Made by a program: the position numbers and the translations under genes
In this document: positions 1 to 64,000 of the stretch, in pieces
Layout: the number at the start of each line of letters is the position of its first letter
Position numbering within the stretch: the first letter of the stretch is position 1
IMG/VR virus record: IMGVR_UViG_3300034072_000758
Coordinates: 434,001 to 498,000 of that record
Reading direction: 5' to 3' (one strand)
DNA: 64,000 bases
The notes under the pieces: model-generated
Seen by the model: only the letters and a program-made list of their open reading frames with translations
What the model was told of the DNA's origin: nothing
Database searches by the model: none

Positions 1-51
1 TCTCGAAGAAGTAGTCTTCGATGAAAATGATTTCGCAGGATGTGAAGTAAT

Positions 52-375
52 ATGAAATTGATTATTCTTCAAGCTGAACACGCAGAAGCCGCAATCGCTA
101 CTCGCATCGTAACTCTGGAATACGAGTCAAAAGAAGCTGTCGATAAGTTGATCGAAGGCTACCTAGCATCGGCCCCCAAGCCGTTTACTTGGCGCGAATA
201 CCGAGCGACTACGCCGGAAGAACGAGCCAAAAGAAAAGAAGAACGGGAAAATTGGGCTAAAGCTCAACCCGATCTTCAAATCGGCAAAGCGAAATTCCCA
301 GCCGAAGTTCTTGTAAGGGCTTCTACTTACGTGTATGATCTGAATGCGTTCTTCGAAGAGTTTAAGGAAGGTTAA
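52..375 (+). CDS. hypothetical protein
   Basis: 107-aa ORF followed closely by the next ORF; no recognised motif. Confidence 0.7.
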   Translation: MKLIILQAEHAEAAIATRIVTLEYESKEAVDKLIEGYLASAPKPFTWREYRATTPEERAKRKEERENWAKAQPDLQIGKAKFPAEVLVRASTYVYDLNAFFEEFKEG

Positions 376-378
376 TTC

Positions 379-648
379 ATGTACCACTTCATCGCCCTAC
401 TTCTCACGTTTCTTCACGTGATCATCGCCATCATTGTTGGTGGTATCGGTTCAGTTTTGTTCATGTTCAGGACAAAAAATTTCCGCGATCTGACCGCAAT
501 GATTCTGGTCATCGGTGGCATCTATATGCTGATCGGGGCTATTTTCTTCCCGGTGTTTGCTATCGGTTCGTTCGCCCTGTTCTGGCCAGTTTACATCGTC
601 ACCCTGTATCTTCTTCACATCAAGAAAGAAGACAATACGCTCACATAA
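379..648 (+). CDS. small membrane protein (about 3 TM helices)
   Basis: Very hydrophobic 89-aa ORF with AAGGAAGG upstream; stop codon lies inside the downstream tRNA-Thr. Confidence 0.7.
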   Translation: MYHFIALLLTFLHVIIAIIVGGIGSVLFMFRTKNFRDLTAMILVIGGIYMLIGAIFFPVFAIGSFALFWPVYIVTLYLLHIKKEDNTLT

Positions 649-714
649 GTTCAATTGGTAGACTATCTCCTTGGTACGGAGGCAGTAGGAGTTCGAGTCT
701 CCTTGTGAGCACCA
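639..714 (+). tRNA. trnT: tRNA-Thr(GGT)
   Basis: GCTCACA/TGTGAGC acceptor, TCTCC-TTGGTAC-GGAGG anticodon arm, GTTCGAGTC T-loop, encoded CCA. Confidence 0.9.
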
Positions 715-741
715 TAATCGTTATTCACAAGGATCACTCAA

Positions 742-909
742 ATGATGATATTCACTTGGCTATTGTCAGCGGCTTCGCTAAACAATCAGGCACATCTTAG
801 AAATTTGCCGAAGACCAAGATCGACCCAGCACCGAATGAGCATCCGGTTACGGAAACACCTCCAAAAAAGAAAAAGAGAGCTTGGTTCTCTTTGTTGGAC
901 ACCGACTGA
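742..909 (+). CDS. small hypothetical protein (55 aa, not in ORF track)
   Basis: AAGGA upstream of ATG 742; MMIFTWLLSAAS...KKKKRAWFSLLDTD fills the gap up to the convergent cysS. Confidence 0.5.
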   Translation: MMIFTWLLSAASLNNQAHLRNLPKTKIDPAPNEHPVTETPPKKKKRAWFSLLDTD

Positions 910-910
910 T

Positions 911-2245
911 TCACACGAACCAGTCGGTTCCTTCTTTTGTATCCAATAGGGTGACGCCGCGTTCGGCCAAAGCATTCCGAATGATGTCCGCCATGACCCA
1001 ATCTTTACCGGCTCTTGCCAGATTGCGGTCGTAGATCAGACCTTCGATGATTTCACGCTCGTCCTTAGACACATTCTTGAACCAATCCTCGTATCGATGA
1101 TTGAGGACACCAAGCAATTGCGCAGCCGCAACGAACTCGGACTTGGTTTCCGGCTTCATCAAACTGGATAATTCAGCCAGAGCCAAAGGCGTATTCAGAT
1201 CATCATGAAGATGATCGAGGAATGATTGTGGCACCGGAACTTCGTGCGTGGTGAGCTTTGCCGTCTGGCGCAGGAAGGCATAGTAGCCATCCAGCCGGTT
1301 CTTCGTGGTTTGAAGAAGTTCTGGGGTCCAATTCAAGACGGTTCTATAATGCGCTGAGAGCAACGCCAAGCGCACGATTTCCCCATCCCATTCCTTTACG
1401 AGATCGTGGACCAACACGACATTCCCTACCGACTTGGACATCTTGCCGTTATTGGTCAGGAACTCGTTATGCATCCAGTAGCGGGAATACTCGTGATTAT
1501 GGCCGCAATGACCTTGAGCACATAACCCCTGAGAGATTTCATTCTCATGGTGCGGAAAGGCCAAGTCTATACCCCCGCCATGAATGTCGATAGGAAGACC
1601 CAGATTGGCTTCAATCATGGCCGAGCACTCAATGTGCCAACCGGGGCGTCCAGCACCCCACGGACTTTCCCAAGCCGGTTCACCGGGCTTCGACGGTTTC
1701 CATAGTACGAAGTCTTTTTGGTCGCGCTTATACGACACCTCACCGATCCGGCTTTCGGCTTCGTCATCCGAACCATTGGAGAAAACACCATGATCCGGGT
1801 ATGAATCCACGTCAAACAAAACGTGACCTTCCGACACATACGCATGGCCGTTCTTGATCAGACGCACAATCATGTCGATCATGGCCGGGATATGGTTGGT
1901 CGCCAGAGGTTCAATGGGAGGCCGTAGGACGCCCACGGAGGCCATGTCTTGACGATATATGTCCGTGTAGCGTTCAGCAATAACCTTGTAGTCCACGCCC
2001 TCCTGAGAGGCTTTCTGGATGATTTTATCATCGATGTCGGTGATGTTCCGAGCATAGATGACATGGTTATTTCCATACTTGTGGCGGAGAACACGAAACA
2101 GCAAATCGAATACGACCGCTGGGCGGGCATTGCCGATATGTGCGTGATTATATACCGTAGGACCACAGACGTACATCGTAATCCGGTTAGGATTTCGAGG
2201 AACGAAAGTTTCTTTGGATCGAGTTTTGCTGTTGAATATCTTCAT
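911..2245 (-). CDS. cysS: cysteinyl-tRNA synthetase
   Basis: MYVCGPTVY, HIGN, RNITDIDDKII, GRPGWHIECSAM, DIHGGG.DL.FPHHENE, KMSKS; start set at MKIFNS by family N-terminus. Confidence 0.97.
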   Translation of the reverse strand: MKIFNSKTRSKETFVPRNPNRITMYVCGPTVYNHAHIGNARPAVVFDLLFRVLRHKYGNNHVIYARNITDIDDKIIQKASQEGVDYKVIAERYTDIYRQDMASVGVLRPPIEPLATNHIPAMIDMIVRLIKNGHAYVSEGHVLFDVDSYPDHGVFSNGSDDEAESRIGEVSYKRDQKDFVLWKPSKPGEPAWESPWGAGRPGWHIECSAMIEANLGLPIDIHGGGIDLAFPHHENEISQGLCAQGHCGHNHEYSRYWMHNEFLTNNGKMSKSVGNVVLVHDLVKEWDGEIVRLALLSAHYRTVLNWTPELLQTTKNRLDGYYAFLRQTAKLTTHEVPVPQSFLDHLHDDLNTPLALAELSSLMKPETKSEFVAAAQLLGVLNHRYEDWFKNVSKDEREIIEGLIYDRNLARAGKDWVMADIIRNALAERGVTLLDTKEGTDWFV

Positions 2246-2290
2246 AGATAAATTCCTAACATAACCAATGACTGTTGGCAACACTATGGC

Positions 2291-2318
2291 TTGACAATAT
2301 TAATTACCATGCTAGACT
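2291..2318 (+). promoter_or_regulatory. sigma70-type early promoter
   Basis: TTGACA-16 nt-TAGACT (GCTAGACT) upstream of the early ORF cluster; similar promoters at 7294, 12370, 21789, 26238, 33083, 41873. Confidence 0.7.
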
Positions 2319-2348
2319 AGAATTAGAAAATATTGGAGATTAGTTTAC

Positions 2349-2600
2349 ATGATGACCCTCGACATGGCTGAAATGGAATACGATTTGAGTAAGAAAGCCC
2401 TGACTTTCTACATGGATCGTGGCGAAGCTTGGCCAAGCGAAGTCGAAGTGGTATCGCATCATACGGGTCGTGTCATCCGTTTTGTTTACGATTTGGAACT
2501 GGCTCAACAAAATGATTTCTGGGACGGCGAACTGACCGCCTTAAAACCAACCGAAGAATGTAATGTGAAAACCCTCTGGCTGGTGCCGTGTTTCCGATGA
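2349..2600 (+). CDS. hypothetical protein
   Basis: GGAG RBS after promoter; first gene of a tightly packed operon. Confidence 0.7.
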   Translation: MMTLDMAEMEYDLSKKALTFYMDRGEAWPSEVEVVSHHTGRVIRFVYDLELAQQNDFWDGELTALKPTEECNVKTLWLVPCFR

Positions 2601-2920
2601 CTGATGCCGAATATGAAAAATTAGCTCGCCGGGTCGCACACCTTATGGGGGACGACGATGCGGCTGCAAAGAGCCTGTGGCGGATGGCTGCGGGCTGTCG
2701 AGAACGCGCTGTAGAAGTCGTCCGCGCCTTCGGACAACATCTTAGTGCCGGTCTGGCCAAAACTTTAATTGAGACCGATAATGATTTCTGCGATTATGTT
2801 TGCGCATATGTCATCAACGGTGGTCTTGAAGTCGAATGGTTGTATTGGAGCCGCGATGAATATGACGCCGATCATGATCTCAAAAGAATAGCCGCGATAG
2901 CCAAGAAAGCACTGATATGA
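2588..2920 (+). CDS. hypothetical protein
   Basis: Overlapping operon ORF; start may be ATG 2597. Confidence 0.65.
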   Translation: MFPMTDAEYEKLARRVAHLMGDDDAAAKSLWRMAAGCRERAVEVVRAFGQHLSAGLAKTLIETDNDFCDYVCAYVINGGLEVEWLYWSRDEYDADHDLKRIAAIAKKALI

Positions 2921-3213
2921 ATCAGCCATTGTACAAAGTAGTAATGCGGGCAGAAGAAATCAAAGATGGCTCAACCGTCACCAAAAAGACGGGTGAAGTT
3001 CAGTATACGTTCAAGAACAAATTGTCGCTGTACCAAACTCAAACCAAAGGGGAACCACCCATTCTTCCGGTCATTATCGAAGGATACTTCCTCGTTGGTG
3101 CTAGAGGACAAATCAATCAGATCAAAGGCGATCTGGAACTGATGATGACCATGACCGCCGAAGAGTTGTTGTGGTTTGCTCAAGAACTTTGTGATGAAGA
3201 GGAAGACAAATGA
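2917..3213 (+). CDS. hypothetical protein
   Basis: ATGA-coupled operon ORF. Confidence 0.65.
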   Translation: MNQPLYKVVMRAEEIKDGSTVTKKTGEVQYTFKNKLSLYQTQTKGEPPILPVIIEGYFLVGARGQINQIKGDLELMMTMTAEELLWFAQELCDEEEDK

Positions 3214-3392
3214 AATTTTGTGTGACGGCTGAAAACGATCAAGGTCTAACCTTTCAGGTTACATTCCATAATCCCAATTGGAATGGCGCAACGGCTGCTG
3301 CGCAGCGCGCCGTAAATAAGGCGGTGAAGGCCGATCCTTTCCATAAAAAGCATGGACCGTTCTTGGCCAAGAATATCGACGTGACAGCATGA
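3210..3392 (+). CDS. hypothetical protein
   Basis: ATGA-coupled operon ORF. Confidence 0.6.
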   Translation: MKFCVTAENDQGLTFQVTFHNPNWNGATAAAQRAVNKAVKADPFHKKHGPFLAKNIDVTA

Positions 3393-4159
3393 AGCGAATC
3401 AACCCCATAACCAATAGTGCGCAGGATAAGAGAGATTTTAAGATCAGAACGTTCTCTGATCTTAATCACTATCTCGACACGTTTTTGGGCGGGGAGATTG
3501 CGCGTTGTGCGAAGGCTACGGTCTTCTTCATGATTAATCGCATGTTGGATCAACCTGCCACCAAACCATTTAAACCCTTCACAATGGGTGATATTTTACG
3601 AGTGACCGGGGAAGACATCGATGTCGTGGTCCCTTCGACAAGCTGGCTTCAAAATCTCGACATTCTTGTGTTTGATCGGTCGATTGGTGACAATGATCCA
3701 ATCACCCTGAAATATAGCACTCTTTTTAAAGACTTATATCGAAATAACGATCTGGGCGCTGGGCCGAAACCAGTACCAACCCCACCTATTATCCCCCGGT
3801 TGTTGGCGGCAATTGATGGCACGGTTGACCACGAGCACAATGTCAGAGAAAAAGAAGATCGGGTATTTACTAAGACAATCCATCGTTTTCTTAATACCAA
3901 CAGACTTTTTCTTCAATACTCTCTGACCAAATGTGCCGGTAAAGAAGATAGTCATATATCCAATGATCGCAAACCAATGGTTGTTATTGAATTTATTCAT
4001 AGCTATGTTGGAATTATAGGACACACTTGGTTTACGGGCGCGGGCAAAGTATTAGCTCCCGAAACCAATGTTTATTACAAGGTTCGTCCCAAAAAAGGGT
4101 CTTCGCTCGAAGAGGCCGAAGAAGAACTTATGTTGCTGATGATGGAGGAAAGAATATGA
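3389..4159 (+). CDS. hypothetical protein with acidic-then-hydrophobic C-terminal motif
   Basis: 256 aa, ATGA-coupled; ends EEAEEELMLLMMEERI. Confidence 0.7.
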   Translation: MKRINPITNSAQDKRDFKIRTFSDLNHYLDTFLGGEIARCAKATVFFMINRMLDQPATKPFKPFTMGDILRVTGEDIDVVVPSTSWLQNLDILVFDRSIGDNDPITLKYSTLFKDLYRNNDLGAGPKPVPTPPIIPRLLAAIDGTVDHEHNVREKEDRVFTKTIHRFLNTNRLFLQYSLTKCAGKEDSHISNDRKPMVVIEFIHSYVGIIGHTWFTGAGKVLAPETNVYYKVRPKKGSSLEEAEEELMLLMMEERI

Positions 4160-4285
4160 AAATAGCTATGATTGTCGCGGCTATAGCTTTGTGCTATACC
4201 GGCAACAACACGACCAAAGAAACCACCGATCTTGAGAACGCGCAATGGGTTCAGGGTCTTATGAATATTTTGACTGCTGTGAAAT

Positions 4286-4984
4286 ATGAAACTCCGTCCG
4301 TTACGCGATGTGATTCTTGAAGGCTTAGGTGAGGCTTGGAAATATTATCCAAAGAACCTCGCCTTAAAGAAATGCTTTCAGATCATCGGTGAAATTGAAA
4401 GCTCCAAAAAGACGGGGTTCGATGACCTGTGCCAAGCCATACAATCTTTACCGGATGGCAGCATTAAAATTTCTCGTTGTCTCGACTATTACAAGACCGT
4501 AACTTTCGATCTTAACGCAGTAGAAAGCGGCGAGATCGATTTATATAGAGCTATGGTGGAAGATGACACTTGGCACTCTGTTTTTGATTTACACATGATT
4601 AAAAATCACGCCAGTATCATCCCAGCCCCATCGGTATCCAGAAAGCTGATTAATTTTGGGTATTGTCTTCATTGTTGTTTGAAGGCTACCACAACAAAAT
4701 ACGCAAGTATGTTATGTCGAGTTATAGAAGCGCTTTCGAACGAAAATTGGAAGATGTTTACTTACCATTGCCAACATGGCTATAACAACGGCATCCCGGC
4801 ATCAAGATCAATATTAAGCTGGCTGCGCTACGAGTATCAAGTAGGCCAGTATGGTCCCGATTACGATCTCTTAGCCGATGTTATAGCGATAATGGACCGG
4901 AACACTTCGTTGGCTATAGATAAATGGTTCGACCAATGCCTCATTGAGACGCGGGAGAGCGACCATAATGCAAGTGATAAATGA
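4286..4984 (+). CDS. hypothetical protein
   Basis: 232-aa ORF ending the + operon. Confidence 0.65.
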   Translation: MKLRPLRDVILEGLGEAWKYYPKNLALKKCFQIIGEIESSKKTGFDDLCQAIQSLPDGSIKISRCLDYYKTVTFDLNAVESGEIDLYRAMVEDDTWHSVFDLHMIKNHASIIPAPSVSRKLINFGYCLHCCLKATTTKYASMLCRVIEALSNENWKMFTYHCQHGYNNGIPASRSILSWLRYEYQVGQYGPDYDLLADVIAIMDRNTSLAIDKWFDQCLIETRESDHNASDK

Positions 4985-5390
4985 TCTCGTACTGCGGCGG
5001 CTCTATAAATTCTGGCTTAATAAAGACGGTGACGGCTTCATCAAAACTGGTTGATATGCTTTTCCGATTGACTGTTCGGAAAAGCATATAAGGATGAATC
5101 TTATTACCTTGGTCGATTTCGCGTTTCAACTCTGAGCGGATTTTGAGAATTGCGGTCGAATCATATAGATAATCCTGTCGTAACAAGATGCCATTTTCCA
5201 CGTCAAACCTGAACATTCTCGACATGGCTTGAACCGGGTCTTTGTGTCCAGCAAACATATTTACCGGGGCAGTCATAGGCTCATCAAACAAATCTTCTAG
5301 CTGATCAATAGGCATAATCTTGGCGCTGGAATATTGTAGCCTGAGATTTGCCATATTGATGTTTAATTTGTACGCGACGTATGAGGTCAT
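4941..5390 (-). CDS. hypothetical protein
   Basis: Start moved to MTSYV (5390), which gives an ATGA overlap with the upstream gene's stop. Confidence 0.6.
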   Translation of the reverse strand: MTSYVAYKLNINMANLRLQYSSAKIMPIDQLEDLFDEPMTAPVNMFAGHKDPVQAMSRMFRFDVENGILLRQDYLYDSTAILKIRSELKREIDQGNKIHPYMLFRTVNRKSISTSFDEAVTVFIKPEFIEPPQYEIIYHLHYGRSPASQ

Positions 5391-5608
5391 TGATAAGCAC
5401 CACTGGTAATGGACGCCAGAAGACGCATAACGGCCTCTGGATGCGTCTTCATTGCGTCGATGGGGCGAAGATACCCAAGGGCGCGTTTCTCGGTGTACGC
5501 CCATTCTTTAGCCCAAGAATCGATGTCGAAGTTCTTATGTTCGTCATCTTTGTCCGCATTTTCCCAGACCGCACGAGCTTGAGCTATGATTTGTTCAAGG
5601 TCAGTCAC
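5387..5608 (-). CDS. Xre/MbcA/ParS-type antitoxin C-terminal domain protein (DUF2384-like)
   Basis: W...EKRALGYLRPIDAMKT...VMRLLASITSGAYQ matches the family pattern W..P..ALG..RP.D...T......V..LL..I..G.Y. Confidence 0.7.
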   Translation of the reverse strand: MTDLEQIIAQARAVWENADKDDEHKNFDIDSWAKEWAYTEKRALGYLRPIDAMKTHPEAVMRLLASITSGAYQ

Positions 5609-5789
5609 GGAGCACCAATGGGGCTTCCGACGCTTGTTCTATGCGATACGCCTTCTCATGCCAGAACTCGAACATTTTAAGATCGTTCTTGGTCAAGGCG
5701 TGACGGAGTTCATCTATGTACCCTTGCCTCAACTCAGGAGGAAGGCTCATAAAATCGGCGACGGTTAATCTGAATGATAATGTGCTCAT
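5601..5789 (-). CDS. hypothetical protein
   Basis: 62 aa, overlaps the next gene of the minus operon. Confidence 0.55.
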   Translation of the reverse strand: MSTLSFRLTVADFMSLPPELRQGYIDELRHALTKNDLKMFEFWHEKAYRIEQASEAPLVLRD

Positions 5790-5869
5790 ATCACGAGCAT
5801 ATCAAAGATAGTTAATAAATGGCAATTTTAAAATTGATTTATCGAGACCATATTTGATATATTTACTAC

Positions 5870-6157
5870 ATGACAACAGATACAGATTTCCGAAAGATCA
5901 TCGCCGAAGCGTTCAAGAATGCTGACGCCAAACCAGAATATGAACGCGCCGAATACCTGATCAGGGAATTGACCGGCGTGATTGCTTTGAAGCCGGATTT
6001 GGAAAGCTTCAACGACTGTGTTATGGGGAATTTCAACATTCGCCTTGTGATGAATAGAGCCGAATGGTATACCCCCGCGTTACGAGTGTCTGAATACATG
6101 GCCGCGCTCTTTACCGAGACGGCTAGGATTAAAGACGAGTGGGAAAAGTCGGAATAA
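5870..6157 (+). CDS. hypothetical protein
   Basis: 95-aa ORF after an AT-rich promoter region. Confidence 0.65.
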   Translation: MTTDTDFRKIIAEAFKNADAKPEYERAEYLIRELTGVIALKPDLESFNDCVMGNFNIRLVMNRAEWYTPALRVSEYMAALFTETARIKDEWEKSE

Positions 6158-6249
6158 CTTTTCCACAGGTTTCAGTCCTTATTGTTATATTATGGTTGAC
6201 TTTGATACTAAATAGAATTATAGTCACCAAATAGACCGTAAGGTCATGT

Positions 6250-6325
6250 TCCTCGGTAGCTCAGTTGGTAGAGCGCCTGACTGTTAATCAGGATGTCACA
6301 GGTTCGAGTCCTGTCCGAGGAGCCA
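6250..6325 (+). tRNA. trnN: tRNA-Asn(GTT)
   Basis: TCCTCGG/CCGAGGA acceptor, CCTGA-CTGTTAA-TCAGG, GGTTCGAGTCC, encoded CCA. Confidence 0.95.
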
Positions 6326-6381
6326 TTAAAATTCGTGCGTTGTTTACCGCGTTGTAGCGGAGTAATAAATACGCACTATAT

Positions 6382-6453
6382 GGCCGATTAGCTCAGTGGT
6401 AGAGCGTCTCGTTTACACCGAGAATGTCGGGAGTTCGACCCTCTCATCGGCTA
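6382..6453 (+). tRNA. trnV: tRNA-Val(TAC), CCA not encoded
   Basis: GGCCGAT/ATCGGCT acceptor, TCTCG-TTTACAC-CGAGA; followed by CCATCC-TTCG-GATGG-TTTTCTT hairpin. Confidence 0.93.
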
Positions 6454-6538
6454 CCCATCCTTCGGATGGTTTTCTTTATATAAAAATAATTTTGCGGTTG
6501 CGAAATTATAAATAATGTATTAAGATGTCCTTAGATAT

Positions 6539-6610
6539 GCGGGTGTAACTCAGCGGTAGAGTGTCAGCCTTCCAAGCTGTTCGTCGCAGGTTCGATCCCT
6601 GTCACCCGCT
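6539..6610 (+). tRNA. trnG: tRNA-Gly(TCC), CCA not encoded
   Basis: GCGGGTG/CACCCGC acceptor, U73, TCAGC-CTTCCAA-GCTGT. Confidence 0.93.
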
Positions 6611-6629
6611 CTCTACAAAGGACATCAAG

Positions 6630-6872
6630 ATGAAACTCTTCCATTACACGAAAGAAGGCGAGCCAACCAAGGTTGGTTTCAATTTCTATCCGCCTAACGA
6701 TCCGAGTTCGATTGGCTTTAAGCTGATGTTCTCGCGCCGCCATCTGATCTATCTTCGTTGGTCTAAGATCAGAAAGAAGCTCCATTTCAACATCCGCTGG
6801 ATGTCTAAAGATCAATATGAGCATTCCCGCGCGCTCTATGAGATTTATAACACGCGGGTTGAGCGTCACTAA
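6630..6872 (+). CDS. hypothetical protein
   Basis: AAAGGA RBS then MKLFHY; the upstream in-frame part overlaps tRNA-Gly and is rejected. Confidence 0.65.
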   Translation: MKLFHYTKEGEPTKVGFNFYPPNDPSSIGFKLMFSRRHLIYLRWSKIRKKLHFNIRWMSKDQYEHSRALYEIYNTRVERH

Positions 6873-6900
6873 TCCGGGTCGTGGAACTACCGCCCTCTGA

Positions 6901-6926
6901 AAAAGCCTCCGCAAGGGGGCTTTTTT
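6901..6926 (+). terminator. intrinsic terminator
   Basis: AAAAGCCTCC-GCAA-GGGGGCTTTTTT. Confidence 0.85.
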
Positions 6927-6962
6927 ATTGCCTCAAAGTAATCATTCGTATAGTATTGAAAC

Positions 6963-7292
6963 ATGAGTATTACCGATAATATAAAACCATTTCTACCAGT
7001 AATTCACAATATGCTGGATAATAAACAAGAGACCTTTGATTTTCATATTCAACTAGAAAATACAGAAACGCTTGTGTCTATTAAAAACGAATGGGGTAAT
7101 ATGACTCGCAGTAGTGAGGAATTTACGATAATTGCTCACGGGTATTTTTGTTATACTTTGTTTATGGTCCCCGGACTTGATGGCGACAAAAAAGTATATC
7201 GATACGAAAAATCCCCCACGTTCTTTCTAAACGACCGCACCGAAGAAGACATGGAAGACGTGATTTTTGAAATAACCATGCGTCTTATGTAA
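6963..7292 (+). CDS. hypothetical protein, shared C-terminal motif
   Basis: AT-rich 109 aa, ends EDMEDVIFEITMRLM. Confidence 0.7.
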   Translation: MSITDNIKPFLPVIHNMLDNKQETFDFHIQLENTETLVSIKNEWGNMTRSSEEFTIIAHGYFCYTLFMVPGLDGDKKVYRYEKSPTFFLNDRTEEDMEDVIFEITMRLM

Positions 7293-7346
7293 CTTGACAC
7301 GATGTCAATATTAACATAATCTATCTTCTTCCATGAGGATGAATTT

Positions 7347-7718
7347 ATGATCGACGCAAAGATTTTCGAGCCTATGTTTAAGCGGGCTTGGGCGGAAATG
7401 GGTAAATCCCTCCCGGTCGTAATTCCATTCTACTATACCAGTAAGAGTGAACAAATCACGCTCAATCTTCATAGCTTTAGCATTGAGAATCGCGGCTTTG
7501 ACGAACCGTTTACTGGTTTTGTCACTATGGACATCAATCTGTCAAATAAAGCGCGCTTCGTGATCCTAGTAGAATTTGACGGAAGCTACACCCAACTAAA
7601 TGGGATTACCGTTCACCGGATCAATAAGCTTTCTCACAAGTACGGGTTTCCTCGCCTTCGTGCGAATAGCACTGATGTAGAAAATATTCTGGCGTATTTG
7701 ATAATGGCTGTATTCTAA
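7347..7718 (+). CDS. hypothetical protein, shared C-terminal motif
   Basis: 123 aa, GAGGA RBS, ends DVENILAYLIMAVF. Confidence 0.7.
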   Translation: MIDAKIFEPMFKRAWAEMGKSLPVVIPFYYTSKSEQITLNLHSFSIENRGFDEPFTGFVTMDINLSNKARFVILVEFDGSYTQLNGITVHRINKLSHKYGFPRLRANSTDVENILAYLIMAVF

Positions 7719-8080
7719 TGATCGACGCTCGTAATTTCGCCACCATGTTATACAGGATAACAGATGGCAATCCTTTAACCACAGATTTGGGGTACGTCCG
7801 GCTACACTATCGGATCGACGGTGAGGAAGATTTCATCATATTCGATATTACGGGTCATGCATATCATCCGGTCATAGAGGGACAGACTGGTGTTTCAGAA
7901 ACATTTATGACTATTCGACACCAACACTTCTATATGAAGGTTGGTGTTTGGTATAGCGAAGTTTCCAAATCCATTATAAGGGCATGGTACAGAAATGGGT
8001 GGGATAATAAAGCGGTGTATAAAATTTATAATCAAGAGGACGCTGAGAAGCATATAATGGCGGCTATGCTATATGTCTAG
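7718..8080 (+). CDS. hypothetical protein, shared C-terminal motif
   Basis: TAATG-coupled; same MIDA start as previous gene; ends EDAEKHIMAAMLYV. Confidence 0.7.
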   Translation: MIDARNFATMLYRITDGNPLTTDLGYVRLHYRIDGEEDFIIFDITGHAYHPVIEGQTGVSETFMTIRHQHFYMKVGVWYSEVSKSIIRAWYRNGWDNKAVYKIYNQEDAEKHIMAAMLYV

Positions 8081-8456
8081 CCAACCATTCGATAGCAATC
8101 CAGAGTATGTAAAGAATCTTCCTTGGGGGTGTATTGCGCGACTTTGCCAAAGTAATATTAAAAAGAGATTCTTAGAATTTAATGATCAAGATTTCGTTTT
8201 TTCTGTAGATGAACTCACCAATGGTGTGGATACTGCGAGGTATCATGTATTACTTTCTGAAATACAAATCGATCCTATATACGGAATATATCGTTATACA
8301 AAAAAGCTGTTCACCGCTTACGTTCATTTTGAGCGCGTGGAAAATCGCTTAATGGGTTCTAAACCACCTCTCTCTTTGTATATGCCCGTCGAGCTTTACG
8401 AGGACGACGCACCGTTAGTAGAAGAGGTGATTTTTATGATGGCATTATTATCCTGA
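8073..8456 (+). CDS. hypothetical protein, shared C-terminal motif
   Basis: 127 aa, ends LVEEVIFMMALLS. Confidence 0.7.
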   Translation: MSSQPFDSNPEYVKNLPWGCIARLCQSNIKKRFLEFNDQDFVFSVDELTNGVDTARYHVLLSEIQIDPIYGIYRYTKKLFTAYVHFERVENRLMGSKPPLSLYMPVELYEDDAPLVEEVIFMMALLS

Positions 8457-8520
8457 TAGGCAAAAAATAAGGACAATTAAGCACGGCTATTTAGGGGCTA
8501 TCCGGCTTCTAAATATTTTT

Positions 8521-9348
8521 ATGGCCTTCTTGAATTTAGATTTACGTCCAGTATCCAAGAAAATCGACTCCTTCGTCAGTTACGTTGATAAGCGTGTTGA
8601 CGAAATGGATTTATATACTCAGACCATGTTGTTCTGTGAACTGAGTTGCTTGGCGTACTTCTCTCATAACGAGGTTCAGGATTGGGCCAAAAAATTAAAT
8701 TTCCTGTCAGTAGTCGCTATCGAGAATGATGGTGGGTTGGCATATCTGTTCGAAACGGAAACCGATCTGATCTTGTCGTTCCGTGGGAGTGATAATGCTC
8801 AGAATCGTAAAACCAACTTCGACCTCGATCTAGTGAAGGATGGAGCTTTAGCCGGTAAAGTTCACCACGGTTTCTTGAAGCTGGCAGACAAGATGATCAA
8901 CAGCTTTGTAACGCTGCTGGATGCTAATAATTGTGAAAAGAAGGTTTGGGTAACAGGACATTCTCTGGGAGGCGCAATAGCTGCGATCATGGCCGTGAAA
9001 GCCGAGCGTCGAGTCGGACCTAATGTTGATGGTATCGTGACTTTCGGCCAACCTAAGATAGGCAATCATGCCTATATCAAGGGAATTACTACCCCGTATT
9101 ATCGTTGGGTAAACCACGAAGACATCGTATCGAAGCTTCCGATGTGGTTACCTCATTTTGGTTCATTAAAATATCTTAACAACAAAGGTGATCTGAGCAT
9201 TCAGACTTTTATTTCCACTTTGTTTATATTCCCTTCTACCCAATCGATAGAAGATCATGACATCGTGAAATATCGCGCTGTTCTGGAAAAACAAAAGGGG
9301 AAGGAACTTAATCCCTCCCCTATGACATTCTTCAAACTTATTAAGTAA
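8521..9348 (+). CDS. class 3 lipase / phospholipase (alpha/beta hydrolase)
   Basis: LSFRGS, GKVHHGF, VWVTGHSLGG, TFGQPKIGN, VNHEDIVSKLP, C-terminal DH; TAAATA 5 nt before ATG. Confidence 0.9.
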   Translation: MAFLNLDLRPVSKKIDSFVSYVDKRVDEMDLYTQTMLFCELSCLAYFSHNEVQDWAKKLNFLSVVAIENDGGLAYLFETETDLILSFRGSDNAQNRKTNFDLDLVKDGALAGKVHHGFLKLADKMINSFVTLLDANNCEKKVWVTGHSLGGAIAAIMAVKAERRVGPNVDGIVTFGQPKIGNHAYIKGITTPYYRWVNHEDIVSKLPMWLPHFGSLKYLNNKGDLSIQTFISTLFIFPSTQSIEDHDIVKYRAVLEKQKGKELNPSPMTFFKLIK

Positions 9349-10011
9349 TTAGAACGAAGCAGTCAGCGACAGGACGGTATGGTCCGGTTCGATTTGGGTG
9401 TTGGTGTCATGGTAACGAACGTCAACCGACAGGCGGTCATTCAGCTTGTACGAGACACCGATGTTGCCAGTGTTGTAGGACGACTGCTGGAACGATTGTT
9501 CTCCGAGCGCGCCCGAAACAGTCAGACGATTTGTCAACGGGTACGAAGCATTGACCTCATAGTAGAAAGCCTTGCCAGTCTCACCGAAGAACTGTGGCGA
9601 GTAATAAACGGCTGCGCCGACATTGGCCTTACCAACCGGACGCGAAACGCCAGCCTTGATTTCGCCATAAGCGTAATCGGAACCCTTCGGCTGATCAGGA
9701 TAGCCGGTGTAAATCACGGCGAAATCGAATGTGTATTCCTTGTAGGAAGGGCGGACACCCGCATACAGATTGATTTCAGCATCCGTGCTGTTATTGAAAT
9801 CCACGTTGGACGCAAAAGCGCCGACATATACAGTGTTGTCGAAGGTGTGTTCGACACGGGCTTGAACAGCTTCATGTTGATCGGTTTGGCTGACACCACG
9901 ATCCACATAATCCGAGGCGACGGTTACTGCGTAATTGGTGTCACCAGCCGAAGCCGTTGCCGCCGATACTAAACCGAGAGCGGCGATTGTTGCTGCGATA
10001 AGCACTTTCAT
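9349..10011 (-). CDS. TorF-family putative outer-membrane porin (TIGR02001-like)
   Basis: Signal peptide, VASDYVDRGVSQT motif, alternating beta-strands, C-terminal Phe. Confidence 0.85.
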   Translation of the reverse strand: MKVLIAATIAALGLVSAATASAGDTNYAVTVASDYVDRGVSQTDQHEAVQARVEHTFDNTVYVGAFASNVDFNNSTDAEINLYAGVRPSYKEYTFDFAVIYTGYPDQPKGSDYAYGEIKAGVSRPVGKANVGAAVYYSPQFFGETGKAFYYEVNASYPLTNRLTVSGALGEQSFQQSSYNTGNIGVSYKLNDRLSVDVRYHDTNTQIEPDHTVLSLTASF

Positions 10012-10179
10012 TTTGTTTTTACCTCATGTATTCTGAAAGGAAGCGGAATATACATGATTGGTAAAATGTATGTCAAAATATTTTTTAAATTACGGAAATA
10101 AATTAAATTGACGAAATCGTAAAAAAATCTTAAGATTTTACAAATCTGTCAATAAATAATAGACAGTGAGGAAAAAGTC

Positions 10180-10299
10180 ATGGAATTTCAGTTCAATAAA
10201 GATAAGGCAATGGGATTGTGCGTCACCATTGGAGGCTCCATATTGGGGTGGAGCCTCATTGGTTTGGCAATCTATCTGGCAGTTACGCAGCTAACTTAG
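10180..10299 (+). CDS. 39-aa single-TM peptide (not in ORF track)
   Basis: GTGAGG RBS; MEFQFNKDKAMGLCVTIGGSILGWSLIGLAIYLAVTQLT; 3' end overlaps the endolysin 3' end. Confidence 0.5.
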   Translation: MEFQFNKDKAMGLCVTIGGSILGWSLIGLAIYLAVTQLT

Positions 10300-10915
10300 A
10301 CAGTTTAGCGAAGTAAGCCTTTCGGTCATCGAGACCATTTTTACCGCCATTGATCAGCTTGGTAACAGCTTCAATGTTGTTATTGTCAGCGGCGGCGTTG
10401 ATCTTGCGATCCGACCAGTACAGACAAGCCAGCGTCACGGAAATATCTGGCTGCGCGGCTATCTCTGGGTTCTTGGCCAGATCGATACCGATGCGTTTAC
10501 CGAACTTGACGTAATTGAAATAGCCAGTCAATTGGAAGATACCGCGTCCGCGATACTTTGGACCCATGCCTACAGCATTGTTACCGAGGTCTTTGCGAAA
10601 ATCGTACTTTTGAAGATAGTCGTCAAAACCATCCTTATTGGCATCCTTACCCGACCCCAATTCGCTGAAATAACGGAAGCCTGACGTTTCGTGCGCGGCT
10701 TGAGCTAAGAAATGGAAAATACGTAATTGTGTATTGATCTCATATTTCTTAAGTTCAACGGCCATAGAACGACCCAAAAGAACACTGGTCGATCCGAGAT
10801 TCTTACCGACCATATAATTTATTAATGCTGTAAAAGTCTTTGGTCCCAAATCACCATCAACGATGATTCCAGCACCAGCCAAGTTCAATTTGGCTTGAAT
10901 TGCTTTAACGTCCAT
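10283..10915 (-). CDS. endolysin: N-terminal peptidoglycan-binding domain plus GH19 catalytic domain
   Basis: IQAKLN..G.GIIVDGDLGPKT; FLAQAAHETSGF, YRGRGIFQLTG..NY, TKLINGG.NGL.DR. Confidence 0.92.
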   Translation of the reverse strand: MDVKAIQAKLNLAGAGIIVDGDLGPKTFTALINYMVGKNLGSTSVLLGRSMAVELKKYEINTQLRIFHFLAQAAHETSGFRYFSELGSGKDANKDGFDDYLQKYDFRKDLGNNAVGMGPKYRGRGIFQLTGYFNYVKFGKRIGIDLAKNPEIAAQPDISVTLACLYWSDRKINAAADNNNIEAVTKLINGGKNGLDDRKAYFAKLSKLAA

Positions 10916-11032
10916 TTCAATATCTCCATAAAATGTGTTTTAGATAGAATATTTATCGCCAGATAGCTTGACAGACTGGATATATTTGATATGCTGTCAA
11001 CATATCGTCATTCACTAGAAGGATCACAAAAT

Positions 11033-11743
11033 ATGCTGTTTAACAACGATGTTAAAGCCGCCAAGGTTGCCAAGCCGTCTTCGAAGCCCAAGGCTGTCGA
11101 AGTGGCCCTGCCGGGTATGCTTCAACTGGCTCGCCTCGATGCTCTGATCAAAAGCTTCGCCGGTCTGAAAGCCAAGGTCGAGAGCAAGGTTAAGGACAGC
11201 ATGACCGACTATTTCGTCCGCGTCGGCATGGAACTGTCTAAGCAACCGGAAAACTTCAAGGGTATCGAAGGTCTGGCCAACGGCTCGTGCCAACTCAAGA
11301 TTCGTTCGACGGCTTCCTATCTGACCGACGAAGAACGCGCTCTGCTGGATGCGCACAAGATTTCGACCGTGAAGGTCACATCGCAAGTCGAAACCTTCAT
11401 TATCAATCCGGCCTACGGCACCAACATGGAAATTCTGTCCAAGGTCAGCGCCCTTCTCGAAGCGGCTGCGGAAGCTGGTGAAATTCCGTCCGACCTGTTC
11501 CAGAAGCAAGATGCCGTCGAGTCCTATGTCGTGGACAAGGACGCCATCAACCAAGTCTTCGCCCTTAAGGGTGGAAAAAAGCCCGGTGACCGCGAACGTC
11601 TGATCCGCGCTCTGCTGCCGGTCGTTTCGAGCCTCGCCGTCAAGACGACTATCGAAGAAGATGATCTGGAAAAGAACATCAGCGAGTTCGGTGGTCTGGT
11701 CCGCGAAGCCAAGGCTGTCGCCACTGCTGTCGCTGCGGTATAA
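11033..11743 (+). CDS. hypothetical protein, translationally coupled to the ligase-like gene
   Basis: GAAGGA RBS before MLFNND; strong C/T-ending codon bias; TAATG overlap with next gene. Confidence 0.75.
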   Translation: MLFNNDVKAAKVAKPSSKPKAVEVALPGMLQLARLDALIKSFAGLKAKVESKVKDSMTDYFVRVGMELSKQPENFKGIEGLANGSCQLKIRSTASYLTDEERALLDAHKISTVKVTSQVETFIINPAYGTNMEILSKVSALLEAAAEAGEIPSDLFQKQDAVESYVVDKDAINQVFALKGGKKPGDRERLIRALLPVVSSLAVKTTIEEDDLEKNISEFGGLVREAKAVATAVAAV

Positions 11744-12366
11744 TGGACTATTCCGATTGGCAATTCCTCTACCCACCTCGTCCCGACATCGCTATCCCCA
11801 AAGCTCTTTTGGGATCGTACGAAAAGGACGGGTGGGTTGCTCAAGTCAAGCTAAATGGTACATGTTCGGTGATGGGTATAGCCCCTCACCGAGGTTCCAT
11901 GAAAGCATGGAACAGGCATGGTGAAACTCATTCCGCGTGGCAACCATCGAGTATCAACCTGAATGCGTTTCAAAATCTTCCGGGTGATGGGTATTACGTC
12001 TTCGTGGCGGAACTTCTTCATTCGAAGGGTAACTACAAGAATATCAACTATATCCACGATATTCTTGTGGCGGATGGCGACTTTCTGCTGGGTTACACCA
12101 TGACGGAACGCCAAGACCTTCTTCAATCCCTGTTCCCGACCGAAGATACCGGGTCCGTAAGCCATACTGTAATTGACGACAATACATGGCTGGTGAAGAA
12201 CCACACGACCGGATTTTCCAGTCTGTTTGATAATCTGGATGATGACGCTTACGAGGGTTTGGTTATGAAACAGCCGAACAAAGCTCTGGCGTTTTGCCTG
12301 AAAGAAAAATCGAACTCGGATGGCCAAGTCAAGTGCCGCCGCCCATCTAAGAACTATCACTTCTAA
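11743..12366 (+). CDS. stand-alone ATP-dependent ligase adenylation domain
   Basis: Motif I QVKLNGT (KxNG), III VFVAELL, IIIa YIHDIL, IV EGLVMK, V VKCRR; 207 aa, no OB domain. Confidence 0.75.
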   Translation: MDYSDWQFLYPPRPDIAIPKALLGSYEKDGWVAQVKLNGTCSVMGIAPHRGSMKAWNRHGETHSAWQPSSINLNAFQNLPGDGYYVFVAELLHSKGNYKNINYIHDILVADGDFLLGYTMTERQDLLQSLFPTEDTGSVSHTVIDDNTWLVKNHTTGFSSLFDNLDDDAYEGLVMKQPNKALAFCLKEKSNSDGQVKCRRPSKNYHF

Positions 12367-12420
12367 TACTTGACATATCCCGCTTTTATTGTATGATATG
12401 CTTATATTATATGTAGGAGA

Positions 12421-12714
12421 ATGAATATGTCGAACAATACGGTTGCGGCTGGTGGTGATAAAATCCTCAAGGATGGCATGTATGCTATCAGGTTAGGTGA
12501 TGCCTATAAGATCAACGAAATCCCAAATTCGGGGGTGGGGCCGAACGGTCGCTACAAAAAATTCAGTGTAATGGGGAGCAAGTACAGCTTCGAAGGCTTT
12601 AGCCTTGAACATACTGGCATCCTGCGCGAAGTTTATGAAACCCAAGATGAAGCGCTTGCGGTAGTCAAACAAAGAAAGGCAGAGCATGAAAGTCGGCGAC
12701 AAGGTTTGGTTTAA
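12421..12714 (+). CDS. hypothetical protein
   Basis: AGGAG RBS after the promoter at 12370. Confidence 0.65.
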   Translation: MNMSNNTVAAGGDKILKDGMYAIRLGDAYKINEIPNSGVGPNGRYKKFSVMGSKYSFEGFSLEHTGILREVYETQDEALAVVKQRKAEHESRRQGLV

Positions 12715-13111
12715 ACCCAAGAAATGTTATGTGATCATCGACTTCATTGAAGACGATTACGTAGAAGTTCGATACGGGACCACCGGGTCTACCGTGGAGA
12801 CTACTCTGGCGAGCTTGACCGAAAAGTCGCCAGACGACATTATCAACGATTTCGACCGAGACATTCATGACGCTTTGGGCGAGATCGCGGCTAAGAATGC
12901 GTTCGAATTTTATCTTCGCAGAAACCCGGACCTGATCAAGCAAATTGAAAAGGTCTATGACGCGGATCGTGAAAAATTCAAAGAGTTGGGCGTTACCGCA
13001 AATTCTTTGTCTGAAATGCCGTTCATGGCCCGCCTGAATGTCATGGGGGTGTATCTGAACATGAACGCTCGCGCTCTTATCGCTGGATCGATCTATGGGG
13101 ACTTGTCTTGA
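12686..13111 (+). CDS. hypothetical protein (SH3-like N-terminus)
   Basis: MKVGDKVWF..K...VIIDFIEDDYVEVRY. Confidence 0.6.
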   Translation: MKVGDKVWFKPKKCYVIIDFIEDDYVEVRYGTTGSTVETTLASLTEKSPDDIINDFDRDIHDALGEIAAKNAFEFYLRRNPDLIKQIEKVYDADREKFKELGVTANSLSEMPFMARLNVMGVYLNMNARALIAGSIYGDLS

Positions 13112-13479
13112 CCCGTAATGACCTAATCCAGCGTGTCAAGGGATTTCGGGGCAACAAGGCGGATAAAGCCCGCTGGGATGCCGTGACCACGGCTTTAGCC
13201 GTTGCGAAGAAATGGCCAACCGACATCCCATTCCCTGTAGCGAAGATCGACGGTTACGGAATCGTCACATTCAAAGTAAAGCGAAATGATGCTGTCATAG
13301 GACGCATTGTTTTCAACGGCACCGACATGCTGTTTTCAGCCGGTGATACCGAAACGGCGAAGCGCGAAGATAATCTCCAAACAATTTTCGATGCTTTCAT
13401 GCTGATCATGAATCCCCCACCGAAGACAGCCGGACAAAAACTCTCAGACTTTAAATCGAGATATTTGTCCACAGTCTAA
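13108..13479 (+). CDS. hypothetical protein
   Basis: TTG start overlapping the previous stop. Confidence 0.55.
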   Translation: MTRNDLIQRVKGFRGNKADKARWDAVTTALAVAKKWPTDIPFPVAKIDGYGIVTFKVKRNDAVIGRIVFNGTDMLFSAGDTETAKREDNLQTIFDAFMLIMNPPPKTAGQKLSDFKSRYLSTV

Positions 13480-13486
13480 ATAAAGT

Positions 13487-14077
13487 ATGACTTTAATTCC
13501 AAAAAATGTTCTCATGGGAAAATCCCCGGAGAATGTCGTACTGAACAAAGCTCGCCAAGATAAAACATTAGCGACAATCGTTGATAGTCTGGCATCAATG
13601 ACCTTACAGGACATTGATGCTTTGTCGTATATGAAATATATCAAAGATGGCCTGAAAAAAATAAAGACCAATATGGTGGATGCCCCAGCATCATTTACAA
13701 CATATGATATGATCGAAGCATTTGTTTCTTGGAGCACCGTTCCCGATGTTTTAGGCCACTGCTATACCTATTTGGGAGACACCACCTTTGTTCCAGTTGG
13801 TAATGGTCGCACTTCTTTGGAAATAAAATACGGCGATTTGTTCTTCTGTCCGTTCGAGGGTGGTATCTGGATCGATACCATTTTCTCTGAAAAAATACCC
13901 AGCTTGGCCAAGAAAGACGATGGCGTCGTGGCGTTTATGGAATACAAAAAGCGCGTCCGAGATCGTATGAATGAATCTGTAAATGGGTCCGGCGTTATTT
14001 TTGACAGTCATTCAGACAAAAGGGGCGACACCATAAGCATCGCCCCAAATATCAATTTCACTATACAACGCTTTTAG
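13487..14077 (+). CDS. hypothetical protein (late)
   Basis: 196 aa; TAAATA 4 nt before ATG. Confidence 0.7.
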   Translation: MTLIPKNVLMGKSPENVVLNKARQDKTLATIVDSLASMTLQDIDALSYMKYIKDGLKKIKTNMVDAPASFTTYDMIEAFVSWSTVPDVLGHCYTYLGDTTFVPVGNGRTSLEIKYGDLFFCPFEGGIWIDTIFSEKIPSLAKKDDGVVAFMEYKKRVRDRMNESVNGSGVIFDSHSDKRGDTISIAPNINFTIQRF

Positions 14078-14997
14078 TAACGGAACCAAACATCGCCCTC
14101 ATTACCTCCCGATGGCGCGTTAGGGGAAACGGTAACAGCATAAGATGTCGAAGCACCGCCATTGAAAGAACGAATAGTCTTTTGGTTCACAACCGAAGAC
14201 AAATAGTCATACTCGTTCTTACGTACTGGTTGATCCCCGCCATTTGCTTCTGGTAGACCGGTGATACGATTACCATTCATGTTCAGTGTGCCGGACATTG
14301 TGTCCCCGGCCTTGTGAACTACCAAAGAATCATTGGCTGGGATGTATCCTAGAGCGTCAGTTACCTGAGTGCTATTGATCGAGGTCAATGCGTTTTGTGT
14401 AGGCGTATAACCCAAAGCATCAGTCACGTCTTGACTGGTCAGATTGACGTTCCCACCACGGTTATTGAATGAGGATACATACTGAGCCGGTCCACCGCCG
14501 TCACCGCCGTTGTTCGTGATCCCGGTGATGATACCCTTTTCATTGACCGTAAAAGCTGGGGATGAATAAAAACCGGGCGCGTTGTTTTGAGAACCAGAAG
14601 CGCCACCAAGGGTCGTTGGGAGAGATACCGCGATAGAAACGTTAGCCGATCCATCAAACGATCCAGAACCGGAAACAGCGCCAGAAATAGCAATTGTGCG
14701 GGCCGTTGTCAGCTTGTCAGCGGATGCGGCTTGCTGTGATACTGAGGACCATGCGTTTGAACTATTATATACTTTGAGAACACCAACCGATGTATCCCAC
14801 CAAAGGATACCCTTTCTAGGGTTAGCTGGGGCGGTTGGGCCAGCAAAGTTTTCAACCAAGCTCAAGAAGTTTTGAGCATAGTCATCACCCCAATTGATCG
14901 CATTTTTACCGACCAGAGCAATTGGGGCCGCGCTGGTGTTTACCGTCTCAGCATTGACGGTTACGTTTCCATTATTTGAGAATAAATTATAAGCCAT
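14074..14997 (-). CDS. virion structural protein (baseplate/tail-fibre-like)
   Basis: ALVGKNAINWG...AQNF..LVENFAG.TAP.NP..G.LWWD N-terminus of jumbo-phage baseplate proteins; fibre motifs LTTARTI.ISG, VSSFNNRGG.V.L, VHKAGDTMSG.L.M. Confidence 0.75.
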   Translation of the reverse strand: MAYNLFSNNGNVTVNAETVNTSAAPIALVGKNAINWGDDYAQNFLSLVENFAGPTAPANPRKGILWWDTSVGVLKVYNSSNAWSSVSQQAASADKLTTARTIAISGAVSGSGSFDGSANVSIAVSLPTTLGGASGSQNNAPGFYSSPAFTVNEKGIITGITNNGGDGGGPAQYVSSFNNRGGNVNLTSQDVTDALGYTPTQNALTSINSTQVTDALGYIPANDSLVVHKAGDTMSGTLNMNGNRITGLPEANGGDQPVRKNEYDYLSSVVNQKTIRSFNGGASTSYAVTVSPNAPSGGNEGDVWFRY

Positions 14998-15008
14998 TCT
15001 ACTCCCAA

Positions 15009-15596
15009 TTACGACATGTAAATTCTGATAGTGTATGTGATTTCCAGAGTTCTGTTCAAGGATTTCTGGACCGGGTGGAAGATACAGTGTGTCAAGAGCT
15101 TACCAGCCCCGGCGATTGTTTCATAAGCCTTGAGACCAATTTCATCAAATACGTATGTACCTTCGGTTGTGCTCGACAAATCGGTAGCCATCTGATCGGC
15201 TGGCTCGGTAGCATTGAGCGTACAAACAATCACAACATCTGAATAGATGGTGTTCTGAGCATGTTTCACGCGCATGTAGTTGTTTGTTGGATCGGTGTTC
15301 AGCGGAGACAAATCATTCACAACCTTACGATAAGTTTGGTTATAGATTTGCGCCGTCTTACCGGTTACGTTCGGTGGAAAATATGTGACCGTGCCAATAC
15401 CAGAAACTACCGACCCACCGTTTCCGAAAACCATTTCATGAATGTTCCCGGTTGGACGGTTCGCCAGAGCCAAAGCAAGGGCTTCGCTCATATTTTCGAA
15501 ATGGATACTGTTGAACTTATCCACCAAAACTTCTTTAGTATTCGCGTCAACAATTTTGACATGTCCAACGAATTTCGTTCCAAGCTTATCATTCAT
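15009..15596 (-). CDS. virion structural protein (baseplate-associated)
   Basis: GHVKI.D..T.EVLVDK.N.IH.ENMS, FDEIGL, HPVQKSLNR...I.YT.RI; pattern recalled from jumbo-phage baseplate modules. Confidence 0.65.
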   Translation of the reverse strand: MNDKLGTKFVGHVKIVDANTKEVLVDKFNSIHFENMSEALALALANRPTGNIHEMVFGNGGSVVSGIGTVTYFPPNVTGKTAQIYNQTYRKVVNDLSPLNTDPTNNYMRVKHAQNTIYSDVVIVCTLNATEPADQMATDLSSTTEGTYVFDEIGLKAYETIAGAGKLLTHCIFHPVQKSLNRTLEITYTIRIYMS

Positions 15597-16302
15597 TTCG
15601 TTTACGCCCGCCGCCGCGTCCTTTACCTATTTTGATAGTGACAAAACCATTTTTGGAATTGTAAACATCATAGAATTTTAAATCATTTTCTACACACCAA
15701 GATCGTAAGGCTGTTACCTTGACCGTATTACCATCGGGTTTAGTAACAATCCAATTCAATGCGTTAGCATTATTTGCCCCGGATTGTGCTTCTCTCATCT
15801 TATTTATTGTGTTTTTCGAGTGCTTTTTATCTTTTCGTTGTCTCGACCACAACTCACGAGTTTCGGGGCTTGGTATCCATCCAGTTCTCTTATAAATCAT
15901 CGATCTTGGTTTGGAATGCTTCATCCCTTTTTTGCCACCACCCAATGATTTCTGCGTGATTACTCTATTTGTTAATATACCACCAGCATCTATACCAAAG
16001 CGACCAAACTCTTTTATCAATGCTATTTCTAAAGCGTAAGCATCATCGCTCAACATTAGCTCATTAATAAAAACGATTTCCGGTTCTACCCCGTCATCCA
16101 GCATTTGTTTCAATGCGTTATGCTTGAGTGAATTTAATCGCTTTACAGCGATCTCTCCCTTTGCTTCTCTTACATGCGAATAGCATCTATCATCGCAACC
16201 TTTGCCTATATACAATGGTTGGTGGCGTAATAAATTATGATAAAAGTCTATTCGAGGATCACAAATAGCATAGACATAAAATCTATTCTGGTTCGTCCCC
16301 AT
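15589..16302 (-). mobile_element. free-standing GIY-YIG homing endonuclease with NUMOD3-type repeats
   Basis: FYVYAICDPR...PLYIGKG..DR...H, AY.LE..LI..FGR, SPETRELWS/SKNTINKMREAQSG; AT-rich, overlaps both neighbours. Confidence 0.85.
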
Positions 16303-16423
16303 CGTCCTCTATCTCTGTTCTTACGAATAAATTTTGTACCAAAACTTCGGAAGTATCTTTATCTCTGATCACAAACTGATCATAGATTTTTGGCTTAGAC
16401 ATTTCGTTTGGTGTATCGCTCAT
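16283..16423 (-). CDS. 46-aa late protein (not in ORF track)
   Basis: TAAATA 4 nt before ATG; MSDTPNEMSKPKIYDQFVIRDKDTSEVLVQNLF... resembles the N-terminus of the 15009..15596 product. Confidence 0.6.
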   Translation of the reverse strand: MSDTPNEMSKPKIYDQFVIRDKDTSEVLVQNLFVRTEIEDDGDEPE

Positions 16424-16441
16424 TTGATATTTATTTACTTT

Positions 16442-19400
16442 TTAAACACGATTTTGATCCGAGATGAATATTAATCCATCGTAGACCGGTGTGCCGGTGT
16501 CATAATAAGATTGCTCAAACTTTTTGATCAGATAAACGGTTGTTCCGAAGTTCGGGGCTTTCTTGAAATTGACAGTCAAGCCGCTCGAAGTCGTAGTCAC
16601 CGTATAATCAACAGTGAAAGTCTTCGCAGAAAGGACAGGGAACCCCGTGTATCCATCGCTGGTGATCAGTGTTCCATTAGCATATACCAGAGGCTCATAG
16701 ACCGCCACAGACAGCCCATCCATACTATTTACACCCATCATAGTGAAAGATTTGTTCGATCCATTCCCAGCAGCACTCACCTTGAATATACGCTCATTGC
16801 CGACCGAGGTATTATGTGTCCCGCGACGAAGACCAGACAATTCGGTAACGCCACCATTTACAGTGATATTATCGAACTCAATCCGCTCACCATTGATCCA
16901 AATAACGCCACAACGATCCTGCTGTGTTATGCTGCCATCCAAAGCTTGAACGTCAATGACACGTGGGGGAATAAGATCGCCAGTTACCGACAGATAGATC
17001 GTGGAATTATTCAGATATAATGGTTGACTTAATGTTGCCACAGAAGATGTCATGTCAATAAGACGGAATGAATCTTCTCTCGCAACAAGAATTGGTATAT
17101 CATTTTCTACGGCACCGACGACGCCAGTATCGAACGAATATTCTTCCACTCCACCGGCATCATAGTCACCAGTTTCCTTTGGATTGAAGAGATCATATGC
17201 TGGTCTCGTCAAAGACAATTTATAGCTTTCTGGGGTGATCAGCGGTGCGTCAAACACGGTGACTACAATGTTCGGAATATATTCGTCGGTCGATGGTGGT
17301 ATATAGTCCCCAATACGGATCACTACGCGGTGAAGTTTGTTGTATTCGTTCACCCCAAATGCTTCAAAAATATCCCCGGCTTGGTCCATAAACACAGTTG
17401 GCCCATGCTTACCATAGGTATAACGATCAGATGAAGTACCAGCAAACCAAGAAACTGTATCCAGAGTTGGTCCAGCTACGTTAGACATGTAAGTAAATTC
17501 AGCGGCCTGAGTGTCATACGTAACGACATCAGCTTGAATAGCAAAACCAATGTTACTGTTATGAACTCCACCCATTTCTTTACGCATGACCAAACGATAA
17601 GTATCCGCGTCTAGCTTTTTCGTCGTAAACAACTCAGTGTAACCTACGTTTACTGTGAAGTTATTATCCGAAGTATCGATTACGGTCCCATCAAAACAAA
17701 GATCGGTGTTGGCCATATATGAACCAAAGATCGTATCGAATTGAGTATCGACGGTACACTCCGCCCCCGGAGTAGAGAACGGCACATACCCCATCCAACC
17801 ATTAGGGTAAGCAAACATGTTATTCTTGACGTGCGGGCAGATATTTGACCACGTTACCGAAGTGCCGCCATTGGCGATGTCGGCAGACACATATTCCTCG
17901 TGCGCGAACTGAACGCGGTTCTTGGATATGTAGTAATAGTAACGCATTTCCATAGTACCATTTGCGTAGTTCGGTAAGATAACGCCTTTACCATCGTCTC
18001 GTCCCGCCATAACCAGCGTATAGCTATCATTTAACCACTGTGTTGTATTGGCAATAACGGTATCATCAGTTGCGCTCGGAACATATACTTGATCATTCCA
18101 TTGTGCTATTGGCGGAAGCTTGAATAGTTGTAAACGCGAAACGCTATATCCAGTGGTAGCAGACACAAAGAATGAACCGGTATCTTGATCAAGATGTATA
18201 CAGTTTATGGATGGTCCAATACCAGTCAGATCATTGATACGATAAACGATACCACCGACCCTCACAGGGACTTGGTTGACAGTATCGACTTCATACAAAA
18301 TAAACCACGGGCTATACGAACCATATCCAGTAGGCACACAGCTACCACCCACCACAAAATAATTTGTATCTGGGATACCAACCGCAAACGTGATGGATTG
18401 ATAGAAATCATGCGGGACCGATGATGCTGGACTATCCGCATGAATGGTTACGTTGGCCACGGACTCATATGTGATTGTGCCGGTATTCACGTTCTGGAAA
18501 GAGAATGTTGTATCATCATTTCTAAAACGAATAAACACGGCGGTCGATCCATCTAAAGACAAATGAATTGGTGTATGGCTCCAAACCGAACTTATATCAG
18601 CGCTGTTCGCAACGGCATTGGCCACGAACAAATAAGCTTCGTCTTGTTCTTCCGGGTAAGGAATATCCAGCGGGTTAGCGGCATCCTGATAAACACCGTC
18701 CACACTAATCCAAGTGTATGTCGGCCCATTTAGTGACAGAACAACAGAGTTTTCGTCATTCACCAGAGAAGTCGCCATACCAGCGGCATTTGGATCAGTC
18801 AGATAGGTGATTTGAATTTCATCCCCCGCCGACAACACGGCGGTCATCACAACCGATGATCCCGTTACCGTATATTCATCCGGGTTCAGGCGCAGACCGT
18901 TGACATCCACGAACAATGTCTCCGGTGCTTGACTATTGTTTCCAATCACATATGTCGAGTTCGCATGGTAATTAAACACTTCGATCTGAACATTCGCCCC
19001 AGCGGTCAATTCGCTGAAAGTTCTCAGCGTGATTGTGTCGGCTGGTGTATTTGAAATAACGACCGTTTTGTTCCCGTGATCGACTGAATACAGGCTTGGT
19101 GAAATACGCTTACCATCAGCAAATGGAACAACGACATCCGCATTTTCAGTATAAGATACGAGGTGAACCGTTCCGTTGCTTAAGATGTCGTGATAGCCTT
19201 GTACTGGCATAGAAGCGCCGCCAGACATGAATACGTCAATACTCAAGGTATCGCTCACCGAAGGAGCAACCAACTCTTCTGGGTTATTGCGCTCCATCTG
19301 AAAGCCATCTTGTTCGTTGATAGTATCGTCGCCATCCTGATCGAGAATTGTAAAATCCTTTTCATCCGTGAATGATCCACCATCAATGCGATCATCCTTG

Positions 19401-21763
19401 ATGCCAGTCAGCTTTTCGATGTTTGTTTCCTCAAACCCGCCGTAGAAACGAACAACACGATCCGCCGCAGCATTCGCCGCGATATTTTCTTTGACGTAAA
19501 CCGTAATGACCGTGTTCGCGTCATAAGAACCATTAAACAGAATTGTATTGCTCGTTATTGTGTAGTTCTTAACGACTTCGTTGTCAGCGAGCACTTCAAC
19601 GATCTTATTTGTTACGTCATAGTTGAGAGGAATGGATTGATTGTAAATGAAGCTCTCCTGAAAAACGACAGGAAGGTGGTCAATTCTATCAAAATTCAAA
19701 CCAATTTTGATAAAGCGCGTTGGGTTCCAAGATGCGGGAGTATATTCCGCAAGATCGCGGCCAGTTTTATTGTAATTAGCGTACCAAGTTTTCCAAGGTT
19801 CGGTTGTCTGAATGATTGTGAGATCACGAGCATTCTTCATATCCAACATGCGATATGAGTTCGTGGACTCGTCAAAATATGCTGGGAAATCGAAATCCAT
19901 AACCGACACCGCAGCGTTGTCGATGTCTGGCGAAACGATACGCGAGAACTCACGAACCTTAACACGATATGGCTTCACTTCGGTGATGTAATCAATGAGG
20001 TTTTGTGTGTTGTCGATAGGCTGAACTGGTACAGCCTTAAGTGGTTCGTTATATCCAATCAAATTTAGGAACGAGGTCTTGAAAGCCCAAGTGACCTGAT
20101 CTTGGCTCGAATGAATATAGTGAAGCATATCGTAGAACATTGTGTTTTGTTCTTCGATAGTCAAAATTTCACTTCTCAGCGTATCAATCAAATACTTCAA
20201 TTCAATCGAACCATCACGTTGGTTGAATTGATCAACGTCACCTTCAAACTTGATCAGGTCTTCGTCGTAGAATTTTTCAGAAAGCTCGATTGTACCGGAT
20301 TGTCTCGCCACAACGATCCACGCGCCGTCGATGTGTTCACACCATAGCCATTTGCCGTTATCGTCATCCAATACCTTGACGAATTTGTCTTTGTTATTTA
20401 CGAAAGAAACGTCGCGGTCTCTAATCGTATTATAAGTAACAGCAGGGGGATTCAAATATGAGTAACCCTCAGCGTACCAATCTACATAATTGAAGAAATC
20501 AACAGTTCTGTAATTCTGATAATTGATCAGTTCGTATGCTGTAGAATTGTATTCCCATACTGTCCAGAAATTGTGAGTTTCGCTGTTTGCGTTCACTAGA
20601 ACCTTGTAGCCTTGAGTTGGGTTCGGGATAGCATCGCGTTCTTCCAGCGTATCGACCACAATGTCGTAGGTCTTCACCGGAGAGAATACCAGACCCGGAT
20701 TATTGACCAAGAAGGAGCTTCCATATCCAGTCAAGGTTACGTTAGCAAAATAGGAGGCGGCTTGGCTATACGCACAATATCCGAAGCGAGAAGGACCATA
20801 GAACGGTGAGTTCGATGGAATCTCGTATTCAAGCGCAGTATTATCGTCCAGAGAGCCATTTTTTTGCGACGTTCGAATCGTGACACGATTACTGGCACGG
20901 ACCACTTCGATTTGTATTTCGCCCAGAGCGTTCCATCCACCGCCTTCTGGCAAAATAGTATTATGGCCATTCACGAGAATGGTCTTGGTTGTCCCGGCGT
21001 AATACACAAGGCTCCATGCCTCAGATACATTGCTCCCTTTGACCGCACGATTTGCGATCAAGCTATGAGGGACGCCATTGACTTCGGCAAAAGCTACCAC
21101 AAGACCAATAACGTCATCATCCCCGTTGGTGCTACCTACGGTAACGGTATGCTTGTAGTTCGACAAAGCATTCGGTGAAACGAAACCAATCATGTTGGCG
21201 CTGTTCACAGTGGTTTCGAAACGGTTATTGACGAAATCCCAAGAAAGCGCTTCGTTTCCCGGTGGAATCACACCAGCATTAATGAAATATTGATTTCCGT
21301 TAAATCTCCCCCAAGTATTGAAGATTTCGGATTGTGTAGGCGTCTGAACAACGTCTTCGTCATTGGCATCTTCTGGGATGTTTTCGGTCGATGCTTCCCA
21401 CACACTCCACTGAGGATCATCGACATTGCTAACGCCGTCCACAAGAATTTTATATTTGTTTCCCGCGATTATGGAAGAAACAAAATTTGGATCGAGCAAC
21501 AGATCATTGCGCTCCTGATAACTGTAGACCTTGTGATCATAAGTCGTTTCTGGTGGAAGTTGTTCAATATATTTTTTACCTTCGGCGCGTCTCCACACGA
21601 GATATTCCGAATAGGGAGTCGTGGCTACCAAGCTATCAATGTACGAAGACCTTTCGATAACGAAAGCTTCTTTCGCAAATATGTTATTAGCTATTTTAAC
21701 AAAGGCTTTTCTTGCGACGGTGAAGTCTGTGATAGAAAATATGCCACGATTCAATTCATTCAT
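16442..21763 (-). CDS. large baseplate wedge-like virion protein (1773 aa)
   Basis: W.FKTSF, YI.EVKPYRVKVREF, IWINGERIEF..L.GLRRGT..T motifs recalled from jumbo-phage wedge proteins; late promoter. Confidence 0.75.
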   Translation of the reverse strand: MNELNRGIFSITDFTVARKAFVKIANNIFAKEAFVIERSSYIDSLVATTPYSEYLVWRRAEGKKYIEQLPPETTYDHKVYSYQERNDLLLDPNFVSSIIAGNKYKILVDGVSNVDDPQWSVWEASTENIPEDANDEDVVQTPTQSEIFNTWGRFNGNQYFINAGVIPPGNEALSWDFVNNRFETTVNSANMIGFVSPNALSNYKHTVTVGSTNGDDDVIGLVVAFAEVNGVPHSLIANRAVKGSNVSEAWSLVYYAGTTKTILVNGHNTILPEGGGWNALGEIQIEVVRASNRVTIRTSQKNGSLDDNTALEYEIPSNSPFYGPSRFGYCAYSQAASYFANVTLTGYGSSFLVNNPGLVFSPVKTYDIVVDTLEERDAIPNPTQGYKVLVNANSETHNFWTVWEYNSTAYELINYQNYRTVDFFNYVDWYAEGYSYLNPPAVTYNTIRDRDVSFVNNKDKFVKVLDDDNGKWLWCEHIDGAWIVVARQSGTIELSEKFYDEDLIKFEGDVDQFNQRDGSIELKYLIDTLRSEILTIEEQNTMFYDMLHYIHSSQDQVTWAFKTSFLNLIGYNEPLKAVPVQPIDNTQNLIDYITEVKPYRVKVREFSRIVSPDIDNAAVSVMDFDFPAYFDESTNSYRMLDMKNARDLTIIQTTEPWKTWYANYNKTGRDLAEYTPASWNPTRFIKIGLNFDRIDHLPVVFQESFIYNQSIPLNYDVTNKIVEVLADNEVVKNYTITSNTILFNGSYDANTVITVYVKENIAANAAADRVVRFYGGFEETNIEKLTGIKDDRIDGGSFTDEKDFTILDQDGDDTINEQDGFQMERNNPEELVAPSVSDTLSIDVFMSGGASMPVQGYHDILSNGTVHLVSYTENADVVVPFADGKRISPSLYSVDHGNKTVVISNTPADTITLRTFSELTAGANVQIEVFNYHANSTYVIGNNSQAPETLFVDVNGLRLNPDEYTVTGSSVVMTAVLSAGDEIQITYLTDPNAAGMATSLVNDENSVVLSLNGPTYTWISVDGVYQDAANPLDIPYPEEQDEAYLFVANAVANSADISSVWSHTPIHLSLDGSTAVFIRFRNDDTTFSFQNVNTGTITYESVANVTIHADSPASSVPHDFYQSITFAVGIPDTNYFVVGGSCVPTGYGSYSPWFILYEVDTVNQVPVRVGGIVYRINDLTGIGPSINCIHLDQDTGSFFVSATTGYSVSRLQLFKLPPIAQWNDQVYVPSATDDTVIANTTQWLNDSYTLVMAGRDDGKGVILPNYANGTMEMRYYYYISKNRVQFAHEEYVSADIANGGTSVTWSNICPHVKNNMFAYPNGWMGYVPFSTPGAECTVDTQFDTIFGSYMANTDLCFDGTVIDTSDNNFTVNVGYTELFTTKKLDADTYRLVMRKEMGGVHNSNIGFAIQADVVTYDTQAAEFTYMSNVAGPTLDTVSWFAGTSSDRYTYGKHGPTVFMDQAGDIFEAFGVNEYNKLHRVVIRIGDYIPPSTDEYIPNIVVTVFDAPLITPESYKLSLTRPAYDLFNPKETGDYDAGGVEEYSFDTGVVGAVENDIPILVAREDSFRLIDMTSSVATLSQPLYLNNSTIYLSVTGDLIPPRVIDVQALDGSITQQDRCGVIWINGERIEFDNITVNGGVTELSGLRRGTHNTSVGNERIFKVSAAGNGSNKSFTMMGVNSMDGLSVAVYEPLVYANGTLITSDGYTGFPVLSAKTFTVDYTVTTTSSGLTVNFKKAPNFGTTVYLIKKFEQSYYDTGTPVYDGLIFISDQNRV

Positions 21764-21850
21764 AGTTATATTTATTTCTCAAAAAGGCTTGACTTTTTGA
21801 TTTCATAGATGGATACTGAGCACAGTCTTAATTTTCCACATTAGGGAAAC

Positions 21851-22057
21851 ATGTCCAGAAAGAAGCCTACCAAGCTCACAATGTCGCAAAAGACGGCGTT
21901 GAACAACATTCGTCAGAAGTTCGGTGAACCCAAATTTATCTATTATCAGGGTAACTATACCTACTGCGAATTTGCCACGGTCCTATACAAGTGGGACGCG
22001 CGGTCTGAGAAATGGCTTCAAGAGGGCGAGATTTCGGCTCAGGCTGAAACGGCCTAA
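21851..22057 (+). CDS. hypothetical protein
   Basis: First ORF after the promoter at 21789. Confidence 0.6.
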   Translation: MSRKKPTKLTMSQKTALNNIRQKFGEPKFIYYQGNYTYCEFATVLYKWDARSEKWLQEGEISAQAETA

Positions 22058-22062
22058 TAAGG

Positions 22063-23820
22063 ATGTCCACTATGATCAAAGTTGCCTCAGTGCAATTCAA
22101 TCCCGTTGTCGGCGACGTATTCGGCAATGCGGAGCGTATGCTTCAACTATACATTGAAGCGGCAAAGACCGCCGATCTGGTAGTCTTCCCCGAATGCTCC
22201 ATCAGTGGGTATCCCATCGAAGACCTCGCGTTGAAGGCGGATTTCATCGACAGATGTATCGAAGCGCGAAAATCATTCATTGATGCCGTGTATCTTTCCA
22301 AGGAAAAGGCCGGTGTCATTTTCGGATGCCCCAACCTAAACACCAATGGTAAAACCACAAACTCCGCATTCGCGGTCGATCCGGTTCACCAAGACTATTC
22401 GATCTTTGATAAACAACGCCTCCCGAATTATGGCGTGTTCGATGAAGTCCGTACTTTTGCCCCAGCAACCAAGCCTCAACCAACATGGCAGTTCCGCGAT
22501 CTCAAGATCGGCATTCTGATCTGCGAAGATGCGTGGCATTCCGGTTCGTTGAGCGGATGTATTGGTGAGCATTTCCCCAACCTGATGATCAGCATCAATG
22601 GTTCGCCGTTCGAAATCGGCAAGAATGTCATCCGCAAGAATGTAATCGTAGATCGTATCCACGAACTGTTCGAAGTCGGTGATGCGTTCGGCGTCCCCTT
22701 CGTCTATACCAACATGGTTGGTGGTCAAGACGAGATCGTATTTGATGGTAATTCGTTTGTCATCGACAAGAATGGCTACCGGGCTGTGCCTACCTTCGAA
22801 GAAGGTGTTCACTATTTCGATGTCTCGCTGGACTCGTTCCAACCGGGCGTTTACGATGTCGAGCCTTCCAGCATTGCCGATGTCTACAAATGTCTTGTCA
22901 CCGGCACGAGAGATTTCTTCGGAAAGCAAGGTTTCGTGTCCGGCGTTCTCGGCTATTCAGGTGGTGTAGATTCGGGTCTGGTGGCCGCTATCCTTGTGGA
23001 TGCGCAAGGACCGAAAAATGCCAATCTCGTGTCTCTTCCGTCGAAGTTCTCGGACCAAGCCTCGAAAGACGATGCCTTGGAAGGCGCTATTCGTTTGGGC
23101 GCTAACTATCGGTCGATCAGCATTGAACCGATTGTCCAAGCCCTACGCGATGCCTACAAGCCGTCTGAATACAATCCAAACAGCATGTCCATGATGAATG
23201 GCGCTCGTAAAAATACTGGCACGATCTTCACCACGGACCCGGAGTTGAGCAACTATTCGGGTGAACTGACCGGCGTGGCGGACGAAAACATCCAAGCTCG
23301 TGCTCGTGGTAATATCCTGATGGCTATCTCTAACCAAGAAGGCCACATGGTTCTGTCCACCGGTAATAAGTCGGAAGTGAGCCTCGGTTTCTGTACGATT
23401 TATGGTGACATGTCGGGTGGTTACAACCCGATCAAGGATTGCCCGAAGACGCTGGTATGGGCGCTATGTTTGTGGCGAAATCAAGCTGATCCGGCTGAAT
23501 ACGGCTTCCTTGGTCCCAAGGGTGAAGTTGTTCCGCAAGAGATCATCGACAAAAAGCCGGACGCTGGCTTGGCTGAAAATTCCAAAGGCGATCCGTTCGA
23601 CTACCGCAACATCACCGATCCAATCCTCAATATTTTGGTGGACAAGGCCGGTTCGGTTCAAGACGTGATCGATGCTGGTTTTGATCCTGCGGAAGCACAG
23701 CGCCACTACAAGCTTCTTCTGCGCTCGGAATACAAGCGCCGCCAAGCATGTCCCGGCATCAAGATCACTTCCAAATTACACGGGCGGGATCGACGTATCC
23801 CAATCGTCTATCGAGAATAA
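22063..23820 (+). CDS. nadE: glutamine-dependent NAD+ synthetase
   Basis: Nitrilase triad VFPE / K..LPNYGVFDE / ICEDAW; synthetase SGGVDS, ENIQARARG, LSTGNKSE, EYKRRQ..PGIK. Confidence 0.96.
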   Translation: MSTMIKVASVQFNPVVGDVFGNAERMLQLYIEAAKTADLVVFPECSISGYPIEDLALKADFIDRCIEARKSFIDAVYLSKEKAGVIFGCPNLNTNGKTTNSAFAVDPVHQDYSIFDKQRLPNYGVFDEVRTFAPATKPQPTWQFRDLKIGILICEDAWHSGSLSGCIGEHFPNLMISINGSPFEIGKNVIRKNVIVDRIHELFEVGDAFGVPFVYTNMVGGQDEIVFDGNSFVIDKNGYRAVPTFEEGVHYFDVSLDSFQPGVYDVEPSSIADVYKCLVTGTRDFFGKQGFVSGVLGYSGGVDSGLVAAILVDAQGPKNANLVSLPSKFSDQASKDDALEGAIRLGANYRSISIEPIVQALRDAYKPSEYNPNSMSMMNGARKNTGTIFTTDPELSNYSGELTGVADENIQARARGNILMAISNQEGHMVLSTGNKSEVSLGFCTIYGDMSGGYNPIKDCPKTLVWALCLWRNQADPAEYGFLGPKGEVVPQEIIDKKPDAGLAENSKGDPFDYRNITDPILNILVDKAGSVQDVIDAGFDPAEAQRHYKLLLRSEYKRRQACPGIKITSKLHGRDRRIPIVYRE

Positions 23821-23848
23821 AAAAAGGGGCCGAAAGGCCCTTTTTTCA
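23818..23848. terminator. bidirectional intrinsic terminator
   Basis: AAAAAAGGGGCC-GAAA-GGCCCTTTTTT between convergent genes. Confidence 0.85.
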
Positions 23849-24211
23849 TAATGATAATAATAGTGTGATCAGAAAATCATCAATTTCGGTCTCTTCACCA
23901 GTAACATACATTTTATAGCTGGTGACAATATCTCTACCGTATGGTGGATGATATTTGAATGTTGGATCAAACCGAATAACGAATTTATCAGTCTCAAATT
24001 CAGTTATAGCGTGATAAATATCTCTATCAGGGTTGACCATATTATCGGCTATCGAGAATAGAAAATTTATATCCCTGTGAATTACCCAAAGATAAAATAT
24101 ATTATCTTTGGGTAATGTGGTTGCGATTTTACCGAGCACCATTTGCTCCCACACGGTCCTATACAGCGTGTGGCACTTTTCAGCATCATCGAATGTTTTG
24201 GTTATAATCAT
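23846..24211 (-). CDS. hypothetical protein, shared C-terminal motif
   Basis: AT-rich 121 aa, ends EETEIDDFLITLLLSL. Confidence 0.65.
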   Translation of the reverse strand: MIITKTFDDAEKCHTLYRTVWEQMVLGKIATTLPKDNIFYLWVIHRDINFLFSIADNMVNPDRDIYHAITEFETDKFVIRFDPTFKYHPPYGRDIVTSYKMYVTGEETEIDDFLITLLLSL

Positions 24212-24354
24212 TTTTCAAGTATGCCACATTTTCTTACTTAATCAAGAATTTCAACAAAATAAATCCCTTGCCCTCAGTTAACGTTAATGCTACGTTAACC
24301 ACAAATCTACATTGTGTGGATTGTGTCTGCCAGTAATCAGTAAGAGAGTAGAGT

Positions 24355-25710
24355 ATGCCTCCATTTTTATGGATTGTAATCCCGGTAGCGGTTGTTGCCT
24401 TCTTGGTCATCACCGCGATCCTGTTGTCGTTCGCATGGCGCGTTGTCGTTGATACGAACAAGGTCCACATCGTTCAGTCTCGCAAAAAGACAACCAGCTA
24501 CGGCGTCGGCGCTGAACACGGTAACGTCTATTACCGCGTCCCATCATTCATCCCGGTTTGGGGTGTTACAACCATCGAGCTTCCAGTCAGCAACTTTGAT
24601 CTGTCTCTGAACAGCTATAAAGCATATGACAAAGACCGCGTTCCGTTCGAACTCGACATTACCGCGTTCATGCGTATCGCTGACACCAATACCGCCGCAG
24701 CGCGCGTTTCCAGCTTCACCGACTTGAAGACCCAACTCCAATCGGTCGTACAAGGCGCTGTTCGTAAAATTCTGTCGTCCTATGACATCAACACTGTTAT
24801 GGGTGATCGCTCGACTTTCGGTCAACAATTCACTGACGAAGTAAAAGCCGAACTCGCCAATTGGGGCGTTGAGCCGGTTAAGAACCTCGAACTGATGGAC
24901 ATCCGTGACTCGGACGGCTCTAAGGTAATCGCTAACATCATGGCGAAGAAGACCTCGTTCATCGAAATGGAATCCCGCGTCGAAGTCGCCAAGAACCAGC
25001 AAGCCGCTAAGGAAGCTGAAATCGCTGCCGGTCAAGCCGTTCTCATTCGTGAGCAAGAAGCCCAACAACAAGTTGGTGAACGTACTGCGCAGCAAGAGCG
25101 CGCTACGGGTATCGCCAAAGAAAAGTCTCGCCAAGACATACAGCAAGAAGCCGCTATCACCAAAGAGCGCGAAATGGAAGTTCTTTCGGTTGAAACCCAG
25201 CGTAATGCTGAAATCACCAAAAAGGCTCAAGTCGTTCTGGCTGAACAGCAACGCGATACTGACGTTATTAAAGCTGAGGCTCAAAAGAAGACCACAGTTC
25301 TGATCTCCGAAGGTAATCTCCAAGAAGCTAAGCTCACCGCCGAAGGTATCAAGGCAAAGGGTGAGGCCGAAGCTGCTGCGAAGCAAGCGATGGAAACCGC
25401 TCCGGTTCAAGCTCAAATCCTGCTGGCGCAGGAAATTGGTGAAAACCAAGGCTACCAAAAGTACCTTATCGATCTGCGTGAGGTAGAAGCCTCTCAGGTG
25501 GTTGGTGTGGCTCAGGCCGCTGCCCTCCAAAAGGCTGAGATCAAGATCATCGCCAACAACGACACTGCTTCTAAGGGTCTGAACTCGGTCGGTGAACTGT
25601 TCTCGTCCACGGGCGGCACAAAGCTCGGTGCTATGGTCGAAGGCTTCGCTCAGACCGAAGAAGGCCGCAAGCTGATCGACAAGTTTATCGGTAAGGGCGG
25701 CGCTGCTTAA
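24355..25710 (+). CDS. SPFH/band 7 (flotillin-like) membrane protein
   Basis: N-terminal TM, SPFH domain, long Ala/Glu/Gln coiled coil; strong codon bias. Confidence 0.9.
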   Translation: MPPFLWIVIPVAVVAFLVITAILLSFAWRVVVDTNKVHIVQSRKKTTSYGVGAEHGNVYYRVPSFIPVWGVTTIELPVSNFDLSLNSYKAYDKDRVPFELDITAFMRIADTNTAAARVSSFTDLKTQLQSVVQGAVRKILSSYDINTVMGDRSTFGQQFTDEVKAELANWGVEPVKNLELMDIRDSDGSKVIANIMAKKTSFIEMESRVEVAKNQQAAKEAEIAAGQAVLIREQEAQQQVGERTAQQERATGIAKEKSRQDIQQEAAITKEREMEVLSVETQRNAEITKKAQVVLAEQQRDTDVIKAEAQKKTTVLISEGNLQEAKLTAEGIKAKGEAEAAAKQAMETAPVQAQILLAQEIGENQGYQKYLIDLREVEASQVVGVAQAAALQKAEIKIIANNDTASKGLNSVGELFSSTGGTKLGAMVEGFAQTEEGRKLIDKFIGKGGAA

Positions 25711-25733
25711 TTCACTCAACAAAGTGAATTTGT

Positions 25734-25761
25734 AAAGGCGGGGAGAAATCTCCGCCTTTTT
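25734..25761 (+). terminator. intrinsic terminator
   Basis: AAAGGCGGGGA-GAAA-TCTCCGCCTTTTT. Confidence 0.85.
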
Positions 25762-25898
25762 AATGTAAAAATACGGTTAAAAAATATCGTTAAAAAATAC
25801 GAATTAAATTGAATCTCCCAAAAACACTTGATACATTAGAGTTAACTTGATGACAGTCATCAAGCCTGTAACAAGCTAATCCAAGGATTAACAAGCAA

Positions 25899-26159
25899 AT
25901 GTCGAACATCGTACAAGAACTGAACAACGGCCTCGTGTCGGTTTCCTTCACCAAGGCTGACGGCTCGCTGCGCGCCATGAAGGCCACCCTGAGCACCAAC
26001 GTTTCGGAAGCCAAGGCTCTGATCGAAGCCGCTCAAGCCGCTGGCACCCTGAACACAACTCCTTCGGCTTCGGGCCAAATCTCGGTCGTTGAAGTCACCG
26101 ACGCTGGTGTCGCTCAATGGCGCTCGCTGAATGTCAACACGGCGAAGATCACCGCCTAA
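25899..26159 (+). CDS. small SH3/Sm-like beta-barrel phage protein (DUF2693-like)
   Basis: V.VSFTKADGSLR.M.ATL ... QWRS motif; AAGGA RBS. Confidence 0.7.
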   Translation: MSNIVQELNNGLVSVSFTKADGSLRAMKATLSTNVSEAKALIEAAQAAGTLNTTPSASGQISVVEVTDAGVAQWRSLNVNTAKITA

Positions 26160-26198
26160 TTGACAAGAAAGTCTTTCCTAGACTTCATGTTAAAACTC

Positions 26199-26229
26199 AA
26201 AGACTCTCGGTATTCCGAGGGTCTTTTTT
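26199..26229 (+). terminator. intrinsic terminator
   Basis: AAAGACTCTCGG-TATT-CCGAGGGTCTTTTTT. Confidence 0.85.
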
Positions 26230-26297
26230 ATGTTTACTTGACATCAACATATTCTGTGATACTATAGGTTCATAAAATATAATCTAGGAGCTTACAT

Positions 26298-26888
26298 ATG
26301 ACTGATGAACGCCGAGTATCAAATATCGAATTTTGTATATCTCGCATGGAAAAGGAATGTCAAATCTTCCAAGCGGCTGGTACTAATCTGACCCCGGCTC
26401 ACCTTCTTCAAGTCATGATCAAGGCCGAGGTCTATGATTATTCGCTGATCGTCACGTCGCGCACCGGCAAGGCTTCTGGTTTCAAAGTCACCGTCGATAG
26501 TTCGGTTGACATGCGCCTGATCTACAACATCAATTTCAAGAATGACGTTTTCGATCTCAAGCTGGACATGATGGATACCAAAGATATGAAGGTGACCACC
26601 ACGAACAGCCAAGGCGACGATGTGACGGAAATTCGCAGTGTGCGTATCCTGTATTTTGTCAACAAGCTGGATCGTCATTCAGAGCGTCATCACCGGGATG
26701 CCATCAATATCGCCATGTCGATGTTCGATGAAGACGTGAACCGCGATGATCGCCACACCATTCGCCTTCTGGAACGAGTTCGTTCCTATACCAATCCTCA
26801 ATCGGCGGTCGGCGAAGAAAAGCGTAGCCAGTGGGTTGGCTCTAACGGCGAACGTTTCGAGAAACACAAAGGAAAGAGGATCGCATGA
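26298..26888 (+). CDS. hypothetical protein
   Basis: AGGAG RBS after the promoter at 26238. Confidence 0.7.
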   Translation: MTDERRVSNIEFCISRMEKECQIFQAAGTNLTPAHLLQVMIKAEVYDYSLIVTSRTGKASGFKVTVDSSVDMRLIYNINFKNDVFDLKLDMMDTKDMKVTTTNSQGDDVTEIRSVRILYFVNKLDRHSERHHRDAINIAMSMFDEDVNRDDRHTIRLLERVRSYTNPQSAVGEEKRSQWVGSNGERFEKHKGKRIA

Positions 26889-27052
26889 AATCGGACGCAT
26901 ACAAAGAGGGCTACGACTACTGTGGTCATCATGGGCCAAACTTTCAAGCCAACCCATATCCCAAAGGCTCTCAGGAAGCCGAGGATTGGCGTGATGGGGT
27001 TTGGCGCTGTGTCAACGAAGACGACGCCGAACATCGCGGAAGGGGCGGCTAA
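26885..27052 (+). CDS. ribosome modulation factor (Rmf)-like protein (55 aa, not in ORF track)
   Basis: AYKEGY..CG.......NPY......EDWRDGVW matches the GY.AG......PY......W..GW pattern; coupled to both neighbours. Confidence 0.55.
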   Translation: MKSDAYKEGYDYCGHHGPNFQANPYPKGSQEAEDWRDGVWRCVNEDDAEHRGRGG

Positions 27053-27318
27053 TGAAGATCGTTCTGGAACAGCTTCCTAACTACCAAATGGTCACGCATG
27101 GTGGCGATTTCCTCGCGCGGCGTTTCGCCATTCTGATCAACGATGTTGTCGTTGACGAGTTCATGGAACGGGGTGCGCCCCACTACTATGTATCCACCAT
27201 GTTCGAAAAGCTTATTCGTGATCGGATCGGCGTCTACGAACTGGCTCTCGGTATCAAAGCCGAAGAAATAGTCATCACACCAGCCGAAGAGTTTAGAAAA
27301 TGGAGGAATTTTCAATGA
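27052..27318 (+). CDS. hypothetical protein
   Basis: TAATG-coupled start MKIVLEQ. Confidence 0.6.
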   Translation: MKIVLEQLPNYQMVTHGGDFLARRFAILINDVVVDEFMERGAPHYYVSTMFEKLIRDRIGVYELALGIKAEEIVITPAEEFRKWRNFQ

Positions 27319-27515
27319 TGGGTTACACCAAAGCCACCGATTTCATGCGTGATAATGTGTCGGGTAATCTGGTCAAGCGTGGCGATACGACCAAGAGTGG
27401 CGGGCTGGTTTACTATATGGAAACCGGCCCCGCATATCGTCTGTCCGCTAAGGAAGCGGAAGTCCTCGGACGATACAACTTTCGCCCCCGTTTCGTAGAA
27501 GGAGCTACCAAGTGA
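27315..27515 (+). CDS. hypothetical protein
   Basis: GGAGG RBS before ATG 27315. Confidence 0.55.
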   Translation: MMGYTKATDFMRDNVSGNLVKRGDTTKSGGLVYYMETGPAYRLSAKEAEVLGRYNFRPRFVEGATK

Positions 27516-27844
27516 TCGTCATGAACCAATATTTCTTTCTGGGGCCGAACGCGATCATTCATAACTTCTATGATCCAGAAATCCAAACGGCGGCTCAGAT
27601 GTCTCGCGGCATGGCCATCGAACTCGGTGAAGTTCCCCCGGCCTACAGCGAAGACCCGATCATTGTCACGCCTGATGCGTATATCGCTAAGAACGAGTTC
27701 GACCGCGATGACTTGTTCTTCGGCGATACTAACTTCGTCCCCGAATATCTTCTGTGGGAAGGTGGCGACGGTAAGACTTACGTGGTTCACATCAAGGACT
27801 GCTATCGAGCCACCGACATGGTTTGTATGGGTCTTCTGAATTAG
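27512..27844 (+). CDS. hypothetical protein
   Basis: GTGA-coupled operon end. Confidence 0.6.
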   Translation: MIVMNQYFFLGPNAIIHNFYDPEIQTAAQMSRGMAIELGEVPPAYSEDPIIVTPDAYIAKNEFDRDDLFFGDTNFVPEYLLWEGGDGKTYVVHIKDCYRATDMVCMGLLN

Positions 27845-28896
27845 AAGTCGGCCTTCGGCTTCAATACCTGTGACAAATTCTGACGCTGTTTGATTTCATA
27901 TCCATCACGGAACGTAGTCATCTTGTCGTTCGACAGGTAGTCTTTCAGGATGCGGTGCGCAGCTTCCCACTCGTATTCGCGGTACGCCACTTCCTTGATC
28001 TTCCAAGCGCTGCTAACGCGCTGGAACAGGGTTGATGGCATGTAGTCGGTACGCAGGAAGAAATCGCCTTCCTGAGCCACGTCTGGGAACGCATGACCAG
28101 AACCAATCAGTTGAGCACCATTAGGCGGAATGCCATCACCCGCAAAAATCCAAGGGTTCTGTAAACCATCCTCAGAACCGGGGATGTAGTAGAACTGCTG
28201 GGTTTCGAAGTTTCTACGAATGAAATTCGCCTTGGCGTTCTCAACGACTTGTTCGTTGATCTCGAACTCCTTAGTCGCGGTGGATAGAATGTCTCCCAGA
28301 GTGTCGGATGTATCCAACCCAAATGGATCGGTGGCCTGTTTATCCAAAATATCTTGGTATTCCTGAGAGGCCGTCATGGGCTTCACTTGGATACGCCATA
28401 TGTGAGGATACCAAGTAGACGAATAACCATCAGCGGCCTTGTCGGCTTCCTTCACGACATAAAACTTGTTGGCTGGCTTCGCGGTCGGTGAGGTGTTATC
28501 GCGGCGGTGTGGAAGCTCTATAACGTCCCCGGCGATGATACGACGACCAAGACGGGCGATCAGATCATTTAGATGGAACTCAATAAACAGCGTATCGGAC
28601 TCAAACATCATCCCGAACTGAGACAAACTGAAATCCGTCTCGTCGTTGATTTGATAGATACCGCGTGTCTCATACACGGTATCCGAATATTTTCTATCGC
28701 GGTTTTCCAAGTATAACGGGTCTTGAATACTGGTAATATTCGTGACGGTTGAGTTAGACGTTTGGTCGTACACACCTTCATATAGGTGAACATATACCGC
28801 AGTACCAGACACCGTGAAAAATTCCGAGATCACCCTATCGGAGAACTTGAAATCGTTTCCTTTTTTACCACTATTCCAGAGAGTTATACGAGCCAT
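27841..28896 (-). CDS. neck/head-closure protein (T4 gp14-like)
   Basis: LENRDRKY, FSLSQFG, DTLFIEFH, LGRRII.GDVIELPH, WYPHIWR; full TATAAATA late promoter. Confidence 0.7.
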   Translation of the reverse strand: MARITLWNSGKKGNDFKFSDRVISEFFTVSGTAVYVHLYEGVYDQTSNSTVTNITSIQDPLYLENRDRKYSDTVYETRGIYQINDETDFSLSQFGMMFESDTLFIEFHLNDLIARLGRRIIAGDVIELPHRRDNTSPTAKPANKFYVVKEADKAADGYSSTWYPHIWRIQVKPMTASQEYQDILDKQATDPFGLDTSDTLGDILSTATKEFEINEQVVENAKANFIRRNFETQQFYYIPGSEDGLQNPWIFAGDGIPPNGAQLIGSGHAFPDVAQEGDFFLRTDYMPSTLFQRVSSAWKIKEVAYREYEWEAAHRILKDYLSNDKMTTFRDGYEIKQRQNLSQVLKPKADF

Positions 28897-28967
28897 ATTT
28901 GTATTTATATTGAAGAAAACCCCCGAACGTGTTATCTAAATATAGCATTGTTCGGAGACTGGCGCTC

Positions 28968-29345
28968 GTGCCAAAGGTTTATCAAAATTTGTCTGGCACG
29001 ACAAAAGACTCTTTTAAGATCGGCAAGAACGGTCCTGAAATCATTCGTGGATACGGAGAGCCAGAGGTCGAAGCTACAAATGGTAGTCTATACGTCGATC
29101 AAACCGATGGTGAACTTTATCAATATAAAAAAGACGAATGGGTTCTCCTGTCCAAGGACTACGCGAGCTTCCATTATCTGTCCCTGTTGGCCCAGCACGA
29201 GACGATCCAGCACATAGCCACTCTCATGTGTCAGGCAAAAGAAAAGAGCCAATTCCCGTGGAAAGTGACTCTTACTTTATTCGGACTATTTGCCGCGTTT
29301 GCGATCCCCGGCGTGATCCTTATCTGGTTATTCTTTCCCGACTAA
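28968..29345 (+). CDS. membrane-anchored paralog of the 48531..48965 N-terminal domain
   Basis: GGAG RBS then GTG; VYQNLSGTT.D.F.IGK.GP..; C-terminal TM helix. Confidence 0.6.
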   Translation: MPKVYQNLSGTTKDSFKIGKNGPEIIRGYGEPEVEATNGSLYVDQTDGELYQYKKDEWVLLSKDYASFHYLSLLAQHETIQHIATLMCQAKEKSQFPWKVTLTLFGLFAAFAIPGVILIWLFFPD

Positions 29346-30605
29346 CCATTCACCCGGAAGATCATAATTGTCGATGATCTTCTTGTTCATGTCGCCATAC
29401 AGGCTGATCGACGGCTTGCGATTGATCAGATCATTGTGGAACGCCTGAACCTGTTCGCGGGACGTGCGTTCAGCTTCTTCGAGGATTCCGCCCACGTTAT
29501 CGTAGCTTCGGCCTTCATCGAACATGTCGGCCAGAACGAATTGCATCAGTTCGCCGTATTCTTCATCGACCTTGGAAATTTCCACAAGGGCCTTATTCTT
29601 CGCCAGCGTCCAGTCGGCATCGGTGATACCGTTTTCGGCGATGGTGCGCAGCGTTTTACCGATGGCGATAAAGCATTTCTTGAGGTTCTTTTTCGTCGTT
29701 TCGAACGCGATGACAAAGAGTTCCGTATCGTTGGAATAGTGGGCGCTGACATGGTAGCACAGACCCAACTTCTCGCGTACTTCAACGAACAGAGGCGACG
29801 ACATGCCACCAGACAGAACATCGGTGAGAAGATAGGACAGAACGCGCTCGTCACGCTTTACCGGAAAGGCGATGCGACCCTTAACCGAACCCTTCGGGGG
29901 AGACGGAATAACGACTGTGCCACCCACGTATTCCGCCTTTTCAGTCGGAACCTTTTGGCCTTGAGGCAGCTTCATGACGTGGCTGGCTTTCACCTTTTTC
30001 ACGAACTCGTCATGATCGACATTACCACCACAGAACACGATCATGTTCTGGGTGAAATAGTTGGCCTTGTGATAGACCGCCAGATCGTCTTCGACGTTGA
30101 TATTTGTGATGGTTTCTTCCGTGCCGAGCGTTTCGCGGCCCAGAGCGCTGCCGGGATATGCCGCCGCTTTCAGGCCGTTGTAGACCATCTTGCCGCCATT
30201 GGTTTGGGTCATGGCGAACTCTTGGAGGATGACATCGCGTTCCTTCTCGATTTTGTTGAAAGCGATGTTGGTCACCATGTCGGTGAGAAGGTCGAGCGAA
30301 TTATCCACAAACTTACCGAGACCTTCCACGAAATAAACCGTGTGGCGGGCCGAGGTGTACGCATTGAAGGACGAGCCGAGCGATTCGATTTCGGATGAAA
30401 TAGCGAACGAATCTTCCCGGTTGGAAGTACCGTTAAACATCATGTGTTCGAGGAAGTGAGCGGTGCCTTGCTTTACGTCATTTTCATCACTGGAACCAGC
30501 GTTGACGGCGACCGCAACAAGCGAAGAGTGAGTTTGCCTTTGAGCGGTGATGACCGTTAGGCCATTGTCGAGGACGGTGGTTCTGATGTTTGTGTAAAAT
30601 GACAT
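29328..30605 (-). CDS. M16 family (pitrilysin-like) zinc peptidase
   Basis: LDNGL.V, V.AGS.DE...G.AHFLEHMMFNGT (HXXEH), FNAYTS, GGMSSPLF.EVREKLGLCY. Confidence 0.93.
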   Translation of the reverse strand: MSFYTNIRTTVLDNGLTVITAQRQTHSSLVAVAVNAGSSDENDVKQGTAHFLEHMMFNGTSNREDSFAISSEIESLGSSFNAYTSARHTVYFVEGLGKFVDNSLDLLTDMVTNIAFNKIEKERDVILQEFAMTQTNGGKMVYNGLKAAAYPGSALGRETLGTEETITNINVEDDLAVYHKANYFTQNMIVFCGGNVDHDEFVKKVKASHVMKLPQGQKVPTEKAEYVGGTVVIPSPPKGSVKGRIAFPVKRDERVLSYLLTDVLSGGMSSPLFVEVREKLGLCYHVSAHYSNDTELFVIAFETTKKNLKKCFIAIGKTLRTIAENGITDADWTLAKNKALVEISKVDEEYGELMQFVLADMFDEGRSYDNVGGILEEAERTSREQVQAFHNDLINRKPSISLYGDMNKKIIDNYDLPGEWLVGKE

Positions 30606-30738
30606 ATTCGCTCCATGTAACTAAATCAACGCATATACTATCATAAAAATCTTTCAAGTCAACATTTTATATTTGCTTATCCACATCCAATGATGATAGA
30701 AAAATATGGTTAATTTTGTGTAAAGGATTATCCGCGTA

Positions 30739-31269
30739 ATGGGTACTCGTCATTTGGTGGTTGTTCGCTTGAACAATGAAGTAAAAGTCGCTCAGTATGG
30801 TCAATTCGACGGTTATATGAGCGGGGCTGGTAGAACAATACAACGTATTTTGTCGTTTGCTGATTTGAATTTGCTAAAAGAGTTAGTAGCAAAATGTTGG
30901 TGGATCACAGATGATGAACACAACAAGATGATGGCTGATCTTGGTGTCAAAAGTAATGACGGTTGGATTAGCTTGGATGACAGTAAAAAAATTGAAAAAG
31001 CTTATCCGCATCTTCATCGCAATTGTAGCGCCGAAGTCATCACTGAAATTCTCAACAGCGAAAACGGATTACCGCTTCAAAATTCATACGATTTTGGAGA
31101 AGATGGACTTTTTTGCGAATACACCTATACGGTCGATCTCGACAATGATACATTGACCGCACAAAGCGGGGGTTTGGACGGCAAAGTCCTTTTCCAAGGA
31201 CCAATCAACACGCTCCACACAATCCCACCATTTGAAGACCCCAAAGACGAAGAAGAAGACGAAGAATGA
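30739..31269 (+). CDS. conserved phage hypothetical protein (MGTR family)
   Basis: MGTRH...[12 protein letters not shown] and LFCEY.Y.VDLD motifs. Confidence 0.7.
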
Positions 31270-33047
31270 CCAAGACAAACATGCGAACGCAAACCTGTGG
31301 TGAATTGACCGTGGCCTATACTGGCGACACGGTGAGCCTGTGTGGCTGGATTCACCGCAAGCGAGATCATGGCGGCTTGCTGTTCATCGACTTACGTGAC
31401 AATTACGGACTGACCCAGATCGTAATGCAAAAGACCGCTGCCTGTTTCTCGGTGGTGGAGCACCTTCGCCAAGAAAGCGTAATTCGCGTAATCGGTAAGG
31501 TCGTAACGAGAACGGAAAATACACAAAACCCGAACCTCGCAACCGGGCAGATCGAAGTCATCGCTTCGGAAATTACAGTTCTGTCGGAAGCCTCGGAACT
31601 TCCAGTGCCAGTGTTCGGTGATGTTCAGTATCCAGAAGACCAACGTTTGAAGCATCGCTATCTCGATCTTCGCCGTGACGAACTCCACTCAAACATCCTG
31701 CTGCGCTCCAAGATCATTAGCTACCTGCGTAGGTTCATGGAGGGCGAAGGCTTTACTGAGTTTCAGACGCCTATTCTGACCGCATCTTCCCCAGAAGGCG
31801 CGCGCGACTTCCTCATTCCATCACGCCTTCATCCCGGCAAATTTTATGCCCTGCCTCAAGCACCACAACAATTCAAGCAACTTTTGATGGTGTCTGGCTT
31901 TGACCGCTATTTCCAGATCGCACCTTGCTTCCGCGACGAAGCCGCCCGTGCTGACCGGTCGCCGGGTGAGTTCTATCAACTCGATATTGAAATGTCTTTC
32001 GTCAATCAGGAAGACGTTTTCTCTCAGGCTGAACGTATCCTTCATTCGACCTTTACTGAGTTCTCGAACGGGAAGACCGTAAGTTCGTACCCATTCCAGC
32101 GAATCACCTACAAGGACTCGATGGAAAAATACGGCAACGATAAGCCCGATCTTCGTAACCCAATCGTCATGAGCGATGCTTCGCTTTATTTCGTGAACGG
32201 CGGCTTCGGTCTGTTTGAGAAAATGGCCAGCGACGGCAAAAGCTCGATCTGGGCTATTCCGGTCAAGGGCAATGGAAACATCAATCGCAAATTCTGCGAC
32301 AAGATGAACTCTTGGGCCATCGAAGAAGGCCAAAAAGGTATGGGATATATCTATTGGAACGAAGAAGGCGCACAAGGCCCAATCGCCAAGAATCTCCATG
32401 CCGATAAGCTGGGACAATTGGAAGCCGCCTATGAATTGGGTAACGGTGATGCCATATTCTTCGTGGCCGGGATCAAAAAGGATTTCCTCAAGTTCTGCGG
32501 ATTCGCCCGCACCAAGATCGCCGAAGAACTCGGTCTGATCAAGGATGATCATTTCCATTTCTGCTGGGTGGTGGATTTCCCAATGTTCGAACTATCGAAC
32601 GAAGGCAAAATCGATTTCGCCCACAATCCGTTCTCTATGCCACAAGGCGAAATGGAAGCTCTGGAAACCAAGAACCCGCTGGATATTCTGGCCTATCAGT
32701 ACGACATCGTGTGTAACGGCATCGAACTGTCCTCCGGGGCTATTCGTAACCACCGACCCGACATCATGCTCAAGGCTTTTGAAATCGCTGGTTACAAGGC
32801 CGAGGAAGTGGAAGAACGCTTCGGCGGTATGTTGAACGCATTCCGCTATGGCGCGCCTCCCCACGGTGGTCTGGCTCCCGGTGTTGACCGCATGGTCATG
32901 ATGCTGGCTAATAAATCCTCCATCCGAGACATCATCGCTTTCCCGCTGAATCAGCAAGGACAAGATTTGATGATGAACGCACCATCGGAAGTCACGGATA
33001 AACAACTCAAAGAGTTGAACATCCGAACATACAAGCCATTGAGCTAA
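31266..33047 (+). CDS. aspS: aspartyl-tRNA synthetase, probably non-discriminating
   Basis: [55 protein letters not shown]; His in RDHGG is the ND-type residue. Confidence 0.97.
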
Positions 33048-33148
33048 TCTTGGAGGGTCGCTTGAAAAAGCGGCCCTTTCTATTGACATACTAAGAAGAT
33101 ATGATATGTTGTTAGTAAGACAACATTATATTATTAGGAGATTTACAT

Positions 33149-33478
33149 ATGACTGACCGCGAAGCGAATGCCCTGAAAATCATTCAACACAAGATTGATC
33201 AATTCGTTCTAATTCTTGAAGCTGCTAATCGCCAAATGATCGCGGCTATGTCGGAAAAAACTGGTCACATGCCGGAAATCTTAGTCTACGAAATCAAGAA
33301 AGCCAATGACTACATTCTCTACGGCGAGGAAGTCGTTAAGTGGTTCAATGACGGCAAGACCAAGGAAGAGGTCTTGGCGATGATCAACCAATTCTTCATC
33401 GACTACCATATGGGCTGGTCGAACAAGCCGAAGGAATGCTGTGAAGTGATGGCGGCTATCGCTTGCGCCATCAAGTAA
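33149..33478 (+). CDS. hypothetical protein
   Basis: AGGAG RBS after the promoter at 33083. Confidence 0.65.
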   Translation: MTDREANALKIIQHKIDQFVLILEAANRQMIAAMSEKTGHMPEILVYEIKKANDYILYGEEVVKWFNDGKTKEEVLAMINQFFIDYHMGWSNKPKECCEVMAAIACAIK

Positions 33479-34705
33479 TTACAGCCACACTTTCCCATAT
33501 GCTGATTGAAGAATAGACGGGATGAACACTTTACCACCTTCGTCCTGATAGTTTTCCAGAACAGCCAACAAAGTTCTACCAACCGCCAGTCCAGACCCAT
33601 TTAAGGTGTGGACTGGTTCTTTTTTGCCTTGAGCATTGGTGAAGCGAGTCTTCATGCGATTGGCTTGGAAATCGCCACAATTGGATACCGAGCTAATCTC
33701 ACGATAAGTTTTCTGTGATGGCACCCAAACTTCGATGTCGTAAGTCTTTTGTGCTCCGAAGCCCATGTCACCCGCGCATAATAACATGATGCGATATTTT
33801 ATACCCAATGAAGTGAGGATGTTTTCAGCACAAGATAACATGAACTCGTGCTCTTGTGCCGACTTCTCAGGCGTAGTGATCGACACCATTTCAACTTTGT
33901 TAAATTGATGCTGGCGTAAGATGCCATGCGTGTCCTTACCAGCGCTTCCGGCTTCGGATCGGAAACATGGGGTCAGCGCAGTTAGACGAAGGGGTAATTC
34001 ACCCTCAGCCAAAATCTTATCAGCGACATAATTTGTCAAAGTCACTTCGGCGGTCGGGATCAGAAAATGTTCATCAGTGTTCACCGAGTACAGGTCATCG
34101 ATGAATTTAGGAAGCTGACCAGTTCCATACAAGGCCGTGTCTTTCACCAGCAACGGAGTGGAGCATTCCTCGAATCCATTTTTAACCTGACATTCAAGCA
34201 TATACTGCCCGATAACTCGTTCGAGACGTGCCACGGGGCCGCGCATGAATGAGAAGCGTGTGCCAGACATCGCTACCCCCGCTGATATATCGAGGCCGTA
34301 TTTGCTCCCGATCTCAACATGGTCTTTCGGGTCTTTTATGGAACGGAGCGGAATATCATTGACACGAACCAATTGATTGTCGTGCTCGTCTTTTCCAACC
34401 GGAACGTCATTGGCTGGGACATTTGGGATGTCGAACAAATAGTCTTCAAGTTCCCCGGCCAGATAATCGACCAAGCCTTCGGCAGTAGTTATTTCGGCCT
34501 TCACCGCCACCCCGGTTTCATGGTCTTTATTCCGCGCGGCATCCTTGCGCTTGGCGTACAAAGCCTCAAGATCAGTCAACGATTTACGATGATCTGTATC
34601 CTTTTTGAGAATGTCCGAAACTATCCGAGACCCGTCAAGCCCTCTCTTATTCAACCCGCTGGCAACGGCTTCTGGATTCTCGCGGATGGTCTTTATATTG
34701 ATCAT
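33479..34705 (-). CDS. serS: seryl-tRNA synthetase
   Basis: N-terminal coiled arm, LIPTAEV.LTN, FRSEAGSAGKDT.GILRQHQFNKVE, YREISS.SNC.DFQA.R, TLNGSGLAVGRT. Confidence 0.97.
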   Translation of the reverse strand: MINIKTIRENPEAVASGLNKRGLDGSRIVSDILKKDTDHRKSLTDLEALYAKRKDAARNKDHETGVAVKAEITTAEGLVDYLAGELEDYLFDIPNVPANDVPVGKDEHDNQLVRVNDIPLRSIKDPKDHVEIGSKYGLDISAGVAMSGTRFSFMRGPVARLERVIGQYMLECQVKNGFEECSTPLLVKDTALYGTGQLPKFIDDLYSVNTDEHFLIPTAEVTLTNYVADKILAEGELPLRLTALTPCFRSEAGSAGKDTHGILRQHQFNKVEMVSITTPEKSAQEHEFMLSCAENILTSLGIKYRIMLLCAGDMGFGAQKTYDIEVWVPSQKTYREISSVSNCGDFQANRMKTRFTNAQGKKEPVHTLNGSGLAVGRTLLAVLENYQDEGGKVFIPSILQSAYGKVWL

Positions 34706-34768
34706 GATATTCTTCTACGGCTATTTAATTCACCATAAAAGAGTGATGATTCTCAGTCAATATAAAAC

Positions 34769-34942
34769 TTATGCTGCGCCTCGAAGAACGACCCCAGCTT
34801 CGTCCAACAAATGTTCCAGCATGTCGTAAAAACCATCCAATTGCTCACGGGTAGGAACGAATTTGGGTTCACGACCATGAACAGCACGATAGCATTCAAT
34901 GTAGGCGGCAACTTCTTCGTCGGCAATATTTTGTTGAGACAT
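34769..34942 (-). CDS. 57-aa hypothetical protein (not in ORF track)
   Basis: AAAGGA RBS; MSQQNIADEE...VLRGAA. Confidence 0.55.
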   Translation of the reverse strand: MSQQNIADEEVAAYIECYRAVHGREPKFVPTREQLDGFYDMLEHLLDEAGVVLRGAA

Positions 34943-35002
34943 ATCTTGTTCCTTTACTGCTATAAATTCAGCATAACATACATAGGAACAGTGTCAATTA
35001 TT

Positions 35003-35959
35003 TTAAACCCACTGGACGCCAGTATTTCCGTCTAAATCAATTCCGATTTTCTTGAAGAACTCTGTTATTTCGTTACGATCCAAAGTCTTATCCATAAAGT
35101 TCGACTTGAGTTGAAGATAATCCCAAGACTGAATATGATACGTAAGATCGTAAAGCTTCTCGACCGAGGCTTTCAATTGATCATTATTCATGGATTGAAC
35201 GAATGCCATATTGTTTCCTTTGTCATCCTTACCAACACCAATAGCCACCCAACCATTGTTTTCAGCTTTCACCCGCATGTTTACCAAAGTCATATCCGAC
35301 GATGGCTGAATGCCGAATGCTTCTGGATTATCTTTTAACGAAGCCGCGAATTGCTTCACTTGCTTAGTCTCGCCCGATTTAGTATTGAACCACGCTTTAA
35401 AAGCGACAGGCTTTTCTTTTTTCACAAGCTGGTGGAGAATATTTTGAAGCTGGGAAATGAAATGTTGACCGGGATCATTAACGAACGGAGTATCATTCAT
35501 ACGGATTGGTTTACTCAGGGTGTGACCATTAGCATAAGCCAAGAACATGATTTTGGCTTTACCTGAGAATATAACTGCTTCGACCGGTGGATAATAAATC
35601 TTGGCAGCTTTGATTATCTCTGGAAGCATTTTGAAATTTGTCATAACGACAATTTTCTTAATGACGCCCTTGCCGTAAATCCAAATAGTCAATTCGTGAT
35701 TATCGTGACCAGACAGTTCCCAAATACGCTTCTTGAAGAAATTGATGTCGGTATAATTATTCTTGAGAATTGCGGAATTTTTTGAATCAGTCTTCCATAC
35801 TTCTCTACCGCGCAAGAACTTGAAAGCATTAACAACTTCTAACGCATCTTCCTTTGGAAGATTGCGAATGATGTTGGCCAATTCTTTATTCGTTTCTACC
35901 TGTTCAGGGTCAATACCATGTTTGGATAGAACTTCATATGCTTCTGCTTGTGGGTCCAT
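35003..35959 (-). CDS. hypothetical late protein
   Basis: 318 aa; TAAATA 4 nt before ATG. Confidence 0.7.
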   Translation of the reverse strand: MDPQAEAYEVLSKHGIDPEQVETNKELANIIRNLPKEDALEVVNAFKFLRGREVWKTDSKNSAILKNNYTDINFFKKRIWELSGHDNHELTIWIYGKGVIKKIVVMTNFKMLPEIIKAAKIYYPPVEAVIFSGKAKIMFLAYANGHTLSKPIRMNDTPFVNDPGQHFISQLQNILHQLVKKEKPVAFKAWFNTKSGETKQVKQFAASLKDNPEAFGIQPSSDMTLVNMRVKAENNGWVAIGVGKDDKGNNMAFVQSMNNDQLKASVEKLYDLTYHIQSWDYLQLKSNFMDKTLDRNEITEFFKKIGIDLDGNTGVQWV

Positions 35960-36034
35960 ACTTTATTTATTTTAAAATTGCGAACGCCGCCACGTATATG
36001 CTACGGTTGATTTTATTAGAAAGTAGATGGTGTA

Positions 36035-36610
36035 ATGGAACAAATCGCTAAAACCATTAAGTATGTGACTTTTCTCGCTCTGGTTACATATGTGTCCACA
36101 TTATCCAAAGCGGATATTTTGTTTTATTCCCTATTTGTGGCGTTTGTGTTTCTTATCAATGTCCCAGCAATGGCGGTCGGCTTAACCCAGCCGGATGGCG
36201 TAACAGTTAGATATGAAAAAACCTTTTGCATCACTAACCTGTTACTTCTTTCCATAGGTGGGATGATCTTATCTCATTATAAAGGCTTCGATCTTTTCTG
36301 GCCAATAATGGGTTCGTCCTTCTTAATAATTCTTGCTGCCGTGGCGGCAGGGAGCTTCATCCCAATCACAGATGATTTCTATAAAGACATTCTCAGGGGA
36401 GAAATTATCGCAATTGGGTTGGGTTCATTGATAACAATCAGCGCTGGCGCAGCAAACGTAATGGGTTATACCAGCAAGTTTTTGGTAGTGGTCGGGTTGG
36501 CATTTTTATGTGTGGCTGCTATTTTATCCAGCGCAACCGTTCGCTTAAGATATAGTATCCCAACAGCATTATGTGCGTTAACTTGGAGTGCGATGTTCGT
36601 TCTTCGGTAA
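36035..36610 (+). CDS. multi-pass membrane protein
   Basis: About 7 hydrophobic segments. Confidence 0.7.
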   Translation: MEQIAKTIKYVTFLALVTYVSTLSKADILFYSLFVAFVFLINVPAMAVGLTQPDGVTVRYEKTFCITNLLLLSIGGMILSHYKGFDLFWPIMGSSFLIILAAVAAGSFIPITDDFYKDILRGEIIAIGLGSLITISAGAANVMGYTSKFLVVVGLAFLCVAAILSSATVRLRYSIPTALCALTWSAMFVLR

Positions 36611-36621
36611 TAAATACTTGA

Positions 36622-37377
36622 ATGAGCATCAGACCAAGAGACCGCCTAAAAAGAGAAATCAACATCATGTTGGGTGGAACCCTCGTAGATGTTGAATTGG
36701 AAGACCTCGAACTGGATTTGGCTATCGACATTACATTGGATCGCTATCGCCAACGCAGCGGTAATTCAATGGAAGATGGTTATATTTTTATGACCATGAC
36801 CGATCAACAGGTCTATCAGCTTCCAGCCGAAGTTCAGGTTGTAAAGTCCGTTCTCAGAACCGGCTATGGTCAATTTGGTACAGAAGAACCATTCTCATTG
36901 GCCTTCGTAAACCAAATGTATTACATGAACAGCCCATCCGGTATGGGTGCTCCCGGTGGTACTGCGGGCTTCCTGTCAACATATGATATGTCGGCTCAAT
37001 ATTCTGAACTGTCTGCGCGTCTGTTTGGTCGTGACGTTGACTTCACTTGGAACGCTCAAACCAAGCGCATTCAAATGGCTCGCAGACCAATGATCGGTGA
37101 GCAAGTCGCACTGGAAGTCATGCTGATTAAACCAGAAGATGTGATCATTGACGATTTCGCCGCTAAGGGTTGGATCAGAAGCTACGCAATGTCTCAGGCT
37201 AAAATGATCTTGGGTCAAGGTCGCGGCAAGTTTGCTACCTTTGCTGGCCCACAAGGCGGAATTACTCTGAACGGCGCTGAACTTAAGCAAGAAGCGGTGG
37301 CCGAGATCGAAAAATTAGATGCTGAGCTTACCAACCTAATCGACGCCAATAGAGGCTTCCCATTCATAATTGGATAA
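36622..37377 (+). CDS. neck protein (T4 gp13-like head-tail adaptor)
   Basis: LG...VDVEL, Y.LP.EV..V, W.RSYA...AK..LG..RGKF....GPQGG.TLNG..LK.EA..E...L, ends F.IG; late promoter. Confidence 0.8.
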   Translation: MSIRPRDRLKREINIMLGGTLVDVELEDLELDLAIDITLDRYRQRSGNSMEDGYIFMTMTDQQVYQLPAEVQVVKSVLRTGYGQFGTEEPFSLAFVNQMYYMNSPSGMGAPGGTAGFLSTYDMSAQYSELSARLFGRDVDFTWNAQTKRIQMARRPMIGEQVALEVMLIKPEDVIIDDFAAKGWIRSYAMSQAKMILGQGRGKFATFAGPQGGITLNGAELKQEAVAEIEKLDAELTNLIDANRGFPFIIG

Positions 37378-37439
37378 CTTGACAGCAAGAAAATATATTG
37401 CTAGATTGAAACCCTCATTTTATTTTGGGGGTATAAATC

Positions 37440-37631
37440 ATGGAATATCGTTTTTCGTATACTGATCTGAGTGGGGGCAGCGTTATGGTGTCTACCCGCG
37501 ATTACAGCGAGGCAAAGAGACAGTACGACAACGTAACCACGAAGTATCTGTGTAAATTCCTCCTTCACTTCGGCGATAATGGCTGGCAAGTCATTGAACA
37601 AAGCCTCCCGGTTTATGGAAGGGCAGCATAA
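37440..37631 (+). CDS. hypothetical protein
   Basis: After the promoter at 37379; coupled to next ORF. Confidence 0.55.
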   Translation: MEYRFSYTDLSGGSVMVSTRDYSEAKRQYDNVTTKYLCKFLLHFGDNGWQVIEQSLPVYGRAA

Positions 37632-37933
37632 TGGACAAGACACAAGTTGCGCTGGGGATCGTGCGCGAGGCTCATTCGCTGTCTCCCGAAGAGTTCCAAA
37701 ATCGCTATCCGCCGAAGACTGATCGGATGTATGATCCGAACGACCCCTTCTACATGACTTCGACGGATTATTTGAACCAATATAATCCCAACCGTCTCCA
37801 TTGTGCGGATGGCGGCGCTTGTCACCACGCTTGCGCTTCGAACGAGGCCGGGGCCTGTTTCCGACGTGATACTTGCGGGCCGCTCAGTAATAGTGGCTGG
37901 GAAATGAAAGACGGAAAGTGGGTACAAGAATGA
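37631..37933 (+). CDS. small Cys/His-rich hypothetical protein
   Basis: C-x5-C-H-H-x-C...C-x4-C-x-P possible metal-binding cluster. Confidence 0.6.
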   Translation: MDKTQVALGIVREAHSLSPEEFQNRYPPKTDRMYDPNDPFYMTSTDYLNQYNPNRLHCADGGACHHACASNEAGACFRRDTCGPLSNSGWEMKDGKWVQE

Positions 37934-38934
37934 CCATCGTTCATAAACTTCAAGAGCACGGACTAATCAGTCCGCCGAAATGGTTGCCGGATAACCTCGC
38001 GTATCTGGTCATCATGGGATCGATGGCTTACGGCGTCAATACGGACACGTCCGATATGGATGTGTATGGCTTTGCTGTGCCTCCCAAGGAGATCGTATTT
38101 CCACACCTGACCGGCTATATCCCCGGCTTTGGTAACCACCCGGAAAAGTTCGATCAGTGGTCCGAGCATCACATCAGACAGAACCAGAAGGAATACGACT
38201 TCTCGGTCTATTCCATCGTGCGATATTTCGATCTGTGTAGGGAAAACAACCCCAACATGATTGATAGCCTTTTCGTGCCGGACAACTGCGTGATGTTCCA
38301 ATCCAAAGTCGGTGAGATCGTCCGCGAGAACAAACACGCCTTCCTTCACAAGGGGGCTTTCCACAAATACAAAGGCTATGCTTACGCGCAAATCGGGCGT
38401 TACAAGTCTCTGTCCCCGGAGAGCAAGCTTGGCTCCATCCGTATCAAGATGGGTGAAGAAGGTTTGGAGTTCGATGCCTTCAAAGAAAAGGTGGATAGTG
38501 GGGAGCTTGTTCTATCAGCTTCGATGAAGCGTGATTTCGACGGCCTGAACGAACGCCAAATCAACACCATCAAGGAAGGTGTGGATCGCAAGGCTATGTA
38601 TCACGTGGTTCGTTTGATGAACGAGCTTGAGCAAATCCTGACAACAGGGACGCTTGATCTCCAAATCAATCGGGAACAGCTTAAGTCTATTCGTCGTGGC
38701 GAGTGGACACCTGAGCAAATCTTTGAATACTTCGAGCGCAAGGAAGCCGAACTCGACGGCATCCAATTGACCTCGAACGTGCTTCCACATGGCCCTAACA
38801 TGAAACAGCTTCACAGCATTCTGGTAAGCTGTCTGGAAGAGGTTTATGGGTCTCTGGACAACATGATCTCCCAGAATAAAGATGATCGATTACTGGTCGA
38901 ATTGAAAGGTCTCGTGAAAAAGTTCGACGTATAG
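37930..38934 (+). CDS. Pol beta-superfamily nucleotidyltransferase (YcgL/RlaP-like)
   Basis: GSMAYG.NTDTSD.D motif, NPNMID.LF, K.MYH.VRL, L.SIRRGE. Confidence 0.85.
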   Translation: MTIVHKLQEHGLISPPKWLPDNLAYLVIMGSMAYGVNTDTSDMDVYGFAVPPKEIVFPHLTGYIPGFGNHPEKFDQWSEHHIRQNQKEYDFSVYSIVRYFDLCRENNPNMIDSLFVPDNCVMFQSKVGEIVRENKHAFLHKGAFHKYKGYAYAQIGRYKSLSPESKLGSIRIKMGEEGLEFDAFKEKVDSGELVLSASMKRDFDGLNERQINTIKEGVDRKAMYHVVRLMNELEQILTTGTLDLQINREQLKSIRRGEWTPEQIFEYFERKEAELDGIQLTSNVLPHGPNMKQLHSILVSCLEEVYGSLDNMISQNKDDRLLVELKGLVKKFDV

Positions 38935-39348
38935 CTTGACAAAGGTGAGTATTGGTGTATGTTGGTATCACAAAATATCGATACTCACCTTTTTCAAGGA
39001 GATTTAAATATGTTCATCACCAACGAAATGCGCAACTGGCTGAACAGCCAATCAATCCAAGACCTCCGCGATGCCCTGCGGGCCGACATAGGCGATCTGG
39101 CTCAGGTCATCCGCGACGAACTCAATCTGCGGACGGCCTAATGTTCGACTGGTATCTCGTGAAGCCCGGTCGATATGAAAACGCCGAAAAGACAAGGGCG
39201 CTGGTATTCTCCGATGACGGTGCCGTCTGGTGGAATGTCCCGGCTGTAAAGACTGGACCGGGATATAACCTTGGTGACATGTGTGGGCCTTACAGAGAGG
39301 CCGAACACGCTGGGACACTCGATCAAGCGCCGGTTCTCCCACCACTAT

Positions 39349-39378
39349 AAAAAAGCCCGCTTCAAGCGGGCTTTTTTT
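39349..39378. terminator. bidirectional intrinsic terminator
   Basis: AAAAAAGCCCGC-TTCAA-GCGGGCTTTTTTT. Confidence 0.85.
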
Positions 39379-40567
39379 AATAATTTGCTAATATGTTTCT
39401 ATAATATTTTAAATACAAGTTCGAGTTTCCCGAAACGTTATTCATAGTTACAATAATATCCAGATTGTCTATGTAAAACCTCACAAATTCGGTAGCATCA
39501 ATTGGTAATGTGACATCACTTAACATGCTTATGGAACGAAGTGCCGAGTCATAATAATAAATCTCGTGTGGCGCACTAGGAGAACTTGAATTTTTCATAT
39601 TTGTTATGATCAAATATTTGTTAGTTCGATTTGATATTTTATGTATATGGCTGTTCCCATTACTTATTATGCTTCTGGTATAATTGTTTATATTGCCCTG
39701 TAACGAACTCGTCTCATCGGTTACAACGGACGTAGAGGGGTTATAAGAAAAATAGGAAAATTGAGGATGCGTTACGCTGCTTGAACCATGATGTAGCAAC
39801 AATTCATTGTTGGCCGGGGATAACATCGCGCGAGACGCAAGGTTACCAGATACAAAGGTATATGGGCTTGTGTATGTTTGTTCATACGTGATGCCGGTAG
39901 ACGTATTGAACTTGAAGAAATATAAATAGCTTCCATTCATATTCCACATCACAAAAGTGTCGTCATTAATCCATTCTACTTCACACACCGCACCAAATGA
40001 GCTATAACCCGGAATACCGGTAGGCACAGTAATAGTAAAATTAGAAGCCGGGGTCAAAACCGTTACATATACCGTTCCACTAAGAACACTCGCCGTAGCC
40101 GCCCAATCATTTGTTTTATGCCAACCATTTGCGGTAGTCGTACTCGCAGCCGAGGTAGCATGGTAAATAGAGCGTGATGTCGATGTAGAGGCAAATGGAA
40201 ATGTTGTTAACACATCAGAACCACTTACAGTTGTCTGTGGATAACCACCAAAAACCGAGGGTTTATGAAGCGCTCTCGTAAAAGTAAAAGGACCACTACT
40301 ATAAAAACCTGATGAATTTGCGGTATCTTTCACATACAAATCGGTCCCGGTATTCAACATAATAGCATATCTTATACCAGACACATAATAGCCGCTCGAA
40401 GCAGTGGTTGTATCTTTTCCGTATGAATACAGGCCATTTACCATTGGTGCTGTACTTGGGTGTACTTTACCATTAAAGCTTACAAAATACGGGGTGTGAT
40501 CAAACCTCGTACTTGAGGTCTGAGCGGGCGATGTACTTTTTCCTTCAACCAAATAATGATACAGCAT
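39377..40567 (-). CDS. AT-rich Ser/Thr/Tyr-rich virion accessory protein (possible receptor-binding)
   Basis: TAATG-coupled to the collagen fibre; beta-rich composition. Confidence 0.6.
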   Translation of the reverse strand: MLYHYLVEGKSTSPAQTSSTRFDHTPYFVSFNGKVHPSTAPMVNGLYSYGKDTTTASSGYYVSGIRYAIMLNTGTDLYVKDTANSSGFYSSGPFTFTRALHKPSVFGGYPQTTVSGSDVLTTFPFASTSTSRSIYHATSAASTTTANGWHKTNDWAATASVLSGTVYVTVLTPASNFTITVPTGIPGYSSFGAVCEVEWINDDTFVMWNMNGSYLYFFKFNTSTGITYEQTYTSPYTFVSGNLASRAMLSPANNELLLHHGSSSVTHPQFSYFSYNPSTSVVTDETSSLQGNINNYTRSIISNGNSHIHKISNRTNKYLIITNMKNSSSPSAPHEIYYYDSALRSISMLSDVTLPIDATEFVRFYIDNLDIIVTMNNVSGNSNLYLKYYRNILANY

Positions 40568-41847
40568 TATGAGAAGTTCTTCCCGATCTGGGTTAGAAGA
40601 TACGTTAAACCGCCGTCATATGTAAATACAGTGTAAACATCTACCGCACCATTCGACGTGGATTGTGTATACGTAACATTCTGGGGGGTTCTGGCCGATG
40701 CTGGCCATGTTACCGAAAATGCTCCGCCCCCCTGCCGCACCGCAACAATCGCAGTATATGTTCTGGATGTCGAAACCGCATTCGTGAAGGCAAAACTTGT
40801 AGCCCCGGTTAAGGTAATATTATAAAAATAGTTAGCACCTAGATCGAGCGTAACAGTTCCAGACGCACTAGCAACCACCGCAACATTTTCATAAGTTGGC
40901 CCCATCGGACCTTGAATACCTTGAATGCCCTGAACACCTTGAATACCTTGAACACCTTGAATACCCTGAGCACCAGTATTACCTATAGGGCCTTGTATAC
41001 CTTGTATACCTTGCGGACCTTGTGGTCCTTGCTCACCTCTAACATACCCAGCGTTCCCAATCGATCCATTGGAATATAGAATATTAAGCCAGCCGGTAAT
41101 CGCGTTGGCCGAAACAATACCATTACCATATGGACCTGCTGGTCCGGTCGCGCCTTGGTTACCCTGTGGCCCCTGTGGGCCGATCACCGAACCAGCATCA
41201 ATCGTCGCTCCCGTTGAGAGAGTCAGAATAAGGCGTCCTGAGCCATTGACCACTGCTGCTGTAACACTGGTCCCACTTGGACCCACCACGGCACCGGCAT
41301 TGATCACGGTTCCAGACGTAAGCGTCAGATAAAGTTGACCGTTCGTAACTGTAGCAGACTGTACACCAACACCATTGGTCCCAGAAGCCCCATCTAAGCC
41401 CTTTACGTAGCCAGCATTGATCGTGAGGCCGTTGGACATATTAATGAAGAGATCGCCGCTCTGAGCTACGTATGCGCCTTGTACGCCTACACCGTTTTCA
41501 CCCACAACATCACCCACGTCGATGACCGTGTTATCAGTCAAAGTGAAAATCAGATTTTGGTTCAGAATTTGCGCGTTGGAAACGCCGACGCCTTGCGGAC
41601 CAGCCTCGCCAGTAGGAACGATCCCGGCATCAATGACTGAGTTATCGGTCATGAGCATCAGAAGATGATTCTCACCGTTTACGTACTCAACGTATACGTT
41701 GGCAACACCCACCCCACGCGGGCCTTCTGGCCCCATAACAACAGGGATTTTATCGACCACGGCATTAGGTATTATCGTGTCGTTTGTATTGTTGAACATA
41801 ACTGGTGGAGTACCACCGGGAAGACGGGCATTGATAATATCTGGCAT
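40567..41847 (-). CDS. collagen-like tail fibre protein
   Basis: (GXY)n tracts, several GVGVxxAxVxxGxL.LTLS.G..I.AG.V.G repeats, C-terminal TLDL.....NITLTG...F.FTN domain; late promoter. Confidence 0.85.
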
Positions 41848-41872
41848 ACAGATATTTATTCAACAACATGAC

Positions 41873-41900
41873 TTGACAAAATATCAGGCTATGCTATCTT
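41873..41900 (+). promoter_or_regulatory. sigma70-type promoter of a non-coding transcript
   Basis: TTGACA-16 nt-TATCTT with extended TG; no credible ORF before the terminator at 42340. Confidence 0.7.
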
Positions 41901-41906
41901 ATACTT

Positions 41907-42373
41907 GTCCCTCCGCTATTGGGTCGTGTGAACATTCTAGGTAAGTAACACGTTCTCATACAGGCTCGCGGTTAAGTCTATGGGTGATCTGAGTGGCCTA
42001 AGATGTATGTGGTTCGATTCCACTATGGGATACCAATTCGCTCAAATGAGCAAACGAATTGTTGTTTAAAGGGTGTATGGAGGCACGTTCTGTCCGAGTG
42101 GGGACAGAAAGGCGGGGGTTCGAATCCCCGTTGTCCGAATCAGGTGGTGTTTTCGAGGGAGACCTTGGAAATGTGGGTTCGAGTCCCACAGAGACAGAAC
42201 AACAGACCAACGGCGAGAGTTGCGTATCTATAAGTTCAGGCCCGAAAGGGATAGAGTGAAGCTGAGGATGCCGCGAAGGAAGTAAGCGCGGATTCGATGA
42301 CGCTGAAACGAATATTACACCCTGACGCTCTCAATGATTAGGCCCTCGGACATACCATCCGAGGGCCTTTTTT
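41907..42373 (+). ncRNA. unidentified structured ncRNA (~460 nt) with a tRNA-like 5' module and two further T-loop hairpins
   Basis: T-loops at 42013, 42119, 42178; CCA at 42033-35; helices 42070-77/42316-23 and 42087-94/42193-200; GNRA hairpins; terminator 42340..42373. Confidence 0.7.
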
Positions 42374-42704
42374 ATATGTATAGCAACACGTCCATTAAAA
42401 GATTATCTATACATTCCACCGAGGGCTTGTCCGTGTGCGGGAAATTAGTGTACATCAAACGATTATCATTGAACGTAAATTCATACTTATATTCTTGAAT
42501 ACCATTATTTCTAAGCTTATACGTGATGTCATCAATAAAAATCTCCCAAATAAAAACCGAATCAATTTTGTCTATTTCAATACGTTTATACTTATGTCCA
42601 TAGCCCTCACGACATTGCGTCCATTTACCCAAGCTCTCTATTTGCTTAAAAGCATTTTCAAGAGACCTGAGTAAATGTCGTTGTTCCTGCGGTGTGTAAA
42701 TCAT
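42372..42704 (-). CDS. hypothetical protein, shared C-terminal motif
   Basis: Start MIYTPQ gives an ATGA overlap with the K+ channel stop; ends ECIDNLLMDVLLYI. Confidence 0.6.
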   Translation of the reverse strand: MIYTPQEQRHLLRSLENAFKQIESLGKWTQCREGYGHKYKRIEIDKIDSVFIWEIFIDDITYKLRNNGIQEYKYEFTFNDNRLMYTNFPHTDKPSVECIDNLLMDVLLYI

Positions 42705-43045
42705 TTCTTTTGAGACCGAATGTATTTCAGAATTTCTTCTTGTTCTTCGTGCGTGAACTCGTTGCGATTCTCGACCATCGTACTGATGATGCGACCGATC
42801 AACAAAGGCATAATGAAAAGAAGAATGACGTGCATCAAGCCAGTCGCAATAAGCCGCCCAGCCAAAGTTGTGGGATACATGTCGCCGTAGCCGACCGTAG
42901 AGGCAGTCACGACGCACCACCAAAGACTATCCCAGAAAGTCTTTCCTTCGGCCCACGAGTAGCCCAGAGCCGCCAGAAACACGATCAATACATACAGAGC
43001 AATAAGCTCACGGATCGTGTTTGTCGCCTTGATCAAATACTTCAT
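42701..43045 (-). CDS. two-TM potassium channel (KcsA-like, 114 aa)
   Basis: TM1, pore helix SLWWCVVTAST, filter TVGYGD, TM2; AAGGAG RBS. Confidence 0.9.
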   Translation of the reverse strand: MKYLIKATNTIRELIALYVLIVFLAALGYSWAEGKTFWDSLWWCVVTASTVGYGDMYPTTLAGRLIATGLMHVILLFIMPLLIGRIISTMVENRNEFTHEEQEEILKYIRSQKK

Positions 43046-43104
43046 ACTATCTCCTTTTCTAATAGAGAAGCGCAGCATACTACTTTTTAATGGAAGCATC
43101 AAGA

Positions 43105-43386
43105 TCAGCCATGACGATATAATGCGTCAGACAACCAACCATCCCAATCATCGAATGGAGGAATGTTGTTGAGATCGACCACGAAGTAACGCATCAGGGC
43201 ATTATCGACTGTGGCTTGCGCTCTGGCCTTCCAAACAGCTTTCGCTTCCTCGGAAGATGGATAGATACCTACCAAGTCGATTTTAGAAACATCTTTGAAT
43301 TGGAGAGAATCGACGGAGACCAACTCTCCCCCAATCACCAAATACAACCACTGTCTTGTGTGAAAGCTGTCGGTTTCGTTGGTCAT
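43105..43386 (-). CDS. DUF4170-family protein (alphaproteobacterial)
   Basis: LVIGGEL......F.D...IDLVG.YP....A...WKA.AQATVDNA.MRYF. Confidence 0.8.
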   Translation of the reverse strand: MTNETDSFHTRQWLYLVIGGELVSVDSLQFKDVSKIDLVGIYPSSEEAKAVWKARAQATVDNALMRYFVVDLNNIPPFDDWDGWLSDALYRHG

Positions 43387-43413
43387 ATTCCAGTCCTTGT
43401 GATCAAAGTATTT

Positions 43414-43490
43414 TGGCAGGGGTGGAGAGATTCGAACTCCCATCGCGCAGTTTTGGAGACTGCCGCTCTAACCGTTGGAGCTACACCCCT
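43414..43490 (-). tRNA. trnW: tRNA-Trp(CCA)
   Basis: AGGGGTG/CACCCCT, GCAGT-CTCCAAA-ACTGC, G73-CCA. Confidence 0.95.
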
Positions 43491-43502
43491 ATAGGCGATC
43501 AA

Positions 43503-43781
43503 TCACTTGACCGCAAAGGAAGAAATGAGCTTACAACTCGTTTTTACAAACCCTACATAACGAGGGTCCGAGAAACGGTCGAAGTCATTCAAATAATCGA
43601 AGTCCGCCTTGTCGATTTCATACACATGATATTCGACGGCTGGTGAATGCTGTTCTACAACCGTAAAACTACGGTCGCTTCTCAAGCCACGTTCTTTATC
43701 TGCGATCTTCACAGCTTCAATCGGCCTTAAGTTATTCGTCAAGGCGACGATATGATTTTGATTCAAAACAGCGGTACGCAT
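43503..43781 (-). CDS. hypothetical protein inside the tRNA array
   Basis: AAGGAG RBS, 92 aa. Confidence 0.6.
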   Translation of the reverse strand: MRTAVLNQNHIVALTNNLRPIEAVKIADKERGLRSDRSFTVVEQHSPAVEYHVYEIDKADFDYLNDFDRFSDPRYVGFVKTSCKLISSFAVK

Positions 43782-43841
43782 ACTATTACTCCTTACCCGA
43801 CATTAATAATTTATTTACATTATCAAAGTCAATTTTATTTT

Positions 43842-43932
43842 TGGAGGACGTGGTGGGACTCGAACCCACGGTGGTCTATGTTACGACAACAGGTTAAGAG
43901 CCTGTCCCTCTCGCCGCTGAGGTGACACGTCC
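43842..43932 (-). tRNA. tRNA-Lys(CTT) with long variable arm (91 nt)
   Basis: GGACGTG/CACGTCC, ACAGG-CTCTTAA-CCTGT, ~19-nt variable region with a GTC/GAC stem, U73-CCA. Confidence 0.85.
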
Positions 43933-44026
43933 GTATCAAAAATGTAGGGAGATCGGGTTCACCACAATCATGCTGGTACACAAGGTCGTCACATGATTAG
44001 TAACCCACTAGGGCATGGCTCCAGCT

Positions 44027-44102
44027 TGGTGAACACGGTGGGGGTCGAACCCACGACCTACTGATTAAAAGTCAGTTGCTCTACCTACTGAGCTACGTGT
44101 TC
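44027..44102 (-). tRNA. trnK: tRNA-Lys(TTT), canonical
   Basis: GAACACG/CGTGTTC, ACTGA-CTTTTAA-TCAGT, A73-CCA. Confidence 0.95.
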
Positions 44103-44103
44103 G

Positions 44104-44183
44104 TGCGCCCTGTCGGACTCGAACCGACACTCGTTAGAAGCAGATTTTAAGTCTGCCGGGTCTACCAATTTCCCCAAGGGCGC
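44104..44183 (-). tRNA. trnL: tRNA-Leu(TAA)
   Basis: GCGCCCT/AGGGCGC, GCAGA-CTTAAAA-TCTGC, type II arm, A73, no CCA. Confidence 0.92.
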
Positions 44184-44233
44184 TTAGGTACTTTTCTTGT
44201 AAACATCAAAGATGATTTTGGCAACATCTTTGT

Positions 44234-44309
44234 TGGCGAGGATAGAAGGATTCGAACCTCCGACACATGCGTTCGAAGCGCATTGCTCTGTCCACTGAGC
44301 TATATCCCC
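44234..44309 (-). tRNA. trnR: tRNA-Arg(TCG)
   Basis: GGGGATA/TATCCTC, ATGCG-CTTCGAA-CGCAT, G73-CCA. Confidence 0.93.
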
Positions 44310-44310
44310 G

Positions 44311-44395
44311 TGCGCCGAGAGGGATTCGAACCCTCATACCATTACGGTGTCCGTTTTTGAAACGGGTGCGTCTACCAAAGTTCCGCCACCAGCGC
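44311..44395 (-). tRNA. trnL: tRNA-Leu(CAA)
   Basis: GCGCTGG/TCGGCGC, CCCGT-TTCAAAA-ACGGA, type II arm, A73. Confidence 0.9.
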
Positions 44396-44446
44396 ATAGA
44401 AAACCTTTAATATAGATCGTTATCCACATCCATATTAAAGGTTATG

Positions 44447-44530
44447 AGGATGTAGAGGGACTCGAACCCCCGATGGTCTTTTGACAACGGATTAAAAGCC
44501 CGTCCCTCTCGCCGCTGAGGTGATACATCC
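44447..44530 (-). tRNA. tRNA-Lys(TTT) with long variable arm
   Basis: GGATGTA/TACATCC, ACGGG-CTTTTAA-TCCGT, GTC-AAAA-GAC variable hairpin, D-arm identical to the 43842 tRNA, U73, no CCA. Confidence 0.85.
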
Positions 44531-44545
44531 ATAGTAGTATTTGTT

Positions 44546-44622
44546 TGGAGGACGTGGTGGGACTCGAACCCACAACATTCGGTTTAAGAGACCGACGCTC
44601 TAACCATTGTAGCTACACGTCC
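44546..44622 (-). tRNA. trnK: tRNA-Lys(CTT), short variable loop
   Basis: Same acceptor and T-arm as 43842..43932; TCGGT-CTCTTAA-ACCGA; U73-CCA. Confidence 0.93.
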
Positions 44623-44639
44623 GTATCAAACAAATACTG

Positions 44640-44712
44640 CGCGGATCAAGGGACTCGAACCCATAACCCTCTGTTTAGAAGACAGATGCTCGTCCAATTG
44701 AGCTTCATCCGC
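44640..44712 (-). tRNA. trnR: tRNA-Arg(TCT)
   Basis: GCGGATG/GATCCGC (7:66 mismatch), TCTGT-CTTCTAA-ACAGA. Confidence 0.88.
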
Positions 44713-44721
44713 ATAGTAGTG

Positions 44722-44807
44722 TGTGCCGAGGGGGACTCGAACCCCCACGCCCATTACAGGCCCCGGTTTCTGAAACCGGGAAGTCTACCAAATTTCATCA
44801 TCAGCAC
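44722..44807 (-). tRNA. trnL: tRNA-Leu(CAG)
   Basis: GTGCTGA/TCGGCAC, CCGGT-TTCAGAA-ACCGG, type II arm. Confidence 0.9.
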
Positions 44808-44832
44808 GTATGCTCTTTCGAGCAAAGTCTTG

Positions 44833-44912
44833 TACGGGTGAGAGGACTCGAACCTCCACGATTGCTCGCTAGAACCTAAACCTAGTGCGTCTACCAGTTT
44901 CGCCACACCCGC
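44833..44912 (-). tRNA. trnL: tRNA-Leu(TAG)
   Basis: GCGGGTG/CACCCGT, CTAGG-TTTAGGT-TCTAG, type II arm. Confidence 0.92.
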
Positions 44913-44913
44913 G

Positions 44914-44986
44914 CACTGCCAGTAGGACTCGAACCTACAACCTTCTGATTCGTAATCAGATGCTCATCCAGTTGAGCTATGGCAGC
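44914..44986 (-). tRNA. trnR: tRNA-Arg(ACG)
   Basis: GCTGCCA/TGGCAGT, TCTGA-TTACGAA-TCAGA. Confidence 0.92.
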
Positions 44987-44992
44987 ATAAAG

Positions 44993-45102
44993 CAACAAGA
45001 CGGTGGGGTTCGAACCCACAACCTTTCGGCTCCGACTTTGACCGCAACGGCTTTTCGCAAACCATTACGTGCGTGTGTATACCCATTCCACCACGCCAAG
45101 TT
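44993..45102 (-). ncRNA. oversized tRNA-like RNA (110 nt) without a canonical anticodon loop
   Basis: T-arm GTGGG-TTCGAAC-CCCAC, type II D-arm GTG-GAATGGGTATA-CAC, imperfect acceptor AACTTGGCG/CGTCTTGTT, ~55 nt multi-hairpin centre. Confidence 0.65.
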
Positions 45103-45110
45103 ACTTCAAG

Positions 45111-45195
45111 TGTCCATGAAAGGATTCGAACCTTCACGCCCATTACAGGCAACAGCCTCTCAAGCTGCCGTGGCTACCAATTACACCACACGGAC
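45111..45195 (-). tRNA. trnL: tRNA-Leu(GAG)
   Basis: GTCCGTG/CATGGAC, GCAGC-TTGAGAG-GCTGT, type II arm. Confidence 0.92.
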
Positions 45196-45204
45196 ATACG
45201 CAAG

Positions 45205-45321
45205 TGCGTTCGGGAGGATTCGAACCTCCAACCTCTATACTCGTTTGATCGTCATCCGACCAGTATAGCGGTATCCAACCCTCTAATGGGCTGGCGTGGC
45301 TACCAATTTCACCACGAGCGC
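45205..45321 (-). ncRNA. oversized Leu-like tRNA (117 nt) with 7-bp anticodon stem and ~45-nt variable arm
   Basis: GCGCTCG/CGAACGC acceptor, Leu-type D-arm, CCAGCCC-ATTAGA-GGGTTGG, CTATACT/AGTATAG arm, GGAGG-TTCGAAT-CCTCC, A73. Confidence 0.7.
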
Positions 45322-45331
45322 ATATTACGAG

Positions 45332-45406
45332 CGGGACTGGCAGGATTCGAACCTGCGACCTTCGGTTTCGTAGACCGGCGCTCTTATTCCGCTGAGCTAC
45401 AGTCCC
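45332..45406 (-). tRNA. trnR: tRNA-Arg(ACG), second copy
   Basis: GGGACTG/CAGTCCC, CCGGT-CTACGAA-ACCGA. Confidence 0.92.
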
Positions 45407-45436
45407 GTAATACTTTGATTCACAATGTAAAAGAAC

Positions 45437-45474
45437 ATAGAAAAACCCCCAAAAGCGTATTGCTCTTGGGGGTT
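45437..45474 (-). terminator. attenuator terminator (3:4 helix) directly upstream of the tRNA array
   Basis: AACCCCCAAGAGC-AATAC-GCTTTTGGGGGTT followed by TTTCT on the minus strand. Confidence 0.85.
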
Positions 45475-45532
45475 CGATCTTAACCGTTATGTTGTCTGCC
45501 TATTTCATCCGATGAAACGCAGACATGCGCGA

Positions 45533-45598
45533 TTAAACCGTACCCCCTTTCGGGCGGCGGAGCCACTTTCTTAACAGTTTAAGGCGCAGAGCGAACAT
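45533..45598 (-). CDS. leader (attenuator) peptide MFALRLKLLRKWLRRPKGGTV
   Basis: AGGA 10 nt upstream of ATG; codons 4-17 are 13/14 Leu/Arg/Lys/Trp; stop lies within the antiterminator strand. Confidence 0.8.
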   Translation of the reverse strand: MFALRLKLLRKWLRRPKGGTV

Positions 45599-45644
45599 AA
45601 CGAAAAATTCCTGTGATTTTGGGGCGAAACCCCGTGTGGATTTC

Positions 45645-45674
45645 ACCCTATCATTTCTATTTATCATCGGTCAA
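45645..45674 (-). promoter_or_regulatory. tRNA-array promoter (sigma70-like, with an embedded TAAATA late element)
   Basis: TTGACC-18 nt-TAGGGT preceded by TG; ATAAATA within the spacer. Confidence 0.55.
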
Positions 45675-45713
45675 CAAAAAAAGTTATTTTCCGATGAATT
45701 TTTTTGAACAAAG

Positions 45714-45744
45714 AAAAAGCGCCGCACGTTTCCATGCGGCGCTT
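45714..45744 (-). terminator. intrinsic terminator
   Basis: AAGCGCCGCA..TGCGGCGCTTTTT after the HNH-like gene; insulates the leader. Confidence 0.8.
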
Positions 45745-45749
45745 CATCA

Positions 45750-46325
45750 TTACTTTACGATCTTGAAACCGTGCTTCTTGTAGTATGGAACGTTCTCGAA
45801 ATCGATGACCGACACCATAAACTTACCATAGCCGTTGCTGACCATGACTTGTTCGACCGTGGCCACGACCTGATCCACGACCGACTTGACCGCCTTCGCC
45901 GCTTTGATCTTCGGCTTGATGGTTTCGACAGCGGGTTCAACCGACGCTTCATCTTCAATAACGCGCGGCGCGATTTCGGCTGCGACCGTTTCGATGCGAG
46001 TGTCGATGACATTGATGGAATCGCCGAACTTGGAGACTTCACGATCCAGACGCTTGAGTTCGAGGTTTTCGACCGCGTTGTTATGACCGTTACCATCCTT
46101 ATGAACGACTTCATCATTCTTCGTCGCGCCGAGGAAGCAGATGGCTATCAGACGATGGAGGCCGACCTTGGAATGGAGGGCGACGTTCTTGAGACTGATA
46201 CGGAGCTTATCGCCATCCTTCTGATAGGATAGTTCGGTGCCGTCCTTCTTGAAGACGCGACCATCGGAAGTGGCAAGATATTGTTCGTCCGCGAAATAGA
46301 AACGGACGCGCTTGACGCTCGACAT
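45750..46325 (-). CDS. HNH-fold protein with Lys/Ala-rich C-terminal extension
   Basis: ATSDGRVF, LHRLIAICF, VVHKDGNGHNNAVENLE; codon-adapted rather than AT-rich. Confidence 0.7.
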   Translation of the reverse strand: MSSVKRVRFYFADEQYLATSDGRVFKKDGTELSYQKDGDKLRISLKNVALHSKVGLHRLIAICFLGATKNDEVVHKDGNGHNNAVENLELKRLDREVSKFGDSINVIDTRIETVAAEIAPRVIEDEASVEPAVETIKPKIKAAKAVKSVVDQVVATVEQVMVSNGYGKFMVSVIDFENVPYYKKHGFKIVK

Positions 46326-46404
46326 ATAAATCTCCTTAATTGATGTTGTTGGGGAGACAATATATCAGGTGTTTCAATTCGTCAACACCCCACGGCCAAA
46401 AATA

Positions 46405-46857
46405 TTATGACGGCATAGTCCCGTCCATATTTCCATCCGGCCAACCACTATAGATGTCTATAGCATCCAAGTCTTCTAAGGTTTCACAAGCGTCAATTTG
46501 TGCTTTTAACGCCCACGAATATGTATAGACCTGATTAACATATAACAGTAAATATCCAGAAAATGTGATCAAACCTTGAGCATTCATAGGAACGTTATTA
46601 TTATTATTATCGCGCCATGTATAGTTCGGTGGCAAAGGAATACCAGCCGTGACAGCAGCAACCATACCGGTAAGGTTTGTTCTCGCGCGGGCATCGGTAG
46701 CCCAAAAATATCCAAGATACCACATACCCGCAGCAAGCCTAGTCTCTCGGTGAGTATTAATATCATTGTTCAGTTTTAAGATTGTAGCCCCAACTGTTCG
46801 GTTATCCTCAACCGAGATCAGAACGCCATTATCGTATACTTCTAATTTATTCAACAT
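46405..46857 (-). CDS. DUF4376-like tail fibre assembly protein
   Basis: W.TD..AR.NL.G, YTWRD.NN..VPM, LKAQIDA..T.E.LDAI. Confidence 0.7.
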   Translation of the reverse strand: MLNKLEVYDNGVLISVEDNRTVGATILKLNNDINTHRETRLAAGMWYLGYFWATDARARTNLTGMVAAVTAGIPLPPNYTWRDNNNNNVPMNAQGLITFSGYLLLYVNQVYTYSWALKAQIDACETLEDLDAIDIYSGWPDGNMDGTMPS

Positions 46858-47612
46858 TATGTATTCCTAATCCAAATATAAGGAAAGATGTTCGAAACAT
46901 AGGTTGGGTTTGTAAAAGTCGCTGGGAACGAAGAGGCCGGTGTGCTTGTAGAAGTCACACCGATGTTTGTATACGAAGAAGTCGAGGTTCTTCCCAAATA
47001 TGGATTTCCGCTCGATTGCCAACCATAACACATCAGGTTCATTGGTGAACTCAATAGGAGTGTTACCCAAATCCATTTTCCATAGCAATTAGCCGAATTA
47101 TAAAAAACAATTTCTTTATTGCCACTGGAATTAATAGGTATTTGACCGAGATCATACATTAATGCGGATGGTGCGCCATTGACATTACTGTAAATAGCTA
47201 TTCGAATATTGGGATTTTGCCACTGATGCGTTACATTAAAACCGATGCGATTAAATGCTCCACCGTCATGAATAAAAAACGGCATGGCATACAACGTCCC
47301 ATTTACGAAATAGTTATTTGATAATTGGCTCGCGTCTACTTGAGGGGAGCCATAAAATAAGCCATTAACAAAACCCGGATGCGTCAAAGCATTTGAGTTT
47401 GTTCCGCTCGCCGGTCTACCAGCTAAGTTACTTTCACCAAGCTGGGTCCATTCTTGATTTTTATATTCTTCAATATAACCCAAATCAGTGTTGAAGCGGA
47501 TCATACCCTCAGTCGGCGAAGACGGACGCTGATCGGTTGAACCCTTGGCCAGTCGAAAAAAACCAGTAGATTCTTGCTTAATGTTACCAGATGAAAGTAT
47601 ACCGTGTTTCAT
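46857..47612 (-). CDS. tail-fibre-associated protein
   Basis: LAKG.T.QRP..P.EGMIRFNT.LG..E.Y module; late promoter. Confidence 0.65.
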   Translation of the reverse strand: MKHGILSSGNIKQESTGFFRLAKGSTDQRPSSPTEGMIRFNTDLGYIEEYKNQEWTQLGESNLAGRPASGTNSNALTHPGFVNGLFYGSPQVDASQLSNNYFVNGTLYAMPFFIHDGGAFNRIGFNVTHQWQNPNIRIAIYSNVNGAPSALMYDLGQIPINSSGNKEIVFYNSANCYGKWIWVTLLLSSPMNLMCYGWQSSGNPYLGRTSTSSYTNIGVTSTSTPASSFPATFTNPTYVSNIFPYIWIRNT

Positions 47613-47691
47613 AGACTATATTTATCGACCGTGAGTGTTTTAAAAAAACGGTATTATACGTTTCGTAACCAAATGTAAGAGGATTTCGCAA

Positions 47692-48477
47692 TTACCCTAC
47701 AACTACTACCTGCCAAGTTCCAGAAATGGTGAAGGAACTCAAATCAACAATAGTGGTTGTAGTATTGGAATACGTGATTTCATCGGGCAAAATCGCACGA
47801 TTATTATTATCGATAATTTGAACCAACACATACTGTTGATTGAGACCATGAGTTACTGTTAAAAGACCCGCAACCGTAGCCGTAAATGTTGTCTTGTAAA
47901 CCCCGGCTGCACTCAGGTTAGAGCGGGCTGTCTGTGCGTTGCTGGCTCCTGTACCACCCAGAGTCACGGATACAGGGGCGGTGAGAGAGATCGTGTTACC
48001 GACGATTGTGATACCATTTCCAGCCGCATAGTTACCGGAGATTGTAGCACCATTCACGGTGATACCAGTTCCGCCGACCAAGTTAGTAGCAACGGTTGTG
48101 CTGTTGATGGTAATACCAGTACCAGCATTTATGGTCGAATAGACGTTGCCGGTCTTCGAAACGAGACCGTTGCTAGACAAGATGCTGAGGTTTTGGAGGC
48201 CGTTCGCAAGACTCAAAGAAACAACACCATTTGAGTAAGCGGTGTTTAGACCAGAACCAATCGTTGTTACCACATTTTCTGTCATGGAAACCCAAGTCGA
48301 ATTTCCAGAAAGAGTTGGGTCTGAGAAACCTTCAAATTTACCTAAAGATAGATTATATCGGATCGAACCGGCGTTTGCCGTGGCAGGACGTTGATCCGTA
48401 TTCCCACTGGCGATTTGTGTAGAAATTACACTGTCATGAATGAGTGCGCCTTTTATAACACTATTACCTGAAAACAT
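47692..48477 (-). CDS. tail-fibre-like structural protein
   Basis: SG.T.QRP...AGSIRYN, AG.GITI repeats, GGTGAS.A..AR.NL, C-terminal H.L....VLVQ. Confidence 0.7.
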   Translation of the reverse strand: MFSGNSVIKGALIHDSVISTQIASGNTDQRPATANAGSIRYNLSLGKFEGFSDPTLSGNSTWVSMTENVVTTIGSGLNTAYSNGVVSLSLANGLQNLSILSSNGLVSKTGNVYSTINAGTGITINSTTVATNLVGGTGITVNGATISGNYAAGNGITIVGNTISLTAPVSVTLGGTGASNAQTARSNLSAAGVYKTTFTATVAGLLTVTHGLNQQYVLVQIIDNNNRAILPDEITYSNTTTTIVDLSSFTISGTWQVVVVG

Positions 48478-48530
48478 TGAAAATATACCCCAGCGTGTAG
48501 GTTGCTTTAGTATATTTAGTTTGTAGTCAG

Positions 48531-48965
48531 TTACACTTTAACGCACACTTTAATAATCATACCTTCTGTAGCATAAGTAGATAAGTAAAGCCTGAAAGAG
48601 TTATTATCAATAAGTCTTATATTATCGGGACTGATAAGGTTATCATCCCAATATAACTGCACTATAACGTATTTTTCTGACAAATTGTGAGAAATTACTA
48701 CGGATTTTTCCTCGTCTAAATCAGAAATTCCAATAGTTGTTCTATATGAACTCACCGGTATCATGTCAACGGTGACTAATTGAAGCCAACCACTAGCCGT
48801 CTTCTGATACGATGTTCCCGTATCTTCTCTAAGATAAATGCTGCTATCTGGTACATCAATAAAGGCAGTTGGCAAGCCAGTACCGCGCACGAATGTCGGT
48901 CCTCGCTTGCCTATAGCGAACTTATCTTCTGTTGTTCCACTGAGATTGTGATACACGTTGCTCAT
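48531..48965 (-). CDS. small structural protein
   Basis: TATAAATA 5 nt before MSNVYH; C-terminal SHNL..KYVIVQ like its neighbour. Confidence 0.65.
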   Translation of the reverse strand: MSNVYHNLSGTTEDKFAIGKRGPTFVRGTGLPTAFIDVPDSSIYLREDTGTSYQKTASGWLQLVTVDMIPVSSYRTTIGISDLDEEKSVVISHNLSEKYVIVQLYWDDNLISPDNIRLIDNNSFRLYLSTYATEGMIIKVCVKV

Positions 48966-48999
48966 AGTTTTATTTATATAAAAACCGAGCATTATGTTA

Positions 49000-49470
49000 T
49001 CAAATTATGGCGTCCTCAATTCCGGCGACACGGAGACGTGTGATGTCACCAATACGAAAACCCATTTGCTCTAATCCTTTAAAGATACCAAAGAACTTGT
49101 TTCTGATAAGAGCTATGTGTTCAACCAATTGTGCTAGGTCTAACACTGTCTGATCAACCTCAGCATATTGATCAGCCTGACGATCAGTCAAAGAACGATT
49201 ATAATTTTCCAGATAGAATTTCTTACGAGCGGTCTTCTCTTTCAATTCTTCTCGTTCATAGAGCTTAAGAATGGCCTCAAGCTCTTGAAGCTGAGCATAG
49301 CGATATTCAAATAGACCCGGTATCTCCTTGAGCACCGTATTAAGGCGCTTTTCGTCAATGATCAGGTCTTTCTTAGCATCTTCGTATTGGGCTTCGAAAT
49401 AATCCACAGCCTTTCCAAAGTTGTCAAAGTCCAGAGGACTTCTAGCCAATATTGAATACCACTTGCTCAT
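49000..49470 (-). CDS. uvsY: UvsY-like recombination mediator
   Basis: LE.YNR.L..R.A..Y, RNKF.GI.KGL, I..LR.AG.ED pattern; downstream of UvsX. Confidence 0.75.
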   Translation of the reverse strand: MSKWYSILARSPLDFDNFGKAVDYFEAQYEDAKKDLIIDEKRLNTVLKEIPGLFEYRYAQLQELEAILKLYEREELKEKTARKKFYLENYNRSLTDRQADQYAEVDQTVLDLAQLVEHIALIRNKFFGIFKGLEQMGFRIGDITRLRVAGIEDAII

Positions 49471-49713
49471 TTAGTAGTCGTCTCCGTAGGGATCGTCTTC
49501 TTCTTCATCTTCATATGGAGAGCCGTAAAGCTCGTCATATGCCCTCGATAACACACTGTCTTCATCAGCGATCATTTGAATATCTTTGCTTTCAAAGCCA
49601 TATTCTTCAAATTCTCGAAGGATAGACATCGCAACCTCGTGTTGTTGACGGGCTGGTATGAAGGGTTTCACTCTGTCCCAAATATTTAGGATCAGTTCAC
49701 TTTCGCTATTCAT
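49471..49713 (-). CDS. hypothetical protein
   Basis: Start MNSESE overlaps the uvsX stop. Confidence 0.6.
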   Translation of the reverse strand: MNSESELILNIWDRVKPFIPARQQHEVAMSILREFEEYGFESKDIQMIADEDSVLSRAYDELYGSPYEDEEEDDPYGDDY

Positions 49714-50776
49714 CACCACTCTCGTCCGCCAAGTCTTCGAGTTCGTCACCAAACCCAATATCACCTGATGGTTCGCTAAACGAATCCATCAAAGCATCGT
49801 AGTGTGAAGGTTCAATTTGCTTTCTGAACATTTTAAGTTCTTCACCATTGATAGTGAACTTGTAACGAGTGCCGTCCTTTTGGATGACATTCTTTCCCAA
49901 GAAGAAATCGAACAGACCGGAATAGGGGTTCATACCACCGTTGTAAGGGATTTGAACTTCTACTTCCTCGAATGGCTTGGAGAAGCGCGACTTGACACAT
50001 TTGATCTTAGAGCGAATACCGCGTACTTCCTTGATCTTCTGACCGTCTTCGTCTTCTTTCAGCTTGAGCTTGTTCATCGTAAGGATAATCGAACTTGCGA
50101 AAATGAAGCCTGAACCACCGGAAACCACATCATCAGGATTAAATTGATCCTGAGATTTGTAGGTGTGGTTTGTGGCTACCAGACCGATGTTGCGCGATCC
50201 GAACAATTTCAAGCACTGTGTAACAAATGCCTTCAATTGCTTGGCCTTACGGCCCATATCGCCCTTCATGTTACCATCGGCGAACTGATCCAATTCGGTA
50301 GGTGTCGAAAGCATACCCAACGAATCGATAATGAACATGACCGGCTGACGATCTGCCTTATCGACGTTCGCATATTGAAGATCGTAATCCGCAATATATT
50401 CAGTAACAATCTTGGCGCACTCGTCCACAGTCGATACCGGAATACGAAGCATCTTGTCGATGTCGATGTTGAAGCGTTCAGCCCAACCCTTATCGACGCC
50501 ATTTTCGGAGTCCAGAAGGATGGCAAGAATACCTTGCTTCTGGCAGTCTTCAATCACCTTACCAACGGCGATGAACGACTTACCTGAACCAGATTCACCA
50601 GCCAGAACCGTGACTTTCCCAAGAGGAATACCACGTTTGAAATCGCCAGAAATCATCATATTGACAGCGTAGTTTCCAGTGTCAACCCAATGTGTTGGAT
50701 CAAAGAAACCAGTTTCAATATTCAATGATTTACTGATCGATTTCCTAAATTTAGAAAAATCGTAAGGTTTTACCAT
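49706..50776 (-). CDS. uvsX: UvsX/RecA-like recombinase
   Basis: DTGNYA.N..ISG, Walker A AGESGSGKS, IIDSLGML, GDMGRKAK, VATNHTY, SGG.GFIFASS, KSRF.KPFE. Confidence 0.93.
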   Translation of the reverse strand: MVKPYDFSKFRKSISKSLNIETGFFDPTHWVDTGNYAVNMMISGDFKRGIPLGKVTVLAGESGSGKSFIAVGKVIEDCQKQGILAILLDSENGVDKGWAERFNIDIDKMLRIPVSTVDECAKIVTEYIADYDLQYANVDKADRQPVMFIIDSLGMLSTPTELDQFADGNMKGDMGRKAKQLKAFVTQCLKLFGSRNIGLVATNHTYKSQDQFNPDDVVSGGSGFIFASSIILTMNKLKLKEDEDGQKIKEVRGIRSKIKCVKSRFSKPFEEVEVQIPYNGGMNPYSGLFDFFLGKNVIQKDGTRYKFTINGEELKMFRKQIEPSHYDALMDSFSEPSGDIGFGDELEDLADESGDE

Positions 50777-50832
50777 TGATATAAGAAGGGTGGCACGATG
50801 GTTCGCACCACCACTCTCTCCCTGTATTGAGA

Positions 50833-51876
50833 TTAGTTACCCGCAGCGGCGGTTTTGTTACGGATACGCGCAAGGATGGCTTGTGCGTCACCTGATGGGG
50901 CGGCTGTTTGCTTAGGAGCTTCGGCGGCTGGTGCCACGTCAACAACGACTTCATCTGCTTCCGCATCCGGGGTCGTGGCCGCTACAGCCTTGGTAGCCGG
51001 GATCGATGTTCTAGCTACAGGAGCCGCAGCAGGAGCCGAGGCCGGGGCTTGGCCGTCACGACGCACATACGGCTTGTATGGGCTGTTAGCATACTTGTCA
51101 GCATCGAACGGAAGACCAGCAACGGAGTCGTGGAACAGTTGCATGATGACTTCCAGATCGGCTTCCGAAGGCTTCTTCGGCAGAGCGACTTGTGCGAGAT
51201 CGAACAGACCATAGGTATCGATAGCGGCCAACTCTTCTTCGCTCAGGGTACGCTCCTTCGGAGAGAACTTGGACGAAGTGTAGTTGTTGTGCTCACCGTT
51301 CTTGGTCACAATGATCTTGAAATCACGGCCATGAACGTAGTCTACCGGCAGATGGCTGTAATCGATGTCATCAACGTCAGCTTCGATAATCTTGGCCAAT
51401 TGCGGGCCGAAAACAAAGCGACGAATTGGGTTTTCTGGGGGGTCTTTTTCGTTGAGGGATGTCGAAACGACAAAGCCCTGAGCAACCAGTGTGCGCTTAC
51501 GATAATACTTGAGCGCATCTTGCTTGCGGTCAGTCCACCACGGACGGATCGCCTCGGTAATCGGGCAAACTTCCTTCGGGCCATACATCTTCATACATGG
51601 AACGGTGATAGTTACCTTCTTGTTGGTTGGATATTGACCGCCGACAATACCATCAAATTCGAGGGTGATTGTTTCGCGGTAAACCCAGAAGCGTGGGCTG
51701 TCTGGATCGCCATCAGGCAGGAGGCGGATTACTGTTTGCTCGCCCGACTTCATGTCCCAGAATTGGAAAGAGGCGTTGTCGCCCGAAGAAGTGGTGGTGC
51801 GGCTGTTGTTGCCTTCGTTCTTGGACTTAGCCATCAACGCTTGCAAACGTGCTTTTTTGTCATCAATCTGTGTCAT
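50833..51876 (-). CDS. single-stranded DNA-binding protein (T4 gp32-like)
   Basis: IRLLPDGD, VPC..MY...CPI, G.DF.I......Y.SSKF, Ala/Pro tail; start may be 51942. Confidence 0.8.
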   Translation of the reverse strand: MTQIDDKKARLQALMAKSKNEGNNSRTTTSSGDNASFQFWDMKSGEQTVIRLLPDGDPDSPRFWVYRETITLEFDGIVGGQYPTNKKVTITVPCMKMYGPKEVCPITEAIRPWWTDRKQDALKYYRKRTLVAQGFVVSTSLNEKDPPENPIRRFVFGPQLAKIIEADVDDIDYSHLPVDYVHGRDFKIIVTKNGEHNNYTSSKFSPKERTLSEEELAAIDTYGLFDLAQVALPKKPSEADLEVIMQLFHDSVAGLPFDADKYANSPYKPYVRRDGQAPASAPAAAPVARTSIPATKAVAATTPDAEADEVVVDVAPAAEAPKQTAAPSGDAQAILARIRNKTAAAGN

Positions 51877-52066
51877 TTTATTTTGCCTTTTTACTTTGCT
51901 TGTTAGGTTTTGCTTGGTATGAGGTTCTTTCTGAACCCGCATAGTATTTATGCTAATTCTTCGTTAACCTCATGAATTAACCATACCATAATGTACTTTT
52001 TCTTTTCAATTTAAATCGGTATTTAATGTAAATAAAAACCATGTTATTTACTTTACACAAGGTAAT

Positions 52067-52092
52067 AAAAAAGCGACCCGAAGGCCGCTTTT
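52067..52092 (-). terminator. intrinsic terminator with UUCG loop
   Basis: AAAAGCGGCC-TTCG-GGTCGCTTTTTT on the minus strand. Confidence 0.8.
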
Positions 52093-52164
52093 ATTAATCA
52101 ATCTCTGAGACGTTTCAACGGTCCACCAGAGCCATCGCGCTTCAATACTACCAAGCTACTATAC

Positions 52165-53994
52165 TCATACACCATCAGCCAGCATTTCAGCCATGTTCTT
52201 CGGCGTCACATCCTTGTATGAAGGGGCGCGATAGTACATCGACACCATACCATTCGGAAGCTCTGTTACAGGGACGACATTAATCTTTTTAATGGTGGGA
52301 TACTTCTCAAAGAATGCCTTAGCGGCCTCCATAGCGGTCTTGTGAACCGATCCGGTTACTCCACCCTTAGCCGATCCCATATAACCCGAATAGGACAGTT
52401 CAACCGCTTCCTCAAGCTCACCGTCTTCTTCATCGTATTCTGGTTCTTCTTCATCGTATTCTGGTTCTTCATCTTCGCTCTTAAGCTCGAAGACGGTCTG
52501 ATCATTTTCATCACGAACATCGGCATAGAAATCACCACGCTCGTCAAGATTGATATAATAACCATAGATCGGCCCATCCCACTCAGCACGGGCTTCATCA
52601 TCACTCATCAAATTTTCGAAGTCACGGCTATCAAACAAATGACCGTTTGCTGGGATCAATTCAACGGTTCTCAAGTAATTTTCAAGACCATCGGTATCAT
52701 GTTTGTGCTTCATGTATCCAGCGTCGATTACCGAGATCGTTTCATTCAAACCTTCGGTGTCATCCTTAATCATTACTTCGTTCTTAAAGTCATCAATCTG
52801 GCTGTGCGGAAGCAGAACATCTTCACGGCGGAGGCCATCGGCTTCCATGAGGCGGGCAGTCGAGAAACTATTAGTCCATTCCAAGAACTCACGAATAGCC
52901 GAGCTAGAGGTCATGAAACCTTCGGAAATTTTCAGGCCCGATGCCTTGATGATCTTGACCATAAGCGAGCGAACAGCAGTCTTCTTGTCAGCAGGAAGTT
53001 CGGCATAGCGGTCAGAAATGTAAGAGCACAGATTGCTTAAGCTCAGGTTTTCAATGTATGGAACGACCAGATCGAAATAGTAAATCACATTTGGATTTAT
53101 TGGTTTGTCGCTAGGAACAGTTGGTGTTCCAGTGAAAGCCACTTCTCCGGTCTTAACCAGCTTTTCCCAAGCCAGTTTAGATACCTTTTTACCCAAAACG
53201 TTCGTGGTTTCGATACCAGTTCCACCGCAGCTATCGCATGGTTCTTCATTACCACCAGTACCCTTACAAGTCGGGCAAGCTTCGTCATCCACACCCATAG
53301 CCACTCTGGCTTCGGTCAGACGTTCAAAATGACCAGCCGATTTGTATTCAGCATAGCTTTCACATATTTTTGCTGATTTAAGTTCAGAATAGTGAGACGC
53401 CATGCGCAGGATTTGTTGTCCAACCGCGTCAGCAAACGATCCACCACCATTCACGTGGTTGGTCATATCGATTGCGGCTTCGAGATCATTGACCGGAAAT
53501 TGGAAGCGATTGCTACTCGCGTCTTCAATTTGAATAGAATTATATCCTTCATTCACCGACTTCTTGGCTATCATCTTAGCATTGTCGAGGGTCAAGTAAG
53601 AAGTTTTAGATGTATGATAAAGCATAATAGTCTCCGACTCTGTAACTGAACTATATGTAGAAAATTCTTTTGGCGTGATTTTTTTATTGGAGGCGCGGGC
53701 CGCAAATGTAACATTAAATTTAGAGGCCAAAGAACGAAATGCCGAGAACAAGTCTTCAATACTATTAATATCAATAATGCTGTTATCATAATACATACGA
53801 ATACAGCTATCATTCCCTTCATCTACGACCGAGACTAGCAGATGATTTGGTTTAGTAATGAAGCGACGGCAATCTTGTGGCTCGTATACAGTATTTCCGT
53901 CATTATCAAACATTCGGCATTCGTACCCGTATTGACGAAGTACGTTAAAAACCTCCGTAGATAAAGCAGCAAAAGAGATCACAATATTCTCCAA
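52165..53994 (-). CDS. acidic head-associated structural protein with a CxxCxGxG zinc-finger insert
   Basis: Many LxE/IxE sites, EEPEYDEE tandem repeat, CPTCKGTG...CDSCGGTG; TAAATA upstream. Confidence 0.6.
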   Translation of the reverse strand: MENIVISFAALSTEVFNVLRQYGYECRMFDNDGNTVYEPQDCRRFITKPNHLLVSVVDEGNDSCIRMYYDNSIIDINSIEDLFSAFRSLASKFNVTFAARASNKKITPKEFSTYSSVTESETIMLYHTSKTSYLTLDNAKMIAKKSVNEGYNSIQIEDASSNRFQFPVNDLEAAIDMTNHVNGGGSFADAVGQQILRMASHYSELKSAKICESYAEYKSAGHFERLTEARVAMGVDDEACPTCKGTGGNEEPCDSCGGTGIETTNVLGKKVSKLAWEKLVKTGEVAFTGTPTVPSDKPINPNVIYYFDLVVPYIENLSLSNLCSYISDRYAELPADKKTAVRSLMVKIIKASGLKISEGFMTSSSAIREFLEWTNSFSTARLMEADGLRREDVLLPHSQIDDFKNEVMIKDDTEGLNETISVIDAGYMKHKHDTDGLENYLRTVELIPANGHLFDSRDFENLMSDDEARAEWDGPIYGYYINLDERGDFYADVRDENDQTVFELKSEDEEPEYDEEEPEYDEEDGELEEAVELSYSGYMGSAKGGVTGSVHKTAMEAAKAFFEKYPTIKKINVVPVTELPNGMVSMYYRAPSYKDVTPKNMAEMLADGV

Positions 53995-54058
53995 AAAATC
54001 GATACATATATTTATTCAAAAAGAAAAAGGGACGAATTTTACTTCGCCCCTTTCGGAA

Positions 54059-54436
54059 TTAAACTTGATCGAGATCGAGTATTTGGTACGATTCGATACC
54101 ATTTATATTCAACCACTTGTCCAAAACATACATAGCGTTAGTATCGCAGCCCTCCGAATCCGGCACAAGGGTGTAAGCTCTCCCGGTATAAGTCGTACCT
54201 GTTAACTTGTCCTTATCAAAGGTTTCAATAGAAGAAGACACTCTCGCAACGCCTTCATAAACGTTGTGACCGACAAAGTGCTTACTAGAGACCCCATCAC
54301 TGGTTGCTTCAATAAGCAACCAGCGCTCAAGAAGAACAGATGGGGATTTTTCTATAGACTCTGGATGCCAGATCATCTTAGGTACATGACTCGCATATTT
54401 CCGGGTTTTCTGGGGCAACCGTTGGGGCAGCGTCAT
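54059..54436 (-). CDS. hypothetical protein
   Basis: L..W.LIE.......HFVG.....G.RVSS.IE.FD....G.T..GR.Y.L; true start probably near the nrdA stop. Confidence 0.6.
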   Translation of the reverse strand: MTLPQRLPQKTRKYASHVPKMIWHPESIEKSPSVLLERWLLIEATSDGVSSKHFVGHNVYEGVARVSSSIETFDKDKLTGTTYTGRAYTLVPDSEGCDTNAMYVLDKWLNINGIESYQILDLDQV

Positions 54437-57023
54437 AGTTATTGACGGTGACCTTTTGGATACGGCTGGCCGAGCGAGAGCGCAGATAATAAGTCGTTTT
54501 CAGACCAGATTCCCACGCCATTTTGTACAGGGCCGACAAGACACCAATTCTCTTGTTCTGATCATACTTGTTCAAGTCCAAAAAGATGTTCGTGGACTGC
54601 GCTTGACAAATAAAGGCACCACGAGCCGCCGCGTGACGAATGATGGCCTTCTGTGAAATTTCCCAGACGGTCTTGTAGAGCGAATAGAAATCCGTAGGCA
54701 GGTTCTTAAGGTTCATGATCGAACCCTCGTCTTGTATCAACGTTTGGATCGTTTCGTCATTCCATCGACCGATTGCCTTCAAGTCGGCAACCAAGTGCTT
54801 GTTGATAGAAATGAACTCACCCGACAGAGTTTCACGCTTCAACAGGTTTGACTTCGTAGGCTCTGTACATTCCTCAGCACCAGAAATGTGCGCAATGGAG
54901 GCCGTAGGAGCGATAGCAATCAGCAGGGAGTTGCGAAGGCCATACGTTTTAATATCCGCCTTGAGAGCGTCCCAACGGGCCTTGTCAGATGGTTCTACAC
55001 CTACCAGATCGAATTGGAGATCACCCTTGGCAGCACGGGTCAGGAAGAAGTCTCGGTGAGCACCATGTTTCTTAGCCAGTTCACATGAGGTCTTCAAGGC
55101 TTGGTAATAAATTTCCTCTTGGATCGTAGCAGACAGAGCAACCGCTTCATCGCTCTCGTAAGGAAGACGTAGCTGATAGAAAATATCAGCCAGACCCATC
55201 AGACCCAAACCAACTGGACGCCAGCGCTTGTTAGATGCTTCCGACTCTGGGATCGGATAGAAGTTACGGTCGATAACACGATCAAGATACTTGACCGCAA
55301 TGTCTACGTTCTTTCTCAGCTTTTCTTTGTCGAGCTTGTTGTTCTTGACATAATTACGACCAACATTGATCGAACCAAGGTTACAAACAGCGACTTCATG
55401 GCCTTCCAACGCGGTATAACGATCCGTTGAGTGATCATAACCAAGAATGTTGATATTGTCGTGAAGAATCTTTTCCGGGGACATCGCATTGAATTGTTCA
55501 CGGGTCAATTCGATCTTCTTACCAGAGTTGGTAATTTCGAGAATTTCCGTACACAAATTCGACAGGTGAATGATACCGGAGGACAACTTCTTTTCAACCA
55601 GCTTCACACCATAGACTTCACTATGACCGGCGACCCCGATAGAATCGGCGGTAGTGATCTCAGCAGCATATTTTGTACCGGAGATTGTCTCGATTTGGTC
55701 AGTTGGAAGATGGCGCAGGAACGAACCATTCGTCAATTCGATCTGAATGACTTCCGTTTCCGGGTGAACCTGATTGCCGCGCTTATTAGCGGTATCCTTG
55801 AAGCAAATCCATCCGTTGCCGGTTTCGCTCAAGGTACGAATCATACGCGCATACAGCTTGTGTGCCGGAATTTGTTCAGCGTACTTGCCTTCGCGCTCAA
55901 GCTCAAGATAGCGAGCCTCATAAGCTTCACCGTACAGGTCATTCAATTCTGGCGCGACAGCCGGGTCAAACAGCGACCATTGCTCGTTGGCGACCATACG
56001 CTTCATGAACAAATCGGATACCCAGACCGCGAGGTTCAGGTTGTAGGCGCGCTTTTCCTTTTCACCGGCATTATCGCGCAGTTCCAAGAACTCCATGATG
56101 TCAGCGTGGTGTGTTTCGATATAAACACAAGCCGCACCCTTGCGCTTGCCACCTTGGTTGACAGCAGCAACATATCCGTTATTGGCATGAAGCCAAGGAA
56201 TCAGGCCGTTGGAATTACCGTTTGTGCCTTTGATGAAGCTACCAGACGAGCGGATGCGCGAAGCCGAATAACCGATACCACCAGCATACTTCGACAATTG
56301 ATTAAAGTCCGACTGGCGCTTCGAAATGTCTTTCAGATCATCCAGAGCCGAATCCAACAAATAGCACGACGACATCTGGCTACGTTGAGTTCCCGAATTG
56401 AAAAGCGTCGGCGATGATGTCATGTACTCCAAGCTGGACAGCAGATTATACATTTCGATAACTTCGGAAGCTGTTTCGGCAAGACCAGCAGCTACGCGCA
56501 TGAAGAAATATTGAGGCGTCTCAATGACAACACGTTGTTTCGAGTTCTCGCTTACCTTCGCCGAGGTGTGCTTCAAACAATAGCGATCATATAGCGTTTG
56601 AATACCATGATATTCCAACAGGTTATCGCGCTCAGGCTTAATCGCCGAGTTCAGCTTACGCTTGTTGGCCGAAACCAATTTATACGTTGCTTCGTTAATC
56701 AGACCCAACTCATAACCAGTTTGAATGCTCTGCGAGAACGAATGAATGTCCTGAACAGCCAATTCTTTAGCAATATAGTTCGAGAGAATACGAGCGGCCA
56801 GTGTACCGTATTGCGGATCAGTAATGGCCAAATTGGAAGAGTTCTTTATAGAAATCAAATCGATTTCGCGGGAAGCAACACCGTCAACCAAACTACCAAC
56901 GGTCTTAGTAGCTACCTTAAAGATGTCCAAATCTTTCAGGTCACTCGACACTCTTGTCAGAGAATTAACAATCTTATTCAGGTCAACCTCTTCAAGTTGA
57001 CCATTTCTTTTCTTTACGAACAT
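54378..57023 (-). CDS. nrdA: class Ia ribonucleotide reductase large subunit with ATP cone
   Basis: VKKRNG ATP cone, SPTLFNSG, SSCYL, SNLCTEI, VCNLGS, AIAPTAS, GLKTTYYLR, C-terminal CESC. Confidence 0.96.
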   Translation of the reverse strand: MFVKKRNGQLEEVDLNKIVNSLTRVSSDLKDLDIFKVATKTVGSLVDGVASREIDLISIKNSSNLAITDPQYGTLAARILSNYIAKELAVQDIHSFSQSIQTGYELGLINEATYKLVSANKRKLNSAIKPERDNLLEYHGIQTLYDRYCLKHTSAKVSENSKQRVVIETPQYFFMRVAAGLAETASEVIEMYNLLSSLEYMTSSPTLFNSGTQRSQMSSCYLLDSALDDLKDISKRQSDFNQLSKYAGGIGYSASRIRSSGSFIKGTNGNSNGLIPWLHANNGYVAAVNQGGKRKGAACVYIETHHADIMEFLELRDNAGEKEKRAYNLNLAVWVSDLFMKRMVANEQWSLFDPAVAPELNDLYGEAYEARYLELEREGKYAEQIPAHKLYARMIRTLSETGNGWICFKDTANKRGNQVHPETEVIQIELTNGSFLRHLPTDQIETISGTKYAAEITTADSIGVAGHSEVYGVKLVEKKLSSGIIHLSNLCTEILEITNSGKKIELTREQFNAMSPEKILHDNINILGYDHSTDRYTALEGHEVAVCNLGSINVGRNYVKNNKLDKEKLRKNVDIAVKYLDRVIDRNFYPIPESEASNKRWRPVGLGLMGLADIFYQLRLPYESDEAVALSATIQEEIYYQALKTSCELAKKHGAHRDFFLTRAAKGDLQFDLVGVEPSDKARWDALKADIKTYGLRNSLLIAIAPTASIAHISGAEECTEPTKSNLLKRETLSGEFISINKHLVADLKAIGRWNDETIQTLIQDEGSIMNLKNLPTDFYSLYKTVWEISQKAIIRHAAARGAFICQAQSTNIFLDLNKYDQNKRIGVLSALYKMAWESGLKTTYYLRSRSASRIQKVTVNNYDAAPTVAPENPEICESCT

Positions 57024-57086
57024 GTGACGATCCTTTCAATACCGATTATAGGTTATCGGTTTTGCCTTTTACAATTTTTAAATAAT

Positions 57087-57671
57087 TCAGATGGTGGTTT
57101 TTTTAATAAAAGCGTGAATAACATCACCCAAGTCATTGATCAGCAGAAGCGGGCGATAATATTCCCCGTCTTGGACAAACTCGTCCCCAACAACAAATTG
57201 TTGTTCTACTATACCAATACCATTTCTCTGATATGTAATTGTATCACCATAGAGTATTCTCAATTCGTATGGCGGTTCAATTGGTACATTTGTTTCAGAA
57301 CGCCAAGTAGAGATCAATAGCGTTACTGATGTGTTCTTTTTTATATTCAAATCATAACCATATCCACCTTCCTTAGATATGACCTTCACGACTTGCGGTG
57401 TGTTTCCCAGACTTTCATATCGAGGGGTAATGAAGAACTCCGTCTTCGTCTGGCGGCGATTATGGAGGCTAAAAACACGTTGGGTCTTTGTCCCAATCTC
57501 AGTAAGAATTTCTGTGTGGCTATATGGAAAGCTTTCACGATTGAAACCGTTTTTACTACCAATGATAACTTCGTTCGCATCGGTAAAAGCCAGACGACCC
57601 TCAGCATAATCAGGCCCAATTACGGAATTACTTACTTGAGGAAGGACGAGTGGTGATTTCAAATTTAACAT
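57087..57671 (-). CDS. structural/hypothetical protein
   Basis: EGRLAF.D..E..IG module paralogous to 58099..58740. Confidence 0.6.
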   Translation of the reverse strand: MLNLKSPLVLPQVSNSVIGPDYAEGRLAFTDANEVIIGSKNGFNRESFPYSHTEILTEIGTKTQRVFSLHNRRQTKTEFFITPRYESLGNTPQVVKVISKEGGYGYDLNIKKNTSVTLLISTWRSETNVPIEPPYELRILYGDTITYQRNGIGIVEQQFVVGDEFVQDGEYYRPLLLINDLGDVIHAFIKKTTI

Positions 57672-58102
57672 TCTTTATATCTCCTACCATCAAACTTCCA
57701 TACCGACAGTACATCATGGTGAGTTGATGGTATCGCCGAAACAGTTCTATATTTATAGTTCAGCCAATACTTTTTATCGACTTCAAGCACGATCATTTGA
57801 TCAGAAATATCATAGTCTCGGATTAGTTTTAATGACAGATCGCTCGCCTCATAGCCGCCCAAACGAAGCGTAAATTCCATGCCAGCGGCTATGGAATTGA
57901 TACACCAGTCATTGTTGTTGATCATTTCCCAAGGCGTCGGCCAAGTATCCAATGCTTCGGGATCGTATGCCATTTTAGCAAGCGGGGCCATCGACCAAAA
58001 ATCAACGACCGCTTGTAAAGCATCGTCACGTTCGGCCACACTATTGCGCAGGGTCTTCCAAGCTTTAGTCAGTTCGTCTATTGGGAGTATAAAAGGATTC
58101 AC
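57665..58102 (-). CDS. conserved jumbo-phage hypothetical protein
   Basis: W..LR, FWS.APL, D...WPTPWE.I..N..C pattern. Confidence 0.65.
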   Translation of the reverse strand: MNPFILPIDELTKAWKTLRNSVAERDDALQAVVDFWSMAPLAKMAYDPEALDTWPTPWEMINNNDWCINSIAAGMEFTLRLGGYEASDLSLKLIRDYDISDQMIVLEVDKKYWLNYKYRTVSAIPSTHHDVLSVWKFDGRRYKEC

Positions 58103-58740
58103 ACCAATTCCCCATCAGTCAATCCAGAGAGAACAGTCTTCCTCATAAAGAATTTCACATCGCCGTTTTCAGCACCATTGTCGCACATCAAATAATAGTA
58201 AGTGCCATTATAGCCGATAGTAAAATCTACAGCGGACCCAACGCCTTCATGGAATATTTCAGCCGAACCACCCGATGCGCGGATGTACAATTTGCCATTC
58301 TGAATTGGCGAATTATCAGCTAAAATAAAACAATGATATTCAACCACCGCGCTGAAATTAGTAGCATAAAATCTGCTAGGAACTTCATTACCACTGTAAT
58401 CAGGGAAAGTAATTTCAGCATTGGCGACCGGAATTGTTGTTGGGACAAAAAAGTCATTTTCTGTTTGACTTTTCATAAAGTCAGAAAATAACTCTTTCGT
58501 TCTTGGGGAAGCTTCTGTCAGTATCTCGATATTCTGATAGGGGAAGCGTGTTCTGTTGTAATTTACGTCACCAACACCCGGCACATGACCGATGAAAACT
58601 CGTCCGGTGTCTGTGGTCATAACGAGTTGCCCTAAATCTACACTTTGGCTGAAAGCCAGTGGAGACTCGCTTATTGGTTTACCCGGTAAGTCAATTTCCT
58701 TACCTCTAGTTAAACGAAACTTAGCAGCAATACTCGTCAT
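58099..58740 (-). CDS. virion protein with tropism-determinant-like N-terminus
   Basis: RG...DLP....L.QL..TTDTGRVFIG, N.EILTE. Confidence 0.6.
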   Translation of the reverse strand: MTSIAAKFRLTRGKEIDLPGKPISESPLAFSQSVDLGQLVMTTDTGRVFIGHVPGVGDVNYNRTRFPYQNIEILTEASPRTKELFSDFMKSQTENDFFVPTTIPVANAEITFPDYSGNEVPSRFYATNFSAVVEYHCFILADNSPIQNGKLYIRASGGSAEIFHEGVGSAVDFTIGYNGTYYYLMCDNGAENGDVKFFMRKTVLSGLTDGELV

Positions 58741-58761
58741 TCATAAATCCTCGCATTCTAT

Positions 58762-59433
58762 TTATTTCTTATTTTCGTGGTATTGCTCTAATCTCTGGAA
58801 CCAAATGTCGGAAAAATGATCGAACTCCGCCCCCTTCACTATAAACTCTTCGTAGTTGGTATCACGGTCGATCATCATAATAACGATCTTTCGTATCTCA
58901 GTGCCGTAGAGATAATTATGTGCGTGAGCATATGCAGCACACTGACAAAAATAGTCAGTGATTTGTTCTTTCTTTTTGATCTTCTTCGAGTTCTTGAAGT
59001 CCATAATGGCTTGCTCACCATGATGTTCTCCCACCAGATCGGTGGTCCCGGCATACAGGGCTGGATAATAAAGCCCCACTTCGCTACCGTAGAGCGTCGT
59101 AACGCCCGGTAGAGCCTCTTTAATCATCTTGTCTGCCATGATAGCCGCAAGCTGAAAGATGGGCTTCCCCGACCGCGATGGGCGCTCTGTGCCAAGGATA
59201 TGACACTCCATATGCTCATGGACCAGAGTTCCCAAATTCGAAGCGTACTTGACTTGTTGGTCAGCAGCCGCATTTCCAATACGCTTACGCCATTCAATCA
59301 AGAATGTTTTGTCGGCGGTAGCATCCAGAATAGTGGTAACAGAGGGGATCAATAGATTGCTTTCGGGACAGACATAATGTCTCTTCTCGTAAGTAGTTTC
59401 GTCCCGAACCAATTTTTGATAATTAAACGCCAT
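58762..59433 (-). CDS. PD-(D/E)XK (Cas4-like) exonuclease
   Basis: PSVTTIL, GT.VHE..E, YAGTTDL, IMDFKNS, Q.AAYA.A. Confidence 0.88.
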   Translation of the reverse strand: MAFNYQKLVRDETTYEKRHYVCPESNLLIPSVTTILDATADKTFLIEWRKRIGNAAADQQVKYASNLGTLVHEHMECHILGTERPSRSGKPIFQLAAIMADKMIKEALPGVTTLYGSEVGLYYPALYAGTTDLVGEHHGEQAIMDFKNSKKIKKKEQITDYFCQCAAYAHAHNYLYGTEIRKIVIMMIDRDTNYEEFIVKGAEFDHFSDIWFQRLEQYHENKK

Positions 59434-60020
59434 TATGTTAACTCGTACTTTGCGATATAGTAATTCAGCAGAGGTTTGCTGATCTTCAAATCGGCCATGA
59501 TTTTTTCGATTGGCTTATTTCGACAATAAGCAGTGAATGTTTCTTTGCTGGAAACGATGTCGGCGAGACTCAATTCATCAACTTTATTTTCACAAATCCA
59601 ATTTCTCTGAGCATTTTTTGCTTCCTGAACGGCGATCCTAGCTTCATGCGCTGCGGATATGCGTTGGTTCACGCAAGGGCATCCTCGTTGACACCGAGCG
59701 ACATACTGCCCCGGATCAAAAACTCTTGTGTTCCCGAAGCTACATGTTCGAGCTTCCTTAGAGTACAAAAAGAAAATCTTCGACTTGGCGTCTAAGTCTT
59801 CGTTGGGAAATTGACTATCGATACACATCTTGAAGTCGTCATCGATCTCATATATTTTCGAGAACGCCGTAACAACAACTTCCACATCCGAACGAGTCTT
59901 CGCAACGATGGGCCGACGACCTCTTCTCGGATTATAACTGTCAGCAATGAGATATTCTCTTATCAAAGAGGTATCTTGCTTACCTTCTAATATCGATTGA
60001 AAATGTAACGCAAAACTCAT
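59433..60020 (-). CDS. hypothetical protein
   Basis: 195 aa, TAATG-coupled to the nuclease. Confidence 0.6.
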   Translation of the reverse strand: MSFALHFQSILEGKQDTSLIREYLIADSYNPRRGRRPIVAKTRSDVEVVVTAFSKIYEIDDDFKMCIDSQFPNEDLDAKSKIFFLYSKEARTCSFGNTRVFDPGQYVARCQRGCPCVNQRISAAHEARIAVQEAKNAQRNWICENKVDELSLADIVSSKETFTAYCRNKPIEKIMADLKISKPLLNYYIAKYELT

Positions 60021-60139
60021 ATCATCCTCACTTGGATGTTAACCATACTATACTGTCGGAAGAAATAGCAAAATTATTTTTTATGATTCCGCGCAAACAG
60101 CCAAAATGTTGGCCATAGTATAAGTATGGAGGACTAGAT

Positions 60140-60358
60140 ATGATCGTGTATTTGGTAATAGGACACATCGACGGCGCAATCTATGCGCACTTCACCGCGA
60201 CAAAAAAGCAAGCGAAAGAGCACATAAAATACTGTGAGCGAACTTTCGATTGGGTAGAGGTGAGTATATCAGAATACGAAATAACCCCGACTAAAGCCGG
60301 GGTCGCAGAAGCAATGAATGTGTTTATTCATCATACCGCTCTTAACGATGGCGGCTAA
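60140..60358 (+). CDS. hypothetical protein
   Basis: GGAGG RBS. Confidence 0.55.
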   Translation: MIVYLVIGHIDGAIYAHFTATKKQAKEHIKYCERTFDWVEVSISEYEITPTKAGVAEAMNVFIHHTALNDGG

Positions 60359-60620
60359 CGGCTTCCAAACCAGCGTCGGTGATTTCGACAGATGGCGTAA
60401 ATGTGAACATTTCACCATTGTCCAGTTCAACAGGGTCTTCTTCTGTTATGATCACATACCCCGCCTTATTGAGACGCTTAAAGCGATTCAAACCGAATGA
60501 ATCCGAACCAAGGTTATCGGTGGAGTCTTTGTCATCCAGACGCGAAATTAGAACCGAACCACCAAAGTTGTGTTTCAGCCAGTATAACGCATCATAATCT
60601 TTCGGTTTAAGATTAGACAT
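60342..60620 (-). CDS. hypothetical winged-helix-like protein
   Basis: AGGAGG RBS, TTGACA promoter upstream, ...L.KAGYV...VEITDAGLE. Confidence 0.55.
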   Translation of the reverse strand: MSNLKPKDYDALYWLKHNFGGSVLISRLDDKDSTDNLGSDSFGLNRFKRLNKAGYVIITEEDPVELDNGEMFTFTPSVEITDAGLEAVSRHR

Positions 60621-60673
60621 AGATACCTCCTATAGAGATATATTACACAAATATACGTATATGTCAATCTATC

Positions 60674-61036
60674 TTACTTTTTGACTTCTTTAGCCGCTTG
60701 GTCAGCCGCAAGTTTGTCAAATCTCTTCTGACCCTTTTCTTTTTCAGTGTCGGATACGACTGTATCCGGGTCGAACTGTTGGTTGAAGTAGATTTTGTCA
60801 TCTTCAATTTTCTTGATAATCTTAAATTTATCTGGATTCAAGAGGTTCATCACATAGTCATCGTCCAGATTAATACCAGTGTCCAAATTTTCCAACTGAT
60901 CCTGAACGGACTGAACGGACACAAATGGAACTCCACCATCATATAGCGGCAACAACACATCCATTAGATAGTTTCTAATGTCTGCGTCGTCGTTCACGCC
61001 GTCCGGGTCTTCATCGAATAATTCCGAAAGTCTCAT
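60674..61036 (-). CDS. acidic hypothetical (head-assembly region) protein
   Basis: MRLSEL start, D/E-rich. Confidence 0.65.
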   Translation of the reverse strand: MRLSELFDEDPDGVNDDADIRNYLMDVLLPLYDGGVPFVSVQSVQDQLENLDTGINLDDDYVMNLLNPDKFKIIKKIEDDKIYFNQQFDPDTVVSDTEKEKGQKRFDKLAADQAAKEVKK

Positions 61037-61053
61037 TTGTGTCCGCCTAATCC

Positions 61054-62730
61054 TTATGAGAATGGGGTGTCGTCGGCGTTTTCAGCCGATTTTTGAACGC
61101 GGTATTGTGGAGCGTGGATCACACCATTTTTAACGTTTTCTGGGATGATACCCTTCCCGTCAACGATAGTAACACGATAACGAGGGACCAGCATATTACC
61201 TTCCCAAGTCAATACGAGATCGGTGTTTTGCATCACCTTTACGAGGAAAGGATTGTTCACCTTCGAATTGAATTGCTTGGTTTCGCCCAACCCAATTGTT
61301 CCAAATACGTAAAGTGCCTCAACGGTCTTGTTGACGAACTTCTTGTAATCCAATTTCGCGGCATTTTCAGCCTCTTCCTTTGTAGCCTTGTCGATATACG
61401 ACTTATAAATTTGCTTCAACGGAACAACACCATTTGGCGTCTGATGAGCTACTGGCGCAGCTACACCACGCTTACCGAAGGCTTCATCCAGTTCTTCTTG
61501 GTCATTTTGCTTCTTCTTGCGATTTTGAGCAAATTGATCCTGAGACTTAGCCTTACTACCACCCTTGAAGTTAGGCGAATCTGGGTTCTTCGACCATGAA
61601 CGGCCTTCTTCTAATTCGTCCTGATCAGACTTTTTTTTACGGCGCTCTTGTGAGGCTTGGGCCTGTCCAGCCGCTTTCTTTCCACCTTTGAAGTCTTCGG
61701 AGTCCGGGTTATTTGACCACGAACGGCCTTCCTTGACTGGTTTTGGCGCAGCTTTGATACTCTTGGCCATAGAAGCTTCCTTACCATTCTTCAACAGAGC
61801 GGATGGGATTTTTCCTTCTTCGAGTTCTTCCTGATCGGCTTTCTTCTTGTTACGATCCTGAGCGAACTTGTTTTGAGTAGTAGCTTTCTTACCACCCTTG
61901 AAGTTAGGTGAGTCTGGGTTACGGTTCCAAGAGCGACCTTCATCCAAATCCTCTTCTTCGCCCTTCTTGCGGCGGTGGGCTTGTTCATCCTTAGCCTTCT
62001 TTTGCGCGTCCTTGGACTTGTAATTCGCAGCGTCAGGATTCTTCGACCACGAACGACCTTCCTTGACGATCTCAACTACGTCCGACATTTCGATACCAAA
62101 AGCTTCGGAGACAAGCTTTGCTGTCTGTGTGCCATTCTTTACCGATGGATAGAGCTTAACAAATGTGCTGAAAATCAAAGCATCCGGGTTCGAAGACTCG
62201 CGCAGAGCCTTTACATTACGCTCGAAGCTTTCCTTGCGGGCGCGGCCCATGTTGAAGTCCATTGAGTCTCCGTTCATGGTGTCTGGACCGGCTTCGGCGT
62301 CGTCTGCGTTGTCATCCGCGAAATCATCGACCGCATCAACGGTCTCTTCATCATCACCCAAATCAGGAGCGTCATCACCGGAGAAGTCGTCATCGCCTGT
62401 ACCATCGTCCATAGCCATGTCGTTGGTTTCTTCGCCGTTCACTGTACCTTCCATCTTACCGATGTGTGTGGTCAATTCTTCTTTAGCTTCTTTTAAGGAG
62501 TTGATGACAGCACGAAGCTTTTCTGTAGCCGATTGATTGAATTGATCAGCCATTTCAGTTCCAAATGCTGTTTGCATGTTGTCCAGAATAGGCATAATGT
62601 CATTAGCTTCAATCTTCGCCATGTTTTCAGCGAGACTTTGAAGTTTATCGGTGATGGCCTTAACCGCCAATACTACCGAAGCTTTGTTCAATTCATTCTC
62701 AATCAAGAATGAAATATTTTTCGTGGTCAT
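61054..62730 (-). CDS. prohead core/scaffold-like protein with internal repeats
   Basis: Helical N-terminus, acidic linker, four EGRSW..NPD repeats bounded by LDE/LEE. Confidence 0.65.
   Translation of the reverse strand: MTTKNISFLIENELNKASVVLAVKAITDKLQSLAENMAKIEANDIMPILDNMQTAFGTEMADQFNQSATEKLRAVINSLKEAKEELTTHIGKMEGTVNGEETNDMAMDDGTGDDDFSGDDAPDLGDDEETVDAVDDFADDNADDAEAGPDTMNGDSMDFNMGRARKESFERNVKALRESSNPDALIFSTFVKLYPSVKNGTQTAKLVSEAFGIEMSDVVEIVKEGRSWSKNPDAANYKSKDAQKKAKDEQAHRRKKGEEEDLDEGRSWNRNPDSPNFKGGKKATTQNKFAQDRNKKKADQEELEEGKIPSALLKNGKEASMAKSIKAAPKPVKEGRSWSNNPDSEDFKGGKKAAGQAQASQERRKKKSDQDELEEGRSWSKNPDSPNFKGGSKAKSQDQFAQNRKKKQNDQEELDEAFGKRGVAAPVAHQTPNGVVPLKQIYKSYIDKATKEEAENAAKLDYKKFVNKTVEALYVFGTIGLGETKQFNSKVNNPFLVKVMQNTDLVLTWEGNMLVPRYRVTIVDGKGIIPENVKNGVIHAPQYRVQKSAENADDTPFS
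61483..62061 (-). repeat. four ~41-codon repeats (EGRSWxxNPDxxxFKGGxKA...RxKKxxxQxELxE)
   Basis: Seen in the translation and as a GAAGGxCGxTCxTGG DNA motif. Confidence 0.9.
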
Positions 62731-62966
62731 TTACTTCTCCTTGTACGCTTTGGGGCGATTTCTTTCAAATATAATTTAATCGATTCCGAAATCAAAACTG
62801 ACTTTGAATACTCAGCATCGAGGCGACCTTCCATCGCAAGAGACTTCTTCTTTTCCCCATAATGGGTCATCACATCCACCAAATGATCGCGGGATGCGTC
62901 GAAATTGATCTCTATTCCGAACTGTTCATTCAGAGATTTGTTTAACTTCTTAATTTTAGAGTTCAT
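62727..62966 (-). CDS. hypothetical late protein
   Basis: TAAATA upstream; ATGA-coupled to the scaffold-like gene. Confidence 0.6.
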   Translation of the reverse strand: MNSKIKKLNKSLNEQFGIEINFDASRDHLVDVMTHYGEKKKSLAMEGRLDAEYSKSVLISESIKLYLKEIAPKRTRRSK

Positions 62967-63019
62967 GAATCAATCCAATTAAGCATCAAGTATATTTAGT
63001 ATTTTTAATAAATATTCGT

Positions 63020-63250
63020 ATGCGCTATTTTGAAATTGCCGGTGGAATGAACCTTATGCTGTCATCAGAAGAAGATGACATAATGGGTATGTTCTCGAAT
63101 AAATCGAAAGTATACAAGAGTTCAATTAAAGACGAGAGGCTTGAAGAAGTAGCTCGTAACATGGTTACTCGTGGAATATTAAATAGACACAAAGATGACA
63201 ACGGTATATACTTCGAGATTAACGACAATAAAGGAGTTTGGAGGCTATGA
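63020..63250 (+). CDS. hypothetical late protein
   Basis: TAAATA 5 nt before ATG; MR..EIAGG, A..MV.RG.L. Confidence 0.65.
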   Translation: MRYFEIAGGMNLMLSSEEDDIMGMFSNKSKVYKSSIKDERLEEVARNMVTRGILNRHKDDNGIYFEINDNKGVWRL

Positions 63251-63870
63251 GCTTAGGACCACCTAGCAGAGACGAAATCAATCAAATGAGCAAGCTTATT
63301 GCTTTGATGAACGCTGGCGTTTCGGATGAGCCAGATGATATTGTCATGGAGAACTACAAAACCATCGATCCTTCGGCGGGTGATGCTATTCGTGCCGCTA
63401 CTTCCGATAAACAATCGATGAAAGAAATCCTTGAACGCATGTATTCAGCGAACGATGTTGTAATCGACAAAGCGAAGACCAACCGCGTTCTAAAAGAAGC
63501 CATCGACACCCATACCATTGAGAATGGCGTGATGATCGGACATTACTCGATAATCAGTTCGGATAATCATTATGACGTAGTGGATACATCGACCGGTAAA
63601 AAAATCGCCGAAGACTTATCTTTGTATGACGCTGCTTACGGTATCGCCAAGTTCTTATATGAAGGCGCGATGATCAATGATCATCGTATCAAGACTATCT
63701 TGATCCAAGAGAGTGATTATTCGAAATACATCAATGATGCAGCGCTTTATAAGATCAACATGAAAACTAGCGATGATCGTAAGAGAATGGTTCTGGAAGA
63801 CCGTTATCAAGTAGCTTATGACCGTGCTAAGGGTTCAAGAAAGATCATCAAAGACCTTTTAAAGGATTAA
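63247..63870 (+). CDS. hypothetical protein
   Basis: ATGA overlap with the previous stop; 207 aa. Confidence 0.65.
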   Translation: MSLGPPSRDEINQMSKLIALMNAGVSDEPDDIVMENYKTIDPSAGDAIRAATSDKQSMKEILERMYSANDVVIDKAKTNRVLKEAIDTHTIENGVMIGHYSIISSDNHYDVVDTSTGKKIAEDLSLYDAAYGIAKFLYEGAMINDHRIKTILIQESDYSKYINDAALYKINMKTSDDRKRMVLEDRYQVAYDRAKGSRKIIKDLLKD

Positions 63871-64000
63871 CCATACTTTCTCATTGACAAACAAAATATA
63901 CAAAATATAGTCTCCTATTAGTTAATTCTATTGGGAGACCTTTTTATGTCCAAAACCTTCAAATTCGACGTGTTCTTCAAGGCTTCGGCTGGCGCAAAAG

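What the first reader, a model, noticed from the sequence alone, without database searches (positions are those of the whole stretch)
911..34705. Three full-length aminoacyl-tRNA synthetases (Cys, Asp, Ser), none matching the window's tRNA isotypes directly
Seen: intact cysS (911), aspS (31266) and serS (33479). The tRNAs here are Thr, Asn, Val, Gly, Leu, Arg, Lys and Trp. The RDHGG His in AspRS suggests a non-discriminating enzyme that could charge the phage tRNA-Asn via host GatCAB. Established: aaRS genes are rare in phages and typical of giant eukaryotic viruses. Inference: the phage is backing up host translation, or these enzymes serve the atypical long-arm tRNAs.
Basis: partly seen in the sequence, partly recalled or inferred. 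Interest (0 to 1): 0.6.

Follow-up and report, generated by a model that had tools for sequence, protein, structure and literature searches.

The report
Three tRNA synthetases in huge phage
A 517-kb bacteriophage genome carries intact genes for the enzymes that load cysteine, aspartate and serine onto tRNAs. They were captured long ago from Caulobacter-like bacteria, which is a documented habit of huge phages and not a new kind of system.

Summary
cysS (911-2245, minus strand), aspS (31266-33047, plus) and serS (33479-34705, minus) are full-length. Each scores above NCBI's equivalog cut-off and keeps its catalytic motifs.

The window is bases 434,001-498,000 of IMG/VR contig UViG_3300034072_000758 (516,805 bp). 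This is a huge phage distantly related to Agrobacterium phage Atu_ph07 and Sinorhizobium phage Phosso.

The genes are not host contamination:
- Their GC3 is 51-60%, against 96% for a Phenylobacterium aspS.
- A virion-protein / M16 peptidase / aspS / serS block recurs in a second phage contig.
- AspRS falls in a clade of seven viral sequences (four on contigs of 240-578 kb) nested among Caulobacteraceae.
- CysRS falls in a four-member clade (the members checked are phage-like) sister to Caulobacterales.

The tRNA "mismatch" is partly a window-edge effect. Two tRNA-Asp(GUC) genes lie 8.6 kb upstream of the window. I found 36 tRNAs for 15 amino acids in the ~106 kb I could reach. None was Ser or Cys, and 80% of the genome was not seen.

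The RDHGG histidine matches the Pseudomonas non-discriminating AspRS. It is invariant in Caulobacteraceae, so it is inherited, not a phage adaptation.

Huge phages were already reported to carry up to 15 synthetases (Al-Shayeb 2020). This is a new member of a known kind, of modest interest.

The parts
911..2245 (-). cysS, class I cysteinyl-tRNA synthetase, 444 aa (the ORF runs to a GTG at 2284)
   Evidence: TIGR00435 454.5 bits. Aligns end to end with Coxiella (3TQO) and E. coli (1LI5) CysRS. HIGN, KMSKS and the Zn ligands are present. Start at 2245.
31266..33047 (+). aspS, bacterial-type class II aspartyl-tRNA synthetase with GAD insertion, 593 aa; probably non-discriminating (Asp/Asn)
   Evidence: NF001750 821.8 bits. 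Best PDB match is the P. aeruginosa Asp/Asn ligase 4WJ3. Motifs 1-3 intact; 306 of 353 host-invariant columns kept.
33479..34705 (-). serS, class II seryl-tRNA synthetase, 408 aa, with a coiled-coil arm 14 residues shorter at its tip than in bacterial relatives
   Evidence: TIGR00414 443.3 bits. Motifs 2 and 3 intact; 7+7-residue gaps in the arm. Long branch in the trees.
30739..31269 (+). 176-aa ORF of unknown function whose stop overlaps the aspS start by 4 nt (probably co-transcribed)
   Evidence: No Pfam or PHROG hit. Not conserved with the ORF at the same position in L001.
27841..28896 (-). virion structural protein, 2.4 kb upstream of aspS; shows the synthetases sit among phage genes
   Evidence: phrog_11591, E 5.5e-85. 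75% identical to its syntenic counterpart in phage contig L001.
29328..30605 (-). M16 (insulinase-type) peptidase, a conserved neighbour of aspS
   Evidence: Pfam PF00675 and PF05193. Same position in L001.
639..6611 (+). 3' part of tRNA array 1: Thr(GGU), then cysS on the opposite strand, then Asn(GUU), Val(UAC), Gly(UCC). The array continues 9.7 kb upstream of the window and there includes two tRNA-Asp(GUC).
43414..45406 (-). tRNA array 2: Trp, Lys x4 (two with long variable arms), Leu x5, Arg x4, plus a 117-nt tRNA-like gene

Best explanation
These are three functional, canonical aminoacyl-tRNA synthetases that belong to a huge (at least 517 kb) tailed phage.

Origin. The genes came from Caulobacterales-type alphaproteobacteria, the probable host lineage. 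They have since been inherited vertically within a group of huge phages and now have phage-like base composition.

Role during infection (inferred). They raise or safeguard the cell's capacity to charge tRNA.
- AspRS charges tRNA-Asp, of which the phage encodes two copies.
- AspRS is probably of the non-discriminating type, so it also charges tRNA-Asn (two phage copies) with Asp. Host GatCAB then converts that Asp to Asn.
- CysRS and SerRS act on host tRNA-Cys and tRNA-Ser, and on phage copies if any lie in the unseen 80% of the genome.

Shown here: gene integrity, conserved motifs, phage context, phylogeny and amelioration. Inferred: enzymatic activity, the substrate tRNAs, and the benefit to the phage.
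For: Integrity:
- All three score above the equivalog cut-offs.
- HIGN (identical in all Caulobacterales CysRS), KMSKS, Zn ligands, and class II motifs 1-3 are intact.
- 81-87% of columns invariant in bacterial relatives are retained, against 55-68% overall identity.

Phage context:
- UvsX, UvsY, a gp32-like SSB, RNR, tail fibre and several virion proteins flank the genes.
- The nearest cultured relatives are Atu_ph07 and Phosso, at about 41% identity.
- The contig is IMG/VR UViG_3300034072_000758, 516,805 bp.

Not a chimera:
- aspS has GC 50.8% and GC3 59.9%. A Phenylobacterium aspS has 67.5% and 95.8%.
- The virion-protein / M16 / aspS / serS block is conserved in an independent contig, L001.

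Phylogeny:
- AspRS: seven viral rows, four of them on contigs of 240-578 kb, form a clade (97/97) nested with Caulobacteraceae (98/95).
- CysRS: a four-row clade (100/99; the members checked are phage-like) is sister to Caulobacterales (joint support 99/96).
- SerRS: window plus L001 are sisters (96-99) and group with Caulobacterales in two of three trees.

Substrates: two tRNA-Asp and two tRNA-Asn (U1-A72, G73) lie on the same contig.

Against: - There are no biochemical or expression data.
- No tRNA-Ser or tRNA-Cys was found in the ~106 kb examined.
- The tRNA-binding modules have diverged more than the catalytic cores. The window-to-bacteria identity, divided by the bacteria-to-bacteria identity, is 0.58 for the CysRS anticodon domain and the SerRS arm, against 0.78-0.91 for the cores. 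SerRS also has a shortened arm and a very long branch. Substrate range may therefore be altered or relaxed.
- One of the two sequence proxies for non-discrimination is not met (Asn where P. aeruginosa has Gly).
- The host is inferred only from gene phylogeny. SerRS placement is unstable with wider sampling.
Confidence: 0.6

Rival explanations
1. Specialised pairs. The phage synthetases have co-evolved with phage-encoded tRNA variants and mainly charge those, giving the phage a partly private decoding channel.
For: tRNA-recognition domains diverge disproportionately in all three enzymes. The phage encodes at least 36 tRNAs, including two Asp and two Asn. Al-Shayeb et al. proposed exactly this.
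Against: No phage tRNA-Ser or tRNA-Cys was seen in the 20% of the genome examined. The phage tRNA-Asp and tRNA-Asn carry ordinary bacterial features: G73, a GUC or GUU anticodon, and G1-C72 or U1-A72. Faster divergence of peripheral domains is also what relaxed constraint would give.
Confidence: 0.15
2. Counter-defence or host-shutoff insurance. The phage copies replace host synthetases that are inhibited, degraded or no longer made. Causes could be abortive-infection toxins, aaRS-targeting antibiotics such as microcin C (AspRS) or albomycin (SerRS), or the phage's own shutoff of the host. The targets of microcin C and albomycin are from my own knowledge.
For: The same genome region carries other translation-rescue and RNA-repair genes: a PTH2 peptidyl-tRNA hydrolase, an RlaP-type RNA-repair nucleotidyltransferase, a ligase-like ORF, ribosomal protein S21, and four tRNA-Lys genes.
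Against: This is purely contextual. No known defence system targets these three enzymes together, and nothing in the sequences indicates inhibitor resistance.
Confidence: 0.15
3. Assembly chimera or host contamination: the synthetases are bacterial genes mis-joined to phage DNA.
For: Closest cellular homologues are 55-68% identical Caulobacterales proteins. Each window protein is recorded on a single contig only.
Against: GC3 is 51-60%, against 96% in a Caulobacteraceae aspS. Phage structural and replication genes lie on both sides. Synteny with the virion protein recurs in contig L001 from another sample. The neighbouring tRNA array was recovered identically in a separate Logan assembly. Phage-specific clades appear in all three trees.
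Confidence: 0.02
4. Decaying or moonlighting genes: the proteins no longer aminoacylate tRNA, being either relics or recruited to a non-translational role.
For: SerRS has a very long branch (1.1 substitutions per site against a median of 0.15-0.33) and a truncated arm.
Against: There are no frameshifts or stops. Catalytic motifs and 81-87% of invariant columns are kept. The genes have been retained across deeply diverged phages.
Confidence: 0.05

Closest known systems
Aminoacyl-tRNA synthetases of huge phages (Al-Shayeb et al. 2020, Nature; PMC7162821)
   Same: [quoted passage not shown] CysRS, SerRS and AspRS are annotated in that paper's supplementary genomes.
   Different: This contig is an uncharacterised IMG/VR genome related to Atu_ph07 and Phosso. 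I did not find it among the published sets, and I did not search them exhaustively.
Caulobacteraceae AspRS annotated Aspartate--tRNA(Asp/Asn) ligase, and the P. aeruginosa non-discriminating AspRS (PDB 4WJ3)
   Same: Bacterial type with a GAD domain. The RDHGG motif is identical. 67-69% identity to Phenylobacterium, Brevundimonas and Caulobacter. 4WJ3 is the best PDB hit.
   Different: The window has Asn at the position of P. aeruginosa G82. The anticodon-binding OB domain is only 60% identical to the Caulobacteraceae enzymes, which are 80% identical among themselves. It is encoded by a virus, and its activity is untested.
CysRS of Sinorhizobium phage Phosso (PV764938, 469 kb) and of many IMG/VR contigs of 150-608 kb
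   Same: Full-length cysS in cultured and uncultured jumbo phages of Alphaproteobacteria and other hosts.
   Different: Only 41-47% identical. In the tree they form at least three other clades. The window's CysRS belongs to its own four-member clade next to Caulobacterales, so cysS was captured several times.
aaRS sets of giant eukaryotic viruses (Mimivirus, Klosneuvirus, Tupanvirus; from my own knowledge)
   Same: Large viruses acquiring host-type synthetases piecemeal.
   Different: A different virus realm and eukaryotic-type enzymes, with no homology of context. This is an analogy only.

Membership tests
Cysteinyl-tRNA synthetase (class I; TIGR00435 equivalog) | Whole-protein score above the curated equivalog cut-off | tested here: met
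   454.5 bits against a cut-off of 340.
Cysteinyl-tRNA synthetase (class I; TIGR00435 equivalog) | HIGH-type and KMSKS signature motifs; zinc ligands equivalent to E. coli C28, C209, H234 and E238 (numbering from my own knowledge) | tested here: met
   HIGN (the same variant in all nine Caulobacterales sequences aligned), KMSKS, and the CGPTVY, HIEC and HGGG..HHENE blocks are conserved.
Cysteinyl-tRNA synthetase (class I; TIGR00435 equivalog) | C-terminal anticodon-binding domain present | tested here: met
   The alignment runs to residue 455 of 457 against 3TQO. The domain is only 38% identical to Caulobacterales, and Pfam DALR_2 and CysS_C are not detected.
Bacterial-type aspartyl-tRNA synthetase (NF001750 equivalog) | OB-fold anticodon domain, class II core with motifs 1-3, and GAD insertion | tested here: met
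   821.8 bits against a cut-off of 443. PF01336, PF00152 and PF02938 all hit. Motifs conserved.
Non-discriminating AspRS (Asp/Asn ligase) | Charges tRNA-Asn nearly as well as tRNA-Asp | not testable with these tools
   Needs aminoacylation kinetics or the E. coli trpA34 suppression assay (PMC4206432).
Non-discriminating AspRS (Asp/Asn ligase) | His at the P. aeruginosa H31-equivalent position (Leu in E. coli) | tested here: met
   RDHGG aligns with the RDHGG of 4WJ3, where E. coli has RDLGS. It is invariant in Caulobacteraceae. The role of this residue is from my recollection of Bernard et al. 2006, which I did not retrieve.
Non-discriminating AspRS (Asp/Asn ligase) | Gly at the P. aeruginosa G82-equivalent position (Lys in E. 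coli) | tested here: not met
   The window has Asn and the Caulobacteraceae have Glu or Asp. This proxy evidently does not hold in this lineage.
Non-discriminating AspRS (Asp/Asn ligase) | Cellular relatives work in genomes that lack AsnRS and use GatCAB | not tested
   Annotation-level evidence only: UniRef names the Phenylobacterium and Brevundimonas homologues Asp/Asn ligases. Phage tRNA-Asn has the U1-A72 pair that GatCAB requires (PMC2330236).
Bacterial seryl-tRNA synthetase (TIGR00414 equivalog) | Class II core with motifs 2 and 3 and serine-binding residues | tested here: met
   443.3 bits against a cut-off of 301.65. Motifs conserved against 2DQ3 and 6HDZ.
Bacterial seryl-tRNA synthetase (TIGR00414 equivalog) | Full-length N-terminal coiled-coil arm that reads the tRNA-Ser variable arm | tested here: inconclusive
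   The arm is present (PF02403, E 1.7e-10). It lacks 7+7 residues at the hairpin tip and is 34% identical to relatives. The related phage L001 has a different, 10-residue gap.
Huge-phage translation gene repertoire (Al-Shayeb 2020) | Phage genome over 200 kb with many tRNAs, host-related aaRS and other translation genes | tested here: met
   516,805-bp contig. At least 36 tRNAs. Three aaRS. Ribosomal protein S21 and PTH2 nearby. Virion and T4-like replication genes.

The most novel reading that the evidence does not exclude
The fast-evolving phage SerRS, with its shortened coiled-coil arm, may have been retuned to serve the phage's own odd class-II-like tRNAs. These are the two long-variable-arm tRNAs with Lys anticodons (43842-43932 CUU; 44446-44530 UUU) and perhaps the 117-nt tRNA-like gene at 45205-45321. 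SerRS ignores the anticodon and reads the variable arm (PMC9976931), and these tRNAs have G1-C72 and G2-C71. Such a pairing would put Ser at some Lys codons, or create a dual-identity or decoy tRNA. That would be a viral counterpart of allo-tRNAs and nev-tRNAs. The evidence does not exclude this. Against it: U73, a short 3-bp variable stem followed by four unpaired bases, and an acceptor stem and T arm identical to the ordinary phage tRNA-Lys(CUU).
Probability: 0.04. Interest if true: 0.85.

Novelty: new member of a known kind. Interest (0 to 1): 0.3.

Why it matters
This adds a well-documented case to the picture that huge phages carry parts of the translation apparatus. One AspRS lineage, captured from a Caulobacteraceae-like bacterium, has persisted through deep divergence in a clade of viral contigs that includes four of 240-578 kb.

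The phage encodes both tRNA substrates (Asp and Asn) of a probably non-discriminating AspRS. That gives a concrete, testable case of a virus feeding the host's indirect, GatCAB-dependent asparagine pathway.

In all three enzymes the tRNA-binding modules have diverged faster than the catalytic cores. This is a measurable hint about what selection acts on. None of it changes current concepts.

Tried and rejected
1. Host-phage chimera. Rejected on GC3, flanking phage genes, conserved synteny in L001 and phage-specific clades.

2. HIGN in CysRS as a sign of inactivation. Rejected, because all Caulobacterales CysRS have HIGN.

3. Near-identical phage in GenBank. Megablast of 30000-36000 against 50,697 phage records found nothing. 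Many tblastn 'phage' hits for aspS, cysS and serS (Listeria, Staphylococcus, Ralstonia, Acinetobacter MD-2021a records) look like bacterial fragments and were ignored.

4. Search for tRNA-Cys and tRNA-Ser.
   - I walked the contig with the search for related loci, the DNA search and the look-up of encoding contigs from about 410 kb to 515.9 kb. The furthest-upstream ~10 kb came from a separate Logan assembly assumed colinear with the contig.
   - None was found.
   - One look-up with a guessed ORF failed.

5. Conserved partner ORFs. The small ORFs flanking aspS are not homologous between the window and L001, and have no family hits.

6. Promoter and terminator scan around aspS and serS gave no more sites than shuffled sequence.

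7. Exact-match search for the odd D-arm of the long-arm tRNA-Lys in IMG/VR found only this contig.

8. SerRS donor. With 80 named genomes the phage pair left Caulobacterales with weak support. With a cleaned 47-row set it returned to them (94). I treat the donor order for SerRS as probable, not settled.

Full report
**Observation**

The window holds three long ORFs at the coordinates given: 911-2284 (minus), 31266-33047 (plus) and 33479-34705 (minus).
- Pfam and NCBIfam identify them as CysRS (TIGR00435, 454.5 bits, cut-off 340), bacterial-type AspRS with OB-fold and GAD domains (NF001750, 821.8 bits, cut-off 443) and SerRS (TIGR00414, 443.3 bits, cut-off 301.65).
- The real cysS start is probably the ATG at 2245. 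It follows an AGGA, homologues begin there, and the database gene call is 444 aa.
- ARAGORN and Rfam agree on 18 tRNAs in the window, for Thr, Asn, Val, Gly, Trp, Lys, Leu and Arg.

**What the window is**

The genes surrounding the synthetases are phage genes.
- They include UvsX, UvsY, a gp32-like SSB, a ribonucleotide reductase, a tail fibre and several virion structural proteins. One virion protein (27841-28896) lies only 2.4 kb from aspS.
- The SSB is about 41% identical to those of Agrobacterium phage Atu_ph07 (490 kb) and Sinorhizobium phage Phosso (469 kb). No close DNA match exists among GenBank phages.
- The window is bases 434,001-498,000 of IMG/VR contig UViG_3300034072_000758. The same record is JGI Ga0310127_000012, 516,805 bp.
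- Just outside the window the contig encodes a PTH2-type peptidyl-tRNA hydrolase, ribosomal protein S21, a sigma-70 factor and a ClpX-like ATPase.

**Are the enzymes intact?**

- CysRS aligns end to end with solved CysRS structures. It keeps KMSKS and the zinc-binding blocks. Its HIGN motif is the same variant found in every Caulobacterales CysRS aligned, so it is not a defect.
- AspRS keeps motifs 1-3 and the aspartate- and ATP-binding residues seen in the alignments to 4WJ3 and 1EQR.
- SerRS keeps motifs 2 and 3.
- Of the columns invariant in the bacterial relatives, the window proteins retain 306 of 353 (Asp), 176 of 216 (Cys) and 140 of 168 (Ser). Overall identities are 68, 56 and 55%. This is the pattern expected under purifying selection on function.

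**Origin, and why this is not a chimera**

- Among 5.8 billion proteins the best cellular matches of all three enzymes are Caulobacterales:
  - AspRS: 67-69% to Phenylobacterium, Brevundimonas and Caulobacter.
  - CysRS: 56-57% to Asticcacaulis.
  - SerRS: 52-55% to Caulobacter and others.
- Base composition is phage-like. aspS has GC 50.8% and GC3 59.9% (cysS 50.4/57.4; serS 48.1/51.3), within the range of the phage core genes. A Phenylobacterium aspS has GC 67.5% and GC3 95.8%.
- An independent 10.8-kb contig (L001, GCA_040384245.1) carries the same block: virion protein (75% identical), a small ORF, M16 peptidase, aspS (71%) and serS (55%, inverted).
- AspRS tree (careful search). The window and L001 join five other viral sequences, four of which sit on contigs of 240, 415, 417 and 578 kb. 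The clade has support 97/97 and is nested with Caulobacteraceae (98/95).
- CysRS tree. The window groups with three metagenomic sequences (100/99; those checked are phage-like). This clade is sister to Caulobacterales (99/96). Other huge-phage CysRS form at least three separate clades.
- SerRS tree. The window and L001 are sisters on very long branches. They group with Caulobacterales in two trees (92, 94) but not in the widest one.
- Conclusion: these are old captures from a Caulobacterales-like lineage, followed by vertical descent in phages.

**The tRNA question**

Reading outward from the window changes the picture.
- The first tRNA array continues for 9.7 kb upstream and holds 18 more tRNAs. 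Two of them are tRNA-Asp(GUC), 8.6-8.7 kb before window base 1. There is also a second tRNA-Asn.
- In total I found 36 tRNAs for 15 amino acids. One further tRNA-like gene was detected by Rfam only.
- Another 10 kb upstream (read from a separate Logan assembly that carries the same genes) and 18 kb downstream hold no tRNAs.
- Ser, Cys, Tyr, His and Glu tRNAs were not seen. About 410 kb of the contig was out of reach, so their absence is not established.
- The 'mismatch' is therefore false for Asp and undecided for Cys and Ser.

**Non-discriminating AspRS**

- The His of RDHGG aligns with the His of the P. aeruginosa Asp/Asn ligase, where E. coli has Leu.
- The motif is invariant in all Caulobacteraceae homologues, some of which UniRef names Asp/Asn ligases. 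The feature was inherited with the gene.
- At the second position that I recall as a determinant (P. aeruginosa G82, E. coli Lys), the window has Asn and the bacterial relatives Glu or Asp. That proxy does not carry over.
- Both phage tRNA-Asn have U1-A72 and G73. U1-A72 is the element GatCAB recognises (PMC2330236).
- The route phage AspRS, then Asp-tRNA-Asn, then host GatCAB is therefore plausible but untested.

**Divergence pattern**

Relative to divergence among Caulobacterales themselves, the window enzymes' tRNA-binding modules have changed more than their catalytic cores. The ratios below are window-to-bacteria identity divided by bacteria-to-bacteria identity.
- CysRS anticodon domain 0.58, against 0.84 for the core.
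- SerRS arm 0.58, against 0.78 for the core.
- AspRS OB domain 0.75, against 0.84-0.91 for the core.

The SerRS arm also lacks 7+7 residues at its tip, and L001 has a different 10-residue gap. This fits either relaxed constraint or adaptation to phage tRNAs. It cannot distinguish between them.

**Comparison with what is known**

- Al-Shayeb et al. reported tRNA synthetases in many phages over 200 kb, up to 15 per genome. They described them as related to but distinct from host enzymes, and suggested they charge phage tRNA variants (PMC7162821). Their supplementary genomes include CysRS, SerRS and AspRS.
- Cultured jumbo phages also carry such genes. Phosso has a CysRS, and PhiMa05 has several annotated aaRS genes.
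- In IMG/VR, cysS occurs on more than 15 contigs of 150-608 kb, and aspS on at least five contigs of 240-608 kb besides this one. One 415-kb contig has the same Cys/Asp/Ser trio.
- The statement that aaRS are rare in phages does not hold for this size class.

**Verdict**

This is a real, well-supported feature and a new member of a known kind. Its interpretation is partly right: the origin and the likely non-discriminating type hold, while rarity, the tRNA mismatch and the link to long-arm tRNAs are overstated. Interest is modest (0.3). The speculative link between the altered SerRS and the long-arm Lys-anticodon tRNAs is not excluded, but I consider it unlikely (about 4%).

Noticed in passing
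window 43842-43932 (-) and 44446-44530 (-): Two tRNAs with Lys anticodons (CUU, 91 nt; UUU, 85 nt) have a class-II-like long variable arm of 19 and 15 nt with a 3-bp stem. They share an identical unusual D-arm region, with three bases between the acceptor and D stems. Their acceptor stems differ by compensatory changes. The CUU copy shares its acceptor stem and T arm with the ordinary tRNA-Lys(CUU) at 44546-44622. Possible roles: variants that escape tRNA-Lys-cleaving defences, or tRNAs of altered identity.
   Followed up: partly
window 45205-45321 (-): A 117-nt tRNA-like gene missed by ARAGORN (Rfam tRNA, 34.8 bits). It folds with a 7-bp anticodon stem, a 6-nt loop (AUUAGA) and a structured variable arm of about 44 nt. 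ARAGORN in intron mode calls it tRNA(UUA) with a 24-nt intron.
   Followed up: partly
L002 (JBINOA010003469.1, GCA_043956695.1, bases 868,514-889,887): The CysRS 63% identical to the window's lies on a 1,136,180-bp contig. The 21 kb I read is phage-like: GC 41%, many small ORFs, T4_Y16D, and NAD-salvage genes. This could be a phage genome over 1 Mb, a concatemer or a mis-assembly.
   Followed up: no
L006, L009, L011, L012, L014, L032 (IMG/VR contigs of 159-465 kb): In a separate huge-phage CysRS clade, cysS is followed 0.6-1.2 kb downstream by a suppressor tRNA(CUA). In L006 and L012, the two loci I compared, the ORF between them is homologous to window ORF 42701-43102, which itself lies next to tRNA-Trp.
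   Followed up: no
L092:176-703 (contig ~420.3 kb, 13.7 kb upstream of the window); L115:5487-5720 (contig ~501 kb, 3 kb downstream): The phage also encodes a PTH2-type peptidyl-tRNA hydrolase just before the tRNA array. Beyond the window's end it encodes ribosomal protein S21, next to a ClpX-like ATPase, a sigma-70 factor and RNase H.
   Followed up: partly
window 37918-38934 (+) and 11743-12366 (+): An RlaP-family RNA-repair nucleotidyltransferase and an ORF with an ATP-dependent ligase domain. Together with the four tRNA-Lys genes, these suggest tRNA repair or evasion of anticodon nucleases.
   Followed up: no
window 22063-30605: A slightly GC-richer block of bacterial-type genes lies beside the synthetases: glutamine-dependent NAD synthase NadE (22063-23820), an SPFH/band-7 protein (24355-25710) and an M16 peptidase (29328-30605).
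   Followed up: no
window 54378-57023 (-): The ribonucleotide reductase large subunit matches its PHROG family in two stretches (residues 2-421 and 501-880). The roughly 80-residue unmatched segment between them may be an insertion.
   Followed up: no
IMGVR_UViG_3300050120_000230 (415 kb; L015, L085, L108): Another huge phage carries the same Cys/Asp/Ser synthetase trio. Its AspRS (63% identical) is in the window's AspRS clade, but its CysRS and SerRS fall in different clades. This suggests gene replacement or independent capture.
   Followed up: partly

What the first reader, a model, noticed from the sequence alone, without database searches (positions are those of the whole stretch)
3389..42704. 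Dispersed AT-rich small proteins sharing an acidic-then-hydrophobic C-terminal signature
Seen: otherwise dissimilar ORFs end alike: EEAEEELMLLMMEERI (3389), EDMEDVIFEITMRLM (6963), DVENILAYLIMAVF (7347), EDAEKHIMAAMLYV (7718), LVEEVIFMMALLS (8073), EIDDFLITLLLSL (23846), ECIDNLLMDVLLYI (42372). Four are tandem and two share an MIDA start. Inference: a common C-terminal docking or targeting helix, such as an adaptor-binding, packaging or membrane-delivery tag, that delivers diverse effectors to one partner.
Basis: partly seen in the sequence, partly recalled or inferred. Interest (0 to 1): 0.62.

Follow-up and report, generated by a model that had tools for sequence, protein, structure and literature searches.

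The report
Giant phage gene family sharing a tail helix
The look-alike protein ends are real: they mark about 115-130 small, fast-diverging genes (roughly one gene in six) of a 517-kb bacteriophage that share little detectable besides a C-terminal helix, which would be an unusually large gene-family expansion for a phage; its function is unknown.

Summary
Observation confirmed, and far larger than reported. The window lies in a complete 516,805-bp huge phage distantly related to Agrobacterium phage Atu_ph07. All seven ORFs and tails exist as described. Genome-wide, a position matrix of the tail scores at least 4 bits at the C-terminus of 117 of 695 genes, against about 1 expected. The motif is almost never internal.

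The consensus is [S/T/D]-x-E-E-h-[DE]-[DE]-x-L-M-x-L-x-L, with two or three more residues before the stop. Conservation sits in codon positions 1 and 2 only, so selection acts on the protein. The proteins are not fully dissimilar:
- sizes are narrow (median 129 aa);
- a strand and turn run straight into the helix, with no linker;
- a quarter share an N-terminal hW..hh helix;
- most sit in translationally coupled tandem arrays.

No member matches Pfam, PHROGs or any outside protein among 1.84 billion cluster representatives. The nearest huge phage has about 70 genes with the same design but its own dialect (A-V-x-F-K-L-x-W).

Best reading: one hyper-expanded paralogous family of small alpha/beta proteins whose terminal helix is a conserved handle, possibly a docking surface. 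I found no evidence for packaging or membrane delivery, and no partner.

The parts
3389..4159 (+). Family member, 256 aa (long form). Tail matrix score 26.3 bits.
   Evidence: ORF; score; no Pfam or PHROGs family.
6900..6929 (+). G+C-rich hairpin followed by a T run (terminator-like), just upstream of the four-gene tandem.
   Evidence: Read directly from the sequence. It was not listed by the consensus scan.
6963..7292 (+). Family member, 109 aa, first gene of the tandem. Tail score 8.2 bits; 35.8% GC.
7347..7718 (+). Family member, 123 aa, MIDA start with a GAGGA ribosome-binding site 9 nt upstream. Tail score 16.6 bits.
   Evidence: The ESM Atlas model has low confidence.
7718..8080 (+). Family member, 120 aa, MIDA start. 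Its ATG overlaps the previous TAA by one base. Tail score 14.6 bits.
   Evidence: AF2 model: pLDDT 56, helix - strands - helix - strand - helix. A word search of 5.8 billion proteins found only itself.
8073..8456 (+). Probable divergent member, 127 aa. Its start overlaps the previous gene by 8 nt. Tail score below 3 bits.
   Evidence: Membership rests on its position in the operon, its size and the look of its tail, not on the matrix.
8488..8515 (+). Terminator-like hairpin plus T run that closes the four-gene unit.
23846..24211 (-). Solitary family member, 121 aa. Tail score 26.4 bits; 35.2% GC.
23827..23840 (-). Terminator-like hairpin directly after the stop of the 23846 gene.
42372..42704 (-). 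Family member, 110 aa if started at the ATG at 42704, which overlaps the TGA of the upstream K+ channel gene (ATGA). Tail score 20.3 bits.
   Evidence: The longer 183-aa ORF (to 42923) overlaps the channel gene in another frame.

Best explanation
The shared ends are the C-terminal alpha-helix of one very large, genome-specific paralogous family of small alpha/beta proteins, typically 100-150 aa. The family has at least 115 genes, about 17% of this 517-kb phage's genes.

Shown:
- The family grew mostly as translationally coupled tandem arrays in the accessory region at 150-250 kb, with outliers such as the seven in this window.
- The bodies have diverged beyond ordinary sequence detection.
- What is kept is an acid-capped, broadly hydrophobic terminal helix fed directly by a beta-strand and turn. 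A quarter of members also keep an N-terminal hW..hh helix.

Inferred:
- The two terminal helices lie together on one face of an antiparallel sheet and form a constant handle.
- The sheet and loops are the variable, target-binding part.
- Specific side chains of the tail (Leu-Met in this phage, Phe-Lys-Leu..Trp in its relative) are held constant while everything else drifts. The handle is therefore probably also the contact to one common partner.
- The family then acts as a repertoire of binders used in host takeover or counter-defence.
For: Enrichment and strict C-terminal placement.

Protein-level selection: information sits in codon positions 1-2 only.

Strand - turn - N-cap - helix with no linker: alternating Y/V/L/I at -14 to -7, G/S/T/D at -6/-5, E at -3/-2.

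Shared N-terminal motif at a fixed position: p = 5e-9. A subfamily alignment has an invariant Trp and a central hairpin.

Narrow sizes. Arrays with 26 of 33 neighbouring pairs overlapping, 17 of them by 4 nt.

Two AF2 models of different members give the same order of elements: helix, 4-5 strands, then (with an extra helix in one model) a short strand and the terminal helix. The tail helix is one of the best-scored parts. The weak best structural neighbours are all 'sheet backed by terminal helices' domains: KA1, Aha1/START-like and p32/MAM33, with Z 4.8-5.0.

Weak excess similarity between bodies with the tails removed: 56 against 22 hits at E < 0.1.

Genome-specific dialects with the same hydrophobic spacing and the same distance to the stop. 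G001 has 67-72 of 712 genes with its own tail, and the matrices hardly cross-detect.

No orthologues of the 115 small members in G001 or Atu_ph07, against 26% for other genes.
Against: - Homology of the bodies is not demonstrated. No pair reaches E < 1e-3 outside the tail with standard filters; with filters off a few pairs reach about 1e-3. Iterated profiles do not grow.
- The excess of weak hits is under threefold (about 1.8-fold at E < 1, 2.5-fold at E < 0.1) and could partly reflect shared composition.
- Both structure models are of low confidence (pLDDT 56 and 62), and no fold match exceeds Z 5.
- That the two helices pack together is inferred from those models, not shown.
- No partner, expression timing or host is known. 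The sigma-70-type promoter scan was not above shuffles.
- The binder-repertoire function is inference by analogy only.
Confidence: 0.6

Rival explanations
1. One reading: a portable C-terminal docking or targeting helix attached to unrelated effectors. It would deliver them to one partner such as an adaptor, the capsid interior, a secretion route or a membrane.
For: - Bodies show no significant pairwise similarity.
- The motif is essentially only at the extreme C-terminus: 98 C-terminal against 8 internal hits at 8 bits or more.
- Side-chain identity is kept in a genome-specific dialect, as expected for co-evolution with one partner.
Against: - There is no linker; a strand and turn run into the helix.
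- Sizes are narrow.
- A second shared motif sits at the N-terminus, and one subfamily aligns through the middle.
- Tandem coupled arrays fit duplication.
- The tail is never found on a recognisable domain. None of the 51 members scanned reaches a Pfam cut-off, and only 2 of 117 hits are proteins with homologues elsewhere.
- An acidic helix is a poor membrane anchor (general knowledge).
- No partner was found.
Confidence: 0.25
2. The tail is a self-association element: tails of the same or different family members bundle into homo- or hetero-oligomers. This would also explain a genome-wide dialect.
For: - The C-terminal half of the helix has a broad hydrophobic face of roughly 200 degrees (positions +3, +4, +6, +8, from the profile).
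- The dialect is uniform within each genome.
- Members are co-transcribed and translationally coupled.
Against: There is no direct evidence. The single homodimer prediction gave no answer and counts neither way. The weak fold neighbours include p32/MAM33, which I recall from general knowledge to be a trimer, but at Z 5 this means little.
Confidence: 0.1
3. The similarity is chance, a composition effect, or the translation of a conserved DNA or RNA element at gene 3' ends (terminator, promoter of the next gene, recombination site).
For: - The genes are AT-richer than the rest.
- Terminator-like hairpins follow some of them.
Against: - Observed counts are 40-100 times the shuffled or internal expectation.
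- Nucleotide information is near 2 bits at first and second codon positions and 0.02-0.37 bits at third positions. Leu positions use CTN and TTR codons alike.
- The terminator-like hairpins lie after the stop codons.
Confidence: 0.02
4. The tail is a C-terminal degradation tag (ssrA-like or a non-polar C-degron) that makes these proteins short-lived.
For: - Extreme C-terminal position.
- Non-polar endings such as -LAAS, -LTL and -LSL in many members.
Against: - The last two or three residues are the least conserved part. The conserved part is the upstream helix with its acidic cap.
- The sister dialect ends in Trp/Phe plus one variable residue. This is unlike LAA-type tags as I recall them; I did not test it.
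Confidence: 0.03

Closest known systems
Lineage-specific paralogue expansions in jumbo phages, for example the ~35-copy zinc-ribbon family of Bacillus phage G (review PMC7824862)
   Same: One small-protein family multiplied many times within a single very large phage genome and absent from relatives.
   Different: - About 115-130 copies here, three to four times the case that the review calls 'unprecedented'.
- No recognisable domain.
- Members are recognisable almost only by a terminal helix.
- A related phage carries a parallel expansion with its own dialect of the motif.
Multigene families of large eukaryotic DNA viruses (poxvirus Bcl-2-like proteins, ASFV MGF families, herpesvirus US22/SUKH proteins) - from general knowledge
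   Same: Tandemly duplicated, fast-evolving small proteins whose relatedness is seen mainly in fold or short motifs. They are used against host defences.
   Different: - Bacterial virus.
- No sequence link: the SMI1_KNR4 model finds nothing in this genome, and Pfam shows no consistent hit in 51 members.
- Function here is untested.
Terminal targeting helices: T4 capsid-targeting sequence, encapsulin and microcompartment cargo peptides, Dot/Icm E-block signal (general knowledge)
   Same: A short terminal, partly acidic and partly hydrophobic helix shared by many otherwise different proteins.
   Different: - Those tags sit on proteins of many unrelated folds and sizes, usually behind a flexible linker. 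The T4 tag is N-terminal and cleaved.
- Here the helix follows a strand and turn without a linker.
- Carriers are uniform in size and never carry known domains.
Domains with an antiparallel sheet backed by N- and C-terminal helices (KA1, p32/MAM33, Aha1/START-like)
   Same: Same order of secondary-structure elements in both models. These are the top, though weak, structural neighbours: Z 4.8 with rmsd 3.4 Å over 77 residues, and Z 5.0 with rmsd 3.4 Å over 87 residues.
   Different: Z of 5 or less from models with pLDDT 56-62 is within the range of chance arrangements. There is no sequence relationship, so I make no membership claim.

Membership tests
Any curated protein family (Pfam-A, PHROGs v4) | A profile match at or above the family threshold | tested here: not met
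   - The seven window proteins: best E = 0.055 in Pfam and 0.07 in PHROGs, all far under the cut-offs.
- 51 members scanned singly: 18 different families, each hit by one member only, best E = 0.0045.
- Ten G001 members: nothing.
SUKH / SMI1_KNR4 immunity-protein superfamily | A match to PF09346, or consistent weak matches across members | tested here: not met
   The six-frame HMM search of the whole phage genome found nothing at E <= 1, while the control genomes matched. It is absent from the tallies. Profile-profile comparison was not done.
Portable C-terminal targeting tag (encapsulin or microcompartment cargo peptide type) | The tag is joined to cargo of diverse folds and sizes through a flexible linker | tested here: not met
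   Strand-like alternation at -14 to -7 and a one- or two-residue turn lead directly into the helix. Carrier sizes have a 25th-75th percentile of 117-151 aa. No carrier has a known domain.
Portable C-terminal targeting tag | The tag alone is enough for delivery to, or binding of, a defined partner | not testable with these tools
   This needs fusions, pull-downs and virion proteomics.
T4-type capsid targeting sequence | An N-terminal helix removed by the prohead protease | tested here: not met
   The conserved signature is C-terminal. The N-terminal hW..hh motif is present in only 25% of members. No cleavage motif was examined, and the definition of the T4 tag is from memory.
ssrA-like / non-polar C-degron | Conserved identity of the last 2-3 residues (LAA-like) | tested here: not met
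   The last position holds S9, A8, L8, I6, V4 and K4 among 46 tails. Conservation lies at +3 to +8 of the helix and in the acidic cap. The G001 tails end with W/F plus a variable residue.
Dot/Icm E-block secretion signal | The carrier is encoded by a bacterium that has a type IVB secretion system | tested here: not met
   The record is a complete phage genome with direct terminal repeats and T4-like and virion genes. Secretion-system genes were not searched for specifically.
Lineage-specific paralogous expansion (one family by descent) | Detectable homology between members outside the shared motif | tested here: inconclusive
   - No pair reaches E < 1e-3 without tails under standard filters; with filters off a few pairs reach about 1e-3. 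Iterated profiles do not grow.
- Weak hits are 1.8-2.5 times more frequent than in controls.
- The N-terminal motif is enriched, and a 16-member subfamily aligns along its length.
Lineage-specific paralogous expansion | Tandem arrangement and a uniform gene size | tested here: met
   81 of 117 members lie at 150-250 kb. 26 of 33 adjacent same-strand pairs overlap. The median size is 129 aa.
KA1 / p32-MAM33 / START-like folds | A structural match clearly above background (Z of about 8 or more) from a confident model | tested here: inconclusive
   Best Z values are 4.8 and 5.0, from models of pLDDT 62 and 56. BFVD gave no hit at E <= 0.001.

The most novel reading that the evidence does not exclude
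Two related huge phages each encode a repertoire of about 70 to 130 hyper-variable small proteins built on one scaffold. A genome-specific terminal helix plugs every member into a single common hub, either a phage- or host-encoded partner or the tails of the other members. This would be a modular 'binder library' that lets the phage engage many host or defence targets through one shared effector route.
Probability: 0.15. Interest if true: 0.85.

Novelty: new variant of a known kind. Interest (0 to 1): 0.7.

Why it matters
Roughly one gene in six of a half-megabase phage belongs to a single family that standard annotation cannot see. There is no Pfam or PHROGs match, no relatives among 1.84 billion cluster representatives, and members do not detect each other. 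This helps explain part of the 'dark matter' of huge phage genomes and how such genomes inflate.

The scale is three to four times the expansion that a recent jumbo-phage survey called unprecedented. The contrast between a frozen terminal helix and free-running bodies, repeated with a different dialect in a sister phage, gives a concrete experimental handle. The tail peptide can be used as bait, swapped between dialects, or deleted. Such experiments would test whether huge phages run a common-handle, variable-head binder system in host takeover.

Tried and rejected
- Pairwise blastp and phmmer among the seven seeds and against all ORFs gave no significant similarity.
- All-against-all phmmer of 92 tail-less members gave no links at E < 0.01. 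Jackhmmer-like iteration from seven seeds, and from the 16-member alignment, did not grow.
- An HMM of the tail alone is too short for useful E-values, so I replaced it with a position matrix and empirical nulls.
- Word-index searches of 5.8 billion proteins with a window member and with an L001 member returned only the queries themselves.
- A profile of A2 against 1.84 billion representatives returned only G000's own members.
- A profile of A2 against PDB sequences returned nothing at E <= 10.
- blastn of the 1773-aa gene against phage records found no match.
- A profile of A1 against the sister genome G001 found no match. The sister family was found only through its own tail motif.
- The ESM Atlas look-up gave a low-confidence model with NTF2-like neighbours at TM 0.55. 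I treat this as a lead only.
- Two AF2 runs had pLDDT 56 and 62. Fold searches found nothing above Z 5 or E 0.1.
- The homodimer prediction for one member gave 'no answer' and counts neither for nor against binding.
- The sigma-70-type promoter scan around the window members was not above shuffles. K-mer enrichment upstream of array leaders gave no clear shared promoter.
- A full-text search for tail words such as FKLRW found nothing relevant.
- Laying contigs from other runs showed the same phage at 99% identity or more, with only 3 SNPs. That is too little variation to compare selection on tail and body.
- The SUKH idea, recalled from memory, found no HMM support.


Full report
WHAT THE WINDOW IS. 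The 64-kb window is bases 434,001-498,000 of a single 516,805-bp virus record. The record has direct terminal repeats, is rated complete, and has 45% GC.

It carries T4-like replication genes and virion genes:
- a gp32-like SSB, UvsX, ribonucleotide reductase, virion proteins and a 1773-aa fibre-like protein;
- three aminoacyl-tRNA synthetases and 18 tRNAs in the window alone.

A virion protein (27841-28896) gives the closest relatives:
- a 13.5-kb IMG/VR contig, L001, at 54% identity;
- a 523,836-bp IMG/VR phage, G001, at 52%;
- Sinorhizobium phage Phosso and Agrobacterium phage Atu_ph07, at 44%.

Near-identical DNA occurs in subsurface, soil and other runs from five studies. It is therefore a real, circulating huge phage of the Atu_ph07 group whose host is unknown.

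THE OBSERVATION.
- The four at 6963-8456 form one unit. A terminator-like hairpin precedes it at 6900-6929 and another follows at 8488-8515.
- Within the unit, 7718 starts on the last base of the previous TAA and 8073 overlaps by 8 nt.
- The 42372 ORF is best read from the ATG at 42704, which overlaps the TGA of an upstream K+ channel gene.
- None of the seven matches Pfam or PHROGs. They do not match each other or any other ORF of the genome by blastp or phmmer.

IS IT MORE THAN CHANCE? I called genes over the whole genome with a simple codon-usage score, giving 682 genes and 86% coding. I then ran three tests of increasing specificity.
1. Internal windows predict 2.5 and shuffles 4.7, with a maximum of 11.
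2. The hits share an obvious consensus. A 9-residue regex placed within 6 residues of the stop hits 64 of 682, against 1.4-1.6 expected. Of the 119 matches anywhere in the proteome, 49 lie exactly 2-3 residues from the stop.
3. A 17-column matrix, leave-one-out for its training tails, scores at least 4 bits at 117 of 695 gene ends against about 1 expected. Fifteen more hits fall among ORFs my caller had rejected.

At 8 bits or more there are 98 C-terminal hits and only 8 internal ones in the whole proteome. Two of the 117 are large conserved proteins and are probably false positives. The family therefore has about 115-130 genes, 17-18% of the genome. Of the 117, 81 lie between 150 and 250 kb, so the window holds outliers. 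The regex and matrix were built after seeing the data. The positional specificity and the leave-one-out scores do not depend on that.

ANATOMY OF THE TAIL. I anchored the profile on the acidic pair. It reads as follows:
- alternating Y/V/L/I at -14 to -7, which looks like a strand;
- G/S/T/D at -6/-5, a turn and helix N-cap;
- E/D at -3/-2;
- a hydrophobic residue at -1;
- D/E at 0 and +1;
- Leu at +3, Met or Ile at +4, Leu at +6 and Leu at +8;
- two or three poorly conserved residues, then the stop.

There is no Gly/Pro/Ser-rich linker. At the DNA level almost all the information sits in codon positions 1 and 2; third positions carry 0.02-0.37 bits. The Leu columns use all six codons. Selection is therefore on the peptide, not on a terminator, promoter or recombination site.

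ARE THE CARRIERS OTHERWISE DISSIMILAR? Only partly.

For dissimilarity:
- With tails removed, no pair reaches E < 0.01 under standard filters; with filters off a few reach about 1e-3.
- Iterated profiles do not grow.

Against dissimilarity:
- Sizes are narrow: median 129 aa, 25th-75th percentile 117-151, against 109-260 for other genes.
- An N-terminal hW..hh helix with Trp at residue 10-12 occurs in 28 of 114 members and 17 of 373 other small proteins (p = 5e-9). The two MIDA starts are a variant of this N-terminal helix, and a third MIDA gene sits at genome position 212,274.
- Sixteen Trp-type members align along their whole length, with an invariant Trp and a central h-x-h-x-x-P-x-x-F hairpin.
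- Tail-less bodies hit each other about twice as often as they hit size-matched non-members: 422 against 233 at E < 1, and 56 against 22 at E < 0.1. This is a modest signal that shared composition could partly explain.
- 26 of 33 adjacent same-strand pairs overlap, 17 of them by 4 nt, as expected for tandem duplicates kept in operons.
- The tail is never found on a recognisable domain.

Two AF2 models of different members are of low confidence (pLDDT 56 and 62). The tail helix is one of the best-scored segments. The weak best structural neighbours are all sheets backed by terminal helices: KA1, Aha1/START-like and p32/MAM33, with Z 4.8-5.0. That is an arrangement, not a fold assignment.

DISTRIBUTION. 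The family is invisible outside this genome.
- Word searches return only the query.
- A profile of the 16-member subfamily against 1.84 billion cluster representatives returns only those same G000 proteins.
- None of the 115 small members has a homologue in G001 or Atu_ph07 at E < 1e-5, against 26% of the other genes.

Yet G001 has its own version. A matrix built from its tails, h-x-[IF]-[ED]-D-[DE]-x-[DL]-A-V-x-F-K-L-x-[WF]-x-stop, marks 67-72 of its 712 genes against fewer than 1 expected. These genes are again small and mostly in arrays. L001 has five such genes in 13.5 kb. The two dialects share several features:
- the same hydrophobic spacing (h h x h x h x h);
- the same acidic cap;
- the same preceding strand;
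- the same distance to the stop.

Many G001 members also have an N-terminal helix ending in E-W-L. Each matrix nevertheless finds almost nothing in the other genome. Atu_ph07 has only a handful of weak look-alikes among 770 genes, and 78 more distant loci have none.

INTERPRETATION. The data fit one hyper-expanded, hyper-divergent family better than a tag pasted onto unrelated effectors. The tail is an integral strand-turn-helix ending of a small alpha/beta domain.

A helix that merely packs on a freely varying sheet should keep its periodicity but not Met at +4, or Lys and Trp in the sister dialect. Holding particular side chains fixed across more than 100 otherwise unrecognisable paralogues, in a genome-specific form, suggests contact with something invariant. 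That could be the family's own N-terminal helix, the tails of other members, or one common partner.

I therefore rank the readings as follows:
- a constant handle on a variable binder scaffold, probably doubling as a docking surface: 0.6;
- a truly portable tag: 0.25;
- tail-tail oligomerisation: 0.1;
- a degron, or a chance or DNA-level artefact: 0.05 or less together.

The family's setting resembles viral multigene families used against hosts:
- an AT-richer composition;
- location in an accessory region interspersed with aaRS, Tpt1/KptA and nucleotidyltransferase genes;
- complete lack of orthologues in relatives.

That function is inference only.

KNOWN OR NEW. A survey of 224 jumbo phages singles out a ~35-copy zinc-ribbon family in phage G as an 'unprecedented lineage-specific expansion' (PMC7824862). 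I found no description of this family or motif. It is therefore a new family, and an unusually extreme example of a known kind of phenomenon.

LIMITS.
- The gene calls are my own.
- The motif definitions were made after seeing the data.
- Structure models are of low confidence.
- The single complex prediction gave no answer.
- Host, expression and partner are unknown.
- Phosso was not scanned.

Noticed in passing
window 42701-43102 (-): A 133-aa two-transmembrane K+ channel (Pfam Ion_trans_2, E = 1e-14, TVGYGD filter) encoded by the phage. Its TGA overlaps the ATG of family member 42372-42704 (ATGA coupling).
   Followed up: partly
window 911-2284 (-), 31266-33047 (+), 33479-34705 (-); genome 154232-155752 and 175361-176593: Several aminoacyl-tRNA synthetase genes: CysRS-, AspRS- and SerRS-like in the window, plus a class I and a class II enzyme inside the family arrays. 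Together with 18 tRNAs in the window, this is a large phage-encoded translation kit.
   Followed up: partly
window 43414-45406 (-): A block of 14 tRNA genes with multiple Lys, Leu and Arg isoacceptors. Four more lie at 639-714 and 6250-6611.
   Followed up: no
window 6561-6872 (+): A 103-aa ORF starts inside tRNA-Gly (6539-6611). It is probably not a gene, although my caller kept it with a low score.
   Followed up: no
window 6925-6962 and 7293-7346: Upstream of 6963 and 7347 lie TTGCCT-15 nt-TATAGT and TTGACA-15 nt-CATAAT. Both are promoter-like but have a 15-nt spacer, so the 16-18-nt scan did not list them. A shared short-spacer early promoter is possible.
   Followed up: no
G001 (IMGVR_UViG_3300037418_001546), e.g. 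199-205 kb and 369-375 kb; L001: The sister huge phage has about 70 small genes ending in its own dialect (D-D-x-x-A-V-x-F-K-L-x-W). The 13.5-kb contig L001 has five. Neither matches Pfam or PHROGs.
   Followed up: yes
genome 174510-174914, 214744-215109, 192991-193338, 171218-171679; window 7718-8080: The protein versions stored in the public collections start downstream of the first ATG and cut off the conserved N-terminal helix in several members. The deposited gene calls are probably too short.
   Followed up: partly
window 22063-23820, 24355-25710, 29328-30605, 8521-9348, 9349-10011, 37918-38934: Auxiliary genes: glutamine-dependent NAD synthase, an SPFH/Band-7 protein, an M16 peptidase, a class-3 lipase, a Gcw_chp porin-like outer-membrane protein and an RlaP nucleotidyltransferase.
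   Followed up: no
window 40567-41847 (-), 14074-14997 (-), 16442-21763 (-), 15589-16302 (-): A collagen-repeat fibre protein, other fibre-like proteins including a 1773-aa one, and a GIY-YIG (LEM-3-like) nuclease gene lying between structural genes. The nuclease may be a homing endonuclease.
   Followed up: no
window 6900-8500 in public runs: The same phage at 99% identity or more is present in contigs of runs from five studies (subsurface, soil, lake water, wastewater, and two with coded organism names). Only three SNPs were seen. One changes the hydrophobic residue at -1 of the 8073 tail from Val to Ala, which the motif allows.
   Followed up: partly

What the first reader, a model, noticed from the sequence alone, without database searches (positions are those of the whole stretch)
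41907..42373. Stand-alone ~460-nt structured ncRNA with three T-loops and nested long-range helices
Seen: it has its own promoter (41873) and terminator (42340) and no credible ORF. Module 1 (~41953-42035) is tRNA-like with an imperfect acceptor (TTCTCAT/ATGGGAT), a 5-bp D-stem, a 10-nt pseudo-anticodon loop, a T-arm and encoded CCA; 5' GTCCC at the predicted start site is an alternative acceptor partner. Module 2 is closed by AGGGTGTA(42070)/TACACCCT(42316). Inside it, GTTCTGTC(42087)/GACAGAAC(42193) encloses two T-loop hairpins (42119, 42178), and GGACAGAA(42102) is an alternative partner, suggesting a switch. TCAGG-CCC-GAAA-GGG-A at 42236 resembles SRP helix 8 but lacks the AGCA strand. Established: paired T-loops bind tRNA elbows in RNase P, T-boxes and the L1 stalk, and large phage ncRNAs (GOLLD, ROOL) lie near tRNA genes. 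Inference: an undescribed tRNA-binding or tRNA-mimic RNA.
Basis: partly seen in the sequence, partly recalled or inferred. Interest (0 to 1): 0.78.

Follow-up and report, generated by a model that had tools for sequence, protein, structure and literature searches.

The report
Mosaic tRNA-like RNA gene, huge phage
A 517-kb phage carries a small stand-alone gene, with its own promoter and terminator and no protein-coding frame, whose ~465-nt RNA is stitched together from rearranged pieces of the phage's own tRNA genes; it is a tRNA look-alike by descent, not the tRNA-binding machine first proposed, and whether it still does anything could not be tested.

Summary
The promoter and terminator are real by statistics: the promoter belongs to a phage class with 32 sites against ~1 by chance, and strong terminators number 18 against 0. 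No ORF is credible. No Rfam family reaches threshold, and ARAGORN finds nothing.

The "modules" are fragments of this phage's own tRNA genes. 42095-42137 is the 3' half of tRNA-Ser(GGA). The "pseudo-anticodon arm" (41983-42006) is a class-II D-arm. T-arm 2b is identical to neighbouring tRNA-Lys T-arms. Module 1 has an 8/4 acceptor/T geometry with A73-CCA.

The nested 8-bp helices are near chance (4 against 1.2, p~0.07); one has zero pairing probability. The SRP-like hairpin matches a class-II variable arm.

The phage already has a permuted tmRNA elsewhere, encodes SerRS 7 kb away, and lacks Ro60, integrase and RtcB.

No homolog was found in phage, viral, metagenome, genome or read collections, so covariation and transcription are untestable.

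Best reading: an irregular, non-decoding tRNA-like polycistron of the kind Mukai et al. (2017) described. It may act as a tRNA(-Ser) mimic or may be a decaying tRNA mini-operon.

The parts
41873..41900 (+). Sigma-70-type promoter: -35 TTGACA, 16-nt spacer, extended -10 TGcTATCTT. Predicted start is near G41907.
   Evidence: 10/12 match plus TG; member of a 32-site phage promoter class, TTGACA-N14-rTGnTAnnnT, against ~1 expected. Inferred start; no RNA data.
41907..41951 (+). 5' leader with no tRNA similarity. GUCCC at the start can pair either with GGGAU (42027-31) or with AGGGAU (42247-52).
   Evidence: no similarity above null. (alternative pairings; long-range duplex dG -42.6 against -28.2+-4.1, but chosen post hoc).
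41952..42035 (+). Unit 1: irregular tRNA-like cloverleaf. It has an 8-bp acceptor UUCUCAUA (41953-60) / UAUGGGAU (42024-31) with 7 of 8 pairs, a 4-bp T-stem GUGG/CCAC around UUCGAUU (42009-23), A73 and an encoded CCA (42032-35).
   Evidence: 8/4 geometry, unique in this genome. (tRNA-Sec model full-length, 16.9 bits, E~0.3, below the gathering score of 47). ARAGORN and RF00005 find no call.
41983..42006 (+). Segment homologous to positions 6-28 (acceptor end plus D-arm) of the phage's tRNA-Ser(UGA). It can instead form the D-arm AUCU / GAGUGGCCUA / AGAU.
   Evidence: local score 31 against a null maximum of 19.3+-1.9 (highest 25).
42036..42086 (+).
   Evidence: AGGGUGUA/UACACCCU pair probability 0.00.
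42087..42200 (+). Unit 2: 114-nt tRNA-shaped four-way junction closed by GUUCUGUC/GACAGAAC. A 3-nt spacer (AGA) between the T-stem and the 3' strand breaks any 12-bp acceptor branch. There is no D-stem.
   Evidence: closing helix probability 0.86. (fits no 7/5, 8/4 or 9/3 geometry). (tRNA-Sec model 12 bits, E 6). Model R1 finds only itself.
42095..42137 (+). Unit 2a: copy of the 3' half of tRNA-Ser(GGA), comprising the variable-arm remnant, T-arm, acceptor 3' strand UUGUCC and G73. It has a 5-nt and a 1-nt deletion. With GGACAG (42102-07) it can form an acceptor/T-arm minihelix.
   Evidence: score 43 against a null maximum of 19.2+-2.1. The 3' flank TTGTCCG is identical 7/7 and the 5' flank 14/18.
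42149..42172 (+). 10-bp hairpin with a GAGA loop that abuts T-arm 2b, at the position of a class-II variable arm.
   Evidence: pair probability 0.97.
42173..42189 (+). T-arm 2b, GUGGG-UUCGAGU-CCCAC, a canonical 5-bp T-arm.
   Evidence: identical 17-18/18 to the T-arms of the tRNA-Lys genes in the adjacent array.
42201..42335 (+). Tail with no significant tRNA similarity. It holds a CCC-GAAA-GGG hairpin (42241-50), like the CCGAAAGG variable arms of the phage's tRNA-Ser and tRNA-Tyr. It also holds a decayed T-arm-like stretch, GCGCGGAUUCGAUGACGC (42286-42303). It may be a third, more decayed unit.
   Evidence: The resemblances are short and not significant on their own.
42340..42373 (+). Intrinsic terminator specific to the + strand: perfect 11-bp stem, 7-nt loop, then a T-run.
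   Evidence: (one of 18 strong terminators genome-wide against 0 in shuffles). (probability 0.99).

Best explanation
This is a stand-alone promoter-to-terminator unit whose ~465-nt transcript is a patchwork of pieces of the phage's own tRNA genes. In effect it is an irregular, non-decoding tRNA-like polycistron.

Shown:
- The transcription signals are of the phage's standard class and bracket an ORF-less stretch on the strand opposite to all neighbouring genes.
- Unit 1 is a cloverleaf-like element with an 8-bp acceptor, a 4-bp T-stem, A73 and an encoded CCA.
- Unit 2 is built round a copy of the 3' half of tRNA-Ser(GGA) plus a second T-arm identical to the neighbouring tRNA-Lys T-arms.
- Neither unit meets tRNA criteria.

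Inferred:
- Host RNA polymerase transcribes the unit.
- tRNA-processing enzymes (RNase P and 3' trimming at the CCA) release one or two tRNA-shaped pieces.
- These pieces do not decode. They present tRNA elbows and acceptor ends to tRNA-binding proteins, acting as a tRNA(-Ser)-like mimic or decoy. The 2a minihelix keeps G1:C72, G2:C71, A3:U70 and G73 of tRNA-Ser.
- The most plausible partners are the phage's own SerRS, the CCA-adding or processing enzymes, or a host toxin aimed at tRNA.
For: Promoter and terminator statistics, plus this being the only ORF-less promoter-to-terminator unit of its promoter class. No Pfam hit for any ORF. The genome is ~92% coding with a median gap of 55 nt, so a 525-nt non-coding stretch is among the 4-5 largest.

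Descent from tRNA genes rests on local scores of 43 and 31 against null maxima of ~19+-2, and an 18/18 T-arm identity. Module 1 has 8/4 geometry with A73-CCA. The tRNA-Sec model aligns full-length to both units, at 16.9 and 12 bits. The MFE z-score is -2.9 on the + strand.

The phage encodes SerRS at window 33479-34705. The adjacent array holds class-II-shaped tRNAs with Lys anticodons.

Precedent: expressed polycistrons of irregular tRNA-like sequences, some charged but not used in translation (PMC5389517). tRNA-Ser-preferring NTase toxins (PMC11541572). Phage tRNAs as counter-defence (PMC10264068, PMC11555353).
Against: No transcript evidence: no RNA run could be listed. No homolog anywhere, so there is no conservation or covariation.

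Two of three T-stems are damaged relative to their parent tRNAs, and the D and anticodon stems are broken. The long-range helices are near chance, and thermodynamic folds are unstable and disagree with the cloverleaf readings.

The genome holds other orphan T-arm debris, which fits neutral decay. No partner protein has been shown; the co-fold job was not scored.
Confidence: 0.45

Rival explanations
1. Inert relic. A small tRNA operon (promoter, two or three tRNA genes, terminator) arose by duplication and rearrangement of tRNA-Ser and tRNA-Lys genes and is now decaying. It may still be transcribed, but the RNA has no function.
For: Indels and broken stems relative to the parent tRNAs. A gradient from a recognisable unit 1 to a barely recognisable tail. 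Other orphan T-arm elements lie in and near the arrays. No homolog or conservation. Helices near chance.
Against: The promoter has a perfect -35 and an extended -10, and the terminator has a perfect 11-bp stem, while the tRNA bodies are heavily altered. The genome is dense yet keeps 525 non-coding nt. The unit lies alone on the opposite strand from its neighbours. Several perfect local helices are retained.
Confidence: 0.35
2. Unusual but working tRNAs. Unit 1 (8/4, A73, CCA) and/or unit 2 would be charged and used by the ribosome, for example for recoding, like allo-tRNAs.
For: 8/4 geometry and CCA. Full-length tRNA-Sec-model alignments. Unit 2's internal loop UUCGAAU lies 22 nt after the acceptor strand, where a Ser-CGA anticodon loop would sit. 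The phage has SerRS, a CUA suppressor tRNA and class-II tRNAs with Lys anticodons.
Against: Unit 1 has a 10-nt 'anticodon' loop, no variable arm and a broken D-stem. Unit 2 has no D-stem, a 4-bp/7-nt or 5-bp/8-nt loop ambiguity, a 3-nt spacer in the acceptor branch and no CCA. Scores are far below gathering. The internal hairpin is by homology a T-arm, not an anticodon arm.
Confidence: 0.06
3. Cis-antisense regulator. The + strand transcript exists to pair with, or collide with, the minus-strand transcript that runs from the 110-aa ORFan gene (42372-42704) into the collagen-repeat gene (40567-41847). The tRNA-like content would be incidental.
For: All neighbouring genes are on the minus strand, and no promoter of the main class for the downstream minus-strand gene was found in the gap. 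The + strand terminator stops just before the upstream gene's stop codon.
Against: This does not explain why the insert is made of tRNA pieces with a CCA end. No evidence exists for read-through on the minus strand. No RNA data.
Confidence: 0.06
4. One reading: a tRNA-binding scaffold in which paired T-loops dock tRNA elbows, as in RNase P, T-box stem I and the L1 stalk.
For: Three T-loop sequences lie in one RNA. There are no other data.
Against: The T-loops are hairpin T-arms copied from tRNA genes, not interdigitated pentanucleotide T-loop modules. There is no T-box, RNase P or other family signal. The proposed enclosing helices are not supported.
Confidence: 0.03
5. Member of a known family: tmRNA, YrlA, GOLLD, ROOL, RNase P RNA, SRP RNA, or an attP core.
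For: Weak T-arm-only matches to tmRNA models.
Against: No family comes near its gathering score. The phage's real tmRNA is elsewhere. The phage has no Ro60, tyrosine integrase or RtcB. No cellular tRNA shares module 1's 3' end.
Confidence: 0.01

Closest known systems
Polycistrons of irregular / allo-tRNA-like sequences (Mukai et al. 2017, PMC5389517)
   Same: Several non-canonical tRNA-shaped units lie in one transcription unit. Acceptor stems are 8 bp with a 4-bp T-stem (unit 1). Extra loops and multi-stem junctions occur. There is a link to serine identity (pieces of tRNA-Ser, with SerRS nearby). The described elements occur in bacteria and phages and are suspected to be non-translational.
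   Different: Described allo-tRNAs have a long variable arm, a long D-stem with a tetraloop, a 7-nt anticodon loop and good tRNA-Sec-model scores. Here none of these is met (16.9 and 12 bits). The units are demonstrably chimeras of fragments from different tRNA genes. No toxin-antitoxin genes were identified among the eight flanking ORFs scanned against Pfam.
tRNA pseudogenes and tRNA-gene debris in phage tRNA arrays
   Same: Sequence descent from tRNA genes, with indels and broken stems. Similar orphan T-arms lie elsewhere in this genome.
   Different: This locus is not in an array. It has its own strong promoter and terminator on the opposite strand from its neighbours and combines pieces of at least three different tRNAs.
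tmRNA tRNA-like domain, including the phage's own permuted tmRNA
   Same: Part of unit 1 (D-arm joined directly to a T-arm, acceptor strand and ACCA, with no anticodon arm) has the topology of a tmRNA tRNA-like domain.
   Different: There is no tag reading frame, no G3:U70, no pseudoknots and no model hit. The genome has a genuine permuted tmRNA at C1:332963-333252 (97.5 bits).
YrlA / bacterial Y RNAs (PMC4201824)
   Same: A non-coding RNA with a tRNA-like domain, sometimes phage-encoded.
   Different: No RF02553 match, no Ro-binding stem identified, and no Ro60 (TROVE) gene in the phage.
GOLLD and ROOL large phage ncRNAs
   Same: A large ORF-less RNA gene in a phage, close to tRNA genes.
   Different: No Rfam match even at E<=10. 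It is smaller and composed of tRNA fragments instead of a conserved complex fold.
T4 stable RNAs 'species 1 and 2' of the tRNA cluster (from memory, not tested here)
   Same: Phage-encoded small stable RNAs of unknown function associated with tRNA genes and tRNA-type processing.
   Different: The T4 RNAs are co-transcribed with tRNAs, whereas this unit stands alone.

Membership tests
tRNA (RF00005 / ARAGORN) | Covariance-model score at or above the gathering score (29 bits), or an ARAGORN call | tested here: not met
   No hit in 41907-42373 at gathering. No ARAGORN gene. Only T-arm fragments appear at E<=10.
tRNA (RF00005 / ARAGORN) | 7-nt anticodon loop on a 5-bp stem, with a D-stem | tested here: not met
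   Unit 1 has a 10-nt loop and mismatched D and anticodon stems. Unit 2 has no D-stem.
tRNA (RF00005 / ARAGORN) | T-arm with a UUCRAnU loop followed by an acceptor strand, discriminator and CCA | tested here: met
   Unit 1: GUGG-UUCGAUU-CCAC, then UAUGGGAU, A, CCA. Unit 2 has T-arms but no CCA.
allo-tRNA (8/4 or 9/3; PMC5389517) | 12-bp acceptor branch split 8/4 or 9/3 | tested here: met
   Unit 1 has 7 of 8 acceptor pairs plus a 4-bp T-stem. Unit 2 fails because of the AGA spacer.
allo-tRNA (8/4 or 9/3; PMC5389517) | Long variable arm, long D-stem with a tetraloop, long anticodon stem with a 7-nt loop | tested here: not met
   Unit 1 has an 8-nt unpaired variable region, a 5-bp D-like stem with an 8-nt loop, and a 10-nt anticodon-position loop.
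allo-tRNA (8/4 or 9/3; PMC5389517) | [quoted passage not shown] | tested here: inconclusive
   Alignments are full-length, but score only 16.9 bits (E~0.3) and 12 bits (E 6). The gathering score is 47, and true tRNAs of this genome score 16.6-45.9.
Irregular tRNA polycistron (PMC5389517) | Two or more irregular tRNA-like units on one transcript, seen in RNA data | not testable with these tools
   One promoter and one terminator bracket the units, but no RNA run could be listed.
tmRNA (RF00023, RF04321, RF01849-51) | Model score at or above gathering, a tag reading frame, and a G3:U70 acceptor | tested here: not met
   Only 8-12-bit T-arm matches. The acceptor has C3:G70. The real permuted tmRNA lies at C1:332963-333252.
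YrlA / Y RNA | RF02553 match and a Ro60 (TROVE) partner gene | tested here: not met
   No RF02553 hit in the region at E<=10. No TROVE domain in the genome.
GOLLD, ROOL, RNase P RNA, SRP RNA | Rfam model match | tested here: not met
   None is listed even at E<=10 over 41800-42450, and none at gathering over the window.
Interdigitated double T-loop module (T-box stem I, RNase P, L1 stalk) | Two pentanucleotide T-loops that interlock to form a flat docking surface for a tRNA elbow | not testable with these tools
   This needs 3D structure. By homology the T-loops here are ordinary T-arm hairpins of tRNA-Ser and tRNA-Lys, which argues against it.
attP core (tRNA 3' half for integration) | An integrase gene, and identity to a cellular tRNA 3' end | tested here: not met
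   No Phage_integrase domain in the genome. No cellular genome carries module 1's 3' end or the module-2 signature. Serine recombinases were not searched.

The most novel reading that the evidence does not exclude
The RNA is a purpose-built tRNA-Ser decoy. Early in infection the phage would make a non-decoding RNA that displays tRNA-Ser acceptor/T-arm and elbow features. This RNA would soak up a host defence enzyme that disables tRNA-Ser (for example a MenT/AbiEii-type nucleotidyltransferase or a tRNA nuclease), or would tune the phage's own SerRS. It would work alongside the phage's five ARAGORN-called tRNA-Ser genes, its SerRS and its class-II tRNAs with Lys anticodons. An RNA decoy assembled from tRNA fragments would be a new kind of phage counter-defence.
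Probability: 0.12. Interest if true: 0.75.

Novelty: new variant of a known kind. Interest (0 to 1): 0.4.

Why it matters
Huge phages carry large tRNA sets whose purpose is debated; proposals include codon supply, recoding and evasion of tRNA-targeting defences. This locus shows tRNA genes being cut up, recombined and placed under a dedicated promoter and terminator.

If the product is functional, it would be a phage-made tRNA mimic assembled from spare parts. It would tie together the phage's own SerRS, its irregular class-II tRNAs and host defences aimed at tRNA-Ser.

If it is a relic, it documents rapid birth and death of tRNA genes in a 517-kb phage. It also warns that T-loop-rich intergenic RNAs in such genomes need a descent test before a new fold is proposed.

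Tried and rejected
Known RNA families and gene finders:
- Rfam at gathering and at E<=10, on the whole region and on each module: nothing.
- ARAGORN: nothing.
- The tmRNA idea is rejected. The real permuted tmRNA is at C1:332963-333252, and RF00023 gives only T-arm hits.

Homolog searches, all negative:
- blastn (distant mode) against 50,697 phage records.
- Flanking-protein anchors: one gave nothing, the other only collagen-repeat noise.
- The adjacent ORF is an ORFan in 5.8 billion proteins.
- Terminase relatives (45-50% identity; 329-kb, 156-kb and smaller records), searched by DNA and with covariance model R1. The single 16-nt hit was a chance match in coding DNA.
- Double T-arm patterns in viral contigs gave adjacent tRNAs and class-II tRNA-Ser(CGA)-type genes.
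- The metagenome scan gave one unrelated locus.
- Two scans of 185,579 genomes gave nothing.

The best model hit, L177 7001-7104, is an uncalled 8/5 tRNA-Ser(CGA)-like element. Its similar closing helix is not shown to be homologous, and the GUUCU lead is not enriched.

Public reads: DNA runs hold only identical copies, and no RNA run could be listed.

Other checks:
- Internal paralogs: none.
- Units 1 and 2 are not significant tandem duplicates.
- Ro60, tyrosine integrase and RtcB are absent.
- The SerRS dimer + unit 2 co-fold was accepted but not folded or scored. It gives no evidence either way.
- The long-range 5'/3' duplex is not used as evidence because it was picked from the MFE after the fact.

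Full report
**Context.** The window is bases 434001-498000 of a complete 516,805-bp virus record with direct terminal repeats. Its GC content is 45%, and ARAGORN tRNAs, including a CUA suppressor. The finding lies in a 525-nt gap between two minus-strand genes. One is a collagen-repeat protein (40567-41847). The other is an ORFan whose real gene call is 110 aa (42372-42704). A minus-strand array of 14 tRNA genes starts 1 kb downstream.

**Checking the observation.** The + strand carries TTGACA, a 16-nt spacer and TGcTATCTT at 41873-41900. It also carries a terminator at 42340-42368 with a perfect 11-bp stem and a T-run.

These signals are not chance.
- Genome-wide, TTGACA-N16-18-TGnTAnnnT occurs 32 times, against 0-4 in shuffles.
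- Nearly all of these sites are intergenic and lie 20-33 nt upstream of an ORF start.
- Strong terminators number 18, against 0 in shuffles.
- Within this promoter class, this is the only unit followed by ~430 nt without a Shine-Dalgarno-led ORF and then a strong terminator.
- None of the small ORFs in the gap has a Pfam match.
- The genome is about 92% coding with a median gap of 55 nt, so this is one of its four or five largest non-coding stretches.

The transcription unit is therefore well supported by signals. There is no RNA evidence: no RNA run could be listed, and the DNA runs hold only identical copies.

**The proposed architecture does not hold up as well.**
- Perfect 8-bp inverted repeats number four, against 1.24+-1.47 in dinucleotide shuffles (p~0.07). 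Two of the four share one arm.
- MFE partners change with the stretch folded.
- In the ensemble for the whole RNA, AGGGUGUA/UACACCCU and the module-1 acceptor have pair probability 0.00. GUUCUGUC/GACAGAAC has 0.86, and the 42149-72 hairpin has 0.97.
- The energy model instead prefers a long interrupted duplex between 41907-41980 and 42200-42260 (dG -42.6 against -28.2+-4.1). I selected that pair from the MFE after the fact, so I do not count it as evidence.
- The overall MFE z-score is -2.9 on the + strand and -2.15 on the - strand.

**Known families.** No Rfam family reaches gathering over the region. At E<=10 only bare T-arm matches to tmRNA models and terminator look-alikes appear. ARAGORN calls nothing.

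The obvious rival, a permuted tmRNA that the tools had missed, is excluded. While following up orphan T-loops in the genome, I found the phage's real permuted tmRNA at C1:332963-333252. It scores 97.5 bits on RF04321 and 72.3 bits on alpha_tmRNA, and its tag ends in ALAA-stop.

**What the modules are.** I aligned each module to all 57 phage tRNAs, with shuffled controls. The modules turn out to be pieces of tRNA genes.
- 42095-42137 aligns to positions 40-89 of the phage's tRNA-Ser(GGA). That covers the end of the anticodon stem, the variable arm, the T-arm, the acceptor 3' strand and G73. The score is 43 against a null maximum of 19.2+-2.1. The 3' flank TTGTCCG is identical. There is a 5-nt deletion in the variable arm, and one C is lost from the T-stem.
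The score is 31 against 19.3+-1.9.
- T-arm 2b is identical over 17-18 nt to the T-arms of the tRNA-Lys genes in the adjacent array.
- The leader and the tail show no significant tRNA similarity. The tail does hold a CCC-GAAA-GGG hairpin like the CCGAAAGG variable arms of the phage's tRNA-Ser and tRNA-Tyr. It also holds a decayed T-arm-like stretch at 42286-42303.
- A sub-unit, 'TC(T/C)GAGTGG, ~15 nt, T-arm', occurs twice 105-106 nt apart. This amounts to two D-loop-plus-T-arm 'elbow' modules.
- Units 1 and 2 as wholes are not significant duplicates of each other.

**Geometry.** Unit 1 has four contiguous T-stem pairs, and an 8-nt acceptor strand that pairs 7 of 8 with 41953-60. A73 and CCA follow. 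This is an 8/4 acceptor branch. All called tRNA-Ser and tRNA-His genes of the phage are 7/5.

The tRNA-Sec model, the tool that first revealed 8/4 tRNAs, aligns full-length to unit 1 (16.9 bits, E~0.3) and to unit 2 (12 bits, E 6). These scores sit at the bottom edge of the genome's true tRNAs (16.6-45.9 bits) and far below gathering at 47 bits. Unit 2 fits no 12-bp branch because three nucleotides separate its T-stem from the closing strand.

**Search for relatives.** None of the following gave a homolog:
- blastn against phage records;
- flank-protein anchors;
- terminase relatives at 45-50% identity, searched by DNA and with covariance model R1 built on unit 2;
- T-arm spacing patterns in viral contigs;
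- T-arm spacing patterns in metagenome contigs;
- T-arm spacing patterns in 185,579 cellular genomes.

Many 'double T-loop' hits are class-II tRNA-Ser(CGA)-type genes whose anticodon loop reads UUCGAAU. The best model hit, L177 7001-7104 (29 bits), is such an uncalled 8/5 element in a tRNA array. Its closing helix resembles that of unit 2, but a census shows no enrichment of such elements. A covariation test is therefore not possible.

**Functional context.**
- The phage has no Ro60/TROVE, tyrosine integrase or RtcB. This removes the YrlA-with-Ro reading and the attP reading.
- It does encode a complete seryl-tRNA synthetase 7 kb away, at window 33479-34705 on the minus strand.
- The adjacent array contains two class-II-shaped tRNAs with Lys anticodons and U73.
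- A co-fold of the SerRS dimer with unit 2 was submitted, but the tool does not score protein-RNA jobs. It gives no evidence either way.

**Comparison with what is known.** Mukai et al. (PMC5389517) described 8/4 and 9/3 'allo-tRNAs', and 8/4 tRNA-Ser and tRNA-His in phage tRNA clusters. They also described polycistrons of irregular tRNA-like sequences with extra loops and five-stem junctions. Those polycistrons are expressed, are sometimes chargeable, are apparently not used in translation, and are suspected to be regulatory RNAs.

This locus works like that kind, but it fails the defining allo-tRNA features. It lacks a long variable arm, a tRNA-Sec-like D-arm, a 7-nt anticodon loop and a good model score. 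It also differs in being a demonstrable chimera of fragments from several tRNA genes. I therefore file it as a new variant of a known kind, not as a member.

**Verdict.** The thing is real, and no described family matches it. It is a tRNA look-alike by descent, not a tRNA-docking scaffold.

| Reading | Probability |
|---|---|
| Expressed, non-decoding tRNA(-Ser)-like mimic | ~0.45 |
| Inert relic of a rearranged tRNA mini-operon | ~0.35 |
| Working irregular tRNAs | ~0.06 |
| Cis-antisense regulator | ~0.06 |
| A known family | ~0.01 |

The specific decoy idea is plausible but untested. It proposes that the RNA acts against tRNA-Ser-directed toxins such as MenT3/AbiEii-type enzymes (PMC11541572, PMC7450476), in line with phage tRNAs serving as counter-defence (PMC10264068, PMC11555353).

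Noticed in passing
G000:C1:332963-333252 (+), outside the window (L244 264-553): A genuine permuted (two-piece, alpha-proteobacterial type) tmRNA that ARAGORN missed. It scores 97.5 bits on RF04321, and its tag ends ...MALAA-stop. Its intervening segment holds an extra T-arm hairpin, GCAGGTTCGAATCCTGC. A TTGACA promoter lies upstream. It hints at an alpha-proteobacterial host.
   Followed up: partly
window 43842-43932 (-) and 44446-44530 (-): Two class-II-shaped tRNAs (91 and 85 nt, long variable arm, U73) carry Lys anticodons CUU and UUU. They sit beside canonical-length tRNA-Lys genes with the same acceptor stem. They may be SerRS-type 'allo-tRNA-like' missense tRNAs.
   Followed up: partly
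window 33479-34705 (-): Phage-encoded seryl-tRNA synthetase (Seryl_tRNA_N plus class II core), ~7 kb from the finding. A class promoter at window ~34997 (-) lies ~258 nt upstream of its start, with a possible 57-aa ORF in between.
   Followed up: partly
G000:C1:117291-117364 (+): A tRNA with anticodon CUA (amber suppressor; ARAGORN labels it 'Pyl') in a 517-kb phage. This suggests possible TAG recoding of some genes.
   Followed up: no
G000:C1:431880-431995 (+) (L245 280-395): Two orphan T-arms 61 nt apart lie between an ORF end and tRNA-Ala. The first reads as a 4-bp T-stem, then CUCGAUCC, A and CCA (8/4-like). The locus is not a paralog of the finding beyond the T-loop.
   Followed up: partly
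window ~45003-45019 (-) and ~45226 (-); G000:C1:425084-425154 (+): Further orphan T-arms lie in gaps of the tRNA arrays. One weak tRNA (29.5 bits) was missed by ARAGORN. These are irregular or decaying tRNA genes.
   Followed up: no
genome-wide; e.g. window 41873, 2291, 10968, 26238, 33083, 37379: A sharply defined phage promoter class, TTGACA-N14-(A/G)TGnTAnnnT, has 32 sites. Almost all are intergenic and lie 20-33 nt upstream of a start codon. The site at C1:35345 (-) has no ORF for ~290 nt and may drive another non-coding RNA.
   Followed up: partly
L177 7001-7104 (+) (IMGVR_UViG_3300025646_000055): A 104-nt tRNA-like element, uncalled by ARAGORN, lies between tRNA-Arg and tRNA-Phe. It has an 8-bp acceptor, a 5-bp T-stem, anticodon-position loop UUCGAAU (Ser-CGA) and an over-long variable region. 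Many closely spaced 'double T-loops' in viral contigs are of this class-II tRNA-Ser(CGA) type.
   Followed up: partly
window 42701-43102 (-), 43105-43443 (-), 45750-46325 (-): Small potassium-channel-like protein (Ion_trans_2), a DUF4170 protein and an HNH endonuclease flank the tRNA array next to the finding.
   Followed up: no
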